A stretch of DNA of 64,000 nucleotides. It comes from Bugula neritina (lineage: Eukaryota; Animalia; Bryozoa). Every line of letters begins with the position of its first letter. The first letter of the stretch is position 1. Both the position numbers and the translations under genes were made by a program. Below the pieces are notes generated by a model. The model was not told where the DNA came from and did not search any database. It worked only from the letters and a program-made list of their open reading frames with translations. The DNA is taken from assembly GCA_964035545.1 (NCBI GenBank), contig OZ037770.1, positions 4,620,662 to 4,684,661 of the forward strand, in the 5' to 3' direction. This document shows positions 1 to 64,000 of the stretch, piece by piece.

Positions 1-293
1 GTACAAATGCATAGTGTATGATTATATACAGTAATCATATATTTGTGTGTATTAGTATTGCATTCATTTAATACTATACTCTATTTTATTTCAAAATATG
101 TAGAAATTTATTGCAACTAAAACGTAATTCCACATGCAAGTGTTATGATATCATAATATATTTAGTACTGAAAAATTTCATTCGGTATTAAAGACCTATA
201 TTTGCTATCATTACATGTTTAGTATTAAGAATTAACATGGTAAATCACTTACCTCTCGTTTGTACTGACAATAGAACTATAATATGTTTTTAG

Positions 294-640
294 GTTATGG
301 AATCTACAGGAGTTACAGATACTAGACATATCAGAGAATAACTTCACCAGTCTATACCATCTTCAGTGTGCAGACTGAAAAAATCTGCTAGAACTCAAGT
401 TAATCTTCAATGACTGCATGACATCGTTGAATCAGCTGAGATACTATACTGCTAACACATCTTAGTTCTTTATACTAGGTGGTTGTAATGCTCTTACAGC
501 TCCTCCACTATAAACCTGTAAGAAAGAGGGTTAAATGCTGTGAGACAATACTACACACATTTGGCTAAAGGAGCAGGTAGAAATATTCCATTCGCTACAA
601 TAACTGTATTGTGAAAGACCAGCTTGCAGAGCACTAATAG
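294..640 (+). pseudogene. Degenerate fragment of a paralogous LRR-Roc exon
   Basis: tttag acceptor at 291-293 in phase 2, then LWNLQELQILDISENNFTSL. Clear nucleotide similarity to 32075-32440 ([35 protein letters not shown]), but with frameshifts, a stop (TAA about 510) and deletions through the P-loop. Confidence 0.85.
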
Positions 641-1649
641 CAAGTGGTGTCTGCAGGCTGACAATGTTTGCACATATTAGGCTTATTTTACCATTGTATA
701 AGTATATGATTTCACCTGTGAAATTTGCCTGGTTTACCTAGCTTATGATGTCATTTCCTGTCACTTTACACTCTTGCAGTGTTTCATTTCACTGTATATC
801 ATATAATGATTATTTTAATTGATTTGTTTGTTTTGTTTGTTTGATTTGTTTTGATTATTTCAATTATATATAATTGTTATCTATTAATTCAACGTTATTT
901 ACTAGTTATTTATACCTCACCTACAATCTCAGCGCTAGTTTACTAAATTTTGCTTATATTATTACGGTTCAATTATTTCTGACCAATATATAATGCAAAC
1001 ACCTGTTCTTTCTTTTGAAGGTAATTAGTTGTAATGCTTTTTCTCCGTTAGTCATCAGCATTATTGCCTTTTTCAATTTTTTCATCTAAAATTCAATTTT
1101 ATACTCTATGAATAAATTGTATGTGTTTATTATGAACCAAGTCATTTATGAGTTCTAATAATTACACTCAAACGTAGAACTTTGTTTAGTTTTGAAAGAC
1201 AAATTTATTGTCTAAAAGTTTGAAGCTAAAGAAACTAGTAAAAAGTTTCGATCTTTCATGGCAGCTGGTTGATAGAACATTTCAGCTGTAAAACGTACAT
1301 TTAGGTTGGATAATAAACTTATTATAATTGGCGTGTTTACAATTCTACAAGAAATGGTAAAAGTGTGGCTATACGTTGTGTGACAGCTATAGTTAATGCC
1401 TAATACTTGAATAAATAAAATTCAGTTAGTTTGCACAATTTTTTTAACTATGCTTATTTCTCCCTAAAACTTTGTTAATTTAGTGGTAAACAATTTTCTA
1501 TAGCAGCATATTTTATTGAATGCATAGAAAGGCAAAATATTCTATTGATCTAAAGAACATAATTATACTCCGATATGTGATACAGTATAAATATTATACT
1601 TATTTATATAATTGACAAATGAATACAGCTGCGTAGTGAAAAATAATTG

Positions 1650-1700
1650 CCTGGCTGGGATTCGAACCCGTGACCTCTGGCTAACAAGTACACCACTGGA
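1650..1700 (-). mobile_element. Possible tRNA-derived SINE fragment (pol III B box)
   Basis: Reverse strand reads GGTCACGGGTTCGAATCCCAGCC; no complete cloverleaf is visible. Confidence 0.35.
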
Positions 1701-2859
1701 CTTCTATAGGTATATTCACATGCAACACTACACATAGATGTGGTTTAAAAGTTTTTGAAAGTATTGTTGATATCCATTATAATAATGAGTATTGACATAG
1801 TTTAGTAAAAGCAGTATTCAGTGACCAATTTTGATAATGTCTCTCTATGTGTTCAAAGTTGCATTTTATGTAACCGTTTCAGAATGAAATTTTGTTCAGT
1901 AGATGCACAGATTTTCAAATTTTACTAGTGGTTATACTTTTACATATTTCATTGTCCTAAATATTATAATATGGATATACAATATATGTATCATTTACTA
2001 AAGAAATATTACTTTGAGACCTACAAATATTATTGATATAATGGTGACTTAACGTCATATATATCAGAATTCACTCTTAATTGCCTGCCACCAGATTTGT
2101 TGGAAAAACAATTAGCATGAAGTTCAGCATAAAATTATTTGAGGCTATAATATGGATTATGTATTTCATTAGGGAGAAAGGATAGGCTGAGTCAAACGCT
2201 GCAGTTGTGTTCTGTACTATGTATTTGTTATCACAAGGGGATCATCAGGTGAGCAGAAACTCTGCATATTTCAAGTTGATAAATTTTTGTGTGTAGTAAT
2301 ACCTATGTCAGATCAACAGCTATATTTGAATGTTTGACATTTTCGAACATGTAGAATGCTACATTGTAGTATAATATCATAATAAAATAGTATATTGAAT
2401 ATCATAGACAGTGACTAGTGAGAAAGTTGTCTCCCCTAATGCATTCCAATACACTCACCAGCTTGCAAAGTTAGAACAAATCACACATAAATCCTCAATT
2501 ATTAATTAATACAATAATATAAATATAATAAACTAGTATATTATTGATTATTGGCGCAGATAGATGAAAACAATGAAAGCTGTATTTAGCCGCGAGAAGA
2601 AAACTCTACAGTGAAAATAATAGATAGCGCATCGTTTCTAACCAACGTGAGTATTTGCTTTTCTTTGCCGTTTCCGACTTACTTCCTAGCTGACCAAGAG
2701 TCACGAAATTCCCAACTCGTTAATTTTTAATCCACCATTCCCTGTTATGGTAGTTTCATTTATTTTTTCTTGTTTTCAAATTGCTGTATTAAAATAATTA
2801 GGTGCATAAATGTGAATTATGATCATCTCTACATTGGCACGTAATCGTTTTGATTATCA

Positions 2860-3780
2860 GGTTATACATATAGTTATACTGATACTTATAGTTATATTAT
2901 TTATAACTTATAAGTTATTAGTTATAACTATAACTATAAGTTACAGTTATACCTATTGGTTATACTTATACTAATAATTATACTTATACTTATAGTTACA
3001 GCAATAACTTATTAGTTATCATTAATATTATGATTGTGATATCATTATCACCATTATGATAAATTGATTATCATTATGGTTTAGAAAACCATAATCATAA
3101 TGATAATTACTCTAATTTATCAATATTATTATGATTATTGTTATCATTATCATCATTATGGCGTTAATATTACTACTACTATTAGGCTAAATATAATGAT
3201 AATCATAACGATTAAGTTAAGCTGATTATGCCTGGTATTCATATTGATATAGTGATATACTCACAGTCATACCGTATATAGTAATACTGATAGTAACAGT
3301 GAATAACAGAATAAGCGATAATATTAGTAATGCTGATTATAGTTTTGTTTACAATCACAATAATGTAATATGAGTAACATAAGCATTAATGGTTGTCAGC
3401 ATAGTCTATTACTCTATAGCAATAGTATTGCTATAACTATTAGTATTAGTTATCATTAATAATTCTAATGATACTGTTAGTATTATGCAACTTGTAATAC
3501 GAATATAGATATATGATAATTTGATATTAACCATATATCCATGACCAGAATGATAATGTAATGCTAATACTAATAATAATACTGAAAATAAGTAAGACTC
3601 TGGATATCAGTATCAATATAAATATGATTGTTTATAATATTGTTATGTACTATTTGTATTAGTATGCATCTTAGTGATATTTATTGATATTTATGATAAT
3701 TATTGACCATTACTATGCCAACACTTAGCTTTATTGTTTATATTAAGCCTAATGACTATGCTGATTATTATATATTTTAT
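2860..3780. repeat. AT-rich low-complexity region (degenerate GTTATA/TAT/ATT repeats)
   Basis: Direct inspection; no ORF. Confidence 0.6.
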
Positions 3781-4869
3781 CTGCAGTACCCACGGCAACA
3801 CCCGTAGGCAATTTTGTTTAATAGTTAGGATTGAACTATATCATGATATTATTTTAAATTGATTTGATATTTTTTTGGCAATAACCAAATGCACAAACAA
3901 AGCCACATGTTGATAGTGTAATTGTTGATTGTTTCTTAAACTTCAAATTGATTCTTCTTACAGTGTTTCTTCGAAGTTTTTACTCCAATATATGTCAGAA
4001 AGTTTGCCATCTGCGTCTGCATGTAAAATTGCATAGTTTTTAACATGATTGAAATAGTTTTGTAATCTTTTAGTGCATTAGTGAGCTCTTGTACTTGGTT
4101 TTCACAAATTGCGTTATTCTAGATACACTCTAACATTTGTCAGATTGTATTTCAGTCATTAAATAAATCAAGCTGTTCAAGTATATACAGCTATAGAAGT
4201 ATCATCACTGCTGCTTAGGCTGGTTTTAGTTATTGAACTTTGTTAGAGGTTGTTGCGTAGTATTCCTTGTTGGTTTGAGTTATGTTTATGTGTGTTCTAG
4301 CTACATTGCTTGTCTCAATACGATATAGTATGTCATTGTTTAACAACTATATGGTAATATTTGAAGAAACTTGTGTGACAAAGCAAACTAAATCATCTCA
4401 AGGTGTGTTCTTAGCTTCATGAGTGTTTTCATGTTTGCTAAAATTTAGTTTTGAGGCTATTGTTATAGCCATAGGTTAAGTTGTTTTTATGTAAAGGTTT
4501 TCATCACTTTAGTATCTGTAATTGTTTTATATAATTTATTTTAGTGATCTCCTAATATTTATTATAAGTTAATTTAATGAACACCATCCATTAGTATTTC
4601 CAGTTCATCTGCCTTGAGATCCGCAGCTTCTTTAGGATTTTCTGTTTCCAACATATAAATTATTTCACAGACAACAAAATAGCTTTATATTACTGAGAAT
4701 GGTGGATAGATTTTTTGCAATAGGAAATATGTGAAATATGTGTTTAACAAACCACTTAATCAAAGTGTATGTGTTAACCAAATAAGATATTTGATTTAAG
4801 GATGTTGTATTTGCATAAATCAATTTATAAGTTAGCTATATATAGCTATGGTTCTGCTCTAACCCCTAA

Positions 4870-4937
4870 TTTGTGTTTACTATAGACAACTGCTCTAACC
4901 CCTAGGGGTTAGAGCAGTTGTCTATAGTAAACACAAA
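4870..4937. repeat. Perfect 68-bp palindrome
   Basis: TTTGTGTTTACTATAGACAACTGCTCTAACCCCT|AGGGGTTAGAGCAGTTGTCTATAGTAAACACAAA, with no spacer. Confidence 0.95.
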
Positions 4938-5225
4938 CTTCGGGGTGGGAGTTTAATAAACGCCATTGGTGATGTTAGAAAGAGCATCCAGTCATAATTG
5001 CTCCTGTGCCCACCTAAATAGGTCTTTAACCCAATCTAACAAAAGCCCTTCCATCATGGTTTTCCCCAAAGATGATGACTATAAACTTGTGGTAGTTTTT
5101 CTATATGACTATGGCTATGCCATAGTCATAATGATATGCTATACTAGTTGGCTCATCCATTACTTGTTTTGACTGCCTTTGTTTTTATGGTTTGCTTCTC
5201 ACAGAGATAAATATTCTTTTTATAG

Positions 5226-5298
5226 ATGACTGTATGTGTTTGAGTGTAAGAAGAAATGTCGAATCTGCTGGTTCAGCCTCCAACTGGTGGATCTCTGG
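5226..5298 (+). other. Probable 5'UTR exon of the LRR-Roc-COR-caspase gene
   Basis: Polypyrimidine-tag acceptor and CTGG|gtatgt donor; sequence and both splice sites are conserved in the paralogous copy at about 61630-61701. Confidence 0.45.
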
Positions 5299-5361
5299 GT
5301 ATGTGTATTTAAACTATTTATTCAACTCCTGACTTGGCGGATTGTCACTGTGAATAGTTGG

Positions 5362-5545
5362 CACTAATATTCTACCTTACACTAATAGTCTACCTTACAC
5401 TAATATTCTACCTTACACTAACAATCTACCTTACACTAATATTCTACCTTACACTAATATTCTACCTTGCACTAATATTCTACCTTACACTAATAGTCTA
5501 GCTTACACTAATAGTCTAGCTTACACTAATAGTCTAGCTTACACT
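5362..5545. repeat. 18-bp minisatellite (CACTAATATTCTACCTTA), about 10 copies
   Basis: Direct tandem repeat; the same unit occurs at 61766-62020. Confidence 0.95.
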
Positions 5546-6915
5546 GGTTTAGGTGACTGGAAAACACATGTATCCCGGTAGTTGTATAGGAATCTTCCCC
5601 TTACTGTACTGTCTCACTCTCATCATTCTAAACCCTCTTCTAGTAATCGTCTCTTCCCAGCATTAAATATATATTAAGGGTAGAAATAGTAAAACTATAG
5701 CCAAGTCTCTAATCAGTCATTCAAATCAGGAGATAATACTAAGTGTCTCTGTGTTTGTAACCTATTTTATTAAATTATGCAATTAGGTATAGCAGTGCAT
5801 AGGTATGCTGAAGGGTATCATCTTTTATAGTTGGTTCAGAATGGAACAATGGCAGATCAACTGTGATTTTTTAATAGCTATTCTATTTTCATCATCAGTA
5901 TAATTATATGAGAGGGTATCAAATTCCAAGCTATAAGGATTGTCTTTATTTATCATTCTACCGAATTTCTAATAGCTAATTCATGTTTGGTCTCATTACA
6001 CATTATTTGCTATGCTAACTTGACTAAATGGAAATTAATACTTATATATGGAAACAATTAAGAGTGTAGCTATAAGTTGTATGTTTTATTCAGTTTAAAT
6101 AACTACAAAATACTTAATTTGACAAAAGGTGAACATAGCTACTAGACCACATGTTTCAATAGCACTGCAGCTAGTAGAGATCAGTAATCTTGTAGAGTTA
6201 GTCATGAATTGTGGAATTTCCACTTCTCCTTAGACTGCATAGCACCGTGTTTAGATATAGTCATGTTATAGTACTTGGTCTATTTATATAAGAGGTTATA
6301 AATTACTGGGTGATGATTATTCGATACAGCTTCGTTCAGAAGAAAAATATTATCTAATACTTCTGCCTTTGAGGAATTTCTGAATGCAGTTTAGGATTCT
6401 GCTGTTACACTGTTTTAACTATCTTGTAGCTTGTGTATTAAACCACTACTATTGGATGCTGTCACATTGTTATATTTAATTACCTTTTTGTATAAGAATA
6501 TAGATGTTACTGTATCTAGCTTTGTTTATCCCACTATATAAGTGATTGAAATATTCCAAAAATTCCTGCGATATGAGTTCTTTGCATTTTCCGTAAACTG
6601 TGTTAAGTCAAATAAGAACTATCACTTTGAGCCGCAACTTATTCAACTTGTTTGATGCAAAGGAATATTAGTAATGATTATTTATTTATATATAATAAAT
6701 TATATAAGTGTTTAAGAAAGTTGTCAAAGCCCCTGAATTAAGTTTGTTGACCTGATGTTTTGTTCAGCCCTTTCTGGGAAAATTTATGTACTAAAATACT
6801 GAAAACAGCAGGTGACCGTATTTTATTACTTCATGTATAATAAATGTTTTAGATGGAGTTGTTACACCTTAGCTGATACTTATTACCAAGAAAGATAATC
6901 TACTATTTGGTAGCC

Positions 6916-6928
6916 ATGGCAACAGCTG
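6916..6928 (+). CDS. First coding exon part (MATA)
   Basis: gccATGGCAACAGCTG|gtgagt; phase 1 fits the next exon; acceptor at 6851-6852. Confidence 0.6.
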
Positions 6929-9900
6929 GTGAGTGAGTTTAAATACTCTTTTATTCACATATTTCTTGGAAAATAGAAATATATAAACTCTGAAGATATG
7001 TTGATGTTGTGCCACCAGAATTTAATATAAATCTATAAAACTATTTTATTATCATGCACTACTCTCTATAGTACTGTTTTATGTCACCAATTATCGTATT
7101 GCTTTGAGAATAGTAGAATAGATAAAACTATGCAAGCATTTGGGTTAGGGTTGTCTAATCTCAACACAATAAACACTGAACTATAAACTATACATAAAGT
7201 GATTATTTAGAAAGAATATAAAGCTATGCAATAAAATATATGTTACGTTAGTCATTGTCATAATTACTGAAATCCACCACAATATATGACAGGTGTCAGA
7301 ACGACATACATCACCTGCTAGCACTGTGTAATAATCACACTGCCACTGTATGATGTTACAGAGAAGATGAAAATTTGGTTCAGACATTCTGGACAGCCTC
7401 CTGTAGACTGGTCAGATGTACTGTGTGCTGATACCAAGTCATATACTACTGCTGAGGTGAAACGTGAAGTTGGGAGTTATCATATCACAGATCTGAAAGT
7501 GGAAGGGGAAATTCCAAGTAACATTGGAGAGATTGCTGGTAGAGCCCTGTGTCTATATGTTTTTAAACTGAGTGACGGAGCAAGTCTAGACAAGTGAGTG
7601 TCTATTAAAATAGCTGTGGAAATGATAAATGAATTCAGTTGTGTTATTTATTAAATGATAACGGATAATAGATGCTGAAGTTAAAGCATCTTTTTGCTCA
7701 TAATATATTCATACAATATAATATATATCAATATAGTAATATGTGCAACATTAAGCTTATAGTTGTAGAAACTAAGAAATGTAAAACTGCCTCTACTGCT
7801 ACTTCATAGTATTGATTAAATCATGTTTTATGTATATATAGCTAAAAGCTGGAGTAATGTACAGTTCATAATATATTATACAAAAGACTATGTTATGTCA
7901 TCAACTGCAAATTTACAATCTTAAACATTAGTTAATATATTAATTTACAGAGCATTGTAGAGTGAGGCCTCATGTACTATAAACTAACAGCTAACCTTCC
8001 TCTCCTCACCTACAACATAATATAACTGAAACTCTTTGGTGTTTTTTGCAACAATATATCTGTTTCCTGCATCTTTTATGTTGAATACACAAGTAGTCTG
8101 ATATAATGGTATATATTATTTTGATATATGACACACTTTATATCATGTTAAAAAACCTAAATATGCATATTTTTTGAAGTTATCTAATAGCTTGTCCTAA
8201 CGTGTAAATAATACAGTTTAATGGCATGCCATTGTATATCCTTATATCACAGAACTTTTCATAATCAATAATAAAACAGCCATCTGTAGTTTACTGGCAA
8301 TCATGGTAATAATTGAATCTTTCTTAGCTTCTTGCATCAATCACTTTGATTATCCATTACTCGAATGAATTTATTTTCTGCATTTTTTACCTGGTTGACT
8401 GTGCTTAGCAATATTATATGTACAGTGTCTATTTTTATGACACAGTAGACTACATATATCATACACTTTATATTACAGTCTGTGTCAGCTGACTCAGTTA
8501 GAGAAACTAGACATAGGAGAGAATCCTCTCAACACAGTACCTGAAGTTGTTTCATCACTCACATCACTTAAAAAGTTGAATATGAAGAGATGTAAATTAT
8601 CTACTTTACCTGAGAGGTTTGTGTGTTGCACTATTTCTTCTGTCTTAAACATTCAATATTTAACATATTTAATGCTTATTAAGTAGTGTTATGCAATGTC
8701 ATCATGTATTGCAAACATATGTTGAAAAACCTAAATATGCATTTCTGAAGTTATTTAATAGCTTGTCCTAACGTAGAAATAATACCGTTTAATGGTATGC
8801 CATTGTATATATCCTTGTATATCACAGAATTTTTTATAATTAATTAATAATTAATAATAAAACAGCCATCTGCAGTTTACTGGCAATCATAGCAATAATT
8901 GAATCTGTCTTAGCTTCTTGCATCAATCACTTCGACTATCCATTACTGCAATGAATTTGTTTTCTGCATTTTTCCCTGGTTGACAGCGCCTTAAGCAATA
9001 TAGTCTATACAGTGTATATCATTATCACACAGTAGACTACATATATCTTACCCTTTATGATTATTGCAGTCTATGTCAGCTGACTCAGTTAGAGAAACTA
9101 GACATAAGAGATAATCCTCTCAACACAGTACCTGAAGTTGTGTCATCACTCACATCACTTCAGGAGTTGGATTTGGAGAGCTGTGAATTATCTAATCTAC
9201 CTGAGAGGTTTGTGGAGTTTTTTAATATTTCAAACATTCAATAATTCACATTTTGATATAATGCTTACCAAGTATTGTTGGTTAGTATACCATTATGTAC
9301 CATTAAAAGGGTAAAGCTATAGATTGTAATTTGCTTGAGATTATATTGTATTATGGTTTCTCGTAACTTGCAAATGAACATGTTTTATTCATTTGGCATT
9401 ACATACTCTAATGGTATAAACCTTCGTTTACAAATAATATAGCATCCACTCGTAATTTACTAGTATCTATTTCCCATTAAATGCTTATTAGCTTTCTGTA
9501 TTTTACTTTGAATATACCTTGTCGGAATAAATTTGTATATAATATTATCCTGAACGAGTTGATTACATATATCATGTACTTTTTATTACAGTCTATGTCA
9601 GCTGACTCAGCTAGAGAAACTAAACATAGGATTGAATTCTCTCAACACAGTACCAGAAGTTGTGTCATCATTCACATCACTTAAAGAGTTGCATATGATG
9701 GGCTGTAAAATATCTAATCTACCTGAGAGGTTTGTTCGTCACAATACTCTTTCTGTTTCAAAAAGTCAATCACTCACATCTTTACATGCTTGTCAATTAT
9801 TGCTAGAGTATATAATCCTACATTGTTATATTCAACGGCCTTTCGATTTTTTTCTAGTAGTTTTTCACATCCTGTGAATAACCCAGTTTCATGGCATGAG

Positions 9901-12900
9901 ATTGTATGTTATTATGCCACAAGAACTTTTTGTAATTTATGACAAAACAGCCATCTATAGTTTACTGGCAATCATGTGTTGTGCGAAGCACAATATTTAT
10001 GTGGGCTTTCTAGTGAGCAATCAGCATTTAGTCACAAGCAATTCACTGGTCATCTCGTTTTATAAACTTTATTATAAACTATAAATATGGCGTAAAAATC
10101 TCTATAAGTATTATCACAATGCTACTTTACATCACGGCAAGTATACGCTAACTAACTAATAAATTGTTCTGCTTGGCTTCATCCAATAGTTGCCAATCAC
10201 TCTCTGAACCACGCCCTATTACACCGCCCCCCCCAACAGGAAGCATGCCTTCCTGATATGCACCCATAACAAAAAAAAATATAAAACAATTTATTACATA
10301 AAAAAAACCAAAAAAAAATATAAGATCTGAACATCACGTAAGGTGGACATCTCCAAAAGAGTTTACACACTATTGAGCAAATTTATGTATTGGCACAAGA
10401 AAAATATAATGATAAAAGAAAACAGAATAATACAATCACATATACGGAGATCGTGAAGCAAGGAGATTAGAGACGGCCAGAGGAGGGGAGAACGGAGAGA
10501 GAGAGATCGTCACCATCTGCAGGTGCGCATAGTCAGAGAAGTGAAGAGGGGGGATACTGCTATCATCAGTCTTGGTCGCCCCGTTTGAGGAGGGCCACCG
10601 AAGCTTTGAGAGTCTTCATCTCGGAGGCGGCTGCGGCAACTCTGGGGGTTAACCGTTGAATCTCAGCTTCTAAGTCATACATACGGAGCTCGACTTCTTT
10701 TATATTGCGAGCTGTGGGAGCCTGCCGTTTTGGGGAGGAGGGATGCCAGCAGCGTTTTTGAAGAGGGTTGTATAGAAGTGGGAGTGGGGGAACGTCATTT
10801 CCGAGGTATCTCGACTCTGTGGAGTAGGAGTCGAGGTAGGGTGGAGGGACGAGGTATAGTCTGTGCTGGAGGAGAGTGAGGTGACTTGGTAGGTTTCTTG
10901 TGTCTAGGGGGTCTTGGGCACGGTCCATGAGTGATGATGCGAGGGGAGGGGAATCCTTGTTTGAGTCGTTCAAAGCGGGGGAGATCCTTAATGAAAGGCT
11001 TGATCAGATTGAGAAAGGTGGGGAAGTTGTACTGGTCAACATCATACAGATGTCCCACATGGCAGTCCATAGTGCGCTGATGTTTGAGGATGTAGTCCCT
11101 GTGGTAACTACATTCACCACAGGGACAGAGAGTAGTTAGGAAGTGTTGCGGTACGTGGACGCGCAAACGGCGATGGGTGGAGAAGTGCTGCTGACACAGC
11201 CTGCAGGTGGTGCATTCGTCATGGCCGCGGTGTAGTTGAATCTGTTTTTCTGTGTCTGGTGCGACCCAGCTATGTTGTTGAAGTAGCACGTCTGGTAGGG
11301 ATGTAGGAGGTGTCTCACCGTTCCAGGCCAGTTCTAATGGTGGCATGTCTCCGTAGTTAGGAGAGCGAGTGGCGTCTAAAAGAGCAGAATTATTGTTAGA
11401 TCGAGTTTGATCTTTACAGCATAATTCTGATGACAATCGACTGTTAATAGTCTGAGAGTCATGCATCTTTTTATACGGCACTCGAGAGACTGTGTCAGAA
11501 CGTGTAAACTGACTGAGAGACATAGTATCAAGCTCCAGATCTAGTAGATCGTCCGCCATTACTATGTCCTCGTCGTCATTCACGTGTGACTCTGTCTCCA
11601 GTAACTGTGATTCAATCAGATCGATTAAATCAGAGTTGACTGAGGTGAGATCTATTTCCATTAGTGGAGTGTTAGATCTAAGCAAGCTTACCTGGGAACT
11701 CGGTATTTATACTCATACTCGACGTTCAAGATTGGATGTGGATGGATTAAAAAGCACGTCTACTCTTGACCGCGTCGGCGTAGGAAAAGGCTGGGCAGAG
11801 TGTTTGTTGTGCGAGACCGGAACTATGTGCCCGGAGAGTGGTAATTCCACTCGCTATTCCGTTTTCGCAAAACTTGGTTTTTCCGTTGTGTTCATAACTC
11901 CCACGCTTTGCTGCCAGTCTTTCCGTACGGCGCCCAGCTGGACTTTCATACCTGCCGCTTGTAATGCGGTCGCGTACAAAGTCTTGGAGATAAGCTGGGG
12001 GTCTTCTAGTACGTTGTCCCCTTTCAAGGAGGGGGGAGATGTACTAGTGGTAGACACCGGGGAAGGTGGTGTAGCTGGTGAGGGAGGTGGTGTAGCTGGT
12101 GAGGGAGGTGGTGTACTCACCAGTGGGTTGTTATTTTCCACTGGTGGTGTTTCCTGCCTCCCGTCAGCCGTTATTCTTTCTTCCCCTCTGTTTTCTCCGG
12201 ATGGAGCCCCTCCCGTGTGGAGTTTTGCACTTCCGGAAGTATACTCATTTCCGGAAGTGGTGGTGGTAGCCCTGGGGTCAGACGGCTTGGTTCTGGAGGC
12301 AGAGGGTGTGGCCCCGTTGGGGGAGGTGGCCTCTCTTGCCTTGCCAAGTCTTCCGTCCGTGGCATGACCCACTCATCATTGGGTTTATGCCGCCGCCGCC
12401 CGCGCATCGTTGTCTGCCTCCTGGGCTCTAACAATGGGGGGCACCCCCGGCCGCACCTGGGCTAGCCCAATAGGGTTTCAAGCGGGCTTCATTCTGGACA
12501 GATATTTGTCCAGACCGCTCCAACTTGTAAGTGTGATTGGGCATCACCTCAACTACCACGTAGAGCTCTACAAACTTAGGCTGTAGTTTAGCCGCCTGTC
12601 CTCGACGCCTACGGTAGTTGATCATCCAAACCCAGTCTCCGGTCTGGTAGAGGGGTGGCTCATCAGCGTCTTCCTGTCACACCTGCCACTGCTTATCCCG
12701 CAGTATTTCGTGTGCGACTTTCAGACGCTCTATCAATTCCCCAGCCTACTCGTGGACAGAGTATTCTGGCTCTGGAATATGATAGGCGAGGTGGTCGGGC
12801 ACTCGTGTCTCACGACCGAGTGTCAAGAGGTTGGGGGTCTCGCCGGTGCTGGTATGTGGCGTGCTGCGGTAGGCCCGCATGACCTGCGGCAACACGAGAT

Positions 12901-15900
12901 TCCACTCCTCCTGGCCTCGGCCGAGTAGTAGACTGCGGAGTGCATGCCCTGCATCCGGTTGTTGCGTTCGACCACTCCGTTACCCTGAGGGTGGTATGGA
13001 GTGGTCCTACTTTGGTTTACTCCCCAGAGGCGACAGAGGTCGCTCATCAGTTGAGACTGGAATTGCGACCCCTGGTCCGAGTGTAGTTGCTCGGGCAACC
13101 CAAAGTAGCAGAATACACGCTGATCTAGTGTGCTGGCCACTGTCGGGGCAGACGCGTCTGGAATAGCCAGTGCGTCTGCCCACCTAGTGAAGTGGCCGGT
13201 CAGCACTAGAATCCAGCTGTTTCCTCTGGGGGTGATGCGCATGGGTCCGACCAAGTCAACAGCTACCACCTGCCAGGGCCTGCCAGCATAGAGCCTTCGC
13301 CGTTCCGCTTCCCTGGGAAGACGGCCATGCTTGCTGGCCTGGCAGACTTCGCATTGCTTGATCCTTAGGCGGACGTCACGCTCCATGTTGGGCCAATACC
13401 ACTGGAGCCTTAGCTTTGTAAGCACCCTCCGAACTCCGGCGTGAGCCTGTCGGTGGGTGTCTCATACTAGCTCTCGGCGCATGGCGGCTGGGCAGATCAC
13501 CCTTTCTCGACCAGGGTGTCCCTGGTCGGCGGCCAAGGTGATGGTCAGCAGACCGTTTGGCCCGATCCGCAGAGAGTCCCAGTCTTGGCCGTACAGCCGT
13601 AATTCGGCGCACCCCTGCCGCAGCTGTTCTTCACTTGGTCGTCGCCCTTCCCGTTTAGCTCGATATATGTCAGCTACCACCCCAGGGAGGTCCTCCTGGA
13701 GTTTCTGCAGCTTTCTGACATTGCGAGCTAAGACAGGGTTGGCGCGGAGGTTGTTGACAGCCTTCGGTGGGTTAGGGCTCCTTGGTCGGAGTTGACCTTG
13801 GTCCCAGTCGTAGCTCACTTCAGGGTGGTCCAGTGTCGCCAACTCGGATCTTGGGGGACCCCCATTCCTTCTCTCGATATGGTGACACTGTTTACACCCC
13901 TCGTCCGACCGCCGACTCAGCCCGTCTGCATTGCCGTGTTTCCTACCGGGTCGATGTTCGATCCGGTATGAAAACTCGGCCAGGACTTCGAGCCATCCGG
14001 CGACTTGACTGGACGGTTCAGCTCTCTTACACAGCCAGATCAAGGAGGCGTGGTCCGTCCGCAAGCGGAACGGCCTACCGTAGAGATAAGGCCGGAAGTG
14101 TTTCACTGACTTGATTACTGCCAGCAACTCCTTGCGAGTGATGCAGTAATTGCGCTCTGGGGGTGAAAGTGATTTGCTGTAATAAGCTGCGACTACTTCA
14201 CGGCCCTCTTGTACTTGCGACAGCACAGCACCAACATTCTGGTCACTGGCGTCTGTGTCAAGGATATACTCCAGAGCGGGGTCTGGGTAGGCCAGAATTG
14301 GAGCCTCTAGCAAACGGCTCTTGAGACTGTCGAATGCCCTTTGTTCGACGGGTATCCACTGCCAGGCCAGCCCCTTTGCGATGAGCCGATTCAACGGCTG
14401 TGCAACTCCCGCAAAGTCTGGTATGTATTATCTGTAATACCCTACCAGCCCCAGGAAAGCCCGGAGTCCGGTCAAATCCTGGGGGTGACCCAGTCGGCCA
14501 CAGCCCGCACCTTATCGGGGTCCGTCGCCACGCCATTACGGCCGACTACGTGCCCCAGGTACTTCACCTCCGGCTGCAAGAGAGCGCATTTGGAAGGTTT
14601 GAGCTTGAGACCGGCACCTCGGAGACGCTCGAAGACCTCCCGCAAATGACTGACATGGGTCGGGAAGTCTGGGGAGATAACAATGACATCATCGAGGTAG
14701 ATCAGCAGTGTCTTCCAATGGAGCCCGCTGAGGACTTGCTCCATCAGCCTCTGGAAGGTAGCAGGAGCAGAAGTTAACCCGAAGGGCAGTACCTTCCACT
14801 TCCACAGCGCGTCTTGGGTGATGAACGCCGCTTTCTCCTGGGCGTCGGGACTGTGGGGAACTTGCCAGTAACCACTCAGCCAATTTAAAGTACTGAAGTA
14901 CTTGCTGCCGGCTAAGGCGTCCAGGGAGAGGTAGGGGAGGTAGAGGGTAGGCGTCCTGTATGGTTACGCTATTAGGTTTGCGGTAATTCACACAGAACCA
15001 CCAACTGCCGTCTTTTTTCCGGACCAGGACGACCGGCGAGCTCTACGCACTATGTGCAGGTTCTATGAGGCCGCGGTCCAGAAGATCCCGGACTTGTCGG
15101 CTGACCTCCCTTTCCTTCTCTGGCCCCAGTCTCCGGATGGGTTGGCGGATAGGCAAAGTCCCGGCAGCTAGCGGTATCTCGTGACGGACGGCTTTAGTTA
15201 AGCCCTCGTCCTGGTCTCCGCTGCTGAACACGTCCCCATACTGGCGCAGCAACTGGGCCATAGCCTGGCGCTCCCTGTTGCCCGCACAGCCTTCACAGGC
15301 TGACTTGTATAGTTCTTGGACGTGTTCCGGGACAGTCCCCCGCCGTGCAGACGGGCGCTCTTGGGGACCCTCCGTCGCTTCGCCCAGCGACGGTCCTATG
15401 TCTCCCTCTTGGACCGTGTGGAAACGGCCCAATAAGGATCCAGACGGTAGTGTCACTGACTCTGAAAAGGGGTTGACGCACTGAACCAAGATCTCCCCCC
15501 GGTCAGTCAGCCGATTCAAGCTGCTGGCGAGTTGGATTCTCTGGTGCGTTTCTTCGACAACCCCTAATCCATAGAGTTGGCGGTCATTCACTCTACAGTG
15601 AATGGTCGCCCGGGAGCGGCCGGGTACCGTACAGTTACGGACCACCTGCACGCCCCCGACCAGGGGGCGATCGAACTTGTCGACACAGGAAAGCTCCCGG
15701 CCTGCCATTAGTATGGCGGACTTATGGAAGTCGATGTGGCACTGGTGTCGCTTCAAGAACGGCGTCCCCAGGATAGCGTCCTCTTCCAGCTGGCTGAGGA
15801 TAATAGTTTCCTAGATGGCCTGGTTGCGGACGCGGCCAGGCAGCTCTACAACACCGTAGAAAGGGATACACGACCCGTCTGCGAGGGTGCCAGGTTCTCC

Positions 15901-18900
15901 GGTGTAGGGAGCTAACCCCTTCCTCACCTGGGCAGGGAGGGCATCGAAGACTCATCTGCTGAGGAGATTCGTGTTGCAACCGGAGTCCAGCAAGAACGTG
16001 ACGGTTTTGCCGGCTACCTTCCCGGGCAGGAAGTAGCTTTCTCCATGCGGCTGCAACCTTACTTCCCCAGCATGCGTAGCCTCGGTCAAACGGCATGGTG
16101 TCTGTTTGGTGGTATGCGGGCGCCGCTTCTTCGGCGGAGGGGTGTTTAATTCCCTTCCGATGTCCCGAGGCACCTCGCCGGCCAGCTCCGTCTCCGGTAG
16201 CTGGCTAAAGCGGTTGGTGAGTGGTAGCACGAACGGCTCCTGTCGCCCGATAGGGCGGGTGGTCCGTCGTGGTATCTGCCATCCCTGGGGTCGCTCTCTC
16301 TTCTGCTTGTGGGGCCTCTTTCTGGGTTGGGGTTCCTGGAGCGGGGAGGTCCTGGCTTGTTGTTGCTCCTATTCCGGGTAGTCTTTCCCGAGGTCTCTCC
16401 CTTTTGTCCTCGGTTAAGGGGGCCGGCATCGGTAAGAGTCTTGGCCATCTGTTTCAGCCTGGCGCTCAGCTGGCCCATCTTCTCTCCGAGTGGTTGGGCT
16501 ATCTCCGCGGTGACCTGCATGCCTTCTGGTTTCCTTGTATGTAACTGCTCGGCCCGGAGATAGTCTTCTCCGATTTGTAGGGCGCTTTCTAGAGTGGTCA
16601 CTCCTTTTGCATGTAGTTGATGGCAAAAACCCACATCTTTTAGGGATTGCATGAAGTCAATGAGAGTAAAGTTTCGTCGGTGTGCTTCTGGCAGGTCACT
16701 GTATGCGCTCGGCGCCAGTCTCTTCACCAAGGCGACGTGGTCGCGGAGCGGAGTATTTTTCGCCTGGCGTAGCACTTGTAGACGAGCTCTGGCTTCCAGA
16801 GCGGGGGTGCCAAAACGGCTCCGTAATGTAGTGAATATTTCCGCCACGCTCCGTCCCTGTCCGAACGGTCTAGCGCGCTCCGTCAATACTTCCCGCAGCT
16901 TGACGAGGGCTATTTGCGGCGGCCATTGAGCGACATTTGCTACTTCGTGGAATTCTTCAATGAATTGCTCTACATCTTCTACACCCGTGAAGTTGGGAGC
17001 GGTCAGTTAATCTCTATACACCTCCTCCATATGTAAGAAATTGGCTGGCTTACCTCCCGGGTGCTTCGTTGTGTGCTCTGTCATATTCTCCGTCTCTTCA
17101 TTGTCTCAGCTAGAATAATCCCACCGCTGCCACCACTGTTGTGCGAAGCACAATATTTATGTGGGCTTTCTAGTGAGCAATCAGCATCTAGTCACAAGCA
17201 ATTCACTGGTAATCTCGTTTATCGTAATCAAACTTTATTATAAACTATAAAATATGGCGTAAAAATCTCTATAAGTATTATCACAATGCTACTTTACATC
17301 ACGGCAAGTATACGCTAACTAACTAATAAATTGTTCTGCTTGGCTTCATCCAATAGTTGCCAATCACTCTCTGATTGGCAGGGGGATACGCGTGAGGCGT
17401 AAACCACGCCCCATTACGCATGTCAATTATTGAAACTTTCTTAGCTTCTTGCCCTAATCACTTTGACCTTTTTTGTTGGGCTCTTTTTTAAGAGCAAACT
17501 ACTTCACATTTCATGAAGCAAATAATTTTCATTAAGCAAACAATTTTGTCCTTTGCTAGTTGTTCTTGCCCCTGCATTTCTCTTCTTTTTTTCTGGGCTT
17601 TTTTTCCTTTGTTTTCTTCTCGGAGCAGGCAGTTTTGTTGCTTCGCTCTGAAATTCTTTCCCTCTTCTAGGGGTACCTGATCTGACACCTATTCTTGGTC
17701 TGTAAACACCTGCAATGGCTGGTAAGGAGTCTGGTGGTCAGAGTTCTCGTACTAGTTCAACCTCGGGGGGGGGGGGGCTCTAATGCATGCACATTATGCA
17801 CAATGTCAACATATAATAAACCCAGTCTTGAGTGCTGTCTCTGTTCGAGATCGACACATACCAACTGTCTACCAGACTGGAAGGACCTAAATCGATCTAT
17901 AGATATCATCAGACTGTTTTCTACATCGGGCTTGAAATGGTATTGCCAGACATGTGAGCCCACGCTCAGTGATTACATCAGCGGTGATGAAATTAAAAAA
18001 TCTCTTGCTCAAAAAGAAACTAAAATGGATTCTGTCCAAAACCTTGTCTGTGAGAATATCAAACTGACCAAATCTGAGACAATCAAGCCCGATAACACAG
18101 AACCCTGGTTTACTGAAATCAAACAAACTGTCGAAAGATTGGAAACCAATGTCTAATCCCAACTGAAAAGAAAAGAGAAGGAAGAGCGTGTTATCATACA
18201 TGGCTTAAAAGAGAATAACAATACCATGGAAGAGATTATAGAAATATGTGATATTCTAAGTTTCAATCATGAGTCTCTGCTAAAATTCTCTAGACTAGGT
18301 AGACGTAACATGAACTTCCCCAACTCTGACAAAATAAGACCAGTTAAAGCTACCTTTAATTCTGAGATGAATAAAAATGATTTTATGTATAGATACAACA
18401 CCTGGGAAAATAAAACATCTACATGTTGTACACCAGACCTATCTCCTGAAGAGCGTGACCGTGACTATAAACTTAGAAAACTGAGGGACGAATTAAAAGC
18501 AACTCACTCAGACAAAATGTTTCAAGTAAGAAATGGCTCTATTTACTCCAAGTCTAAAACATCCGGGTCAGACCGCTGGTCCAAGTTTGCCCATGACTCT
18601 GATACTATTGCTTCAGAATCTCTCCGGGACCCCAGCGAGACTAACACCACAACTGATAAAAACACAGCTGGACATTAGATATATACAAGTCATACTTACC
18701 ACTCTACTGCTAACTAACCTGTCCAACTCAACTATCATGGCAGAACAAAAAGAGTTTAAAGTAATATCTTGGATTTGTAATGGTATCAGGAGTAAAATAC
18801 ATGAACTTTCCATGCCATTATATCAGCAATCGCCAGATATCTTTTGCTAATGTGAAACAAAACTAGATTCATCAGTTTCCGATAATGAGTTAACCAGAGG

Positions 18901-21900
18901 CTACACCCTTTACCGGCGTGATGGAACTGACGGACTAGGACGTGGAGGTGGAGTCCTTATAGGCCTATCCAATAAATGTCCCTTTGTTGTTAGTAGAATC
19001 AATGTCTCACACCCTGGGGAAATCATTGCCCTTGATTTATCAATCTGTGGATACTCTTTCACTATTGCATGCTATTACCGTAGGCCCTGTATAAAACAAG
19101 TAGAAGATATAGTAAATTGGTATTATGATCAAACCAATCCGAACATTGTTATGGTTGGGGATTTTAACCTACCTGACATTGGCTGGAATGATAGTTACAG
19201 GCCTGTACTTAAAACAACAAGAGAAACTAACTTGCATCAATTGTTCGTAGATTTTATAATTTCGAATAATCTTTCTCAGGCTATCAATAAACCTACTCAC
19301 GACAAAGGTAATACGCTTGATCTAGTTGTTACAGATGTAACTACCACTAACCCCCGAGTTGAGTCATTCTGCTCTGACCATTTTATTATCAATTTCAATG
19401 TGTTGGCGGATAATGTTTTAAAAGGACAGCATCTTTAACCAAACCAAAACCATATTGGCAGTTTGAAAAGGCAGACATAACGAACATCACCGTGGACTGT
19501 TACTCCCTACATTGTAAAATCACCTAAGAAATGTAGCGCTGAACAATTATGGCATAATCTCAAATCTGGAATACTTCAGGTAGCACATTCTAATATCCCA
19601 TACAAATTTAGAAAGAAAAAAAATCAGAACTCTAGATATCCCAAGAAACTGAAAGTGAGATCAGAAAAAGAAAACCCCTCCACCTAGCTTGCCTTAACGA
19701 TCGCACCCCGCACAACATTTTAAAACATGCTACCCAGTCCCGGTACTGCAAGAAATTGTGTAACAAGGACTATAATAATTATATAAACAAACACATATGC
19801 AATACATTAGAGCAGGGTGATTCAAAACCTCTTTATCGGTTAATAGCAAGTGAAAAGGGCAGCTCAAATACTGTACGCCAACTAGACAACATCCCCCTAA
19901 CAACAATACTGCTATAGCTGAATCTTTTGCGGACTCCTTTGCTTCTGTGTTTTCTATTGATGATGGTAATATCCCTCCCTGCATTCCACCTCAAACTATA
20001 TCATCTCCTATACAATTTGATCCTCGGGGAGTCCTAACACAGCTCACCAAACTCGATCCACGAAAAGGTGCTGGCCCAGATGAGCTTTCTCCTGCACTTC
20101 TAAAATATCTTGCACATTATATATATGAGCCCCTGACAAAGGTTTTTCAGTACTTTTACGATACATCTCAGACACCACAAGACTGGAAAACAGCAAACAT
20201 TGTACCGATCTTCAAGAAATGAAGTCGTACAGACCCGCTGAATTATAGGCCAATATCACTCACTTCTATCATATCCAAAATCTTCGAGCATATCGTATCA
20301 CATAATAGCAACTGTTTCCTCGAATCAAATGACCTGTTTTACCCACACCAACATGTTTTCAGGACAAATCATGGCTGCGATACTCAGTTGTTGAATACCG
20401 TGAGTGAATTTATAGATTTTTCGACGAAATGATACCGGTTGACCTCGCTGTCTTGGATTTTTCAAAGGCCTTTGACGCTGTGTCGCACCAAAAACTACAG
20501 GTTAAACTGCTAAATATCGGAATAGCTGATAAAACTGTTAAATGGATTTTTTCATGGCTTCAGAGCCGTCTTCTTTCAGTCTGTGTCAACAACGTCAAAT
20601 CGGCCACTAGACATGTGACCTCAGGAGTGCGCCAAGGCAGTGTATTAGGACCATTGTTATCTAGTGTGTACATAAATGACATGCACTCTGCGGTAGCCAA
20701 CAGCAAGCTTAAACTATATGCGGATGATTCCTTGTTGTACAAACCAATCACAACACATGCTGATTCTAGTTTGTTTCAGAATGACTTAGACCATCTTATA
20801 ACTTGGGCAGACAGTTCTCAGATGAAGTTCAATATAAATAAATGTGAGCATATGACAATTCAACGCTCCACTGTAAATCCTCTAGTGTCTCAATACAGCA
20901 TGAATAATGACCTCTTACAATGTGTTGACAAAGTATTATACCTTGGTGTCACGATTGATAATGAACTGTCATTTGATCAACATATAATAAACATTTGCTC
21001 AAAAGCTAATAAATTATTACACATGCTGATGCGCTGTCTAAAAAAGGCTAAAAGTAAAACCAGAGCCATAGCTTATAAAAAAGTCTGTTGCCCTATACTA
21101 GAATTTGTGACTCACACCTGGTCTCCATTTAAATTGAAAAACATCAACATCATAGAAGGTATAAATAGAAAAGCTTTCAGGTGGACATTCTGTAGGAGAA
21201 AACGAGATCATATAACTGAGCTCATGACAAACTCTAATTGGGATAGCCTTGCACAAAGACATGACAATGCAGACCAAAAAATGTACCTTCGTATGCTTTC
21301 TGGTAGTGCTGCTATAGACCAGGACCGGTTCTCCCTTCATCTTGCAGAGTCTCACAATACCAGACATGGTGCTATTAAGGGCAATATCCTTACCAAAACT
21401 CCAAACATTCATATAAACATCGCATCCATAAACTTTTTTAATGATTCTATAGCTGCTTTGCTTAACTGATTATAAGCACTTAACACCGACTCTGCTTTAT
21501 ATCATCTGAAGCTGTGCGGTGTATATTTATTTATTTATTTACTTTTTTTTCTCTCCTGGCAGTAGCTAGCTATTGAGCTTTGAATCAAAGCATAATTAAC
21601 TATATTCTTATCTCGTAGACAAAACGGTTTTCTTCCTTGCTACTGATAATCTAAACAATTGTTCATACACCACTGCATCTCGATAAAAGAGCCCAAGCGC
21701 TCCGAGTGAGATTAATTAGATGAGATGATGAGATGAGATGACCTTCCATTGCTGGAATTATTTTGTTTTCTGCATTTTTTCCTGGCTGATTACGCTTGAG
21801 CAATAGAGTCCATACAGTGTATGTTATTATCACGCAGTAGACTGCACAAATCTTACCCTTTATGATTATTACAGTTTATGTCAGCTGACTCAGTTAGAGA

Positions 21901-24900
21901 AACTAGACATAGGATGGAATCCTCTCAACGCAGTACCAGAAGTTGTGTCATCACTCACATCACTTAAAGAGTTGGATATGTGGAGCTGTAAAATATCTAA
22001 TCTACCTGAGAGGTCTGCTAGTCACAATACTCTTTCTGTTTCAGAAAGTCAATTACTCACATCTTTACATGCTTGTCAATTATTGGTAGAGTATATAATG
22101 TTATGTTTAAATGCCTTACAATATTTTTTAAGTTATCTAGTAGTTTGTCATATCCTGTGAATAACCCAGTTTCATGGTATGCGATTTTATGTTATTATGC
22201 CACAAGACCTTTTTGTAATTTATAACAAACAGCCATCTATAGTTTACTGGCAATCATGTCAATTATTGAATCTTTCTTAGCTTCTTGCCTTAACCACTTT
22301 ACCAGTCCATTGCTGGAATGATTGTGTTTTCTGCACCTTTTACCTGGCTGACTACGCTTAAGAAATATAGTCTATACAGTGTATATTATTATCACGCAGT
22401 ATAGACTACATATATCTCACCCTTTATATTACAGTCTATGTCAGCTGACTCAGTTAGAGAAGCTATGGATAGGATGGAATCCTCTCAACACAGTACCTGA
22501 AGTTGTGTCATCATTCACATCACTTAAAGAGTTGCATATGATGGGCTGTAAAATATCTAATCTACCTGAGAGGTCTGTTAGTCACAATACTCTTTCTGTT
22601 TCAGAAAGTGAACCACTCACATCTTTACATGCAGTGTATATTATTATCACACAGTAGGCTACATATATTATACATTTTTGATTATTTCAGTCTATGTCAG
22701 CTGACTCAGTTAGAGAAACTGTACATAGGATTGAGTCCTCTCAACACAGTACCAAAAGTTGTGTCATCACTCACATCACTTAAGGAGTTGGATCTGAGAA
22801 GGTGTAAATTATCTACTCTACCTGAGAGGTTTGTGGAGTCTTTTATTGTTTCAATCATTCAATATTTCACATTTTGATATAATGCTTACCAAGTATTGCT
22901 AATTAGTATACCATTATGTATCGTTAAAAAGCATAAAGCTATAGATTGTGATTTGCTTGAGATCATATTTTATTAGAGTTTCTTGACACTGGAAAATAAA
23001 CCTGTTATAATCATACGGCATTACATACTCTGATGATATGAACTCTCGTTAACAAAAAATATAGCATCCACTTGTAGTTTACTATTATCCATTTTCCATT
23101 AAATGCTTATTAGCTTTCGGTATTTTACTTTGAATATGCCTTGTCGGAATAAATTTGTTTCTTGGATATTTTACCTGATTGGATATACAAGTAGTATATA
23201 TACAGTATACAATATCATCCTGATAGAGTGGATTACATATATTATGCACTTTATATTACAGTCTATGTCAGCTGACTCAGTTAGAGAAGCTGAACATAGC
23301 AAAGAATCCTCTCAACACAGTACCTGAAGTTGTGTCATCACTCACATTACTTGAAGAGTTGGATATGTCGAGCTGTAAAATATCTACTCTACCTGAGAGG
23401 TTTGTGAGTCACAATACTCTTTCTGTTTCAGAAAGTCACGCACTTACATCTTTATATGCTTGCCAATTATTGCTAGAGTATATAATCCTACATTGTTATG
23501 TTAAAAGGCCTTACGATATTTTTTTAAGTTATCTCGTAGTTTGTCTTAACCTGTGAATAACTCAGTTTCATGGCATGACATTGTGTGTTATTATGCCTCG
23601 GGAACCTTTTGTAATTATTAAACAGCCATCTATAGTTTACTGGCAATCATGTCAATTATTGAATCTTTCTTAGCTTCTTGCCTTAACCACTTTACCAGTC
23701 CATTGCTGGAATGATTGTGTTTTCTGCACCTTTTACCTGGCTGACTACGCTTAAGAAATATAGTCTATACAGTGTATATTATTATCACGCAGTATAGACT
23801 ACATATATCTCACCCTTTATATTACAGTCTATGTCAGCTGACTCAGTTAGAGAAGCTATGGATAGGATGGAATCCTCTCAACACAGTACCTGAAGTTGTG
23901 TCATCATTCACATCACTTAAAGAGTTGCATATGATGGGCTGTAAAATATCTAATCTACCTGAGAGGTCTGTTAGTCACAATACTCTTTCTGTTTCAGAAA
24001 GTGAACCACTCACATCTTTACATGCAGTGTATATTATTATCACACAGTAGGCTACATATATTATACATTTTTGATTATTTCAGTCTATGTCAGCTGACTC
24101 AGTTAGAGAAACTGTACATAGGATTGAGTCCTCTCAACACAGTACCAAAAGTTGTGTCATCACTCACATCACTTAAGGAGTTGGATCTGAGAAGGTGTAA
24201 ATTATCTACTCTACCTGAGAGGTTTGTGGAGTCTTTTATTGTTTCAATCATTCAATATTTCACATTTTGATATAATGCTTACCAAGTATTGCTAATTAGT
24301 ATACCATTATGTATCGTTAAAAAGCATAAAGCTATAGATTGTGATTTGCTTGAGATCATATTTTATTAGAGTTTCTTGACACTGGAAAATAAACCTGTTA
24401 TAATCATACGGCATTACATACTCTGATGATATGAACTCTCGTTAACAAAAAATATAGCATCCACTTGTAGTTTACTATTATCCATTTTCCATTAAATGCT
24501 TATTAGCTTTCGGTATTTTACTTTGAATATGCCTTGTCGGAATAAATTTGTTTCTTGGATATTTTACCTGATTGGATATACAAGTAGTATATATACAGTA
24601 TACAATATCATCCTGATAGAGTGGATTACATATATTATGCACTTTATATTACAGTCTATGTCAGCTGACTCAGTTAGAGAAGCTGAACATAGCAAAGAAT
24701 CCTCTCAACACAGTACCTGAAGTTGTGTCATCACTCACATTACTTGAAGAGTTGGATATGTCGAGCTGTGAAATATCTACTCTACCTGAGAGGTTTGTGA
24801 GTCACAATACTCTTTCTGTTTCAGAAAGTCACGCACTTACATCTTTATATGCTTGCCAATTATTGCTAGAGTATATAATCCTACATTGTTATGTTAAAAG

Positions 24901-27900
24901 GCCTTACGATATTTTTTTAAGTTATCTCGTAGTTTGTCTTAACCTGTGAATAACTCAGTTTCATGGCATGACATTGTGTGTTATTATGCCTCGGGAACCT
25001 TTTGTAATTATTAAACAGCCATCTATAGTTTACTGGCAATCATGTCAATTATCAAATCTTCCTTAGCTTTTTGCCCTAATCGCTTTGACTATCCATTGCT
25101 GGAATTATTGTGTTTTCTGCATTTTTACCTGGCTGACTAAGCTTAAGCAAAATAGTCTATACAGTGTATATTATTATCACACAGTAGACTACATATATCT
25201 TACCCTTTATGATTATACAGTCTATGTCAGCTGACTCAGTTAGAGAAGCTATGCATAGGAAAGACTCCTCTCAACACAGTACCAGAAGTTGTGTCATCAC
25301 TCACATCACTTAAAGAGTTGGATATGGAGAGCTGTAAATTATCTGCTCTACCTGAGAGGTTTGTGGAGTCTTTTATTATTTCAATCATTCAATAATTCAC
25401 ATTTTGATATAATGCTTACCAAGTATTGCTAAATAGTATACCATTATGTACCGTTAAAAAGCATAAAGCTATAAATTGTAATTTGTTTGAGATTATATTG
25501 TATTAGAGTTTCTCAAAAGTTGAAAATAAACATGTATTAATCATTTGGCATTACAGACCCTAATGGTATAAACTTTCTTTACCAAATAAAGTAACACCCA
25601 CTTGTACTTTACTAGTATCTATTTCCTATTAAATGCCTATTAGCTTTCTGTATTTTACCCTGAATACGCCTTGTCGGAATAAATTTGTTTCTTGGAAATT
25701 TTACCTATTGGATATACAAGTAGTATATATACAGTATATAATATTCTCCTGATAAAGTGAATTACATATATTATGTACCTTTTATCACAGTCTATGTCAG
25801 CTGAATCAGTTAGAGAAACTAGAGTTAGGACACAATCCTCTCAACACAGTACCAGAAGTTGTGTCATCACTCACATCACTTAAGGAGTTGGATCTGAGAA
25901 GGTGTAAATTATCTACTCTACCTGAGAGGTTTGTGGAGTCTTTTATTGTTTCAATCATTCAATATTTCACATTTTGATATAATGCTTACCAAGTAGCTAT
26001 TGCTAATTAGTATACCATTATGTATCGTTAAAAAGCATAAAGCTATAGATTGTGATTTGCTTGAGATCATATTTTATTAGAGTTTCTTGACACTGGAAAA
26101 TAAACCTGTTATAATCATACGGCATTACATACTCTGATGATATGAACTCTCGTTAACAAAAAATATAGCATCCACTTGTAGTTTACTATTATCCATTTTC
26201 CATTAAATGCTTATTAGCTTTCGGTATTTTACTTTGAATATGCCTTGTCGGAATAAATTTGTTTCTTGGATATTTTACCTGATTGGATATACAAGTAGTA
26301 TATATACAGTATACAATATCATCCTGATAGAGTGGATTACATATATTATGCACTTTATATTACAGTCTATGTCAGCTGACTCAGTTAGAGAAGCTGAACA
26401 TAGCAAAGAATCCTCTCAACACAGTACCTGAAGTTGTGTCATCACTCACATTACTTGAAGAGTTGGATATGTCGAGCTGTAAAATATCTACTCTACCTGA
26501 GAGGTTTGTGAGTCACAATACTCTTTCTGTTTCAGAAAGTCACGCACTTACATCTTTATATGCTTGCCAATTATTGCTAGAGTATATAATCCTACATTGT
26601 TATGTTAAAAGGCCTTACGATATTTTTTTAAGTTATCTCGTAGTTTGTCTTAACCTGTGAATAACTTAGTTTCATGGCATGACATTGTGTGTTATTATGC
26701 CTCGGGAACCTTTTGTAATTATTAAACAGCCATCTACAGTTTACTGGCAATCATGTCAATTATCAAATCTTCCTTAGCTTCTTGCCCTAATCGCTTTGAC
26801 TATCCATTGCTGGAATTATTGTGTTTTCTGCATTTTTACCTGGCTGACTAAGCTTAAGCAAAATAGTCTATACAGTGTATATTATTATCACACAGTAGAC
26901 TACATATATCTTACCCTTTATGATTATACAGTCTATGTCAGCTGACTCAGTTAGAGAAGCTATGCATAGGAAAGACTCCTCTCAACACAGTACCAGAAGT
27001 TGTGTCATCACTCACATCACTTAAAGAGTTGAATATGGAGAGCTGTAAATTATCTGCTCTACCTGAGAGGTTTGTGGAACACAGTCCTAAGTTATTCAAT
27101 AATTCAACATTTCACATAAATTTATATGCCTACCATTTCTTTCTAAAGTGTATATAACCCATTTCTGCTATGTTGAAAAACTCTAAAATGTTTCTTTTTT
27201 AAATTATCTCGTAGTTTGCCATAACCTTGAAATATCATCAGTAATTTATGGTTGTATAACATTGAATATTATTATGCAGTAAGACCTTTTTGCAATTACA
27301 TGTAATTAACAAACAGCCATCTACAGTTTACTGGCAATCATGTCAATTATCAAATCTTCCTTAGCTTCCTGCCTTAATCACTTTGACTATCCATTGCTGG
27401 AATTATTGTGTTTTCTGCACTTTTTACCTGGCTGACTATGCTTAAGCAATATAGTCTATACAGTGTTCATTATTATCACACAGTAGACTACATATATCTT
27501 ACCCTTTATGATTATACAGTCTATGTCAGCTGACTCAGTTAGAGAAGCTATGCATAGGAAAGACTCCTCTCAACACAGTACCAGAAGTTGTGTCATCACT
27601 CACATCACTTAAAGAGTTGAATATGGAGAGCTGTAAATTATCTGCTCTACCTGAGAGGTTTGTGGAACACAGTCCTAAGTTATTCAATAATTCAACATTT
27701 CACATAAATTTATATGCCTACCATTTCTTTCTAAAGTGTATATAACCCATTTCTGCTATGTTGAAAAACTCTAAAATGTTTCTTTTTTAAATTATCTCGT
27801 AGTTTGCCATAACCTTGAAATATCATCAGTAATTTATGGTTGTATAACATTGAATATTATTATGCAGTAAGACCTTTTTGCAATTACATGTAATTAACAA

Positions 27901-30900
27901 ACAGCCATCTACAGTTTACTGGCAATCATGTCAATTATCAAATCTTCCTTAGCTTCCTGCCTTAATCACTTTGACTATCCATTGCTGGAATTATTGTGTT
28001 TTCTGCACTTTTTACCTGGCTGACTATGCTTAAGCAATATAGTCTATACAGTGTTCATTATTATCACACAGTAGACTACATATATCTTACCCTTTATGAT
28101 TATACAGTCTATGTCAGCTGACTCAGTTAGAGAAACTACACATAAGATTTAATACTCTCAACACAGTACCAGAAGTTGTGTCATCACTCACATCACTTAA
28201 AGAGTTGGATATGTGGAGCTGTAAAATATCTAATCTACCTGAGAGGTCTGCTAGTCACAATACTCTTTCTGTTTCAGAAAGTCAATTACTCACATCTTTA
28301 CATGCTTGTCAATTATTGGTAGAGTATATAATGTTATGTTTAAATGCCTTACAATATTTTTTAAGTTATCTAGTAGTTTGTCATATCCTGTGAATAACCC
28401 AGTTTCATGGTATGCCATTAGTATACCATTATGTATTGTTAAAAAGCATAAAGCTATAGATTGTGATTTGCTTGAGATCATATTTTATTAGAGTTTCTTG
28501 ACACTGGAAAATAACCATGTTTTAATCATTTGGCATTACATACTCTAATGGTATAAACCTTCATTAACAAATAATATAGCACCCACTTGTACTTTACTAG
28601 TATCTATTTCCCATTAAATGCTTATTAGCTTTCTGTATTTTACCCTGAATACGCCTTGTCGGAATAAATTTGTTTCTTGGATATTTTACCTGATTGGATA
28701 TACAAGTAGTATATATATACAGTATATAATATTCTCCTGATAAAGTTTATTACATATATTATGTACCTTTTATTACAGTCTATGTAAGCTGACTCAGTTA
28801 GAGAAACTAGACATAGGATGTAATTCTCTCAACACAGTACCAGAAGTTGTGTCATCACTCATATCACTTAAAGAGTTGAATATGATGAGCTGTGAATTAT
28901 CTACTCTACCTGAGAGGTTTGTGTCATCTTAATGTTTGAAACATTCAATAATTCACATGTTGATATAATGCTTATACCAAGTATTGCTAATTAGTATGTC
29001 ACTATGTATTGTTGAAAAGCATAAAGCTATAAATTAGAATTTCTTTGAGGCTATATTGTATTGGAGTTTCTCAAAACTTGAAAATAAATATGTTTCAGTT
29101 ATCTGGCATTACATTTCCTATTGCTATAAAACCTTCTTCAATAAATACTAAAGCACCCACTTGTAGTTCACTAGAATTTTTTTCACATTAAATGTCTTTT
29201 ACTTTGAATATGCCTTGTCATACTAAATTTGTGTTTTTTTTTGCATGTTATACCTGATTGAAGACACCAGTATAGTATACAGAGTACATACTATTATCCT
29301 GATACAGTAGACTACATATATTACACACTTTATATTACAGTCTGTGCCAGCTGACTCAGTTAGAGAAACTACACATAAGAGACAATCCTCTCAACACAGT
29401 ACCAGAAGTTGTGTCATCACTCGCATCACTTGAAGAGTTGAATATGGGGAGCTGTAGATTATCTACTCTACCTAAGAGGTTTGTGTGCCACAACAAGTTT
29501 TATATATCACTTTTAACATTCAATAACTATTATTTTAAAGCCATATTTCAACACAGTAAATACTGCGTTAGGATGCAAACCTGCAAACCTACATATGAAT
29601 CTCACCGTTTCTGGGGATATTGTCAATTAGCACACTATCTATAGAAGTTTCCTTGACTTCACAAATTATTTTATAGTATTTCAATATCTTTTTTGAAATG
29701 CTCACCATGATAGGTTGACTAGGCTTTTCTTCAGAAATTGTTTTAATAACTCTTTTCATCATATTCCAACTATAGCTACTTCTGTACACAAAATTAGTTT
29801 TTATTATATCATTATAATAACATATTATCTCATTATTTTCAAGTTAGTCAGAAAACCACTTCCTTATATTTTTAATGACATCATGTATGACATACTTGAC
29901 TCAATCAACTGTATTGTGTAAGGCTCATTAGTAACAATGCATGGTGGATTATATGGTATGTTTTACTTAAATAATTCAAGTTTGAGGTACAATTATTTCG
30001 ACATGAAAGATCTGACATTATATTGTAATCCTAAGAGGACAAAACAAATTATTCAATATTGCCACTTCGTTTTTCTTCAGGCTCTGCTTTAGTTGTCTCT
30101 CTCAACTCTTGGTGTAGTAGAAGCCAATTTTTATTCTATTCCTGTTCTCAAATAACTTATGAATATATTTCCTTATATTTAATTTACATTTATTAATTAC
30201 AAATTAACGGGCCTTTAAAAGTGCAACATGTTCCTGCAAGCCGATGACTTTCCAGAGTTGTATTCTCTCATAGTAAAATAATTCACAACTTCTACTTCCT
30301 GTCTAAAGCTATAATACATTTATTAGAATAATTAGTGAGAGGTTGTGGCAGAAGTATTTTATTTTACTTGACATTACTTTAATGCCTTTACGTGGATGTT
30401 TCAGAGCTGTACTGGTGTTCCTATTTGGTGATAAATTGCATGTATTTTGGCATATAAAACAATATTCCTTATAATGAAAACATCCATATAATAGAATACC
30501 AGTGTGAGCAGTTACTCAGTGATCTGAAAAATAGAAAAATATCGCTGTAAGACAGTGTTACATGCATGTAAGTTTTGTTTTGGTGACACTAATTAGTACA
30601 AATGTAACACTCCTTTTACCAAATATACTTATAGCTGTATTTGGCAAATTCTTATAAAAAGTGCCTAAAATTTTGCTTATAGCATTTAATATAATACATA
30701 ATTGTAACCTAGACCTACTTTTTTGTATTATAAAGATAATTCCTAGAATAAAAGTTATTCACTGTATTATTTCAAGGCATTGCATGGAGATAAACTTGTT
30801 ATAGTCACTGCCACTTAGTACTACATTATGTGTAACTATTGTTATGCTATTATTGGATATACAATTTGTCATTATTGTCTCATAAATCAGGAAACTGTTT

Positions 30901-33900
30901 TCTTATATAATTTCTATAATGCCATCACATAGCAACATACTTGACTCAATCAACTGTATTGTGAAAATGTTACACGTAAAAGTAAATTAAAAAAATTCTT
31001 AGTGGATTATATAGTATTTTTGATTTAGGTAATTTAAGTTCTACTTTTAATTATTTTGAAGTAAAAGATCTGCCTTTATATTGTAAACCAAAGAGAACAA
31101 AACAAATTATTCAATATTGCAATTTTGTTTTTTTTACATGCTTTACTTTAGTTGTCTCTCTCCAATTCTCAATGTAAAAGAAGCCAATTTTTATCCTATA
31201 CTTGTTCTCAAGCAGCCTGTTAATATATTGTTGTATTCTTTCGTTGTGAAATAATTCACAACTTCTACTTTCTGTCTAAAAATATAATGCATTTATTAGA
31301 ATACTTAGTGAGAAGTTGTGTCAGAAGTATTTTATTTTACTTGAAATTACTTTAATGCCTTGCGTAGATGTTTCAGAGCTGTACTGTGCTCCTATTTGAT
31401 GATAAATTGCATGTATTATGGCACATAAAACAATATTCCTTATAATTATATCATCCATATAATAGAATACCAGTGTGAGCTGTTACTCAGTGATCAGAAG
31501 TGTCAGAAGTATTTTATTTTCACTTGACATTACTTTAATGCCTTATGCAGATGCCACAAAGCTGTAGCCTACCATGTTCCTTATATTTGCTGATAACTGT
31601 ATCATGGCACATACTAGAAATTTTCTACTCTGTATTATAAAATATTATTCCTTCTAGTAGAATACTTGTGTGAACAGTTACTCAGTGATCTGCCATATAG
31701 AAAAAGATTTCTGTATGATAGTATTCTGTCTAGGGTGTGTTTTTATGACAGTACTTAGTACAAATGTAGCACTTTTCTTACCAAATATACTTATAATTAT
31801 ACTGTTATATATATCTCTATGAAATACTTAAAACTTTATGCATCGTATATATATAATATGATACCCGTACATAATTGTAACTTAGACATACTTGTTTTCT
31901 TTCCGTAATTAATGTACTAATTCAAGGTATTGTATATAAACTTGTTATAGCAACTGCAACTTAGTACTATATTATGTGTAATTATTGTTATATTAATATT
32001 GGGTATCTTTATGAAAACTGTTATATCAATTACCTGTAGTTAGGTTTAATAATAGAAATATTATATATTATTAGAATACAGAGATTAAAGAAGTTACAGA
32101 AACTCAACATTTCAAAAAATAAATTCACCAATCTCCCATCTTCAGTATGTGCATTGAGCAATCTGCACACACTGGATATATACTACAACGAATTTATGGA
32201 ATCTTTGAGCCCTGAGATACTACAGCTAACACATCTTAGGTCCTTCGATACATTTGGTTGCAATGCTCTTACATCTCCTCCACTGGAAGTCTGTAGAAGA
32301 GGACTCGATGCTGTGCGACAATACTACACAGACTTGGCTAAAGGTGCTGGTAGAAATCTTCCATTTGCTACAATAGCGGTGTTGGGGAACACCATGGCAG
32401 GTAAAACCAGTCTAATCAGAACATTACAGAGCACTGACAAGAAAAGAGTTTTAACTGACAGAAGTCCTAATGCAGAGTATGATGAGACCACAAAAGTGTT
32501 CAATGTGGAAGAGGTGGAGGTGGATGGTACAACTCTTCGTCTCATAGATATGGGAGGCCAGGAGGTCTACCATATCACATACCATTTAACACTGAGACAG
32601 AATTGTGTACCAGTAATTGTAGTCAACATGGAGCAGTATGATCAGATTTCGAAAATGTCTACAGACAGAGAGGCTGTGAGAAAGCTGGCTTTTGACTTCA
32701 TGTCTCACCTCTATCTCGCTCATCCAACTCTTGGCCCACCTAAGCTTGTTTTCACACACAAAGATAAGTTTCCGAGTGAAGTTTTCCAACAGCTTCGAAA
32801 AAAGTTTCTTAAAGTTTCTGAGAAGTTATGCAAAAATATTCTTGAAGAAGAGAAAAGTTTAGAAGGTGACTTTGCGCGAATTCAACATTTCACTGCATCA
32901 AACGGAAAAGTGTTCTCCAATGACAACATATATGAAGTTGGGAAATTTGACGAGTACAAGATATTTGAATCGATTAAAAAATCTCTTCTTCAAAGTTGCC
33001 AACACTTTGTGAAGCCACTTCCAAAAGTCTGGGAGGATGTCAACAACAACATTTTGTCATTACAGACCTCACATAACACCTTTGATGAAATATTGGCTAT
33101 GATAAACGAAAAGCAGGATAACATTGAAGCAAAACACTTGGATACGATTATCATGTACATGCATGATTGTGGCAAAGTTCTCTGGTATAAACATATTGAT
33201 GCACTCAGGCCATACATATTTCACAAGATCACGGAAATTACCAAGCTACTCTGTGTCTTATATCATCATGATCCAGACGTTTGGCAAAGTAGAGTTGATC
33301 AGTTCCAACCGTATTTTTCAATGGAAGGAGTGAGGATTGAAAAACAAGAATTTGAAGAGTTTGTGAATTCCTTTAGAATCAATGGCTTGATGATGAAATC
33401 TCTTCTTGTATATTTGATTAGAAAAGAAACTTCGTTCACTGGTGAAAATGATGTGAAAATTGCTGTTTGCTTGCTCAGAACATTCCGTTTATTGTATGGC
33501 CCTTTGAATAATGATTCTGAAGATCCGTACTTCATAGTCCCTCAGTTTGCCAAAGAATCCTACAGCCTCTCCTACACTCCGCCAAAGGAGCTGATGCTTC
33601 ATACCGAAACGCAGTTTAATGGTCTGGCATTACCACAGCATGTCTACCATCAGATGACGGTTGGTTTGCTCGAACTATTTGCTGACGATTCTGCCACAAT
33701 ACAGGTGAAGAGAAATGGAGCAAATGTCTATCAAGATAAAATATATACACAGCTGATACATGACTATGAATCTAAAAGAGTTTTGCTCTACGCGTCATCT
33801 GATGCAAATAATATCACCAAAGCGTGGGAAAAACTCATTTCAGTCAACAACAACATCCTCAGACATGTTATGGAAACTTGGACTGCCAGTCGTCCAGTCA

Positions 33901-36900
33901 CTGCCTGCATCTGTGCTCACTGCTTACTGCTAGGTGTTCCGTGCCCTAAAAAGTCTATTCATCCTAAATGGTGTTTTCGCTCCCTGATGAAACCTACACC
34001 AGTTGTCAAGAAGTGCAGCGGATCTTCAACAATCTTGTGCAATAATGAGGAGATCCCAAGAGCTCTGATTTTTCCATGTATGTATCACTAATATTGTTTA
34101 TTACTATGATTTTATAAATGGAAACTTTTGCCTACTACATAAATGATTTTCATTACTACAAACTCTGAACAAAACCTGCTAAAATTTTTTTAAATTTGAA
34201 AATAATCAAACAAAAGGCATTATGTCTCGTGTTGTAACATTCTTGCAGTGGTTCTGTCGCAACTTATGTTTAGCTACCATTTAAGTTGATTACAGTATAC
34301 ATAATATGTGAGCTGGTTGTAGTATATGTAGACTGCACTGTTTTATTCAGGTGAGGCGTTGTCTGAGAAAGAAACCGATGAGCTCGTGAAGCTATTGACT
34401 CAACTCAAACTTCGTAAACATCAGAATGATGTAACCAGAATTGGTATATCTGTATAATACTCACTTTATCAACCTTTAATGTTATTATAGAATTCAGAGA
34501 TCTCAATACATGCAGCAGTCGTTTACTCTGACTAGAATTTTTAGAAAACTGATTGTTTTTGTCAAGCGATCAAGGAAATGGCAATTTTGCTATTCTTCTG
34601 TTTTTTAAATCCTGGTATTAGCCAATAAAATCATGTGACTGCAGATGATGATGGTGATCTGAGTGATCTCTCTGAAGATGATGACAATCTGTATCCTGAT
34701 GAAGACAATGAGAAAGACATGAAGTTGATACAACCCAACCTAAAGACTACCAGAAACCTGAGGATTAAGAATCTTTTCTCAAATGCTGAACAGGTTGGTG
34801 CATCAGTTTAGGGTCATATGTTCACCCTATTCGTTAGATTCTTATGCTTGTATAACCTATTCTTAGACAGAACATTATAAACACATGCATCTGTAGCAAA
34901 ATGATACTATTTACTGTTAGCTTTATTATTAGGCCATGTGTGCCTCAAACATGTTTAACTAGATTTACAAATATGTCAACTAATACTATCATTTTTAGTC
35001 TATTTGTATCCAGGTGCTCAGTATGACCAGAGAGAGAGGAAGAGCTCTGATAATAAACAACAAGAACTTTGTTGAAAGACCAGACTTATGCAGGGAAGGT
35101 TCAGATGCTGATGTTGAGAATGTGTCTCTCATGTTGAGATCTCTCAAGTTTGATGTTGAGACACACTCAGACCTGACAGCAGAGGTATGTTGTTATGGTG
35201 AAAACAATGCGAGCACTATTTAACCATCAAGTAGATTTTCGTATATAATGTCTTGTTTGTTCTTTAACCAAATATTTTGTAAAGTTTGTAGTATATTTTA
35301 ACAAAATATTTTTTTTTACATTCACTGAATTATATCTTTAATTGTACTTAAGAATTTTTCTAAAGCTGCATTGAAAATTTTGGGTCTTGTTAGTTTTTGC
35401 TCACTTTTTGGTCTTTTGTTAGGTTGATGAGAAAACTTTTTGCTCACATTGCATATGAGTCAGCTTACTTCATTTAGTACACACCAGGAAATTATGACCT
35501 AACATTAAAGTTTACTCATAATCCATTGAAATTTACCATACATGGTATTTTTATGTGCTGATTTTAACTACGCATAACAGAAAAGGTTAGCTAGGAGGGG
35601 ATTCCCCAACATTAAAGCACAGGTCATTGTCATATGCACTTATTATTTTATATGTGCGGACCGTTACGAAAAAGCTGTGACTGTCTGCAAGTCCAAATTA
35701 GCTAAATAATTAAGAAAGACATGGGAAATTAAGCATAATCAAAAATCATCTTGACTATTTAGTTGTATTTATTGATATGCTATTAGTTTTAGGCAAAAAC
35801 CTATAAATATTAGCACCTAAATTGAAAAAAGTAGCTAAAACTGGAGATTTCAAGTGTGTACTAAATTAAGTAAAATGACCCATAACTCTATAGCAATTAT
35901 TTGACACTTTGAAATGAAGTAAATTTGTTTGACTGTTTAAACTCGTTTTCAAATTTGTAGGAAATGCTGTCTGCTGTGAAGTCTGAGGTGAAAAAAGAGA
36001 AACACAAAGAGTTTGGATGTCATGTACTGGTTGTTATGACTCATGGTGGGGAAGATAACTGCATCTATGGAACTGACCTCGAGAAGGTCAACCTCACTGA
36101 CCTGTGTGATTTGCTCATTCCTTTGTATTTCGATGGAATAAGTAGAAAACCTAAAGTTGTCATACTAGAAGCCTGCAGTGGAGGTAGTTAGTTTGTAGTA
36201 TAAACTTGAACCTTTAGTTCAATGGTTGAACTAGTAAATACTCCCTGTCAGAAACTAGTCATCTAATTAATTGGCGCTTTAACATGATTCATAGTTTGGA
36301 TTGCTTGAGCAACTGGGTGTCTTGAGATTGTTTAGCTCACAATATTAAGGTCGTTGTTATGTTTGTGTTACAGCAAACATTGAAGTAAGCCCAGACAGAT
36401 CTGGTCTTGCAGCAGATCAAGAAGAAGAAACTGAAGCTGCCTCTTCTACACCTTCTGAAGCTAATGAAGAAGACAATGATGAATATCCTGAACCGCCAAG
36501 AAAAAGAATTAGACTCATTAGACCAGTTTCACCACCAGAACCTAGAATAGAAGAGTGTAGAACTCTACGGGATATAGATGATCTTCTTGTTCTGAAGAGT
36601 AACGTCTGTTGTAAGTATAGCAAGAGAAAGTTATTTATTGGTTTGATAAGTGTGCAGCTACAGGTTTTGTCAATCTAAAAGTTTGTTTCCTAAATTTAAT
36701 CTGACCATGCTATATGTAATCTTTTTCTTGTTCTTCGTAAATTGCGAGTTAATGTTCAAAACCAAACAGAATTTAGAAAATTTCAGGCTTGCTCTGTCTA
36801 CACCATGCTTTGAGTTTCATTTAATTTTATTGCAGCATCAAAGAGACATCCTGAGTATGGATCTCCTATGATTAGAGCTCTAGTATCTTCAATCTACAAA

Positions 36901-39900
36901 CATGCCTGTCACCGTGATCTCTACACCATCTTTCAGCAGGTGAGTTTAAAATGATAATTTTGTCAATTTCTACTTGTATATAGAAATATTTTTATGTTTA
37001 GTTGTGTGATAATTTACAATTTGCATGTCCAATGAATAAAATATAATGTAAATTAGGTAGCTTCTTAAAACGTGCTCGTATTTTTACTAATTTATATTTC
37101 TCCCACTGTGCCTGTTGTAAAGGTTAAAGCCCAACCTCAAGCTTTTCTTTAATATATTCTATAGTGGTAGCAGACAACTCTCAGGATCTACTTGCTTAGA
37201 TTGAATATGAATAGGAAAGCCTATAGTGGGGGTGCCAACATGCAAAAATGGGCGGGTGGAGCACATCAATACTAACCTTTGTTGCTATATATCACTGCAA
37301 AGCCAACATTCTACTGATTTCAGATCTGCGAGTACCTTTTTTGTATCTGGGGGGGTTCTCTCGTGAGAGGGGTGGATATACAGGGGTTCAGCATTTTTCA
37401 AGGGGGGACTATGGAACTCTAAATATTTAATTTCCTGAGTAGTTTAAGTTTGACATTAAAAATATTTTCAAGGAATGTTGTACACATATGAAACTTTCTC
37501 TAACAAAAGTTTTGACCAAAAATAAAAAAGTGGGCGGAGCCTATAATATGACAAACTACTTTTTTGCATATACCGGATATTCTCTAAACTGCTTCTTTTC
37601 TGTTCTAGCATTTAGAATGTTGATTTTTGGTATGAAAATACTCTATTGTGTTCTAATAATGCTCTCCGATTTTCATTACGTTCTGAACTCTATAACATCT
37701 TTCCCAACCATGACAAATAAAAACCATAAAACGGGAGTTATCTCCTCCGTTAAAAATTATTGCGTTTCTGCCCAATAATATTGCTTTTTGTTGCTAGGAA
37801 CAACATCTGCATGATAAAAATGTATTTTTAGCGTATTTATATTAGCTTATTGACTTATTTTGAATCATTGATTACGATCAATACTATTGAGTATTAATAT
37901 TCAATATTTACTGTATAAATTGAGTGTCAGCAATAATTAACAGACCACTAATATTCGATTTTTTTATCCATAAGTATAGTAACATAAAATATGGTTCATA
38001 AAAAAGTAATATTATGATTTCAGCATCACAAGCAATTACTATGCTCTTTTATATCAGATATTGGTAGACATCTGTAATTGTATTTATTTATAAATAAGAT
38101 AGTATTTAAAATTTTAATTTACAATAGATCAAGCTTTATTACAAAGTTTTGTTATCTCTAGCGTTTATATACCAAATTAAATATATTATAATTCTTCATC
38201 AGAACTGTGTTTGTTGCCATCATCATCATAATCAGGCTCTTTGTTTGAAAAAGAAGACTGGCCACTTTCGTTTTTGCAATCGAAACATTCACATAAACCA
38301 CAGCATTTCATCATCAGGCATTTCATCATGCATGCTTTACTCTTACAGCCTGCTTTTTTGCATTTACATGCTGTTAAAATCACATCTGCGTTGCTCTCAA
38401 AATCATATTTTATCACAAAACTTAGTCAAGAGACATTGCTGAATATGAAAAAGTCACTTGAGGATTCATGTAATCTAAATACAGCATGGCTATTGGCAAG
38501 ACTTGCCCCAGTCAAACTATTTCAATTGGATATAAGTCCTTCTACACATAACTGCCCCAGCTGGAGTAGCTTTAATGTAAGAAATTTGGTTGCCACAGAA
38601 GATAATAAAAGATCAGTCATTGGGTATTGCCCAATGATTAATGCACCATCAACAGATCCTACAACAATCTATACAATCCTTCTGCAGCTAACGAAAACTA
38701 TGAAAGTTTTAAATCAGAAACATTCAGTAATTACATTTGACCAAGCTATCTACAAGATGGCCAAAGAGATTCAATGGAACAAACCAACTGAATTTTCAAA
38801 CACAATAATTCGAATGGGCGGTTTTTATATCTTGATGAATTACATGGCAGCACTTGGCAAAATGGTAAAATCAAGCGGCCTCGCCCAAGTTCTTGTACAC
38901 AGTGATATATATTCTGAAGTTACAGTGAAACAGGTGCTATGTGGTAAGCATTATAACAGAGGTGTACGGGCACACAAGATTTTTTATAAGGCAATATCAA
39001 GGCAGAAACTAAAATTTCTTTCGGAATGGCTTCAATAAAATGATCAGTTTGACCCATTAGAGTCTCATAATACGTATTTCTATTGACGATAACTTGCGTG
39101 AATGGACCACTGTTGCAGATAAAGTTGCTACTGCTATAAAAAAGTTTGACTCTGATACTAAATTAAAATCTAACCTTTCAATGTTCTGGAATTCCTACCT
39201 TCATGCAGTAGAAGCCATGTTGGGATTTATTCGAGCTGAGCGTAGTGGCAACTGGCAATTATATTTGGACAGTATGCAGGCAATGCTACCAGTATTTTTT
39301 GCGTATGATCGCACAAACTACTCAAGGTGGCTGCCTATATACCTTATTGATATGCTAAATTTGCCTGAATCTGCTCCAGAAGTTTATGGAATGTTTGCAA
39401 AGGGTTCATTCACCGTAAACAGGACAGGAAAAAAAATTGCAGGTATGGCTCCAGATCAAGTCTTGGAGCAAACTTTGAACCGAGACAGTAAAACATCTGG
39501 AGGCATTATTGGCATTAGCAACCATGAAGAAGCTCGGACAAAATGGTTCTTAACTAGTCATATCAGAGCCCAACTGCTTTCTTTGCAAAAGGATTTTTGC
39601 CAAATAGCCTCACAGTCATCAACACTACACAAGGAAGACACAATCATTACAACTTATATGACGGATGAGATTGATACGCAAGCAATTCTTTTTACATTGC
39701 AGCAGTTTGATGTTAAAGTGTTTAGCAATACTTCAACTGAACTTATTAATATTGCTACTGGAGTAAGTCCCGATGCAGAGACCTTCTTGTCAATAGTGAC
39801 TGCTATGGCTCAGGGAGGAGAAATGGCTCAAAAGTTTTTTCAAGATAGACTTTTGAATACAATAAAACCATTTTACACTGCTATTCACCGGCTTAAAATC

Positions 39901-42662
39901 CCTTCCTTTGACTTTGTGGCTAAATCACTTCAGCCGGCCATTAAACCAAATGTTCCTAAAATATCATTTGCTAAACTTCTCATAAGTGCCAAAAGTGCCA
40001 AAGATTTGCATACAGTTCTAGAGAAAAAAATTGGTCCTATTCCTCTTGCTCTATTTACTGAAAACGGACAGATGAGAAAAACATGCAAATCGCAACTAAT
40101 GCATATTTTGGAACAGAAATATCTTGGAAACAGGGTCTCCAATGATGATACTCAACTGTCCACCGACAAATCGATCATTATTGATGGTATGTGCATACTT
40201 CACTCGACAAAAACATCAGGCACTTTTTATAGCTATGCTCTGAAGATGTTGGAAATATTTCTTGAATGTGGCAAAGGATATACAAGGGTTGATGTAGTGT
40301 TTAACTTGTATTCTGAAACATCAATTAAAGCACAAGAGCGTATTAGACGGGGTGCCCAATAGCTGTGCTCTATTTCCATTATTCATAACAACCTGCCTGT
40401 TCCTAAAAACTGGAGTGCTTTTCTGAGCAATATTCACAACAAAAATGAGTTGGTAGATTACATAGTGAAGGTGCATGGAGTAGACATATTGAGAAAATTC
40501 CAGCTGGTACATTTTTAGTGTGTAGCGCCAAAGAAGTCTGTGTTCTGCAAAACTATTATCGTTAAAATTGTAACAAATTGAAATCCAATCATGATGAAGC
40601 AGACTTGAGATTAATCCTTCATGCAGCTGATGCACTGAGTGATTACGATTTGATAGTAATAAGATCAGTAGATACCGATGTTGCTATTATTACGCTTAAC
40701 ATCATCTTAGTAATGTTTTAACTGAGCAGGCTAATAAAGATGTAGTAATCTTCGTTGGAATGGGGAGTCACAGAAGATATATGTCTCTTTTTGAATCAGC
40801 CAAGAAAATCTACAAAAAGTTCTCAAGAATCTATTATCACTCCATGCACTTACAGGTTGTGACTCAGTAAGTTCTATCTTCCGAATATCTAAAAAGCGTG
40901 CTTTGGAGGTACTTGAAAAGGAAAGCTATAATCTGTCTTTAGGTTCTAATGATTGGTCCCCAGTATCAGAAGAAACATACTTAGAGTGTGAATGATTTGT
41001 CTCCAACCTATATGCTGCCTATGATGATATCACTGAAGCAAGAGATAAAATATTGGATTTAAAAAATGTCTCCAGTGAAGCACAGCTACCACCTAGTAGG
41101 AATTCCCTAGAATATCACGAGAAACGAGCCAATTATCAAGTTACACTTTGGCAACTTTCTTTTACACCTATTTTACTTCATCAGCCAATTTTCGACCATG
41201 GTTGGGATACTAACTTGACTCCAATAAAATATGATTTTGAGAGCAACGCAAATGTGATTTTAACAGCATGTAAATGCAAAAAAGCAGGCTGTAAGAGTAA
41301 AGCATGCAAATGCAAGCGCCTGATGATGAAATGCTGTGGTTTATGTGAATGTTTCGATTGCAACAACGAAAGTGGCCAGTCTTCTTTTTCAAACAAAGAG
41401 CCTGATTATGATGATGATGGCAACAAACACAGTTCTGATGAAGAATTATAATATATTTAATTTGGTATATAAACGCTAGAGATAACAAAACTTTGTAATA
41501 AAGCTTGATCTATTGTAAATTAAAATTTTAAATACTATCTTATTTATAAATAAATACAATTACAAATGTCTACCAATATCTGATATAAAAGAGCATAATA
41601 GTTGCTTGTGATGCTGAAATCATAATATTACTTTTTTATGAACCATATTTTATGTTACTATACTTATGGATAAAAAAATCGAATATTAGTGGTCTGTTAA
41701 TTATTGCTGACACTCAATTTATACAGTAAATATTGAATATTAATACTCAATAGTATTGATCGTAATCAATGATTCAAAATAAGTCAATAAGCTAATATAA
41801 ATACGCTAAGAATACATTTTTATCATGCTGATGTTGTTCCTAGCAACAAAGAGCAATATTATTGGGTAGAAATGCAATAATTTTTAACGGAGGAGATAAC
41901 TCCCGTTTTATGGTTTTTATTTGTCATGGTTGGGAAAGATGTTATAGAGTTCAGAACGTAATGAAAATCGGAGAGCATTATTAGAACACAATAGAGTATT
42001 TTCATACCAAAAATCAACATTCTAAATGCTAGAATAGAAAAGTAGCAGTTTAGAGAATATCCGGTATATGCAAAAAAGTAGTTTGTCATATTATAGGCTC
42101 TGCCCACTTTTTTATTTTTGGTCAAAACTTTTGTTAGAGAAAGTTTCATATGTGTACAACATTCCTTGAAAATATTTTTAATGTCAAACTTAAACTACTC
42201 AGGAAATTAAATATTTAGAGTTCCATAGTCCCCCCTTGAAAAATGCTGAACCCTTGTATATCCACCCCTCTCACAAGAGAACCCCCCCAGATACAAAAAA
42301 GGTACTTGCAGATCTGAGATCAGTAGAATGTTGGCTTTGCAGTGATATATAGCAACAAAGGTTTGTATTGATGTGCTCCACCCGCCCATTTTTGCATGTT
42401 GGCACCCCCACTACTAGTTTAGCAGCTGAGAGTTGTACCTTATCACAGCTATAAGTAGTTAGTTAGAACACAGTCTTACTAGTCATTACTTACTCTACAG
42501 GTGGACACTAAACTAGTGAAGAAACTGTATACAGATGAAGATTCAGAAAGAAGCAGAAATTTGGTTGTAATCTGGAATACTCTTCCATTCAGTAAAAGAC
42601 TTTACCTTTTTCCTGGCTTTGATGGGTTTAATAGAGAGGACAACTCCTCACTCAGCACATAA
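6916..42662 (+). CDS. Multi-exon LRR-Roc-COR (ROCO)-caspase fusion protein, about 1956 aa if all exons are included
   Basis: Manual GT-AG splice with consistent phases and no stops: 6916-6928, 7362-7593, 18 LRR exons (8479..29478), 32075-34077, 34351-34443, 34645-34793, 35014-35184, 35961-36183, 36374-36610, 36836-36939, 42501-42662. Sum is 5871 nt, divisible by 3. gccATGg start context. Confidence 0.8.
7362..7593 (+). CDS. N-terminal exon ([14 protein letters not shown]...DGASLD), domain not recognised, possible LRR N-cap
   Basis: acag acceptor; AA|gtgagt donor in phase 2, matching the LRR exons. Confidence 0.75.
8479..8616 (+). CDS. LRR cassette exon 1: [45 protein letters not shown]
   Basis: 138 nt, AG/GT flanks, phase 2-2, two 23-aa LRRs. 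Confidence 0.9.
9070..9207 (+). CDS. LRR cassette exon 2 (DIRDN / DLESC)
   Basis: 138 nt, AG/GT, open frame. Confidence 0.9.
9592..9729 (+). CDS. LRR cassette exon 3 (NIGLN / HMMGC)
   Basis: 138 nt, AG/GT, open frame. Confidence 0.9.
9977..10223 (-). repeat. 3' LTR
   Basis: TGTTG...TTACA; matches 17137-17418 apart from short deletions; adjacent polypurine tract on the - strand at 10224-10240. Confidence 0.92.
10566..12372 (-). pseudogene. Extra ORF region between pol and the 3' LTR: Pro/Thr-rich segment, C2H2-type zinc fingers, C-terminal coiled coil (broken into 11854-12372, 10795-11685, 10566-10973)
   Basis: [21 protein letters not shown] and [23 protein letters not shown] motifs; heptad [18 protein letters not shown]; same strand as pol. 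Confidence 0.6.
12428..16230 (-). pseudogene. pol: Gypsy pol (protease, RT, RNase H, integrase), frameshifted
   Basis: LLDSGC protease; LIYLDD RT; LDTDAS...RKELLA RNase H; CEVC, VDLVGP, HSDQG, VERNNR integrase; KLQPKF GPY/F-like tail. Confidence 0.93.
16146..17030 (-). pseudogene. gag: Gypsy gag with an in-frame stop near the 5' end
   Basis: [17 protein letters not shown]...QWP...LREVLTERA; position between the PBS and the protease. Confidence 0.75.
17118..17135 (-). promoter_or_regulatory. Primer binding site complementary to the tRNA-Leu 3' end
   Basis: TGGTGGCAGCGGTGGGAT, 1 nt from the 5' LTR; complement of the ...ATCCCACCGCTGCCA-CCA end I recall for eukaryotic tRNA-Leu(AAG). Confidence 0.8.
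17137..17418 (-). repeat. 5' LTR
   Basis: Direct repeat of 9977-10223. Confidence 0.92.
17695..18678 (+). pseudogene. LINE ORF1 (PHD-like finger plus RRM-like region), stop at about 18154
   Basis: ORFs 17695-18156 and 18226-18678 are in the same frame; motifs [26 protein letters not shown]. Confidence 0.75.
18737..21469 (+). pseudogene. LINE ORF2 endonuclease-reverse transcriptase, multiple stops and frameshifts
   Basis: Collinear fragments 18737-18850, 19151-19438, 19947-20222, 20429-21469. Confidence 0.9.
21875..22012 (+). CDS. LRR cassette exon 4 (DIGWN / DMWSC)
   Basis: 138 nt, AG/GT, open frame. Confidence 0.9.
22435..22572 (+). CDS. LRR cassette exon 5 (WIGWN / HMMGC)
   Basis: 138 nt, AG/GT, open frame. 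Confidence 0.9.
22691..22828 (+). CDS. LRR cassette exon 6 (YIGLS / DLRRC)
   Basis: 138 nt, AG/GT, open frame. Confidence 0.9.
23262..23399 (+). CDS. LRR cassette exon 7 (NIAKN / DMSSC)
   Basis: 138 nt, AG/GT, open frame. Confidence 0.9.
23828..23965 (+). CDS. LRR cassette exon 8 (copy of exon 5)
   Basis: Offset 1393 from exon 5. Confidence 0.85.
24084..24221 (+). CDS. LRR cassette exon 9 (copy of exon 6)
   Basis: Offset 1393 from exon 6. Confidence 0.85.
24655..24792 (+). CDS. LRR cassette exon 10 (exon 7 with one K>E change)
   Basis: Offset 1393 from exon 7. Confidence 0.85.
25221..25358 (+). CDS. LRR cassette exon 11 (CIGKT / DMESC)
   Basis: 138 nt, AG/GT, open frame. Confidence 0.9.
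25791..25928 (+). CDS. LRR cassette exon 12 (ELGHN / DLRRC)
   Basis: 138 nt, AG/GT, open frame. Confidence 0.9.
26366..26503 (+). CDS. LRR cassette exon 13 (copy of exon 7)
   Basis: 138 nt, AG/GT, open frame. Confidence 0.85.
26932..27069 (+). CDS. LRR cassette exon 14 (CIGKT / NMESC)
   Basis: 138 nt, AG/GT, open frame. Confidence 0.9.
27520..27657 (+). CDS. LRR cassette exon 15 (copy of exon 14)
   Basis: Offset 588 from exon 14. Confidence 0.85.
28108..28245 (+). CDS. LRR cassette exon 16 (HIRFN / DMWSC)
   Basis: 138 nt, AG/GT, open frame. Confidence 0.9.
28779..28916 (+). CDS. LRR cassette exon 17 (DIGCN / NMMSC)
   Basis: 138 nt, AG/GT, open frame. Confidence 0.9.
29341..29478 (+). CDS. 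LRR cassette exon 18 (HIRDN / NMGSC)
   Basis: 138 nt, AG/GT, open frame. Confidence 0.9.
29890..32000. repeat. Diverged intronic tandem duplication, unit about 1.04 kb, plus a partial extra copy at about 31500-31700
   Basis: CATACTTGACTCAATCAACTGTATTGTG at about 29892 and 30935; many collinear shared blocks follow. Confidence 0.8.
32075..34077 (+). CDS. Large exon: terminal LRRs + Roc GTPase + COR domain
   Basis: Phase-2 acceptor; [17 protein letters not shown] LRRs; SPPLEVC hinge; P-loop [19 protein letters not shown]; COR-like LPKVWE and [10 protein letters not shown]; C-terminal CAHC/Cys cluster; T|gtatgt donor. Confidence 0.92.
34351..34793 (+). CDS. Two linker exons (34351-34443, 34645-34793), acidic, joining COR to caspase
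   Basis: Canonical splice sites, compatible phases 1-1 and 1-0, open frame. Confidence 0.7.
35014..36939 (+). CDS. Caspase (peptidase C14) domain exons 35014-35184, 35961-36183, 36374-36610, 36836-36939
   Basis: [32 protein letters not shown] (catalytic His), [12 protein letters not shown] (catalytic Cys), [17 protein letters not shown]. Confidence 0.9.
37224..42413 (+). mobile_element. Academ-type (AcademX-like) DNA transposon, rearranged, with 1190-bp inverted arms
   Basis: TAG...CTA termini; 3-bp CTA duplication at 37221-37223 and 42414-42416; 37224-38413 is the reverse complement of 41224-42413; internal transposase + XPG-like nuclease + Cys-rich finger. Confidence 0.85.
38414..41451 (+). 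pseudogene. Academ-type transposase / XPG-like nuclease / Cys8 finger, 5'-truncated, with stops and frameshifts
   Basis: [80 protein letters not shown]...CCGLCEC. Confidence 0.82.
42501..42662 (+). CDS. Last exon: caspase small-subunit C-terminus
   Basis: ctacag acceptor, phase 0; VDTKL...[15 protein letters not shown]...ST*; KxLYLFPG resembles caspase C-termini. Confidence 0.85.
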   Translation: MDTKLVKKLYTDEDSERSRNLVVIWNTLPFSKRLYLFPGFDGFNREDNSSLST

Positions 42663-44499
42663 ATCCAATATGAAACTGCGCAAATTTTAGTTTAGTCATT
42701 GAACAAAGTTCTATGACATTTTACTCTACTTGCAGAGTGAGCTTGCGTGTATGGGGATAAATAATCATAGCTGACAGCTAAATTATCTACATGAATCAAA
42801 GAGTTCTTACTTTTATATTTTACCTTGGGTATAAACCTATGTTGATTACATCTATATCATTAAAATTTCTTGTGATGTCATTTCCTATCACATAATCATA
42901 TTATTATATAATATTTTGTCTTCTCACATTACCGTTACATAATCAGTTGACTTCGGAGTTAGTATTTGTGTTTCTATATAGTATTTTATGCTGTATAGTG
43001 GTTATATTAACACTTGAATAAATATTTTTTGCCTTGTAAAACATTAACCATTCCTGCTTATTATATCAGTTATATGGTTTTTACTTAGCCAAATTGGTTA
43101 TCATTTATATTTTGATCTAACATTAAGCACTGACTACGTTGTTTCGGCACATGTTCTAATGGCTATGGTGTCATTATTATCATAATTATAGTAGCTTGCT
43201 AGTATATATTGAAGTTTGCTCTTTATATTTTATCAATAAATTTTATTCAAATATTTTATAGAAAAAATTTCATTTGCTTTTAAGATTTCAAGTCTGGAAA
43301 ATTTTACTTCAATAATCTGTGATTAAAGTAACGAGTACATTATTTACAAATGATGGTTATAAAATTTGTCATTTTCTTATCTGCATCTGCAAACCAATCA
43401 TTTTTCAACTAAGCTAATGAAATGATGAAGAGGAAGCTACAGCTGTTAACAGCATATTGTCTATACCTCACATTGAGTCAAAATAAAGAAATCGAGGAGG
43501 TAACTCCCAAATAGGAAGATATGTAAAATCAAGATCAATATGTAAATGTAGGAGTTGTACTACTATGTGCCATTAAAAGAAAACTTGCCTTCTCATGATA
43601 AAAAGTCAAGAAAAATAAGAACCCCTGCTCGAACAAGAGTTGTTGGAGTGGTTTTGAGACTGATAGATATAATTGTTGTTTTTGGCGCTATCGCCATCTT
43701 TCGGATTTCTAAGATTATTATATTTTGCAATTAGCCCTTAGCCGTTATAATATTATACTTACTAAAGGAAAGTTCTACATTTTTAATTACTGTTAGTTTT
43801 ATCGTTCTGTCTTTTTGTCTGAATCAACTGCGCAGTTAATTTTTGGTGTTACAATAATATTATATTAATATACTTATAGTGAATATTATTCAATTTGTTC
43901 ATATTCTATTGTATATTATTATTAACTTCTCTCTTTGTTTGTGATTGCATCAATCTGTGTACAAAACGTAATCAATTCTAGTATCTCAATTGTTCGTAGA
44001 AAGTAAGTCGTATATTTGTCTCAAAGTTATTAAAAAGTAGTTCCTGTGTTGATACCCATCTGATCTTAAAATAGTAATAGTTTTAGATAACATAAAAATC
44101 TGACATTTACATTCGCATAACCACAGCTGAGCAGTAGTAGACCATAATATTTTTAGTCTCACTGAACACTTTCCTTTATCATACTCCGACATAATAGTTA
44201 TAGTAGATATTAATATAGAGATTTGAACTATACTACTCAGTTCTACTACCCGATCCAACACCGCGGCTACAAAAAAACATCTTAACCTTGGCTTTGCTTT
44301 GGGCTACTCTACATCAGCACGTCATACATTACATCTAAACAAACATTAAAATAATTGAGTGGGCCTAAGTGACAACTATAACAAAAATTGACTCTTCAAT
44401 GACAGCATCATTTTTCACTTAATGCTATTCAGACACTTTGTGCAGATATGACTCATTAGTTTTAGAAGACATATCATTTAGGAGAAGGTAAACTTCAAT

Positions 44500-46260
44500 C
44501 TCAACCCTCCACTGCCAACCAAAGGAAAGGCTTAATCTGACAGTTCATGCAACGACGCTGGTGCCGAACTGTAACTGCTCCTGTAGACACGCCAGCGACG
44601 TGGAGAGTGGGGACATGCTACACGGGCAACAGCCTGTCCTCCGTATGATCAATGCCCAGGCACACACCTGCACACAACCATCCTTTTCTCACTGAAGAGA
44701 AAACTCCGGATTTGCCTTCTGCGGAAACACAACACGGGGAGCGGTTATAAGCTGAAGCTCAATTTATGTAGAGCAAGGCACCAGGTGTTGCTTCTGACGG
44801 TGGAAGAGGTCTCTAGATCTCGCTGGACAGTTACCACCCGCAATAAGCTGGAAAGCCTCCAACCAGTTGAGTGATCTCCTGCCACAGTCCGCCTTCCTTA
44901 TTGGGTGCAAGGAAAAAAGGGGACAACCGAACAGCAGACTGCAATATTTTACGGGGCAACAAAAAATTGAAAATAAGAGACCAGGTCCTAAATTGAAATG
45001 TTTGAACGTCCATACTATGCTAACTTTTCAATCTATCAATTTACAGAACATCAAAGACACCTGAAAATCATCCATCATAAACGATGAATTCAAGAGAATA
45101 AGCGTCGGCATTACTACCCTTCAAGAAACGCAACTAGCTAATAATGGCACTCTATAGAAAATTACTACACGTGTTGTTGGCGGAAAAGAAGTTCTAATTA
45201 GCCAAGAGTGTATGGAGTTGGCTTTGCAGTGAAGAACAGTTTCTTGAGTATGGTAGAGCCATGTACTAGCAGCTCATAGCGTCAGAGCAATGTATAAGGG
45301 CATCAAGATGGCAATGAGACTAATCCAGAGCAGGATGCCTCCTCTCAAACCTTCCACTGGAAAAGTCATCACCAAAAAAGGAAAGCAGATAGAGAGATGG
45401 GTAGAACACTAGACCCACTTACACTCTCACCAGAAAGTTGTGTCTTCCTCTGCTCTTGATGCAGTTGAATGTATGTCCACTATTGATGATTTTGATGACG
45501 AAACCACTGTAGATGACCCTGGTAACGCCATTGATAGTTTGTCCTAAGGCAAGACACCTGACAGTGATGGAATATCTCCTGATCACATCAATCGCTGCAA
45601 AACTAATCTTTTACATTCCCTGCATGAAGTTCTTTGTCAATGCTGGGAAGAAGGTGCTGTGCCACAAGACATGAGAGATGCAAACATCACCAAACTTTAC
45701 AAGAATGAGAGAGACAAAAAAAAGGTCTCAACGACTAAAGAGGCATCTATTTCACTGCTCAGCACCGTTGGCAAAGTGTTTGCCAAAGTCATCCTGGCCC
45801 ACCTACAGATACTAGCTAAACAGGTCTACCTGAGTCGCAGTGTGGTTTAAAGAGCAAAAGATGCCTTTTCATGTTGCCTTTGTCAAATTGACAAAGGCTT
45901 TTGTCCGGGTCAACAGAAAGGGGTTGCTAAAAATCTTTCCAAAGATCGGCTGCTCTTCAAAACTGCAAAGCATGATAGAATATTTCTACATGCAATAACA
46001 GGAAGGAGACAGCAATGTTTGACAGCGACTTTTCGGAACCCTTCGACATACGAAGTGGCGTCACACAAGGCTGCATTCTTGCACCAACATCCTTTGGTGT
46101 CTTCTTTGCCACGCTCTAAAAGCACGCTTTTGATAATACATCAGAAGGTATTTACCTACAAACTAAATTCAATAATAAACTCTTTAATTTTCCCTGACTC
46201 AGAGCATCCAAAAAGTTTTTCAAATTGTCATCAAAGACATGCTGGTTGCTCATGATGCTG
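44500..46260 (+). mobile_element. Degenerate RTE-clade LINE fragment (internally deleted); boundaries approximate
   Basis: Remnants LQET, GVGFAVKN, ERWVEH, CWEEGAVPQDMRDANITKLYKN, ISLLSTVGKVFAK, SEPFDIRSGVTQGCILAP. Confidence 0.8.
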
Positions 46261-47235
46261 CTTTGATATGAATAATTGCTTGCAATATAAGATATAAGAT
46301 ATAAGTTGGCATATGCAATGTGTTTTGTTGGTGAAACTTCAGGTTTCGGGGTTGTTTTCTCTCATAGCCCTATAATTATACTATATCAACTAACTAGGCA
46401 AAACTCTGTGGACATAAAATCGAATGAACAACTAATTGAGAATCATTCAACATTCTTTGTTTAAAATATTATAATGCTGCTCACTAACACAGACTAACAT
46501 GCATGATTGAATAACTTTTTAACAGACATTGAGTGTTTTTTAAAACAATTAAAATCTTAGGTGGTATAAAGTAGCAAATTGTTAAACCCCTTAAGGTATT
46601 CTGCAGTTATAATCAACTATGACGAAGCCTACAGCTGAACGTAATTCTATTTCCTGTATTGCTCATCTAGAACAGGCACATATGACACGCTAGGTATAGG
46701 ACTGTGTTTGAGGTAGGCAAGTGACCCCATGTCAATTGATACATCTTACACCATCTTTAAACTCAATATAAAATTATCTAGATATAAGAATGTGTGATGA
46801 ACAAACCAATGTGACAAACATTACCAGATATGAATCAAAACCAGATAGTTTATCTCTCCAGGTTTGTTAATTTACATTGTCTTCATGTTTGTAATGATTA
46901 GCTAAAGCATCACTTCCAATACATAACTTTTTTATTTATCAAAAATTATTAAACTTGCTTTGATGTCGATGAAATTATATATATATATTTTTCAATGTAT
47001 AATAATGTTTGTGAGAATTGGTGAAAAAATACATAACGTGCAACTTTCTTGCAAAAACATAAATAGTTTTTGCAGACAAAAAATGGATCCCAGTGCATAT
47101 AAAAAATATGTATATAGATCTCGTATATGCTTTGTATTTTCACAAATGATAAAATTCTACACTATGTGTCCAATACCAAAATATGAACGTGATCAAACAG
47201 TAATAGAGTATTCTAAGAAAAACATTCTTAACTTT

Positions 47236-50200
47236 TCACCCCATAATCCTGTATTTTAATTCAGAGTTGAGGAGTTGTTGTTCTTGTCTAGAGTTGGCTA
47301 TCAGAGAGGAATTTTCATGAGACCGTCTAGACAGATATGGCAAAGACTGGCTGATTTTACCAACAGCCACTGATTTATACACAGGATATCCCTTTTGACT
47401 TAAATACAACAGGATATTGATAATAAATACTTATTGACAAGCTTCTCGTATAATTCGATGGAAGTTGTCTTTTTTTTAAAGAATAGCTTTCCTGAAATAG
47501 GTATATATAGTTGGCTGAGTGTCATAGGTTTAGATAGCTCTTAAGAATTATTAACTACAGATGAAGGTATATTTAAACCGGTCAAGTTCCTTTGGGTTTT
47601 GAATTTTTACTGAGTTTAAAACAGTGCGACATTGAATTTTATTGCATGATTCTCATCTGCATTGAAGAGTTTAAAGTTGATTTGTAACTTCATAAATTTT
47701 CCAGGTTTATATTCGCCAACCCTACAAAAGTCCCAGATAGAAAAAGTAAACTACATTTTTCTCTTTTATGTTGTAAAAGAAACTTATGAGTGAGTGCCCT
47801 TCTTCAACTCACCAGTGGCCTTTGTATAAGATAGAACTGCTGTCTATATGCTAACTAAGCCTGTGCTTTAACCACTAGATCATGCTGCAATAGTTACACT
47901 TACCTAGAGTATATGTTATGTGGTCACACATCCCATAAACCTGAGCAAGTATCACTTTCCTCTCTTCACTTGAAATACCGTAACTTCTCATTCTACATGA
48001 GAATATTAATACTATAGCTATTTTAAGTTTATATAATATATTATGCATGCACATAGATATAATGTATATGGGCATTGCATCCGAGAGGAATGGATTATGT
48101 AAAGTTGTTAGTAATAAAACATTTGATCAGTTTCCACCACAGCATGACCAGCTACAATTAAACTGGTAAAACTATATCTACCTTTCTACAGCCTGTTTGA
48201 TGGAATCTTCGTTATGAGAAGCGAGAACAAATCTGATTTGTCTCCCCTGGTTACTGTTATCACGGATCTTCTGCAGTAGCCAGTTGGCTGTAGAGTTGTA
48301 TGAGTTATGTGTAGCCTGTATTCCATCGTGTACAGGACAAGGATGACCTTGACTTTTAGCTCCATTTTCCTCAGCTACCATGTACGCCCCCCTTACCAAC
48401 TTAGCTGAAAAATCAAACACACAGTTTTTGGAACCTCAGCCTTCTGTTATATAAACAAATTAAATAATTCTACATAATATATGTGTGAATCAGTCAAAAG
48501 GAAGTAAATAAACATTCCTAAGTAATTAAACAAATATAATATTGAACTATACTCATCTGTTGATAAAAATTTAAAATTAGCTGTATTTTGTCAAAGTTTA
48601 TATTATGAACAATCTCATTTTAATATAAGTTAAGTGTTTTGTTTTTTTACAAGAACCCAACATTGTAGAATCATTAGAGTACAATTGGATGCATCAATAA
48701 ATTTTAAAATGCATTTTGAGATATACCAATCAGCTGAAGAAAGGGCATCGGAAGGTCACATGGATCCACAGAATATAGTATAAACTGTAATAGATTATCC
48801 CAAATCAATCTTTAATCTAATATACAATATGTTGGCAATTGTGAAGCAGAATTTCCTATCAATTATATATGGCTTTGCTAGTTCAACATATTGGGAATTT
48901 TGATTATTATTTATATACTTGGGAGTTGCCCTCTTAAATTCTGGTGAAGGCCAGAATATAGACAACTCCGTATGCTAATCAGGTAATCAACTGGAAACCT
49001 GACTGACTCACCCCCATAGTGAAGGTTATTCTTCTCGGCAAAATTGAATTCCCACTGCAATGCCTCAAATGACTTCTACAATGTGCAAGAAACAACCAAC
49101 ATAGTGTGCACACATGCAGACATCTTTGTAGAATAGGTTATACAATTACCAAAAATATATTTACATGGAGAAACAAAAACACATCTTCTGCACCTTGAGA
49201 ACCAATTTGGATCAAGTTTAAATGTTTAATAGAGAAAAAATAATGAAAGAAAGACAACTTTTGTTTGGTCTGTAAATCCACATTCTGAAACTTATAACTA
49301 TCTGTAGATAACAGCAGTCTAACCTTGAGGTAGCATTGTGTTGTGTTCCAAACAACAGCCTTAGTCCTATTACACACTAGACTGAGAGCCATGGCCAAAG
49401 CTGTGAGAGCCGGGTTCGTGTTGGTATACTCAGCGTCTACCATCAACACGGTATTCGTGGCGACTGCTTTCTGTCCCACTTCACCGAGCAGGATCAGCCC
49501 CGACAGCAACTCTGGAACAGTGCCGGAAGCCCCAGGTGTCTCCGCTAGCCACTTTAGGGTGTTTACAGGTGCAGCATAAGTGCTGTATAATGCAGTGGAA
49601 GTAATTATGAATGTCAGAACAAATTTTAGTTGATATTTGAATTACTTAAAAGGAGTCTACACAGACTTATATGACAAAACACACTCAAGTTTAAAGTCCT
49701 TATCCTAGATGGACGAGATATTTTAAAAGCTGGCTAAAAACTCAAATTATTATGTAGCACAAGAGTAACATCACACATGACCTTTACTGGAAATTGACCC
49801 CATGATATTGGTTTTACTAAGTCAGTAATCTAACTTTTAAACCAATGCTGCTTCCTAACATATTTATAGGATAAGCAGAAGGTATATTAATATGCAGATT
49901 TGGTGAAGATCAAATTTTTTGCAGACTGAGGTCTTTGAGCTTCACAATTGGCGCGTTGAATCTGCACTCCAAACCAAGACACATGATTACAATATAGGAG
50001 CTTGAGCTATATCTCATACGATCCATAGACCTAAAGGACTTATCACTTACACAGATTACAGACTATCACTACTTCTCACTGCTACAGGACTATCAGGACT
50101 ATCAAGAGAAAAGATTTAATGTGAACCAGTTACAACTGGCTTCAACCAAAACATTGCTATATATAAATTCCTTTTCAATGAAAGCTGTCACTGAGACATG

Positions 50201-53200
50201 AAAATATAATAGCTCATGATAAGCTGACTGACAGCTTAAATACTATGGAAACTGAAAAACCCATTTGCTATGAATTATAATATTTATTTTGTAACGAATC
50301 TAAAATCTGCCAGCCTACACTGCAAATGCTCTTATATAATTGAGAGCTCCTCCCCCTCCCCCTCCCCCTACACTATGCCCTTTGTTATAACCCCTTTTCC
50401 CCTTCCCACACCACTTACGCTCACTGCATGTCCATCATTGCTTATGTGAATGAATTGTTCATTTGGTCAACATGCAGAAACAACTACTTTGAATGAAACC
50501 ACAACCATAAGTTAATACAAACTACAAGCACAATTTAATCTGTTATCATAATGGCAGCCAAGCTTTTTGATGTAGAATGTTCTAGAAATATAATGAATAA
50601 ACTATGGGGTTGTTTAAATACACAATGGCGTTGTTTCCATGACAACAAAGTCCATCTACATTCACACTAAACATTACATTATCTTGATTGTTATTCTTAA
50701 ACTTGTGTAAGTCTTGTAAGTCTATGTAAACTCATGTAATTCTTAATTGTTTTTTTTCAAGTTCTCAAATAGAATTCACACTTTCTATAAAGTGTATAAA
50801 GTGTATATATTTGCAGTTGAAATTGAAATTTATGATTTCTAGTTAAAAGTCTGGGTGCAGAGCGAAATTAGGTTACTGTTATAGTAATATAGGTGAAAAC
50901 CAAAATATATAAAAATAACTACAGCCTTAAAAAGGAATCAAAACCTAAATTATAGCCCAAGTCCTAACAGACTAAAAGAAATATCAGATGTTATACCAGG
51001 GTTGTGGGTGCGCATGTACTCAGCTGAACTATAAATAACTTTCTCTCTCACTTCATCAGACAGTAGGGACAGTGACTTCTGTTCAAATACAATAATAATA
51101 TATCTTATAAGTATATCAACAGATGAACAGAAGTCTTAAATTACAATTAGACAATTGCAATTTTTAATGCTTTCATAAACATAACATACATAGATTTTCA
51201 CAGGATAAATCTAATTCCGTTGAACTAAATGCCAAGTTTTACCAATTAAAATACTGAAACCAGAAATAGTAGCTAAAACAACAAAGCAAGCAGTGAACTC
51301 ACTAACAGGTGTGATGTGAACATAGCAGAAATACGAATTTGCATGTAGGAGCCATACGGAGTTATCTTTTCAGTAATACCTTCCATCATTTTGATAATGT
51401 TTTTAGCATTGCCATTAGCTTCCTGAACCCTTTAAAGCAATCTAATTCAATTGCAAAACTGGAATAGAGCCAATAATAACAAACTGAAAATGAAGTCATT
51501 TTTTTATTCTTAGTTTGCAGTCACAGTTGTCGTTTTGATAAAGATACAAAATATTGTTATTAAAAACTTTTTTAATAAAAAGATGCTGATATATCACTAA
51601 TGATAAAGTACATCATATGACCTGTGTGGATCTCAAAAGTAACAGTATAAGATAAAAGTCAAACATGTTATATAAATTTGAATATGTTATACAACATTTG
51701 CTGATACCTTATGACACATTGTCAAGCATACGGTATTGGGCTGCATGCACTGCAAAAAGCTGTAATGTGAAGCTTGCTATGTTAATTATAATCAGCAAAG
51801 CACTGAATCAGATCACATTTCAGATCAAGTCACAGTTCAAGTCAATTATGGCAATGTATGACTTTATAGTGTTTATATGAATTGAAAATACAATATAACC
51901 AATAAATTGCTCTAACAGCATTTATCACAGTTTCTAAAATACATTTTTGTAATCATAGACCATAGTACCAAAAACGCAATCAACAGATTTTTCAAGTCCT
52001 TGCTATATAAAGTTATTAAATTAACTTTTGTTGATTCCATATTCTATAAAATTATTGTCATCACTAGGAACTGATCCCGACACCCGCCGGTTGCAAGTGC
52101 AGACGCACTAACCATATTACACCACAAGGTCTATTGGAAAATCGCAATAATGCGCACTTGCTCAAAAATTAACTCATTCCAGAACATTTTTGAAGTCAAG
52201 TTGCATATAGTCAACACTCTAACTAAGTCCACAGGTGAGTTGAATAAAATCAGCTTGAATAAACTCTGAGAATTAGTAAGTCATTTAGCTGTCCCATGCA
52301 TAAAGAAGGCAGACAACTTAAAAGTAGTTCTTAGGTATTTCATGAACTACACATTGCTACGCTTCGGGCCGTCATATACCAAACCTCTAATCTACTTGAA
52401 AGAGAAAGGAAGCTTACTTGTCTATGGCCTCCATTACCATCAGAACAAAAGTGCCACTGTTGGCTTTAGCCAGTTTATCAATATTATACCTAACATCGGC
52501 TATAGTCACACCCCCAACAAATTGGTCATAGAACAAAGGCTTTACAACGGCAGAAAACAGTCTTTTACCCAGAATTCTCTGTGTCCTTTCAAATATCTGC
52601 AACAAAACAATTGCTGCTCAAGACTTTACAAATATTTTCCAACTGAGACATAATATATGTCCAGAACTATCAATATTCTATAACATTGTTCCACCTTTAT
52701 CTTATATCTGTTTAAATTACTGAGTGAAGCACATCACCAATTGATGTGATGGTAAAGGTAACTGATATCATTGACTTTGATAATATTGCTAAAGAATATT
52801 TTATTCACTTTTTTTATTTACTTTGCTTTCTATAAAATTGCATAATAATTGGCGAATTTCCAAGTCTTACTGGTTAAGAGTTGTATGCTCCTGCCACTTA
52901 TCACAATATTATATTGAGTTATAAGAAGCACACTGAGATGTAAGTTATAATAAACTGTGACATCACATTGTGCAATTTTATACTTCACTATAATATGATA
53001 ATGATGTGCAATACTATATAAAGTTGTGGTGTTTTGTAATACAATACCCTATATAATTTACAAAATAAGTTTCAAAAGTAATGTAAAGCAAGACTTAGTA
53101 TGTAACACATAACCTCTGCTGATCTGCTCACAAATGTCCTGTTGGAACAGACTCTGAAGACTGTCAGAGCTCTCACAATCTCCCACAATGACTTCTCTTT

Positions 53201-53368
53201 GAAAGCTTGCTTGTGATCAGTGAAATCCAAATCTGCAACTGAAGATGTCGCTGTATCTTCTGCAACCGTTTCTTGGTTGATTAAAACTGCCTTTTGCTGA
53301 CGGGGCAAGACAGTTGATAAATATTTCTGCTGCTGAAAATGTCGGGCAGAGAGCTTGAGAAAAGACAT
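47236..53368 (-). CDS. PRODH2: Proline dehydrogenase family, hydroxyproline dehydrogenase (PRODH2)-like, about 9 exons
   Basis: Exons 53114-53368, 52418-52596, 51303-51429, about 50997-51078, 49324-49582, 49012-49075, 48182-48404, 47904-47992, 47236-47399. Motifs FYDQFVGG, VDAEYT..NPAL, QCYLK, KLVRGAYM, ASHN, GMCD, VYKS, YLSRR..EN. Two junctions are not cleanly resolved. Confidence 0.78.
52062..52130 (-). mobile_element. Possible tRNA-derived SINE head
   Basis: Reverse strand has the A-box-like TGGTGTAATGG and a degenerate B box; intronic. Confidence 0.3.
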
Positions 53369-54227
53369 TACTGGACAAGTCATAATCTGATTGCAAAATA
53401 AACTTGTTTTACAAAACAACGTTGTGGGAGAATCTAATGTCAGCTGTCAAGTGTGGTTACTGCAGAATGTGTTGTACTGTGGACAGTAAACTTCTAACAC
53501 TCAGTTTGATTGGCCTAAGAGGAATATCTGGTCAGTTACTTACAACAAACCAGACACTGTGTAACATATTAATATAACACTGAAGTAAGGATTTCCACTA
53601 TAATCTGATTGGTATAATTATAACATCATTACGTTACTGGTAGCTCCACGAGCCACCACAATATTTCACTGTTGGAAAGTGAGTTTTTACATCAATATTG
53701 TAAGAGTTGTGCTCTATATGTATGTCTGCTTGTAGGGAGTTGTGTTACTATGATGCATCAAAAAGACAGTGCTTTCTTATTATAATCAGAGTGGTATATA
53801 TTAAGAGTGTTGCCATTAGCAAATCTTACGGAATCATATGGGCGCCATTATGCCGAGATTGGTACCACGAGTTTATATAAGTTATAAAAGAAAAATTTTG
53901 CCACTTTTGTTATTTAATTTTTTTCTATTTTATGTGTACAATTTCTTTAAATTTTTTTATTGGTAAAATTTGTAAACACATTTTTAATGCACATAAAATT
54001 AAAAGAAAAATTAAAACTCAATCATGCACATAAATACAAAGCTACAAAGTTAAAGCTCCGCTGTGATTACAATGTGAATATGAATTGAATAATGCTTGCA
54101 ATAACCATTATACACAAAATACATTACAGTTGCTATAAATGTAAGACTAGTAAATTGGATGCAAATAGGCAGGGTAATACTACTTAATTTATGCTATTTT
54201 TGAATTTTGTAGTAAATATTTGGCATG

Positions 54228-54229
54228 TA

Positions 54230-54322
<93 letters not shown>
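54228..54322. repeat. (TA)n microsatellite
   Basis: Direct inspection. Confidence 0.97.
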
Positions 54323-54326
<4 letters not shown>

Positions 54327-54573
54327 CATCAGCACAGAACAGAGTACCATGGCCCACACCTCCGCAATAGTAGAAACTTATTTTTCCACTAAAGCATATT
54401 TAAAAGGTGTGTGAACTCAAGCCAGAGAGTTCAAGTGACTCTAGGGGTCACCTAGGAGTCACGAGCCTTGCAAAATGCTAGCAGCTTGAGTTTGTGACCA
54501 TGGTGAGAGAGCTCAATCACTGAATGTCATTGCTGAGCATTAAGTGAGAGCATAATACCTCAATCTGTGGACA

Positions 54574-54575
<2 letters not shown>

Positions 54576-54667
<92 letters not shown>

Positions 54668-54668
54668 T
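54576..54668. repeat. (TA)n microsatellite
   Basis: Direct inspection. Confidence 0.97.
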
Positions 54669-57600
54669 TCACACATCGGCCAACTTATGTGGCAGATATT
54701 TTGTTGCATGTGCTCGAAATTATTAGAAACTCTGGAAAAAACTGAGTAAAATAGCAAATACGTTACCTGACTGCAGAATGATTAATACTAACGGCTAAAA
54801 AACTTCCAAATAAAATAATTTAACTAAAAATTAGACATGAATACTAACATTGAAGCTATTTGATAATTATTATGATAGCTAAACTGTGAATTTGCCCTTA
54901 TCCTAACTAAATTGCAGCCAACATGAGAATTTAAGAATTAACATTTAACGATAAAGTCACATCATGGTACATTAGGCCAGGAATTATGGTAACTTAAAAC
55001 AAGGGGTGGACGTCTTTAATTCGTCTACCAGTATCTTCATTGCAGTTGCTTAAACTTTTTTTTTCATATTTTGAAGACACTACCATTTAGTTTAGAATTA
55101 GCCAATACTAGTGATCATAAGGCATGCAGTAATAATCAACTAGCTAACCTGTTACACTGAAAACTCAAAAAATAAAATATTCTGTATCAGCAAAAGTAGT
55201 TTAAGTTTTTGACCACCAAATCTCATCAAATGCTTGAATATTTCATGTGTATAAACACCTAAAGTAAGTTTGTGATTTGACAGTAAAATCAGAATGTCCA
55301 ACACAACTTTTCTACTATTGCTTCTCTTAGTCTGAAACCAACAGGGTTAAGCAACTTAATTATCTACTAAAAGTTTGTAGAAAATCCCAACAGCTGACAA
55401 ATTATGTAATTTTAGAAGTAATGAGTTTCATGAAAGGGTTAATAGTAGGCTCCAACCTTGAGATACACAAAAGGGGAACAATAAGTACAACATAGGAAGT
55501 TAAGTTAGTAGTAAGTTTTCTGACAATCCCCCAGTATTCAATATACTAAACTAATATAAACTTTGACCAAATCTCTTCAATCTGCTGGAACTGCATACCA
55601 GCAAGAAATCTTTTCAAAGATGATAAATTGCATTTTGTAAAACTGTTCACTGTTACCGTTCAGCTGTAGCTGTATAAGGAAACATAGAGCAAGCCAGTTT
55701 TTGTAAAATTGATAATTGCTAAAGTATTGAATAAGCCATGGAAAGTTGTATGATTTTGTATTTTATACCAAAGAAGCTTTTTTAGTTGAACTTATTATTT
55801 TAGTGGTGAAAAACAACTGCTATATTGATGTTAATGGTTTCACTTGAAGTTTTCCTCCAGTGTAGCAGTGCTTGTTCCATTGAAAAAGTTAGCCCATTGA
55901 AATATGACTGGATAATTTTTATTTATTCAGTTACTTAATTATTATTTAGTCAGTCAACAATTAAAGTTACTAATCTGTAGGCTGTTCTATTTACTTTAGG
56001 GCCAAGGCTTTAGAAATGAAGAACTTCATTCTCGCCATCTAGCAATTGTAACCTGTTAATAGTCAGGGTTGCCCTACTTGTCATACTCTGGCTTGCAAAC
56101 ATAATATTTAAATTGCATTTTGATGACTACCAGTTATATTTTGCTTTTACAAGATAAACCAATTTTAAAATTTGCTCAATGAAAAAACACGTTTAATGAT
56201 TGTTGTTCAGTTTGTATCTCTACTCCAATAATCCGCAATATTGTTTTCTATCAATTTGTGAAAAGAGCTACTGAAAGAGCTTTTTATGAAACTTAAAACA
56301 AATTGAAACATTTACTCCATACCCAACTTACTGGATTGCTCTCTGTCACGGTAGGCTATTGATCAACAAAGCAAGCCAAAATTGCTTATTCTGAAGTCTA
56401 GCTTTTGTGAAAATTGGCAAGCTTTAGTTAATAACCTGTGATTACATAGCTAAGTTGTTTAATTAAGATTTAAAGTAGCATTGTGTTACAGACAATAGTT
56501 GTTGGGAAAACAATTGCAAGAAAAGTTTAATAATATAAGTATTACTAAAATACTAGAAAAGTCTTGCTGATGTTTATAAAGCATGCATTAACTTTCTGTA
56601 TTTCAATAGAAGATGTCTTAAACATTGTAGAAGGAAAGTTATCTACTTGCCTCAGTTTACAAGGCTATAGCATAGTGATAGTAGTATACTGATCCTCCAA
56701 CAAAAAAATTAAGAACAAATCTGGTCCTTGTCATATAGATATTATGTTAATTTGTCTCTATAGAATCAGGACAAAAAGAAAGATAAACCAGCTGCCTATA
56801 TTGTAAGATTGTGAATAAAAATTGTAAATAAAAAGTACATAAAAACAGCAACAATGACAAGTTGTGAAACGTCTGTTCATGCAAGCAAAATGCCTAATTG
56901 CTAAGAGTTGGGAGTGAGTTTTGAAAAAGCTTGTATATTATGTACCACTTGTTAACATTAAATCTATAAAAATTACAGTTGAAAATTAAAAAAAATTCAA
57001 GGCATATTCAGAAGCTTGCTAATATATTTCATTCAAAGCTATTGCAATTAAATAGTAATTTTTAGAGTAACAACACGCTTTCTAGCCCAAAAAAAGTTTC
57101 AATAGCTTATAAAAAGATAGATAGGTTTTCAAATTGTGCTTTTAGCATATATAGCTTTAGGTTTTTTGAGAAGCACTATTTTAAATATTAGCCACTGCAT
57201 GTGAAATATATAGTTAGGGGTTGCTCTTATTTGTGCTCCGTAAAGCATTTCAAAATAAAAAGAACTCGGATATGGGTTTGAGAAAAAAGAGCATATAGTA
57301 GCTTTACATTCAGCTTTAACTCAATATATATTACTGAAAAGTTGGGTTAGTCTTTTTAGAGTCTTTCTAGAAGGTGTACTTATAGCTGACTGTTGTTTGT
57401 GCACTATAGCAAAGAATCACAGTTCAAAGTCTCTTTCTAGATATGTTTGTGAAAAATGTATTTAAATTAGTTTAATGCTATTGTATATTAAAATTTTCTT
57501 TGTTATGTAAATTCAAATACAATACTATAATTAATCTGAAATAAACATTAAAAACATACCAGCTTATTGTGCATTGGTGCTTTAAATAATATCAGCAATG

Positions 57601-58359
57601 AAAAAAAATTTAGTAGGAGATTTTGTTCTCATTTGATGCATTAAGATAAAGAGCAGAAAATGTGCTAATATTTTTAAAATTAGTTTAAAGCAATGGTGTT
57701 CCTTGATGATTGATTACAAATAGTGCTGTCAAATTGTCATCTAGGATTGTTCAAAAAATCACTGAGGCAGACTTTCATAAATCTGCAAAATACTGCACCT
57801 ATACAGTTGATTTAATGAAAGGGATAGCTAGTAAAACTTCAAAAATAAGTTCTTGAAGCAAATTATTTAGCATCCGGTAAATATAAGTGCATATCTGGCT
57901 TTTTTTAATAATCCCTATATATAGTGGTGCTATCTATCCAAACATTATTTTATGGAAAGACAGACTTTAGAAAATAACTAGTTCAGAAATTAGTTTTATC
58001 TTACTTTGCCCAAATTATTGTAGGTATATGATAGCTAAATAAACAGCACAGATTTTTTTAATACAAAAAATACCGTAGATATTAGAGAAAATCAAAATTT
58101 TCATTGATGCCAAGTTTTTAACTCAACAGCAGTGTTCAATGACAGATATTTGTCAAGTAGCATGTGATTTATGAATGCAAGTGATTTTCTTGGAGTTGTC
58201 TTTTCATATTTTGTTGTATATCGTTATCTATATTTCATCACCACTGAGTGGCATTACATATTTATATATATCGCCACTTGAGTTGGTATATATAATGATA
58301 ATGAAAGCGCCACACAAGTTGGGCTTAAATATCTGCCACATAAGTTGGCCGATGTGTGA
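54669..58359. mobile_element. Non-autonomous TIR DNA transposon embedded in (TA)n
   Basis: Perfect 33-bp inverted repeat TCACACATCGGCCAACTTATGTGGCAGATATTT at 54669-54701 and 58327-58359, both abutting TA tracts; no intact ORF inside. Confidence 0.75.
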
Positions 58360-58443
58360 TTATATATATATATATATATATATATGATATATATATATAA
58401 TATTATTATATATCTATATATATATATATGATATATAATATTA

Positions 58444-58489
<46 letters not shown>

Positions 58490-58540
58490 ATATCATTATA
58501 TATATAATGTATATAATTTAATATATAATATAATAATATA

Positions 58541-58586
<46 letters not shown>

Positions 58587-59259
58587 ATATCATTATATAT
58601 ATAATGTATATAATTTAATATATAATATAATAATATATTATATATGATATTATTATATATATAACATGATATATAATATAATAATATATTATATATATTA
58701 TATATGTTATCATTATATATATATTATATATATAATATAATATACAATATAATATTATAATATATATATATATATATATATCATATATAACATAATATAT
58801 AATATAATAATATATTATATATGATATTATATATATATAATATATATATAATATAATATATAATATAATAATATATAATACATTATTATAATATCATTAT
58901 ATATATAATGTATATAATTTAATATATAATATAATAATATATTATATATGATATTATTATATATATAATATAATATATAATATAATAATATATTATATAT
59001 ACTTTGTATGATATTATTATATATATAATATATATATAATATAATATATAATATAATATTATAATATATATATATATATCATATATAATATAATATATAA
59101 TATAATAATATATTATATATGATATTATATATATAATATATATATAATATAATATATAATATATTATTATAATATATATATATATGTATATATTATATAT
59201 AATTTTATTATACTTGTATAATATATATATATATAATATATAATAATATATAATATATT

Positions 59260-59324
<65 letters not shown>

Positions 59325-59441
59325 ATAATATAATATAATAATATATTTTATATGATATTATATATATATATAATATATATATATATAATATAATATAATA
59401 AATAAGATATAATATATTAATATAATATATATATATATATT

Positions 59442-59473
<32 letters not shown>

Positions 59474-59818
59474 GTTATAAATAATATAATATAATAATAT
59501 ATTTTATATGATATTATATATATATAATATATATATAATATAATATAATATATGATATATTATTATAATATATATATTATATATTATTATAATATGTATA
59601 TATATATATATATATAATATATATAATATTAATATACTTGTATAATATATATAATATAATAATATATAATATATTATTATAATATATATATATATATATT
59701 GTAAATAATATAATATAATAATATATTTTATATGATATTATATATATATATAATATAATATATAATATAATAATATATTATATTATTATATTATATAATA
59801 TATTATAATATATATATA

Positions 59819-59880
<62 letters not shown>
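58360..59880. repeat. 1.5-kb complex (TA)n / (TATAA)n low-complexity tract
   Basis: Almost purely A/T. Confidence 0.97.
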
Positions 59881-59883
<3 letters not shown>

Positions 59884-60760
59884 TCCACCACACAATAGGG
59901 ACCCACAAACTTGGGCTGTAACTTAGCCGAATGTCTGCGTCCCTTACGATAACTGACCATTCAAACCCAGTTTCCAACCTGGTATAGAGGAGGCTCTTCT
60001 GAGTCCTCCGTCCATACATTCCACTGCTTCTCTCACAGGATGGTGTCTTCTTTCAGCTGGCTGACTATACTTCAAGGTAGTGTAATGATGCTGTAGAAAA
60101 TAATACATTATCCGTCTGCCAATGTGCATCTTCATAGGGCTCAAGGTTCATCCGCTGTTGGGCACCACGAATGGCAAAGAGATGCCAGCTCGAAAGGTTA
60201 GTAGTGCACCCAATGTCCAGTAATAATGTGGCAGTTTTACCCAAAAATTTCCCATGTAGGAAGTAGCTGCTTCCATACGGCTGTGTACTCCTGGAGCGGT
60301 TAGTCTCTGGGGGAGACACTACATGGGTCTATATAGCGGGCCTTCTCTTTGTCTTGACGTCACCGGAGGTTTCTGAGTTTGGGAGGGTGAATTTGGGAAC
60401 TCATTTGAGTGAGCTGAATCTTCCTCTACAACCTCCTTGGGCAACTCCGCAAACCGATTGCGAAGCTGCAAAGGCTGAAGATCAGGTAGACATTGCGATC
60501 TCTGAAATCTTCAAAGTGTTTGCCACCTTGCATCATTAGGCTCTACCCAATGACAAAATAGTCGGGCAGGAGGTTCGGATAAACCTCTCGACCTCCAACT
60601 CCAATTTGCTTGCCACTCAATATCAACAGGTCCTCTGGGCGTCCACCTGGGCATTGTCTGGACTTCTCCACAGATGAGGATGGCTTGAGGCCTATGGTTG
60701 GCAGAAGTTACCACAGACCTTGAGCGTTTAAAGACACCCATCTCCCATTAAGACAGTGAG
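59880..60760 (-). mobile_element. Internally deleted Gypsy relic related to the 9977-17418 element
   Basis: SYFLHGKFLGKTATLLLDIGCTTNL protease and KLQPKFVGPYCVVE integrase tail closely juxtaposed; gag-like remnants upstream. Confidence 0.8.
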
Positions 60761-61479
60761 ATGTAGAGAGCGAACAGAGTTTTCCCAAGATTTGAGAGCC
60801 TGCCTGTCGGCGTGGTCGAGTTGTAGCTGCAAAAATTTTCACAATATGGTTGTTTCTGATAATTTGACGCAATATTTGTAGCAGTATGTATCAAAGTTGT
60901 ATATCATTTTGATGGTGATAATAGATATTAACCTAATTCTTAGCTTTACTATGCATGTAAATTTTTTAAATATGATTACTATCCTAATTACTATACATTT
61001 TATCTACTCAACTGCATTACCAACAGTGACTGTAATAGAAAAAATGTGATTATTAGTTATGATGAAGCTACACTACGGCATTTTAAATTATAACTTAATA
61101 TTGATATTAAACATGCTTTCAACTAAGTTGAAAGTTTGGATTAAAGTCTTTTAGTGCATTTTCTTTACATTCCTCAGAATAGCCAAACCTTACTAGTATA
61201 ATTGCATGATTTTTTGAAAGGGCAGTCAGCTAATAACATCTGGTTAACTAGCTTTTGAGTGACTGCAAGTGGCATATGCTCCTAATATAGCACATTATCA
61301 ATAATCTAACATTTTTAAAAGATGATGAAATGCTGCTGAAAATTAATCTTTTATTCATCAATTAATGCATGTATACAATATTACTTTGTTTAATTCTAAT
61401 GCGTAGAATATGACTCCATTTATATGTAATGAGTAAAATAATATTTTATTTTTATATTCATTAATGAAGGAAATGCTCA

Positions 61480-62220
61480 ATAAACCAGTTTGATTAAACT
61501 GTATGTATCTGTCATAGAAATTATTTGATTTAAAGAGATTATATTTGCATAAATCAATTACTAGTCACCAGTTACATACTTTGACTGTTTTTGTGTTCAT
61601 GTTGATTGTTTTTTTCAGATGTTTTCTAGATGAATTTATGTGTTTGGATGTGAAATAAGATGCAGAATCTGCTGGTTCAGCCGTCAGCTGGTAGATCTCT
61701 GGGTATGTGTATTTAAACTATTTATTCAACTCCTGACTTGGCTGATTGTCACTGTGAATAGTTAGCACTAATATTCTACCTTACAATAATATTCTACCTT
61801 ACACTAATAGTCTACCTTACACTAATATTCTACCTTGCACTAATATTCTACCTTACACTAATATTCTACCTTACACTAATAATTTATCTTACACTAATAG
61901 TCTACCTTGCACTAATATTCTACCTTACACTAATATTCTACTTTACACTAATAATTTACCTTACACTAATAGTCTACCTTAAACTAATATTCTACCTCAC
62001 ACTAATAGTTTAGTTTACACTGGTTTAGGTGACTAGAGGATATAGGTACTCTGGTAGTTGTGTAGGAATTTTCACCTCACTGTCTTACTGTCATCATTAT
62101 AAACCCTCTTCTAGTAATCTTCTTTTACCAGCAGTAAATATATATTAAGAGTAGAAATAGTAAGACTATGTAAGTCTCCAATCAGTACTCCAGAGTAGGA
62201 GATACCAACTACAAGTCTCT
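61480..62220 (+). repeat. Paralogous copy of about 4750-5750 (putative 5'UTR exon, minisatellite and flanks)
   Basis: Shared blocks ATTTGCATAAATCAATT, GAATCTGCTGGTTCAGCC, GATCTCTGGGTATGTGTATTTAAACTATTTATTCAACTCCTGACTTGG, AAACCCTCTTCTAGTAATC. Confidence 0.88.
61766..62020. repeat. 18-bp minisatellite, about 14 copies
   Basis: Same unit as 5362-5545. Confidence 0.95.
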
Positions 62221-63610
62221 TAGTCTAAAAGTAACCTCCCAAATAGTGCTCAAAAAATTGGCTTATTACACTTTACTAGGTGGCCACTCAAAAAAAGTTG
62301 TTTTTAGATCAAAATTTTGTGCTGATTCTAAATCTACAAACTCTAGAATTATATCTCTACCCAAACTCAAGATATTGAAGAAAAAAATCGGCATCTTGGA
62401 TGGGTGATAAAAAGAAATGTGGATTGTGCAAAATAGTATCCAATTTTACCAAGCTATGTTGAAGAAAAAATATTTGCTGAAATACCAAAAATAATTGCCT
62501 CTTACTTAGAATTCTATGCTGATACTGAATTTAAAGACTGCAAGACACTATATCTCAAATGAAAACCAAGTTGTTTATATAAACATATATGTTTGTTATG
62601 AATCAACATATTGCATGCGGCATAAGCATGCAGAATAATTGTATGACCAAGTTATTTATACAAAAATAAAAACAAAGTCATGCTGATGTATGAAAAATCT
62701 ATATTTATAAAAGTATAGCACAAAATAAATGTTGAAATGAATAAATATTGAAATCTTTTGAGCACAGCCCAAGTGAATCATTTGCTATAGTCTGTCAGTA
62801 TAGCTGTTAAACATCTGCAAAAATCAACAAGATTCTGTAAAATTATTTAGAGAAACAAAAGCATTAGAGATGATCAAAATCAAATTGGTAGTAGCAAAAT
62901 ATATAACAAATGTCAAAAAATAGTGCTTCATTATGAAAAAGTATTCTCGCCATTTTTGTCACCGCCGTCAGTCTCATCAGCTACTTCTTCCCCAATATAG
63001 CCCTTCTTTTCAGACAATCCTTACTTTGACAAACATCAGTGCGCATGCACTGCATTTGGAGCTTCTGACATCCACATCTTGATATGTTGCAGCTGGTCTT
63101 ATAGGAGCAGTTTAAACTTTGCAACATACATGTTCAGGTTCAAAAGCTTGAATCATCTACTTTATATTTATGCTGCCATGACTCTCAACAATCCTTCCAT
63201 GATGTTCTGGGGTGGTGCATCAATATAGGCTGTTGTCACCCTTCTCCAAATGGCTGCCTGATAACTTGCTCTTTTTGCGTGCAAACTTAATTCATCTTTT
63301 GTTAGAGGCAAACGGACATCATCTATATTTGAATTTCCTGCTCCATAAAGTTTATAGACAAATTGTTCTACTTCAGCCGCTGTAATGGCTGGCAGTTGGA
63401 AATACTTCCAAAGGTGTTCAAAGCTTCCCATACATTCTGGATATTTTCTCAAAAGAGAGTAGGCTGTTCGCCATCCTTTTTCATAAAAAGCACTATGGTC
63501 GAATCACAACCTGTTAAAGCATGAAATCTAGTAAGTGCTGCACACAACTGCAGTCCGGATTTATTTGCTGCAATGTTGACTTCCAAATACCTAATATGAT
63601 TATGGTTTCC
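62221..63610 (-). mobile_element. Second Academ-type relic (3' end, different family)
   Basis: Minus strand FHALTGCD, LPLTKDELSLHAKRASYQAAIW, Cys-rich remnant; similarity to the 5' paralog region stops at a TAG at 62221. Confidence 0.7.
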
Positions 63611-64000
63611 TCCCTATTTTTATTTTGTTATAATATATATTAATTTTACCTATATCACTGTTGTATTGATTGCTAAATAGCTAATATGCTAATAGCTATA
63701 ATATAGTAGCTAACATGAATTATCTAGAATATTATTCTATTATTTTTACGAATTTGTGTGGGACAAGAAGTAGTAATACATTAATAATAGACACTATCTT
63801 TAATGGATACTTGTTAACAAAATATCTTTTCAAACAACATGCAATATGTATAAAATATACAAAATTAATAAGTTTATGCAGATCAAAGGAATTTATTTAT
63901 GTGCTAAACAACAAGCAATTGATCCAAGTTTATTTTAATATATATACATATATTTCAGTTATATTAAAATAAATTGCACATAAAAATACTTTTTACTAAA

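Follow-up and report, generated by a model that had tools for sequence, protein, structure and literature searches.

A bryozoan ROCO gene with cassette LRR exons and a C-terminal caspase: a candidate single-chain receptor-protease in Bugula neritina

Proteins that carry LRRs, a Roc GTPase, a COR domain and a caspase in that order are already known, as predictions in bacteria and as proteins in amphioxus. The bacterial LRR-AP-GTPase-COR conflict systems have a variable C-terminal effector, a caspase being one of at least 24, and have been described by prediction only (PMC8195603). In amphioxus, 'LRRs-caspase' hybrids were proposed in 2008 as the same shortcut, and that article mentions neither Roc nor COR (PMC2575513). 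At least 12 amphioxus database proteins have the full LRR-Roc-COR-caspase architecture, for example BRAFLDRAFT_67388 and P0137, so the first-pass annotation of the DNA studied here, which did not know the architecture as a characterised family, has been overtaken on that point. Brown algae have ROCO genes that are candidate immune receptors, that are alternatively spliced and that evolve by exon shuffling and by birth and death (PMC3341825, PMC11378527). ROCO-caspases were not described in the amphioxus caspase paper, the ROCO reviews, the brown-algal ROCO paper or the Aplysia immunome, while the amphioxus immune repertoire of Huang et al. 2008 may contain an earlier description. In the literature searched we found no experimental study of an LRR-Roc-COR-caspase and no paper on the bryozoan family, and searches on bryozoan-immunity topics gave nothing relevant.

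The window, the whole stretch of Bugula neritina DNA that was analysed, is 64,000 nucleotides long. The gene model at 6916-42662 on its forward strand joins 28 exons with canonical splice sites into a stop-free protein, and all 27 introns are GT-AG with phases consistent from end to end. The first-pass annotation had proposed one uninterrupted, phase-consistent splice path, and this path stands with one donor corrected: a nearer, in-frame donor for exon 22 at 34413 was rejected, since RNA uses 34443, and the protein is therefore 1956 amino acids long. Its domain order is 18 two-LRR cassette exons, three further LRRs, Roc-COR, an acidic linker and a full caspase (Table 1). Domain and family searches were run exon by exon, and the fold of the fusion was predicted on a Watersipora homologue, P0030. 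The N-terminal cap encoded by exon 2 gave no Pfam or Atlas match.

Table 1. Exons, motifs and intronic elements of the gene, in window positions
Feature	Positions	Strand	Basis or remarks
Exon 1	6916..6928	+	ATG, donor gtgagt, phase 1; predicted
Exon 2	7362..7593	+	N-terminal cap region of ~77 aa, phase 1-2, without known family
LRR cassette exons 1-3	8479..9729 (starts 8479, 9070, 9592)	+	Two LRRs per exon of 138 nt, phase 2-2
LRR cassette exons 4-18	21875..29478	+	Tandem exon+intron units; hypervariable at LxxLxLxx positions 5, 7, 8
Exon 21: Roc GTPase and COR (CxHC motif at its end) after three LRRs	32075..34077	+	Pfam, AlphaFold, Foldseek
Roc G1 P-loop	32385..32411	+	Gly 49/49, Lys 48/49 in homologue alignment
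Roc G3 motif	32547..32564	+	Motif, homologue alignment
Roc G4 motif	32754..32765	+	Motif, homologue alignment
Exon 22: helix after COR	34351..34443	+	RNA joints at both ends; helix in homologue model
Exon 23: acidic, predicted-disordered linker	34645..34793	+	Conserved D-[LV]-S-D at 34656-34667, candidate release site
Exon 24: start of caspase large subunit	35014..35184	+	Pfam Peptidase_C14 1.7e-9; S1 Arg (caspase-1 R179 equivalent) at 35092-35094
Exon 25: catalytic His 36042-36044, Cys 36174-36176	35961..36183	+	Pfam 7.4e-9; Glu replaces usual Gln before AC
Exon 26: small subunit begins after a long acidic inter-subunit linker	36374..36610	+	Splice model
Exon 27: small subunit	36836..36939	+	S1 Arg (R341 equivalent) at 36844-36846
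Exon 28: final strand of the caspase (dimer interface), then the stop	42501..42662	+	AATAAA at 43017
Young Gypsy-type LTR retrotransposon, intron 5	9977..17374	-	LTRs 98-100% alike
LINE-like element, intron 5	17686..21466	+	PHD ORF1, RT
DNA transposon, last intron	37224..42413		1190-bp inverted repeats

In exon 21, Pfam finds Roc above its cut-off (5e-7) and COR-A weakly. The AlphaFold model of this exon (pLDDT 90.8) has LRRK1, the C. tepidum LRR-Roc-COR protein and LRRK2 as its best Foldseek matches, and the identity of COR is further indicated by a resemblance to the isolated COR 3dpt. The three LRRs of the exon, with strands at model residues 9-11, 32-34 and 56-58, stand beside the two-LRR cassettes just as the earlier count of 36 cassette and about three terminal LRRs had it. 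The Roc G motifs are intact and are kept in 47 to 49 of 49 homologues (alignment A1). With the G1-G4 motifs identified in Roc and a COR predicted directly after it, the gene appears to belong to the ROCO family. It is not an NLR, having Roc as its nucleotide domain in place of a NACHT/NB-ARC STAND ATPase and carrying its repeats at the N-terminus. By inference it would share with the NLR inflammasome and the Apaf-1 apoptosome a repeat sensor, a nucleotide switch and caspase activation by proximity, whereas those use a STAND ATPase and the bryozoan protein has Roc plus COR, no CARD, PYD or DED, and a covalently attached caspase.

Exons 24-28 carry the motifs MTHG, EACSG, SKR and KRLYLFPG. The His-Gly and Cys dyad, together with a large and a small subunit predicted in a caspase fold, suggest a caspase of family C14A. 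The Roc, COR and full caspase fold recognised in the first-pass annotation are thus recovered by Pfam, by the AlphaFold and Foldseek matches and by the catalytic motifs. A homologue's caspase model reaches TM 0.8-0.87 to caspase-3/8/9, and the best solved relatives of the protease are CED-3 and caspase-3/9, i.e. it is a metazoan-type caspase. The catalytic dyad and the R179 equivalent are invariant among the aligned fused bryozoan caspases, and this copy keeps both S1 arginines (Arg179 and Arg341 equivalents). In this copy only, the S1 Gln (Gln283) of the active-site motif is replaced by Glu, unlike all 18 aligned relatives. No death-fold match corresponding to the CARD/DED prodomain of canonical initiator caspases (2/8/9/10) was found in the scanned exons or the full-length homologues; LRR-Roc-COR takes the position of the prodomain. 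The acidic linker between COR and caspase is about 80 aa long, and the monomer model of P0030 (pTM 0.58; linker pLDDT below 50) has no fixed COR-caspase contact.

In three RNA-like runs from three studies, GT..AG joints were found at 34077>34351, 34443>34645 and 34793>35014, and the same three joints were absent from the DNA-like run. Cassette-to-cassette and cassette-to-exon-21 joints were also present in RNA-like runs, and loose RNA ends at 35176 continue into the first letters of exon 25. Reads were mapped at 85% likeness to a 6-kb stretch holding one cassette, with exons 1-19 and 25-28 outside it; the mapped reads come largely from paralogues or alleles, in short contigs none of which spans all the joints or the whole gene. 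Annotated proteins with a COR followed by a caspase number about 18, 14 from Watersipora and four from Bugula neritina. Intron positions are the same in the two fusions checked, Watersipora P0030 and Bugula P0151, and intron positions, phases and linker are conserved across the two genera. About 18 annotated fusions, of which the two checked have the same exon plan, therefore make up a bryozoan family; judging from sequence, the COR-to-caspase fusion is genuine and many bryozoan genes have it. The RNA joints and the shared intron positions likewise uphold the original proposal that LRR, Roc-COR and caspase lie in one chain. A pseudogene paralogue lies at 293-620, about 6 kb upstream of the gene. 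Metagenome contigs searched for related loci gave no confirmed locus.

The database name of the Watersipora relatives is 'MFHAS1 homolog', and the MFHAS1/MASL1-type ROCOs do share the LRR-Roc-COR core, the G motifs, the terminal CxHC and one large Roc-COR exon. The bryozoan protein differs by its C-terminal caspase and by about 39 LRRs on cassette exons. The gene does not appear to belong to the MFHAS1 orthologue group, whose members group with vertebrate MFHAS1 and have no C-terminal effector: it carries a caspase, and in a tree of weak resolution the bryozoan clade sits on its own long branch, separate from the Callorhinchus sequence. The bacterial systems of PMC8195603 resemble the bryozoan family in having LRR-Roc-COR with a C-terminal effector, multiple paralogues and, there, a predicted counter-invader role; the bryozoan genes differ by a metazoan-type protease and by intron-based diversification.

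The amphioxus proteins match in domain order, in the intact catalytic motif and in caspase intron positions, but their LRRs lie in a large exon and not in cassettes (one gene checked) and their linker is short and without the acidic motif. In the Roc-COR tree, a weakly resolved quick search under LG+G4, the amphioxus caspase fusions are interleaved with GT4- and death-domain ROCOs. A single amphioxus and bryozoan clade is rejected there (AU p=0.002), for a group chosen after seeing the tree and with long branches; in the caspase tree, which includes few canonical caspases, the same constraint has p-AU 0.18. The amphioxus LRR-Roc-COR-caspases probably arose by independent fusion.

The 18 cassette exons (8479-29478) are each exactly 138 nt, two 23-aa LRRs, with phase 2-2 and AG/GT ends. 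Fourteen of the 18 are distinct, and three pairs of exact duplicate blocks of 666-1150 bp are present (22227-23376=23620-24769; 22894-23562=25998-26666; 26881-27546=27469-28134), so the number of 36 cassette LRRs may vary with haplotype or assembly. Diversity is concentrated on the LRRs' concave face, where six of 45 codons carry 25 of 48 extra amino-acid states (p=2e-10); diversity at these six codons is 0.45, versus 0.07 at four-fold sites. The Nei-Gojobori dN/dS, codon-averaged over ten concave codons, is 0.87 and does not exceed 1, at sites that look saturated. The second half of a cassette tracks the downstream intron (Mantel r=0.58, p=1e-4) and the two halves are mutually uncorrelated. 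The model of half-swapping is borne out only in part, because the first half does not track upstream intron type. Judged by their sequences, the halves of the cassettes have been reassorted in the manner of brown-algal ROCO genes, and the duplicated and reshuffled symmetric LRR exons place this gene with the exon-shuffling ROCO receptors of that kind. Phase-2 symmetric LRR exons, shuffling, concave-face variability and birth and death are common to both; the brown-algal genes have one LRR per 72-nt exon and no reported C-terminal caspase, in contrast to two LRRs per 138-nt exon here.

Our main reading, to which we give a probability of roughly 0.6, is that the gene is one of an expanded family in bryozoans, cytosolic receptor-proteases made of a single chain, in which a Roc-COR dimer would activate the tethered caspase. 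The concave-face hypervariability, cassette reshuffling, family expansion and neighbouring pseudogene lend indirect support to an immune sensor. The ROCO candidate receptors of brown algae bear the same signatures, and bacterial and amphioxus ROCOs with variable effectors are in keeping with this reading. The LRR solenoid would bind a fast-evolving non-self ligand, made by a pathogen or parasite, or else a host protein that has been damaged, and binding or clustering would shift Roc-COR into a COR-mediated dimer. The dimer of the C. tepidum Roco is its GDP or empty state, not its GTP state (PMC5714945). We therefore propose, by analogy, a resting GTP-bound monomer activated on hydrolysis, and the switch may thus run opposite to 'GTP = on'. 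The dimer would join two tethered caspase zymogens and activate them as in initiator caspases, with no adaptor or death-fold domain required. Roco dimers can also be autoinhibited states, as in LRRK1. The activated caspases would cut the inter-subunit linker, perhaps free themselves by cleavage at the conserved D-[LV]-S-D motif, and then cleave Asp substrates, leading to cell killing or inflammation.

The fusion could be a prediction artefact, with a ROCO gene stopping at 34091 and the caspase a separate gene. The frame does close four codons into the intron, no contig reaches from COR as far as the catalytic exon, and some Watersipora models hold a caspase alone or LRR-Roc-COR alone. This reading is largely refuted, and we regard it as very improbable, because RNA splices out at 34077 and the Watersipora and Bugula fusions share intron positions; all three intervening introns have their joints in RNA-like runs, phases and linker are conserved in two genera, and no start or prodomain lies upstream of exon 24. 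A minor caspase-less isoform through intron retention is possible. The family may instead work as described while the protease of this copy is weak or dead, the gene either decaying or encoding a decoy or regulator that forms dimers with active paralogues. The Gln-to-Glu change, a long branch in the caspase tree, three large transposon insertions in introns, an inter-subunit linker with no obvious Asp-Gly/Ser type site and the dead paralogue upstream all fit. We consider it unlikely, given 1956 stop-free codons with every intron GT-AG, recent cassette duplications and the retention of His, Cys, both S1 Arg and the G motifs; Dronc, too, has a non-Gln residue at the S1 Gln position and is active.

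The same switch might also read a variable ligand from other colonies of the species, making the protein a cytosolic allorecognition receptor that kills cells where incompatible colonies fuse, like fungal NLR het systems. Bryozoans form colonies, some of which fuse; duplicated cassettes and reassorted half-exons would yield individual-specific repertoires, and many sites differ in runs from other individuals. Dozens of dispersed genes suit the sensing of pathogens better than they suit one allorecognition locus, however, and the ROCOs of solitary amphioxus bear the same signatures, which makes this quite unlikely. Improbable too is a non-immune signalling or developmental protease with LRRs for host proteins or membranes, much as LRRK2 binds Rabs, and with a caspase that acts in polypide regression, in metamorphosis or in the response to organelle damage. 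Transcripts were found in runs not known to be challenged, and the cellular roles of ROCOs in vertebrates and Dictyostelium are varied (PMC6337361), but a fixed host ligand would leave the concave-face hypervariability, the cassette turnover and the tens of genes with pseudogenes unexplained.

The receptor-protease reading describes a candidate animal immune receptor class that would use a GTPase dimer in place of the NLR wheel, in a phylum with almost no studies of its immunity, and the resemblance to exon shuffling in brown-algal ROCO genes is a striking case of convergence. A bolder view, tentative and in our judgement somewhat doubtful, is that the main intracellular immune receptors of bryozoans are built from ROCO GTPases and not STAND ATPases: dozens of one-chain LRR-Roc-COR-caspases, with germ-line reshuffling of cassettes (and perhaps their skipping in splicing via weak GTTTGT/GTCTG donors) and a Roc-COR GDP dimer that switches on and then releases the caspase. 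Such a GTPase-gated minimal inflammasome would have arisen independently in bryozoans, amphioxus and bacteria. Caspase activity would be a direct read-out of dimerisation, and the protein would therefore be a natural reporter of the dimeric or active nucleotide state of Roc-COR and of its control by LRR ligands, a long-standing ROCO question that is still debated for LRRK2.

The window has the composition of AT-rich animal DNA. In the local splice model of the LRR-Roc-COR-caspase gene, 28 exons join in agreeing phase across introns that are all GT-AG, the frame is free of internal stops, and the product is 1956 aa when the RNA-supported donor of exon 22 is used. The first-pass annotation had traced the same phase-consistent path from LRRs through Roc and COR to caspase, and its count of 36 cassette LRRs plus about three terminal ones is matched in this assembly: 18 two-LRR exons, the cassettes, are exactly 138 nt long (+ strand, AG/GT flanks, phase 2-2, 23 aa per LRR), and exon 21 holds three more. 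Two linker exons and then five caspase exons follow exon 21, ending at 42662. Pfam searches of single exons returned LRR, Roc, Peptidase_C14 and, weakly, COR-A. The predicted structure of exon 21 was confident (pLDDT 90.8) and best matched LRRK1, the C. tepidum LRR-Roc-COR protein and LRRK2, so the modelled COR domain is judged to be whole despite its weak profile score. The protein belongs to the ROCO and caspase families and is not an NLR.

Features of the gene and its surroundings in the window
Feature	Position	Strand	Remark
Small exon 1	6916-6928	+	5' of cassettes
Small exon 2	7362-7593	+	5' of cassettes
Exon 21, 2003 nt: three further LRRs, Roc, COR	32075-34077	+	3' of cassettes
Gypsy-type LTR element, LTRs 98-100% identical, pol broken	9977-17374	-	inside intron 5
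LINE-like element, PHD-finger ORF1 and reverse transcriptase	17686-21466	+	directly after LTR element
DNA transposon, 1190-bp inverted repeats (98%)	37224-42413		433-aa internal ORF, weak DUF6589 match only; CXC-like cysteine cluster extending into both arms
Proline dehydrogenase exons, downstream neighbour	about 48180-49640	-	Pfam Pro_dh
18-bp minisatellite, two distant sites	5362-5545 and 61766-62007		flanks resemble each other; a small mobile element is probable
Degenerate (TA)n tract, 1.5 kb	58361-59879

A fragment related to the DNA transposon seemingly lies near 63171-63503 (-).

Fourteen sequencing runs contain the stretch, and their read evidence was examined over 29300-35280. Depth there was nearly confined to exons in X2 and X5, mixed in X1, and unbroken through introns in X14, which is thus DNA-like. 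GT..AG joints 34077>34351 and 34793>35014 occur in X1, X2 and X5, and 34443>34645 in X1; all three are absent from X14. Contig loose ends at 35176 run on into the first letters of exon 25, and cassette-to-cassette and cassette-to-exon-21 joints are also present. Most matched contigs are 85-99% alike, representing paralogues or alleles, and none covers all joints. The first-pass annotation had allowed that the ROCO part might end at the stop at 34091, where the frame closes just after COR if intron 21 is read through, with the caspase as a separate gene. The joints in RNA-like runs and their absence from X14 indicate that this stop is spliced out (by 34077>34351), and the three joints together make separate genes very improbable; the window gene and its fusion are real. 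Retention of intron 21 (34078-34091) would add a few residues before the stop, giving a hypothetical caspase-less LRR-Roc-COR isoform, a possible candidate decoy judging from sequence.

The cassettes number 14 distinct sequences, or 12 once near-copies are merged. Their receptor-like diversity is concentrated at positions 5, 7 and 8 of LxxLxLxxN: these 6 of the 45 codons account for 25 of the 48 extra amino-acid states (p=2e-10). The first two codon positions there have a diversity of 0.45, as against 0.07 for four-fold sites and 0.23 for the upstream intron. Within-codon dN/dS on the window cassettes was not above 1, so diversifying selection on these positions is suggested, short of proof. 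First and second cassette halves are uncorrelated and the second half follows the intron downstream of it (r=0.58, p=1e-4), which suggests that cassettes recombine via their invariant middle. Three blocks, 666-1150 bp long, occur as exact duplicates, which arose very recently or stem from the assembly. The cassettes have weak donors (GTTTGT, GTCTG), and skipping any cassette would keep the reading frame. Two old (70%) duplicated intron segments 5' of exon 21, 30345-30860 and 31500-32006, retain no cassette exon and are perhaps decayed units.

A Roc-COR search gave 89 cluster representatives (E up to 1e-30), the named ones from Watersipora subatra and Bugula neritina. COR is followed by caspase sequence in 14 Watersipora and 4 Bugula proteins, whose annotations go no further than MFHAS1 homolog, CASP8 or uncharacterised. 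The genes of P0030 (Watersipora) and P0151 (Bugula) share with the window gene two-LRR exons, a large exon ending just past COR and linker exons, and their caspase introns fall at the same places. The P0030 gene (L001) has old LRR exons that have diverged from one another and carry strong donors, whereas the window cassettes are homogenised. The nearest relatives come from JGI sample 3300003318; one of these contigs has COR, linker and caspase in the same order, at 75-92% DNA identity. At 293-620 (+) lies a pseudogene paralogue, the start of an exon 21-like sequence. It begins with the LRRs, carries frameshifts and stop codons, and is lost from a point shortly ahead of the P-loop. This pseudogene and the range of identities among the reads fit a large family that is turning over.

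The Watersipora homologue was modelled as an LRR-Roc-COR part and, set apart from it, a caspase domain (TM 0.8-0.87 to caspase-3, -8 and -9); a helix and an acidic, disordered linker connect the two. Of 13 aligned proteins, 9 have a D-[LV]-S-D motif in this linker and two others have variants of it. As a sequence pattern the motif matches a DxxD caspase site, and a cut there could free the protease from the scaffold, but a CK2 site would match as well; the linker is acidic and of low complexity, and Asp is often followed by a residue that disfavours cleavage.

The first-pass annotation did not know the architecture as a characterised family; the same domain order was already predicted elsewhere. 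In bacteria, LRR-AP-GTPase-COR proteins whose effectors include caspase are predicted counter-invader systems (PMC8195603), and at least 12 amphioxus database proteins have this order. LRRs-caspase hybrids of amphioxus have been suggested to link recognition directly to apoptosis, with Roc/COR unmentioned (PMC2575513), and brown-algal ROCO genes combine phase-2 LRR exon shuffling with concave-face selection (PMC3341825, PMC11378527). A literature search covering few subscription papers found nothing on the bryozoan family nor experiments on any ROCO-caspase; the expansion in bryozoans, with its shuffling cassette exons, seems not to have been described. In the Roc-COR tree, amphioxus caspase-bearing proteins are interleaved with GT4- or death-domain-ended ROCOs, remote from the bryozoan clade, and forcing the two together was rejected (p-AU 0.002, for a group chosen after the tree was seen and with long branches). 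The caspase tree favoured neither reading (p-AU 0.18 for the same grouping). Shared caspase intron positions show a common caspase ancestor. The amphioxus gene checked has its LRRs within a large exon and lacks the acidic linker, unlike the window gene. Independent fusion in bryozoans and amphioxus is the likelier origin. Among amphioxus P0128-P0215, near-related Roc-COR modules have a terminal caspase, GT4 glycosyltransferase or death domain, or carry OTU, an effector swapping that resembles the bacterial systems. P0217, from a marine metagenome contig (L003 514-3324), is an intronless pannexin-like + LRR + caspase protein, an LRRC8-like channel fused to caspase.

The window caspase retains the catalytic His, Cys and S1 arginines in alignment. 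Bryozoan members mostly have QACSG; the window copy alone has Glu for Gln, which leaves its specificity or activity uncertain. That this copy is a decoy or decaying seems unlikely, a role in allorecognition rather improbable, and a non-immune role improbable as well. The data establish the domain layout, the splice joints, the conservation of catalytic and GTPase motifs and the receptor-like diversification. The gene probably encodes an immune sensor-protease (roughly 0.6). Ligand binding would shift Roc-COR into a dimer, and the dimer would activate the tethered caspases through proximity. The C. tepidum Roco protein forms dimers in its empty and GDP-bound states and is a monomer with GTP (PMC5714945). 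A GTP monomer may therefore be the resting state and a post-hydrolysis dimer the active one, the opposite of usual GTPase logic. By analogy, the protein may work as a one-chain inflammasome.

Follow-up and report, generated by a model that had tools for sequence, protein, structure and literature searches.

A Candidate Immune or Self/Non-Self Receptor Gene of the Bryozoan Bugula neritina: Hypervariable LRR Cassette Exons Joined to Roc-COR and a Caspase

The stretch of the Bugula neritina genome analysed here (the window; 64,000 nucleotides of contig OZ037770.1) carries 18 short exons, each of which codes for two leucine-rich repeats (LRRs), and this array raises the question of which protein it belongs to, how it is expressed and what drives its diversity. 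Database and profile searches of the spliced gene model, conducted exon by exon together with a frame check of each exon, identified an LRR-Roc-COR-caspase gene whose reading frame is unbroken across 28 coding exons and whose predicted protein is 1956 aa when every cassette is included. As a receptor for immunity or self/non-self recognition, of a kind not yet described in animals, the gene is a strong candidate.

Structure of the gene and its family

All features of the gene lie on the plus strand. The likely start codon, identified from sequence and the frame check, has a GCC-ATG-G context (6916-6928), closes exon 6853-6928, encodes MATA and is followed by a phase-1 donor. The N-terminal cap exon (7362-7593) is entered in phase 1 and left in phase 2, and thus fits any cassette. 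A sequence-only reading had described the array at 8479-29478 as 18 exons, all 138 nt long, phase 2-2, stop-free and with intact AG/GT, and each of these points was found again, as were the 14 distinct proteins (also 14 distinct sequences at the DNA level) and the residues listed for the variable positions. Cassettes 1-3 (8479-9729; exons 8479-8616, 9070-9207 and 9592-9729) are 138 nt each and encode two 23-aa LRRs in phase 2-2. Cassettes 4-18 (21875-29478) have a spacing of ~560-590 bp per unit with block duplications inside, and start at 21875, 22435, 22691, 23262, 23828, 24084, 24655, 25221, 25791, 26366, 26932, 27520, 28108, 28779 and 29341. The two groups are separated by a 12.1-kb intron (intron 3), which houses a Ty3/gypsy-type LTR retrotransposon (9977-17400, minus strand; LTRs ~96% identical; CATG target-site duplication) and a LINE (17460-21740, plus strand; ORF1 with a PHD finger, an RT remnant and a GATGA-repeat 3' tail). 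The integrase and RNase H pieces of the LTR element lie in separate broken ORFs. Minus-strand cassettes were not found within the 64-kb window. Four cassettes are exact copies derived from very recent duplications, and the assembled sequence contains duplicated blocks of 1393 bp (1 mismatch), 588 bp (5 mismatches) and 947 bp (4 mismatches); that the array arose through misassembly was rejected, given 14 distinct cassettes, the HiFi assembly and cassette-type contigs from another DNA run.

Downstream of the array, a large exon (32075-34077), whose phase-2 acceptor matches the cassette register, encodes three further LRRs with a C-cap, a Roc GTPase domain with its P-loop, and COR. Roc scored 30.4 bits against a Pfam cut-off of 27 and contains the motifs GNTMAGKTS and DMGG, while the following COR-A match (E=6e-4, 20.1 bits) fell under its cut-off of 35.3; the best named matches of the region were MFHAS1-like and COR-domain proteins. 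Two linker exons follow (34351-34793; 34351-34443 and 34645-34793, the second acidic), then four exons assigned to Pfam Peptidase_C14 (35014-36939; 35014-35184, 35961-36183, 36374-36610 and 36836-36939) and a final caspase exon with the stop codon, placed by the frame check (42501-42662). The last caspase intron holds a DNA-transposon-like element (37224-42413, no strand assigned) with terminal inverted repeats of 1.19 kb (98%). The splice from Roc-COR to caspase is predicted from frame, splice sites and a Watersipora RefSeq model. Pfam, the frame check and alignments thus bear out the earlier proposal of a caspase tie in an animal-like genome: the gene is an animal ROCO with a caspase fused in frame. 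The intact frame ruled out a pseudogene, and introns together with RNA splicing ruled out a prokaryotic gene.

The Bugula neritina genome contains at least 69 paralogues, spread over several chromosomes, and each of the 30 closest Roc-COR paralogues (the best 30 of at least 69) is followed, on its own strand, by an exon with the caspase catalytic region. The paralogue comparison drew on tables of coordinates and identities, on the opening 80 letters, read by eye, and on JGI/ENA contigs of other samples. Watersipora has an equivalent design with 141-nt exons, and the cassette unit, 138 nt in this gene, measures 141-144 nt in relatives. A metagenome scan with the cassette profile matched only unrelated intron-less LRR proteins, and our literature search yielded no paper that deals with a ROCO or ROCO-caspase family in bryozoans. 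Databases label the bryozoan family MFHAS1-like automatically. In vertebrates, MFHAS1 is represented by one conserved gene, which is not known to carry a caspase. Like the bryozoan protein, MFHAS1/MASL1 and invertebrate MFHAS1-like ROCOs (Watersipora XP_067949573.1 and XP_067949566.1; a Lingula LRR-Roc-COR-CARD protein) have LRR-Roc-COR without a kinase; identity to the relatives in Lingula and Owenia is 21-22%, and where the bryozoan protein ends in a caspase, that of Lingula has a terminal CARD.

Transcription and splicing of the cassettes

The cassettes are transcribed and spliced in three RNA runs, at the level of the family. Loose ends and joints of the cap-to-cassette, cassette-to-cassette and cassette-to-large-exon type were found; since contigs from the RNA are short and match the window at 90-99%, these joints are family-level evidence and cannot be assigned to this gene copy. 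In run X5, a loose end matching the 3' end of the cap exon precedes a cassette. RNA covers cassettes 15-18, and the introns between them are nearly uncovered. Because cassettes are joined to one another in RNA, an exclusive choice of one of the 18 is unlikely, and the family-level joins in all three runs likewise speak against Dscam-type mutual exclusion. In the germline the cassettes are interchangeable, as the sequence-only reading had called them, through duplication and half-cassette swaps; a cell-level choice of cassettes would be a further, hypothetical step. Somatic assembly of the VLR type was rejected, as the germline ORF is complete and the cassettes bear their own splice sites. The mRNA of this copy presumably includes most or all 18 cassettes (~39 LRRs).

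The same receptor might instead multiply its diversity by combinatorial skipping of cassettes, one gene giving rise to many LRR arms. All cassettes being phase 2-2, any subset stays in frame; their donor sites (GTTTGT or GTCTGY) lack the purine that is usual at +3; joints in run X3 mapped from cassette 16 into cassette 18 and from cassette 17 into the large exon; and a study of Ectocarpus ROCOs offers a precedent (PMC11378527). The X3 joints, however, come from contigs unlike the present allele and may represent plain neighbours in a paralogue, and the Watersipora RefSeq model joins intact cassettes in series, so that we regard skipping as unlikely, though worth serious consideration. That zooids or cells within one colony express different LRR arms, by combinatorial skipping or by somatic recombination between mid-exon tracts, seems quite doubtful; if true, this would constitute an anticipatory intracellular receptor repertoire wired directly to a caspase, in a lophotrochozoan.

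The caspase domain and proposed function

We consider it probable that the gene belongs to a single-chain LRR-Roc-COR-caspase family and would act as a sensor in the cytosol, diversified in the germline, that switches on the caspase it carries. A signal peptide is not evident, and the predicted protein looks cytosolic. The concave LRR face would bind a fast-changing non-self ligand in the cytosol, ligand binding would shift the GTP-dependent state of the Roc-COR dimer, and this change may draw two tethered caspase domains together for activation by proximity, with cell death or the processing of a defence substrate as the predicted outcome. One chain would then perform what the NLR inflammasome splits among sensor, adaptor and caspase. 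Bacterial LRR-AP-GTPase-COR proteins with caspase effectors have been interpreted as counter-invader systems (PMC8195603).

The receptor might instead serve self/non-self recognition rather than pathogen sensing, killing cells where unrelated colonies touch. Bryozoans are colonial and listed among animals with allo-incompatibility (PMC8195603), the caspase is built in, and other individuals diverge strongly, the RNA runs containing 13-27% of the sampled large-exon words. Yet a family of at least 69 genes over several chromosomes is more in keeping with the sensing of pathogens than with matching at a single locus, and the protein looks cytosolic, whereas the known invertebrate allorecognition proteins (Hydractinia Alr, the Botryllus fuhc locus) are mostly surface proteins. 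Allorecognition is, in our judgement, an improbable role.

As for the caspase region, it aligns with caspase-3/6/7, CED-3 and caspase-8, and weakly with caspase-1 p10. The catalytic His and Cys are kept in MTHGG and LEACSG (exon 35961-36183), which align to SHG and QACRG of solved caspases. One S1 Arg is found in REGSD (exon 35014-35184) and the second in SKRH (exon 36836-36939), where KRHP corresponds to WRHP of caspase-1 p10 at a weak E=0.16; exon 36374-36610 forms an acidic inter-subunit linker. The QACxG pentapeptide is replaced by EACSG (QACAG in Watersipora and in locus L053), and the loop ahead of the small-subunit Arg is ~two residues short; proteolytic activity is therefore uncertain. 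Together with EVCSG, ETCSG and HACSG in paralogues, this motif would suit a non-proteolytic scaffold or decoy similar to c-FLIP, in which the LRR arm diversifies and the caspase fold merely binds or regulates other caspases. This copy nevertheless retains His, Cys and both S1 arginines, and His and Cys are conserved in six other Bugula-type loci and two outgroup loci (QACAG) with a readable catalytic exon, which leaves a decoy role very improbable.

Selection and turnover in the array, and known systems

Variation among the cassettes had been described as confined to the concave x-sites; it is concentrated there, but moderate variation extends to further codons. Codons 11, 13, 14, 34, 36 and 37 are the most variable and codons 15, 16, 27, 29, 31, 35, 39, 40 and 42 moderately so, while x-sites 8 and 9 are constant in all cassettes and x-site 32 differs in one. 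The AlphaFold prediction for the LRR arm of Watersipora (pLDDT 89) has positions 3-5 of every LxxLxLxxN on the beta-strand. The nucleotide p-distance amounts to 0.39 for the six hypervariable codons; the framework gives 0.056 and its four-fold sites 0.083. For the aligned flanks of the introns it is ~0.20-0.26, a figure biased low (a shuffled baseline gives 0.34). First and second positions of codons 11, 14 and 36 differ at 0.67, and binding-face residues thus change faster than neutral DNA.

The diversifying selection proposed at concave sites was significant both in site models and in a test of prechosen x-sites; with a framework omega near 1, the synonymous baseline is thin (45 codons, 14 sequences). 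For the 14 cassettes, M8 was favored over M7 (2dL 79) and M8a (2dL 79.5, p ~5e-19), with codons 11, 14 and 36 selected; the signal held when half-exons were placed on separate trees (p=7e-12 and 4e-8) and when multi-nucleotide changes were allowed (p=4e-13). Twelve x-sites fixed in advance, with their own synonymous rate, gave an omega of 3.1 versus 1 (2dL 7.2, p ~0.007), the remaining codons 0.85. Nei-Gojobori counting at x-sites yielded a pN/pS of just 1.2-1.3, because multi-base codon differences inflate pS. A 144-nt cassette subfamily repeats the pattern (p=5e-6), and across 16 paralogues the large exon's three LRRs gave an omega of 3.3 at x-sites and 0.47 at other LRR sites, with 0.25 for Roc. 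Selection favors new residues on the beta-strand and at the two positions following it.

Recombination among cassettes was detected by a PHI-type test (p=0.0002). The 5' and 3' halves are uncorrelated (rho 0.05), and the 3' half follows its downstream intron (rho 0.39, p=0.001). Half-cassettes are exchanged across a near-invariant mid-exon tract (p-distance 0.03), so that the two repeats of a cassette assort independently. Across 4.3 kb of Roc-COR with its introns, identity to the nearest paralogue reaches 98.1%, against 77-83% across the array. Unequal crossing-over and conversion, breaking within the mid-exon tract, expand, contract and scramble the array in the germline. The framework likeness noted earlier, even at silent sites, is real, but with an omega of 0.85 it is better explained mainly by recombinational homogenisation than by purifying selection. 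Although such a framework omega and pervasive recombination can each inflate site tests, the reading that conversion homogenises the framework while x-sites merely drift is largely refuted and exceedingly improbable, since codons 11, 14 and 36 diverge far above the intron flanks, the tests hold on trees of half-exons, under multi-hit models and with the synonymous rate left free, and equivalent structural positions emerge in two further sequence sets.

The suggested parallel with the exon-shuffling ROCO genes of brown algae (Ectocarpus, Saccharina) is real (PMC3341825, PMC11378527): both systems have an LRR-Roc-COR core, tandem phase-2 LRR exons that are shuffled within genes as well as between them, dead cassettes in introns, gene birth and death, and positive selection at concave sites (four in algae). 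Alternative splicing of LRR exons and inverted cassettes are also reported for the algal genes. In contrast, the algal exon is 72 nt and encodes one LRR, while the bryozoan exon is 138 nt and encodes two, and half-cassette swapping is therefore possible; the bryozoan gene carries a caspase fusion, and the parts of the algal studies consulted describe none for algae. The bryozoan cassette design presumably arose independently of the algal one. Bacterial LRR-AP-GTPase-COR conflict proteins (PMC8195603) share the domain order and fast-evolving N-terminal LRRs, with a C-terminal caspase among their effectors (caspase, TIR and others), but lack introns and cassette exons; since the caspase here aligns with animal caspases, its fusion is probably independent of the bacterial one. 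Amphioxus LRR-caspase fusions (PMC2575513) likewise link an LRR sensor to a caspase in a single animal chain and have been suggested to shorten the path between recognition and apoptosis, but that paper mentions no Roc domain, and their motif is QACXG versus EACSG. The LRR modules of lamprey and hagfish VLRs also vary at xLxLxx on the concave face; VLRs, however, are surface or secreted receptors whose germline gene is incomplete and is filled in somatically by gene-conversion-like copying (PMC13428168), whereas the bryozoan germline gene is complete and its cassettes are true spliced exons. Arthropod Dscam1 shares tandem arrays of duplicated, frame-compatible exons but uses one exon per cluster, in contrast to the cassette-to-cassette joins in bryozoan family RNA.

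The molecular description of bryozoan immunity is nearly absent in the literature searched. With at least 69 intact sensor-GTPase-caspase genes and several hundred hypervariable cassettes, this family is a concrete candidate for parasite detection, symbiont policing or non-kin rejection in these colonial animals, and it opens such questions to testing. It shows that the cassette-ROCO design of brown algae also exists in an animal, where the exon unit differs and half-cassettes recombine, and provides a natural one-chain system for studying the control of a protease by a Roc-COR switch.

Cassette array and gene architecture

A six-frame scan of the window returned exactly 18 cassette copies, all of them on the plus strand. 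Each is an exon of 138 nt in phase 2-2, without stops, preceded by AG and followed by GT, and encodes two LRRs of 23 residues apiece. The bryozoan cassette array is real, and the scan agreed with the sequence-only reading on these exon features and on the 14 distinct proteins; as DNA, too, 14 of the 18 are distinct. The array falls into two groups, one of three cassettes (8.5-9.7 kb, +) and one of fifteen (21.9-29.5 kb, +), and the 12.1-kb gap separating them is a single ordinary intron that contains a LINE and an LTR element of the Ty3/gypsy type. The LTRs of the latter are ~96% identical, and its target-site duplication is CATG. An exon-by-exon check found the reading frame unbroken on the plus strand from the putative ATG at 6916 to the stop at 42662, through a cap exon (7362-7593), the cassettes, a 2003-nt large exon with three LRRs, Roc and COR (32075-34077), two linker exons and five caspase exons ending at that stop. 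The predicted protein is 1956 aa, assuming that all 18 cassettes are used. Pfam backed Roc and Peptidase_C14, the COR-A match being weak; the Peptidase_C14 match and the open frame from cassettes through Roc-COR to caspase exons bore out the earlier claim that the cassettes are tied to a caspase.

The last caspase intron contains an unclassified DNA transposon (37224-42413) with 1.19-kb terminal inverted repeats (98%), broken ORFs and weak DUF6589 and CXC matches. A proline dehydrogenase gene (~47200-53400, minus strand; AKLVRGAYM motif, weak Pfam Pro_dh match) lies between two ROCO-caspase genes. More decayed LINE-like reverse-transcriptase or ORF fragments occur at 44900-46200 (+) and 59900-60820, and a 1.5-kb TA microsatellite at 58361-59879 (GC ~10% in that bin). 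Judged by its sequence, 238-621 (+) is a truncated family pseudogene, the decayed start of a paralogous large exon with stops and frameshifts, 74% identical to 32019-32394. The 5' region 5218-5735 recurs at 61622-62204 (+), its 18-bp tandem repeat included; there the next gene of the family probably has its 5' end, with its Roc-COR exon lying at C6:4702666 (C6 being a contig of the searched B. neritina genome, G000).

Selection on the variable LRR positions

Codon models, run with custom code on the 14 distinct cassettes, favoured M8 over M7 (2dL 79) and over M8a (2dL 79.5, p ~5e-19), with codons 11, 14 and 36 under selection in M8. Since recombination and multi-base changes can inflate site tests, each half-cassette was also given a separate tree, under which selection stayed (p=7e-12 and 4e-8), and double and triple changes were permitted in the model (p=4e-13). 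When 12 x-sites on the concave face were fixed beforehand with their own synonymous rate, omega was 3.1 (p ~0.007 against 1), compared to 0.85 for the remaining cassette codons; dN/dS is thus raised at concave relative to framework sites, as expected from the diversifying selection at ligand-facing sites proposed earlier. Equivalent positions again stood out in 14 cassettes of a 144-nt type, and across 16 paralogues the large exon gave omega values of 3.3 for the x-sites of its LRRs, 0.47 elsewhere in the LRRs and 0.25 in Roc. In the LRR arm of Watersipora as modelled by AlphaFold, positions 3-5 of each LxxLxLxxN are on the beta-strand, and thus the selected positions 5, 7 and 8 correspond to the strand end and the next two residues. 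It is this part of the repeat that, in LRR proteins, makes up the concave surface used for binding.

Cassette exchange and the paralogue family

The framework had been described as nearly invariant even at silent sites, and silent divergence there is indeed low (p 0.08, versus 0.20-0.26 or more in flanking introns). Together with a framework omega near 1, this points to recombinational homogenisation rather than purifying selection alone. Cassettes have been shuffled in the germline: half-cassettes have differing histories (PHI-type p=0.0002), the distances of the two halves show no correlation, the 3' half moves together with the intron downstream of it, and a nearly invariant tract of 30 nt separates the halves. 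Cassette pairs 4/16, 6/12 and 3/5 have a common second repeat and differing first repeats, and whole blocks have been duplicated very recently (1393 bp, one mismatch). Identity to the closest paralogue, 330 kb off, is 98.1% across 4.3 kb of Roc-COR and introns but no more than 77-83% across the array. Two genes just 88% identical (C6:3800640 and 4095144) have upstream of them a cassette whose first 80 letters are the same, an indication of intergenic exchange. Dead cassettes persist within arrays in Watersipora (L032, 20042-20182) and in one Bugula paralogue (L016, 8-60); one is without a GT donor, and the other ends after the first repeat.

The B. neritina genome held 798 cassette candidates and at least 69 Roc-COR exon matches (69 scored of 138 candidates), almost all stop-free. 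With up to 3 mismatches allowed, the 28-nt mid-exon tract matched 338 times, versus 0 for a control, and a caspase catalytic exon lay downstream on the same strand in 30 of the 30 closest paralogues. Among named homologues, the nearest come from the bryozoan Watersipora subatra. Cassettes of 144 nt in other subfamilies, and of 141 nt in Watersipora and one marine metagenome scaffold, share with the 138-nt type two repeats, phase 2-2 and a place upstream of Roc-COR and caspase exons, and the cassette-ROCO-caspase design is therefore older than B. neritina. Our literature search found no published study of this family.

Caspase and Roc-COR identity are out of step (C6:2607458 and C6:2539429; loci L044 and L048): Roc-COR regions 73-77% identical accompany caspase exons just 44-47% identical, and a second caspase type (SHG...HACSG) is joined to the genes at L044 and L048. 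These findings suggest effector-module swapping inside the family. Dense 138-type cassettes and caspase exons at 32.79-33.66 Mb of another contig (C1), where none of the 69 scored Roc-COR matches lies, belong either to a Roc-COR subfamily of more remote kinship or to LRR-caspase genes that lack Roc.

Transcripts and the proposed sensor

In three runs from two studies, classed as RNA by presumption, contigs covered cassettes 15-18 and the large exon while introns were empty or almost so; in a fourth run, DNA-like in behaviour, exons and introns were all covered. RNA joints or loose ends linked cap exon to cassette, cassette end to cassette start (in all three runs), and cassette to large exon. 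With 90-99% similarity to the window, the contigs derive from other alleles and paralogues, so the evidence that cassettes are transcribed and spliced is at family level, over one comparison stretch that took in cassettes and the large exon. At that level, the joints argue against exclusive choice of one cassette in 18. A Dscam-like system was rejected, the family-level RNA joints running from cassette to cassette, as was a VLR-like system. That exon skipping adds further diversity to such joined cassettes is possible, if rather unlikely.

The likeness to brown algal ROCOs claimed earlier was borne out: the bryozoan gene works as they do (PMC3341825, PMC11378527), but its exon unit sets it outside that group and it has a caspase in addition. 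Bacterial counter-invader proteins show the same order of domains (PMC8195603), and fusions of LRRs with a caspase have been described in amphioxus (PMC2575513). An allorecognition role is improbable. The caspase retains its catalytic His and Cys (MTHGG, LEACSG) and both S1 arginines, with a pentapeptide of EACSG versus the expected QACxG; that it is a non-proteolytic scaffold is less probable still. Neutral turnover, set beside the selection at x-sites, is scarcely credible.

Overall, with architecture, family-level expression, selection and germline shuffling demonstrated, we favour, with some confidence, a gene product that senses non-self in the cytosol and unites sensor, switch and effector in a single chain. 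By analogy with initiator caspases and ROCO biology, from which its ligand, activation and outcome are drawn, a ligand would bind the variable LRR face, binding would shift the Roc-COR dimer, and this shift would activate the tethered caspases by proximity.

Follow-up and report, generated by a model that had tools for sequence, protein, structure and literature searches.

Chimeric exons in the LRR cassette array of a predicted LRR-Roc-COR-caspase gene of the bryozoan Bugula neritina

Reassortment of LRRs in described systems

LRR regions of plant resistance genes (Cf-9/Hcr9, RPP5 and the flax L locus) undergo intragenic unequal crossover and gene conversion, and their LRRs usually lie within one large exon. 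The VLR genes of lampreys and hagfish are assembled somatically, from an incomplete germline gene and non-coding flanking donor cassettes. Brown-alga LRR-ROCO genes carry their LRRs on a tandem series of symmetric phase-2 exons of equal size, with one LRR (72 bp) per exon; this family is clustered, rapidly rearranging and exon-shuffled, shows diversifying selection on the x positions of LxxLxLxxN, and has been proposed to encode immune receptors (Zambounis et al., 2012, PMC3341825; Teng et al., 2024, PMC11378527). The terms "gene conversion" and "breakpoint" are absent from the main text of the 2012 paper (PMC3341825), and "gene conversion" and "unequal" are absent from the 2024 paper (PMC11378527).

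The locus described here lies in a window of 64,000 nucleotides (the whole stretch of B. neritina DNA that was analysed) and contains an array of LRR cassette exons. Exon shuffling in the LRR-ROCO genes of brown algae is its closest published parallel: LRR-Roc-COR architecture (here a predicted one), phase-2 equal-sized LRR exons, a clustered, rearranging family, selection on x positions and a proposed role in immune reception are common to both. The array differs in its animal host, in having two LRRs per 138-bp exon and a predicted caspase domain after COR, and in joins that fall inside exons, so that single LRRs are reassorted instead of whole exons; unlike the brown-alga genes, it has no cassettes on the non-coding strand of the window. 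With plant resistance genes it shares mosaic LRR repeats, variation in repeat number, paralog exchange within a cluster and hypervariable solvent-exposed beta-strand residues, whereas here an exon holds a single pair of LRRs and the introns are involved in the exchanges, which they mark. As in VLR assembly, LRR cassettes are joined in conserved stretches, with junctions inside LRR modules and new combinations as the product; in contrast to VLR assembly, the gene itself is complete, the events appear to have taken place in the germline, and nothing points to a dedicated mechanism.

The cassette array and its host gene

A core motif at the centre of the exon defines the array (Table 1). With at most one mismatch allowed, it occurs 18 times in the window on the + strand (chance expectation 0), in every case within a regular AG/GT exon with an open frame, and is not found on the − strand; inactivated or intact LRR exons on the non-coding strand or within introns, the criterion taken from brown algae, were not found in the window. 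Each of the near-identical exons E1–E18 is exactly 138 bp long, encodes two 23-residue LRRs (LRR_4 on E1, 28.4 bits; cutoff 27) and is flanked on both sides by phase-2 introns, which split an AGT codon after its second base. The exons designated 3–16 in the original prediction are E3 (9592-9729) to E16 (28108-28245); positions are given below as E4:57 (position 57 of exon E4) or I4:170 (position 170 of intron 4). Two exon tracts are conserved between cassettes (positions 1–27 and about 46–100), and variation is concentrated in a 5′ cluster (positions 28–47) and a 3′ cluster (positions 80–134). Introns of the array are 118–533 bp long, with the exception of intron 3 (12,145 bp), and belong to several poorly alignable types (X, Y, and Z); cassettes occur with every one of the four possible pairings of upstream and downstream intron type. 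Intron 3 contains a GC-rich LTR retrotransposon, whose LTRs have diverged by roughly 1.5–2%, and a second insertion that is common to intron 1 of a paralog.

The array is the LRR arm of a predicted LRR-Roc-COR-caspase gene, with putative Roc-COR and caspase exons downstream on the same strand. The exon with the Roc match (PF08477; 30.4 bits, cutoff 27, E=5e-7) starts with additional LRRs, and the candidate COR-A match (PF16095; residues 328–394) scores 20.1 bits, under its cutoff of 35.3, at the expected place directly after Roc. Peptidase_C14 was matched at 34999-35220 (38.2 bits) and 35961-36188 (36.1 bits; cutoff 21.4). In RNA-like contigs, exon bins are covered and intron bins are not, and GT..AG joints fall at the predicted borders; the sides of these joints (20–29 bases) fit many cassettes, so splice-site use is shown and exon partners are ambiguous. 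Among joints with sides of this length there is no sign of exon skipping. Logan contigs on the array (70–280 bases) break at the conserved core and do not reach across the exon centre because of their short length, and hence are neutral on the chimeras described below.

Table 1. Features of the array and of the predicted host gene (window coordinates)
Feature	Position	Strand	Basis or detail
Cassette array, 18 exons (E1–E18)	8479..29478	+	Core-motif scan; Pfam LRR_4/LRR_8 match on E1
E3, NIGLNS first half and 19-residue second half	9592..9729	+	Translation
GC-rich LTR retrotransposon, intron 3	9977..17420	−	RT_RNaseH ORF; LTR alignment; intron resumes at 17421
Second transposable-element insertion, intron 3	17466..21744	+	RVT_1 ORF at 20429-21469
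E4, DIGWNP first half and 12-residue second half also found in E16	21875..22012	+	Translation
252-bp block E4:57-I4:170 = E16:57-I16:170 (28164-28415)	21931..22182	+	0 mismatches
Tandem duplication, period 1393 bp: I4:215-I7:260 = I7:221-I10:260	22227..25052	+	1 mismatch in 1433 bp
Duplicated segment E9:46-I11:9 = E12:46-I14:9	24129..27078	+	6 mismatches and one 4-bp indel in about 1241 bp
E12, chimera	25791..25928	+	Upstream intron and positions 1–45 (ELGHNP) E17/E7-like; 46 onward and downstream intron E9-like
Tandem duplication, period 588 bp: I13:330-E15:27 = I14:352-E16:27	26833..28134	+	0 mismatches over 666 bp; 4 in 714
E16, three-part mosaic	28108..28245	+	Positions 1–27 and upstream intron = E15; 28–56 (HIRFNT) unique; 57 onward = E4
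Intron 16, chimera: Y-type (positions 1–170) and X-type (from about position 73)	28246..28778	+	Block comparison
527-bp patch E17:118 - intron 17 - E18:82	28896..29422	+	About 99% identity to paralog C6:4,984,270-4,984,796
Large open stretch with terminal-LRR exon, Roc GTPase and candidate COR-A	32040..34088	+	Pfam
Caspase (Peptidase_C14) exons	34999-35220, 35961-36188, 36814-36951	+	Pfam

Joins inside and outside the cassette exons

The original prediction held that the first and second LRRs of a cassette are reassorted by crossover or gene conversion in the conserved exon centre, also between non-adjacent cassettes and across the 12-kb intron. The pairings on which it was built are borne out by translation: one 12-residue second half follows DIGWNP in E4 and HIRFNT in E16, another follows YIGLSP in E6 and E9 and ELGHNP in E12, and a 19-residue second half follows NIGLNS in E3 and WIGWNP in E5 and E8. 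The start of the downstream intron indeed moves with the second half, gtctgctagtca continuing both E4 and E16 and gtttgtggagtc continuing E6, E9, and E12, and partners need not be neighbors, as E4 and E16 are separated by 6.2 kb and 11 cassettes. The downstream intron of E11 likewise starts with gtttgtggagtc.

Half-exon chimerism is clear for two exons, E12 and E16. E18 provides a third case, with a boundary that it has in common with a paralog, and E3 versus E5/E8 is a fourth, less certain one. Blocks were delimited by seed-and-extend comparison (default BLAST fused blocks, masking joins). For E12, the left join of the duplication of E9:46-I11:9 falls within the exon, which makes E12 chimeric; MaxChi places the break between E6 and E12 after exon position 45 (permutation p<0.0002), and the join with E9 is bracketed from position 45 to 65 or 94. 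The closest upstream relative of E12 is E17 (3/97 and 7/100 differences in the upstream 200 bp), whereas at exon positions 80–138 E12 has 0/59 differences from E9 and 8/59 from E17. E16 equals E15 upstream and E4 downstream in a three-way comparison: E4 and E16 differ at 22 of 167 positions left of exon position 57 and at 0 of 252 to the right (MaxChi, permutation p<0.0002; Fisher 7e-10), 170 bp of the shared sequence is intron, and the join is bracketed between exon position 56 and about 107. A clade of E4 and E16 is not rejected by the 5′ data (AU p=0.47), so this case rests on the pairwise profile. The right end of the E16 patch is a junction without extended homology (Y/X junction of intron 16, 28415/28416), and the patch is only partly accounted for by a simple conversion tract.

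The sharing between E3 and E5/E8 is real, yet the block is older (the most diverged, at 2.5%) and less certain than those of E12 and E16. Block E3:48-I3:31 has 3 mismatches in 122 bp (97.5% identity) and E3 does not differ from E5 at exon positions 80–138; the mid-exon break alone is non-significant (permutation p=0.12), and the strongest break precedes the exon by 13 bp, at the edge of the upstream intron. Exchange across the 12-kb intron was not confirmed: the E3/E5 block is more diverged than the LTR pair within the intron, and the block comparison of the array found no block of at least 99% identity linking E1–E3 to E4–E18.

Other joins of the array fall in introns or at exon edges (I4:215, I7:260, I13:330, I16:170, I11:9, and E16:27). 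The 1393-bp-period duplication is recent, makes E5-E6-E7 equal to E8-E9-E10 and has both joins in introns; that of 588-bp period makes E14 equal to E15 and ends at position 27 of E16. Sequence is also shared with a paralog 350 kb away (5 differences in the 527-bp patch), with which E18 has its HIRDNP first half and upstream intron, though not its second half, in common. No donor for the HIRFNT, ELGHNP or NIGLNS first halves was found among 102 cassettes of 12 other loci.

Tests on the exons agree with these profiles. PHI on exons only gives p<=0.002, and site incompatibility is 0.61 between the two variable clusters and 0.40 and 0.25 within them. Separate trees of the two halves, the check proposed with the original prediction, are incongruent, the 5′ data rejecting the groupings E6+E9+E12 (AU p=0.0096) and E3+E5+E8 (AU p=0.0055). 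Convergence of the second halves was rejected as unlikely, since the sharing extends to synonymous sites and to 170 to >1000 bp of intron. The family comprises at least 334 such cassettes, and mosaics of a similar kind occur in many arrays of the contig-level 16-Mb sequence; in a sample of 120 cassettes, the distances of the two halves are nearly uncorrelated (r=0.16), and the adjacent intron is also shared in 15 of 18 pairs with one half exactly shared. Hypervariable codons are the x positions of LxxLxLxxN/C, on the concave face; by uncorrected Nei-Gojobori proportions, a rough measure, pN/pS is 2.96 in these 7 codons and 0.60 in 38 framework codons.

The proposed role of the exon centre thus stands in part: joins fall within the exon between the variable clusters (after position 56 in E4/E16 and after 45 in E6/E9 versus E12), but the centre is not the sole site of exchange, and 38 of 52 clear switches in the 12-locus family sample are intronic. 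A hotspot at the exon centre was considered as a firm claim and dropped, since the outcome hinges on the criterion. Central ends number 19/160 in a looser family census (9.6% expected; p=0.19) and are enriched, at 12/52, under a stricter, partly uneven one (p=0.003); the figure for the window alone (5/15, p=0.01) is post hoc. The exon centre is almost without informative sites, so any join between the variable clusters maps there by construction and is only bracketed.

Origin and meaning of the mosaic exons

Non-allelic homologous recombination in the germline probably shaped the array: misaligned cassettes would have undergone unequal crossover and gene conversion, with half-exon swaps as one product. 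Between cassettes whose introns differ in type, long tracts of perfect identity are confined to the exon (positions 1–27 and about 46–100), for which reason joins between such cassettes would tend to fall there; the exon would be favored owing to these identity tracts. A join between the 5′ and 3′ clusters would combine the first LRR and upstream intron of one cassette with the second LRR and downstream intron of another, and the same process also produces intronic joins and plain duplications such as E5-7 = E8-10 and E14 = E15. New LRR pairs could then alter the ligand-binding face and be sorted by diversifying selection on concave-face codons.

An unlikely account dispenses with the central join: cassettes would share ancestry from the 5′ edge of the exon, and divergence, through strong positive selection or conversion of very short patches, would be limited to the hypervariable cluster (20 bp) of the first LRR. 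Some paralog pairs fit it, having an identical 3′ half, near-identical introns on both sides and 5–6 differences confined to the 5′ cluster (e.g., the cassettes at 7503 and 8641 of C6:4540001+), as do the pN/pS of about 3 in hypervariable codons and, for E3/E5, a best break upstream of the exon with a non-significant exon-only break. The two clear chimeras argue against it, as differences between E4 and E16 extend to two exon positions (2 and 56) that lie beyond the hypervariable codons and to 14/100 upstream intron positions, and E12 and E9 have different bases at position 15 and upstream introns of different types; these differences beyond the hypervariable codons mean that the entire 5′ side is of different origin in both pairs. 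Chimeric or falsely duplicated cassettes might instead have been created by the assembly of near-identical tandem repeats, given that the array contains repeats of 0.6–1.4 kb at 99.9–100% identity and that contigs on it reach no more than a few hundred bases and break at the conserved core. Such an artefact is improbable: a short-read contig (28386-28514, run X1, possibly the assembly's own sample) crosses the Y/X junction of intron 16 with 0 mismatches, similar mosaics recur across the 16-Mb sequence, and the chimeras retain splice sites and reading frame.

Of comparably low probability is a stronger form of exchange, in which the conserved core would be a favored, perhaps selected, recombination site where single LRRs are reassorted at a high rate between the family's cassettes and paralogs, as a germline or even somatic generator of diversity for LRR-GTPase-caspase receptors in immunity or colony allorecognition. 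Programmed somatic diversification of the lamprey VLR kind, with cassettes copied into each other within the life of the animal, is the most improbable reading of all. The cassette-like layout and the hypervariable binding-face codons would suit it, and alternative joints occur in contigs of other samples, for which paralogs or alleles account equally well; against it, the array is complete and spliceable in the germline as it stands, and its blocks span whole introns at divergences of 0 to 2.5%, as for events spread over evolutionary time.

Germline recombination between misaligned cassettes, the preferred explanation, is an ordinary mechanism and a known evolutionary route of receptor-like repeat genes; the value of the locus is therefore descriptive and comparative, not conceptual. 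The array is a clean animal example of a receptor-like LRR domain acquiring new repeat combinations. With every LRR pair on an exon of its own, the origin of the pieces is recorded by the introns and single recombination events can be read to the base, something seldom achieved in plant resistance genes. The products of this LRR-Roc-COR-caspase family are plausible immune or allorecognition receptors in a little-studied phylum.

Cassette array and its gene

A search of the window for the core motif gave 18 matches with at most one mismatch, all on the + strand (0 expected by chance), and each match sits in a 138-bp exon that has an open frame and is bordered by AG (acceptor) and GT (donor) (18/18). 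These LRR cassette exons (E1-E18; E3-E16 are exons 3-16 of the original prediction) each encode two 23-residue LRRs (Pfam LRR_4, LRR_8); introns I1-I17 carry the number of the preceding exon, and E4:57 or I4:170 denotes position 57 of exon E4 or position 170 of intron I4. The first base of every cassette exon is the third base of a split AG/T codon; the introns on both sides are therefore in phase 2 and the frame is kept with any number of cassettes. In an RNA-like public run, exon bins are at high depth, intron bins are hardly covered, and GT..AG joints fall at the predicted exon borders; the public contigs are too short for joint partners to be assigned or chimeras checked. 'Symbiont metagenome' runs (2016) contain the host gene family, including exon-confined RNA-like contigs (23401-29400), and another sample of the same organism has fixed differences, e.g., at 24603 and 24609.

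The caspase exons (34999-36951; active-site region EACSGG) follow the Roc-COR exon, pointing to an LRR-Roc-COR-caspase architecture. Further downstream (38241-40362) are two long + strand ORFs of 265 and 422 aa, the latter with a weak DUF6589 match and possibly a transposase-derived element. With at least 334 copies of the core motif in the 216-Mb genome, the array gene belongs to a large, clustered family. An 18-bp minisatellite, CACTAATATTCTACCTTA, lies a few kb upstream of both the window array (5362-5545, 10 copies) and the array of the next gene (61766-62007, 13 copies) and may mark a ~60-kb gene-duplication unit. An impure (TA)n tract of 1.5 kb (10% GC) spans 58361-59879.

Features of the array and its gene, and near-identical blocks within the array
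Feature	Position	Strand	Details
E1	8479-8616	+	first cassette exon
E3	9592-9729	+	cassette exon
LTR retrotransposon, GC-rich	9977 to ~17420		in intron 3; LTRs differ by few substitutions and indels
RT-bearing 4.3-kb element	17466 to ~21744		in intron 3; ~97.5% identity to copy in paralog intron 1
E16	28108-28245	+	cassette exon
E18	29341-29478	+	last cassette exon
Open stretch	32040-34088	+	terminal LRRs; Roc, 30.4 bits (cutoff 27); weak COR-A match
Caspase exon (Peptidase_C14)	34999-35220	+	38 bits (cutoff 21.4)
Caspase exon (Peptidase_C14)	35961-36188	+	36 bits (cutoff 21.4)
Third caspase piece	36814-36951	+	weaker match
Block	I4:215-I7:260 = I7:221-I10:260		1433 bp, 1 mismatch; E5-E6-E7 = E8-E9-E10; both joins intronic
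Block	E9:46-I11:9 = E12:46-I14:9		~1241 bp, 6 mismatches, one 4-bp indel; makes E12 a chimera
Block	E4:57-I4:170 = E16:57-I16:170		252 bp, 0 mismatches; makes E16 a chimera
Block	I13:330-E15:27 = I14:352-E16:27		714 bp, 4 mismatches (inner 666: 0); E14 = E15
Block	E3:48-I3:31 = E5/E8:48-I5:31		122 bp, 3 mismatches; shared second half of E3

Reassorted exon halves

The pairings from which half-exon swapping had been proposed were all confirmed in the window exons: one second half is common to E3 (NIGLNS; six-letter labels are first-half peptides) and E5 and E8 (WIGWNP), another to E4 (DIGWNP) and E16 (HIRFNT), and a third to E6 and E9 (YIGLSP) and E12 (ELGHNP); the downstream intron starts agree as originally described. 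Sites that vary are grouped at exon positions 28-47 and 80-134; between these two clusters, only positions 56, 64, 65 and 73 vary. Among the 14 distinct exon sequences, PHI was significant (p≤0.002), and site incompatibility was 0.61 between clusters versus 0.40 and 0.25 within them. Trees from 'upstream intron + exon 1-56' and 'exon 57-138 + downstream intron' are incongruent: the 5' data reject E6+E9+E12 (AU p=0.0096) and E3+E5+E8 (p=0.0055) and do not reject E4+E16 (p=0.47), and the 3' data marginally reject E12+E17 (p=0.044). With half trees incongruent and central breakpoints significant in two pairs, the swap idea survives.

It holds in substance for two of the pairs. E4 and E16 differ at 22 of the 167 columns ahead of exon position 57, then at none of the 252 that follow (MaxChi split after position 56, permutation p<0.0002; Fisher 7e-10); by three-way comparison E16 is a mosaic, in which the upstream intron and positions 1-27 match E15 (0 differences, 227 bp), positions 28-56 are unique, and position 57 to I16:170 matches E4. 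E6/E9 and E12 split after position 45 (9/45 vs. 9/517 differences, p<0.0002). Over the 200 bp upstream of E12 the nearest sequence is that of E17 (10 differences in 197); in the second half and the downstream intron, E12 matches E9. Because position 65 is A in E6 and E9 but G in the other exons, the join is bracketed between 45 and 65 or 94. The reading is uncertain for E3 and E5/E8: their second halves are identical (0/59 differences), splitting after position 47 falls short of significance across the exon and 55 bp of intron (p=0.12), and with the upstream intron included the best split lies 13 bp ahead of the exon. Past ~60 bp the downstream intron of E3 is nearest to E7, not E5, so the E3/E5 piece is a short, older patch. 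E18, absent from the original prediction, is in substance a further half-exon case: a 527-bp patch (28896-29422; E17:118 through intron 17 to E18:82) has ~99% identity to a paralog 350 kb away, with ~88% background identity on its left and unrelated sequence on its right, so E18 and the paralog have the HIRDNP first half and the intron upstream of it in common but not the second half.

The main rival reading is divergence, or a short patch, within a hypervariable cluster. A family sample drawn from 12 further loci comprises 120 intact cassettes. Across it, first-half and second-half distances show almost no correlation (r=0.16), and of 18 pairs with one half exactly shared and at least four differing sites in the other, 15 have the adjacent intron in common as well. 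The rival has its basis in islands within these paralog arrays: in some pairs the introns on either side are near-identical and one half is identical, and all 5-6 differences sit in the hypervariable cluster of the other half, an indication of conversion over very short patches or of strong selection. Examples are the cassettes at positions 7503 and 8641 of sampled loci L031/L032 (C6:4540001+) and the cassette at 9220 of L039 (C6:4850001+), where second halves are identical and the 5-6 differing sites all lie in the 20-bp first hypervariable cluster.

Positions of the joins

Seed-and-extend self-comparison of the array yielded the five near-identical blocks tabulated. The array introns comprise several poorly alignable types, X (starting gtttgtggagtc), Y (starting gtctgytagtcacaatac) and Z (I14 and I15), and each of the four upstream/downstream type combinations is represented among the exons. 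Intron 16 is itself chimeric, with Y-type sequence (1-170) joined to X-type sequence (from ~73) at a junction lacking extended homology. Introns 5 (22573-22690) and 8 (23966-24083), only 118 bp long, are Y-type with a ~310-bp internal deletion, the first ~60 bp being joined to the last ~58 bp.

Of 160 clusters of near-identical block ends counted across the family, 55 fall in exons (24% expected from length, p=0.002) and 19 are compatible with a central join, not significantly more than the 9.6% expected (p=0.19). When only ends beyond which the sequences are unrelated are counted, 12 of 52 are central (p=0.003) and 38 intronic, a count uneven between classes because conserved exon parts mask switches elsewhere in the exon. 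In the window alone, 5 of ~15 ends are central (p=0.01, a post hoc figure). The exclusive role originally given to the exon centre was therefore overstated, with most clear switches intronic; in our reading, joins fall in many places, the exon being somewhat favoured where intron types differ, and the counts do not establish a true hotspot at the core.

Exchange across the 12-kb intron 3 was likewise claimed too strongly. The intron is of Y type and carries two separate insertions. At 2.5% divergence, the E3/E5 block is the oldest in the array, and no block of ≥99% identity in the self-comparison links E1-E3 with E4-E18; nothing thus shows exchange across the expanded intron, and the E3/E5 exchange may predate the LTR insertion. 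The LTR retrotransposon has ~58% GC (genome ~31%), and the paralog copy of the RT-bearing element (C6:4725001+, intron 1) lies equally far from the next exon.

Variable residues and known parallels

The hypervariable codons (11, 13 and 14 in the first LRR; 34, 36, 37 and 39 in the second) are x positions of LxxLxLxxN/C, which face the concave side of the LRR; rough pN/pS is 3.0 in these codons versus 0.6 in the framework. Among published systems the nearest is that of the brown-alga LRR-ROCO genes, which undergo exon shuffling and in which each 72-bp phase-2 exon carries one LRR (PMC3341825, PMC11378527), whereas the cassette exon here carries two in 138 bp. Roc-COR proteins of bacteria and animals whose N-terminal LRRs evolve fast and whose C-terminal effectors vary have been described as conflict systems (PMC8195603). 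Mechanistically, the tandem exon array of Bugula neritina is a case of ordinary non-allelic homologous recombination.
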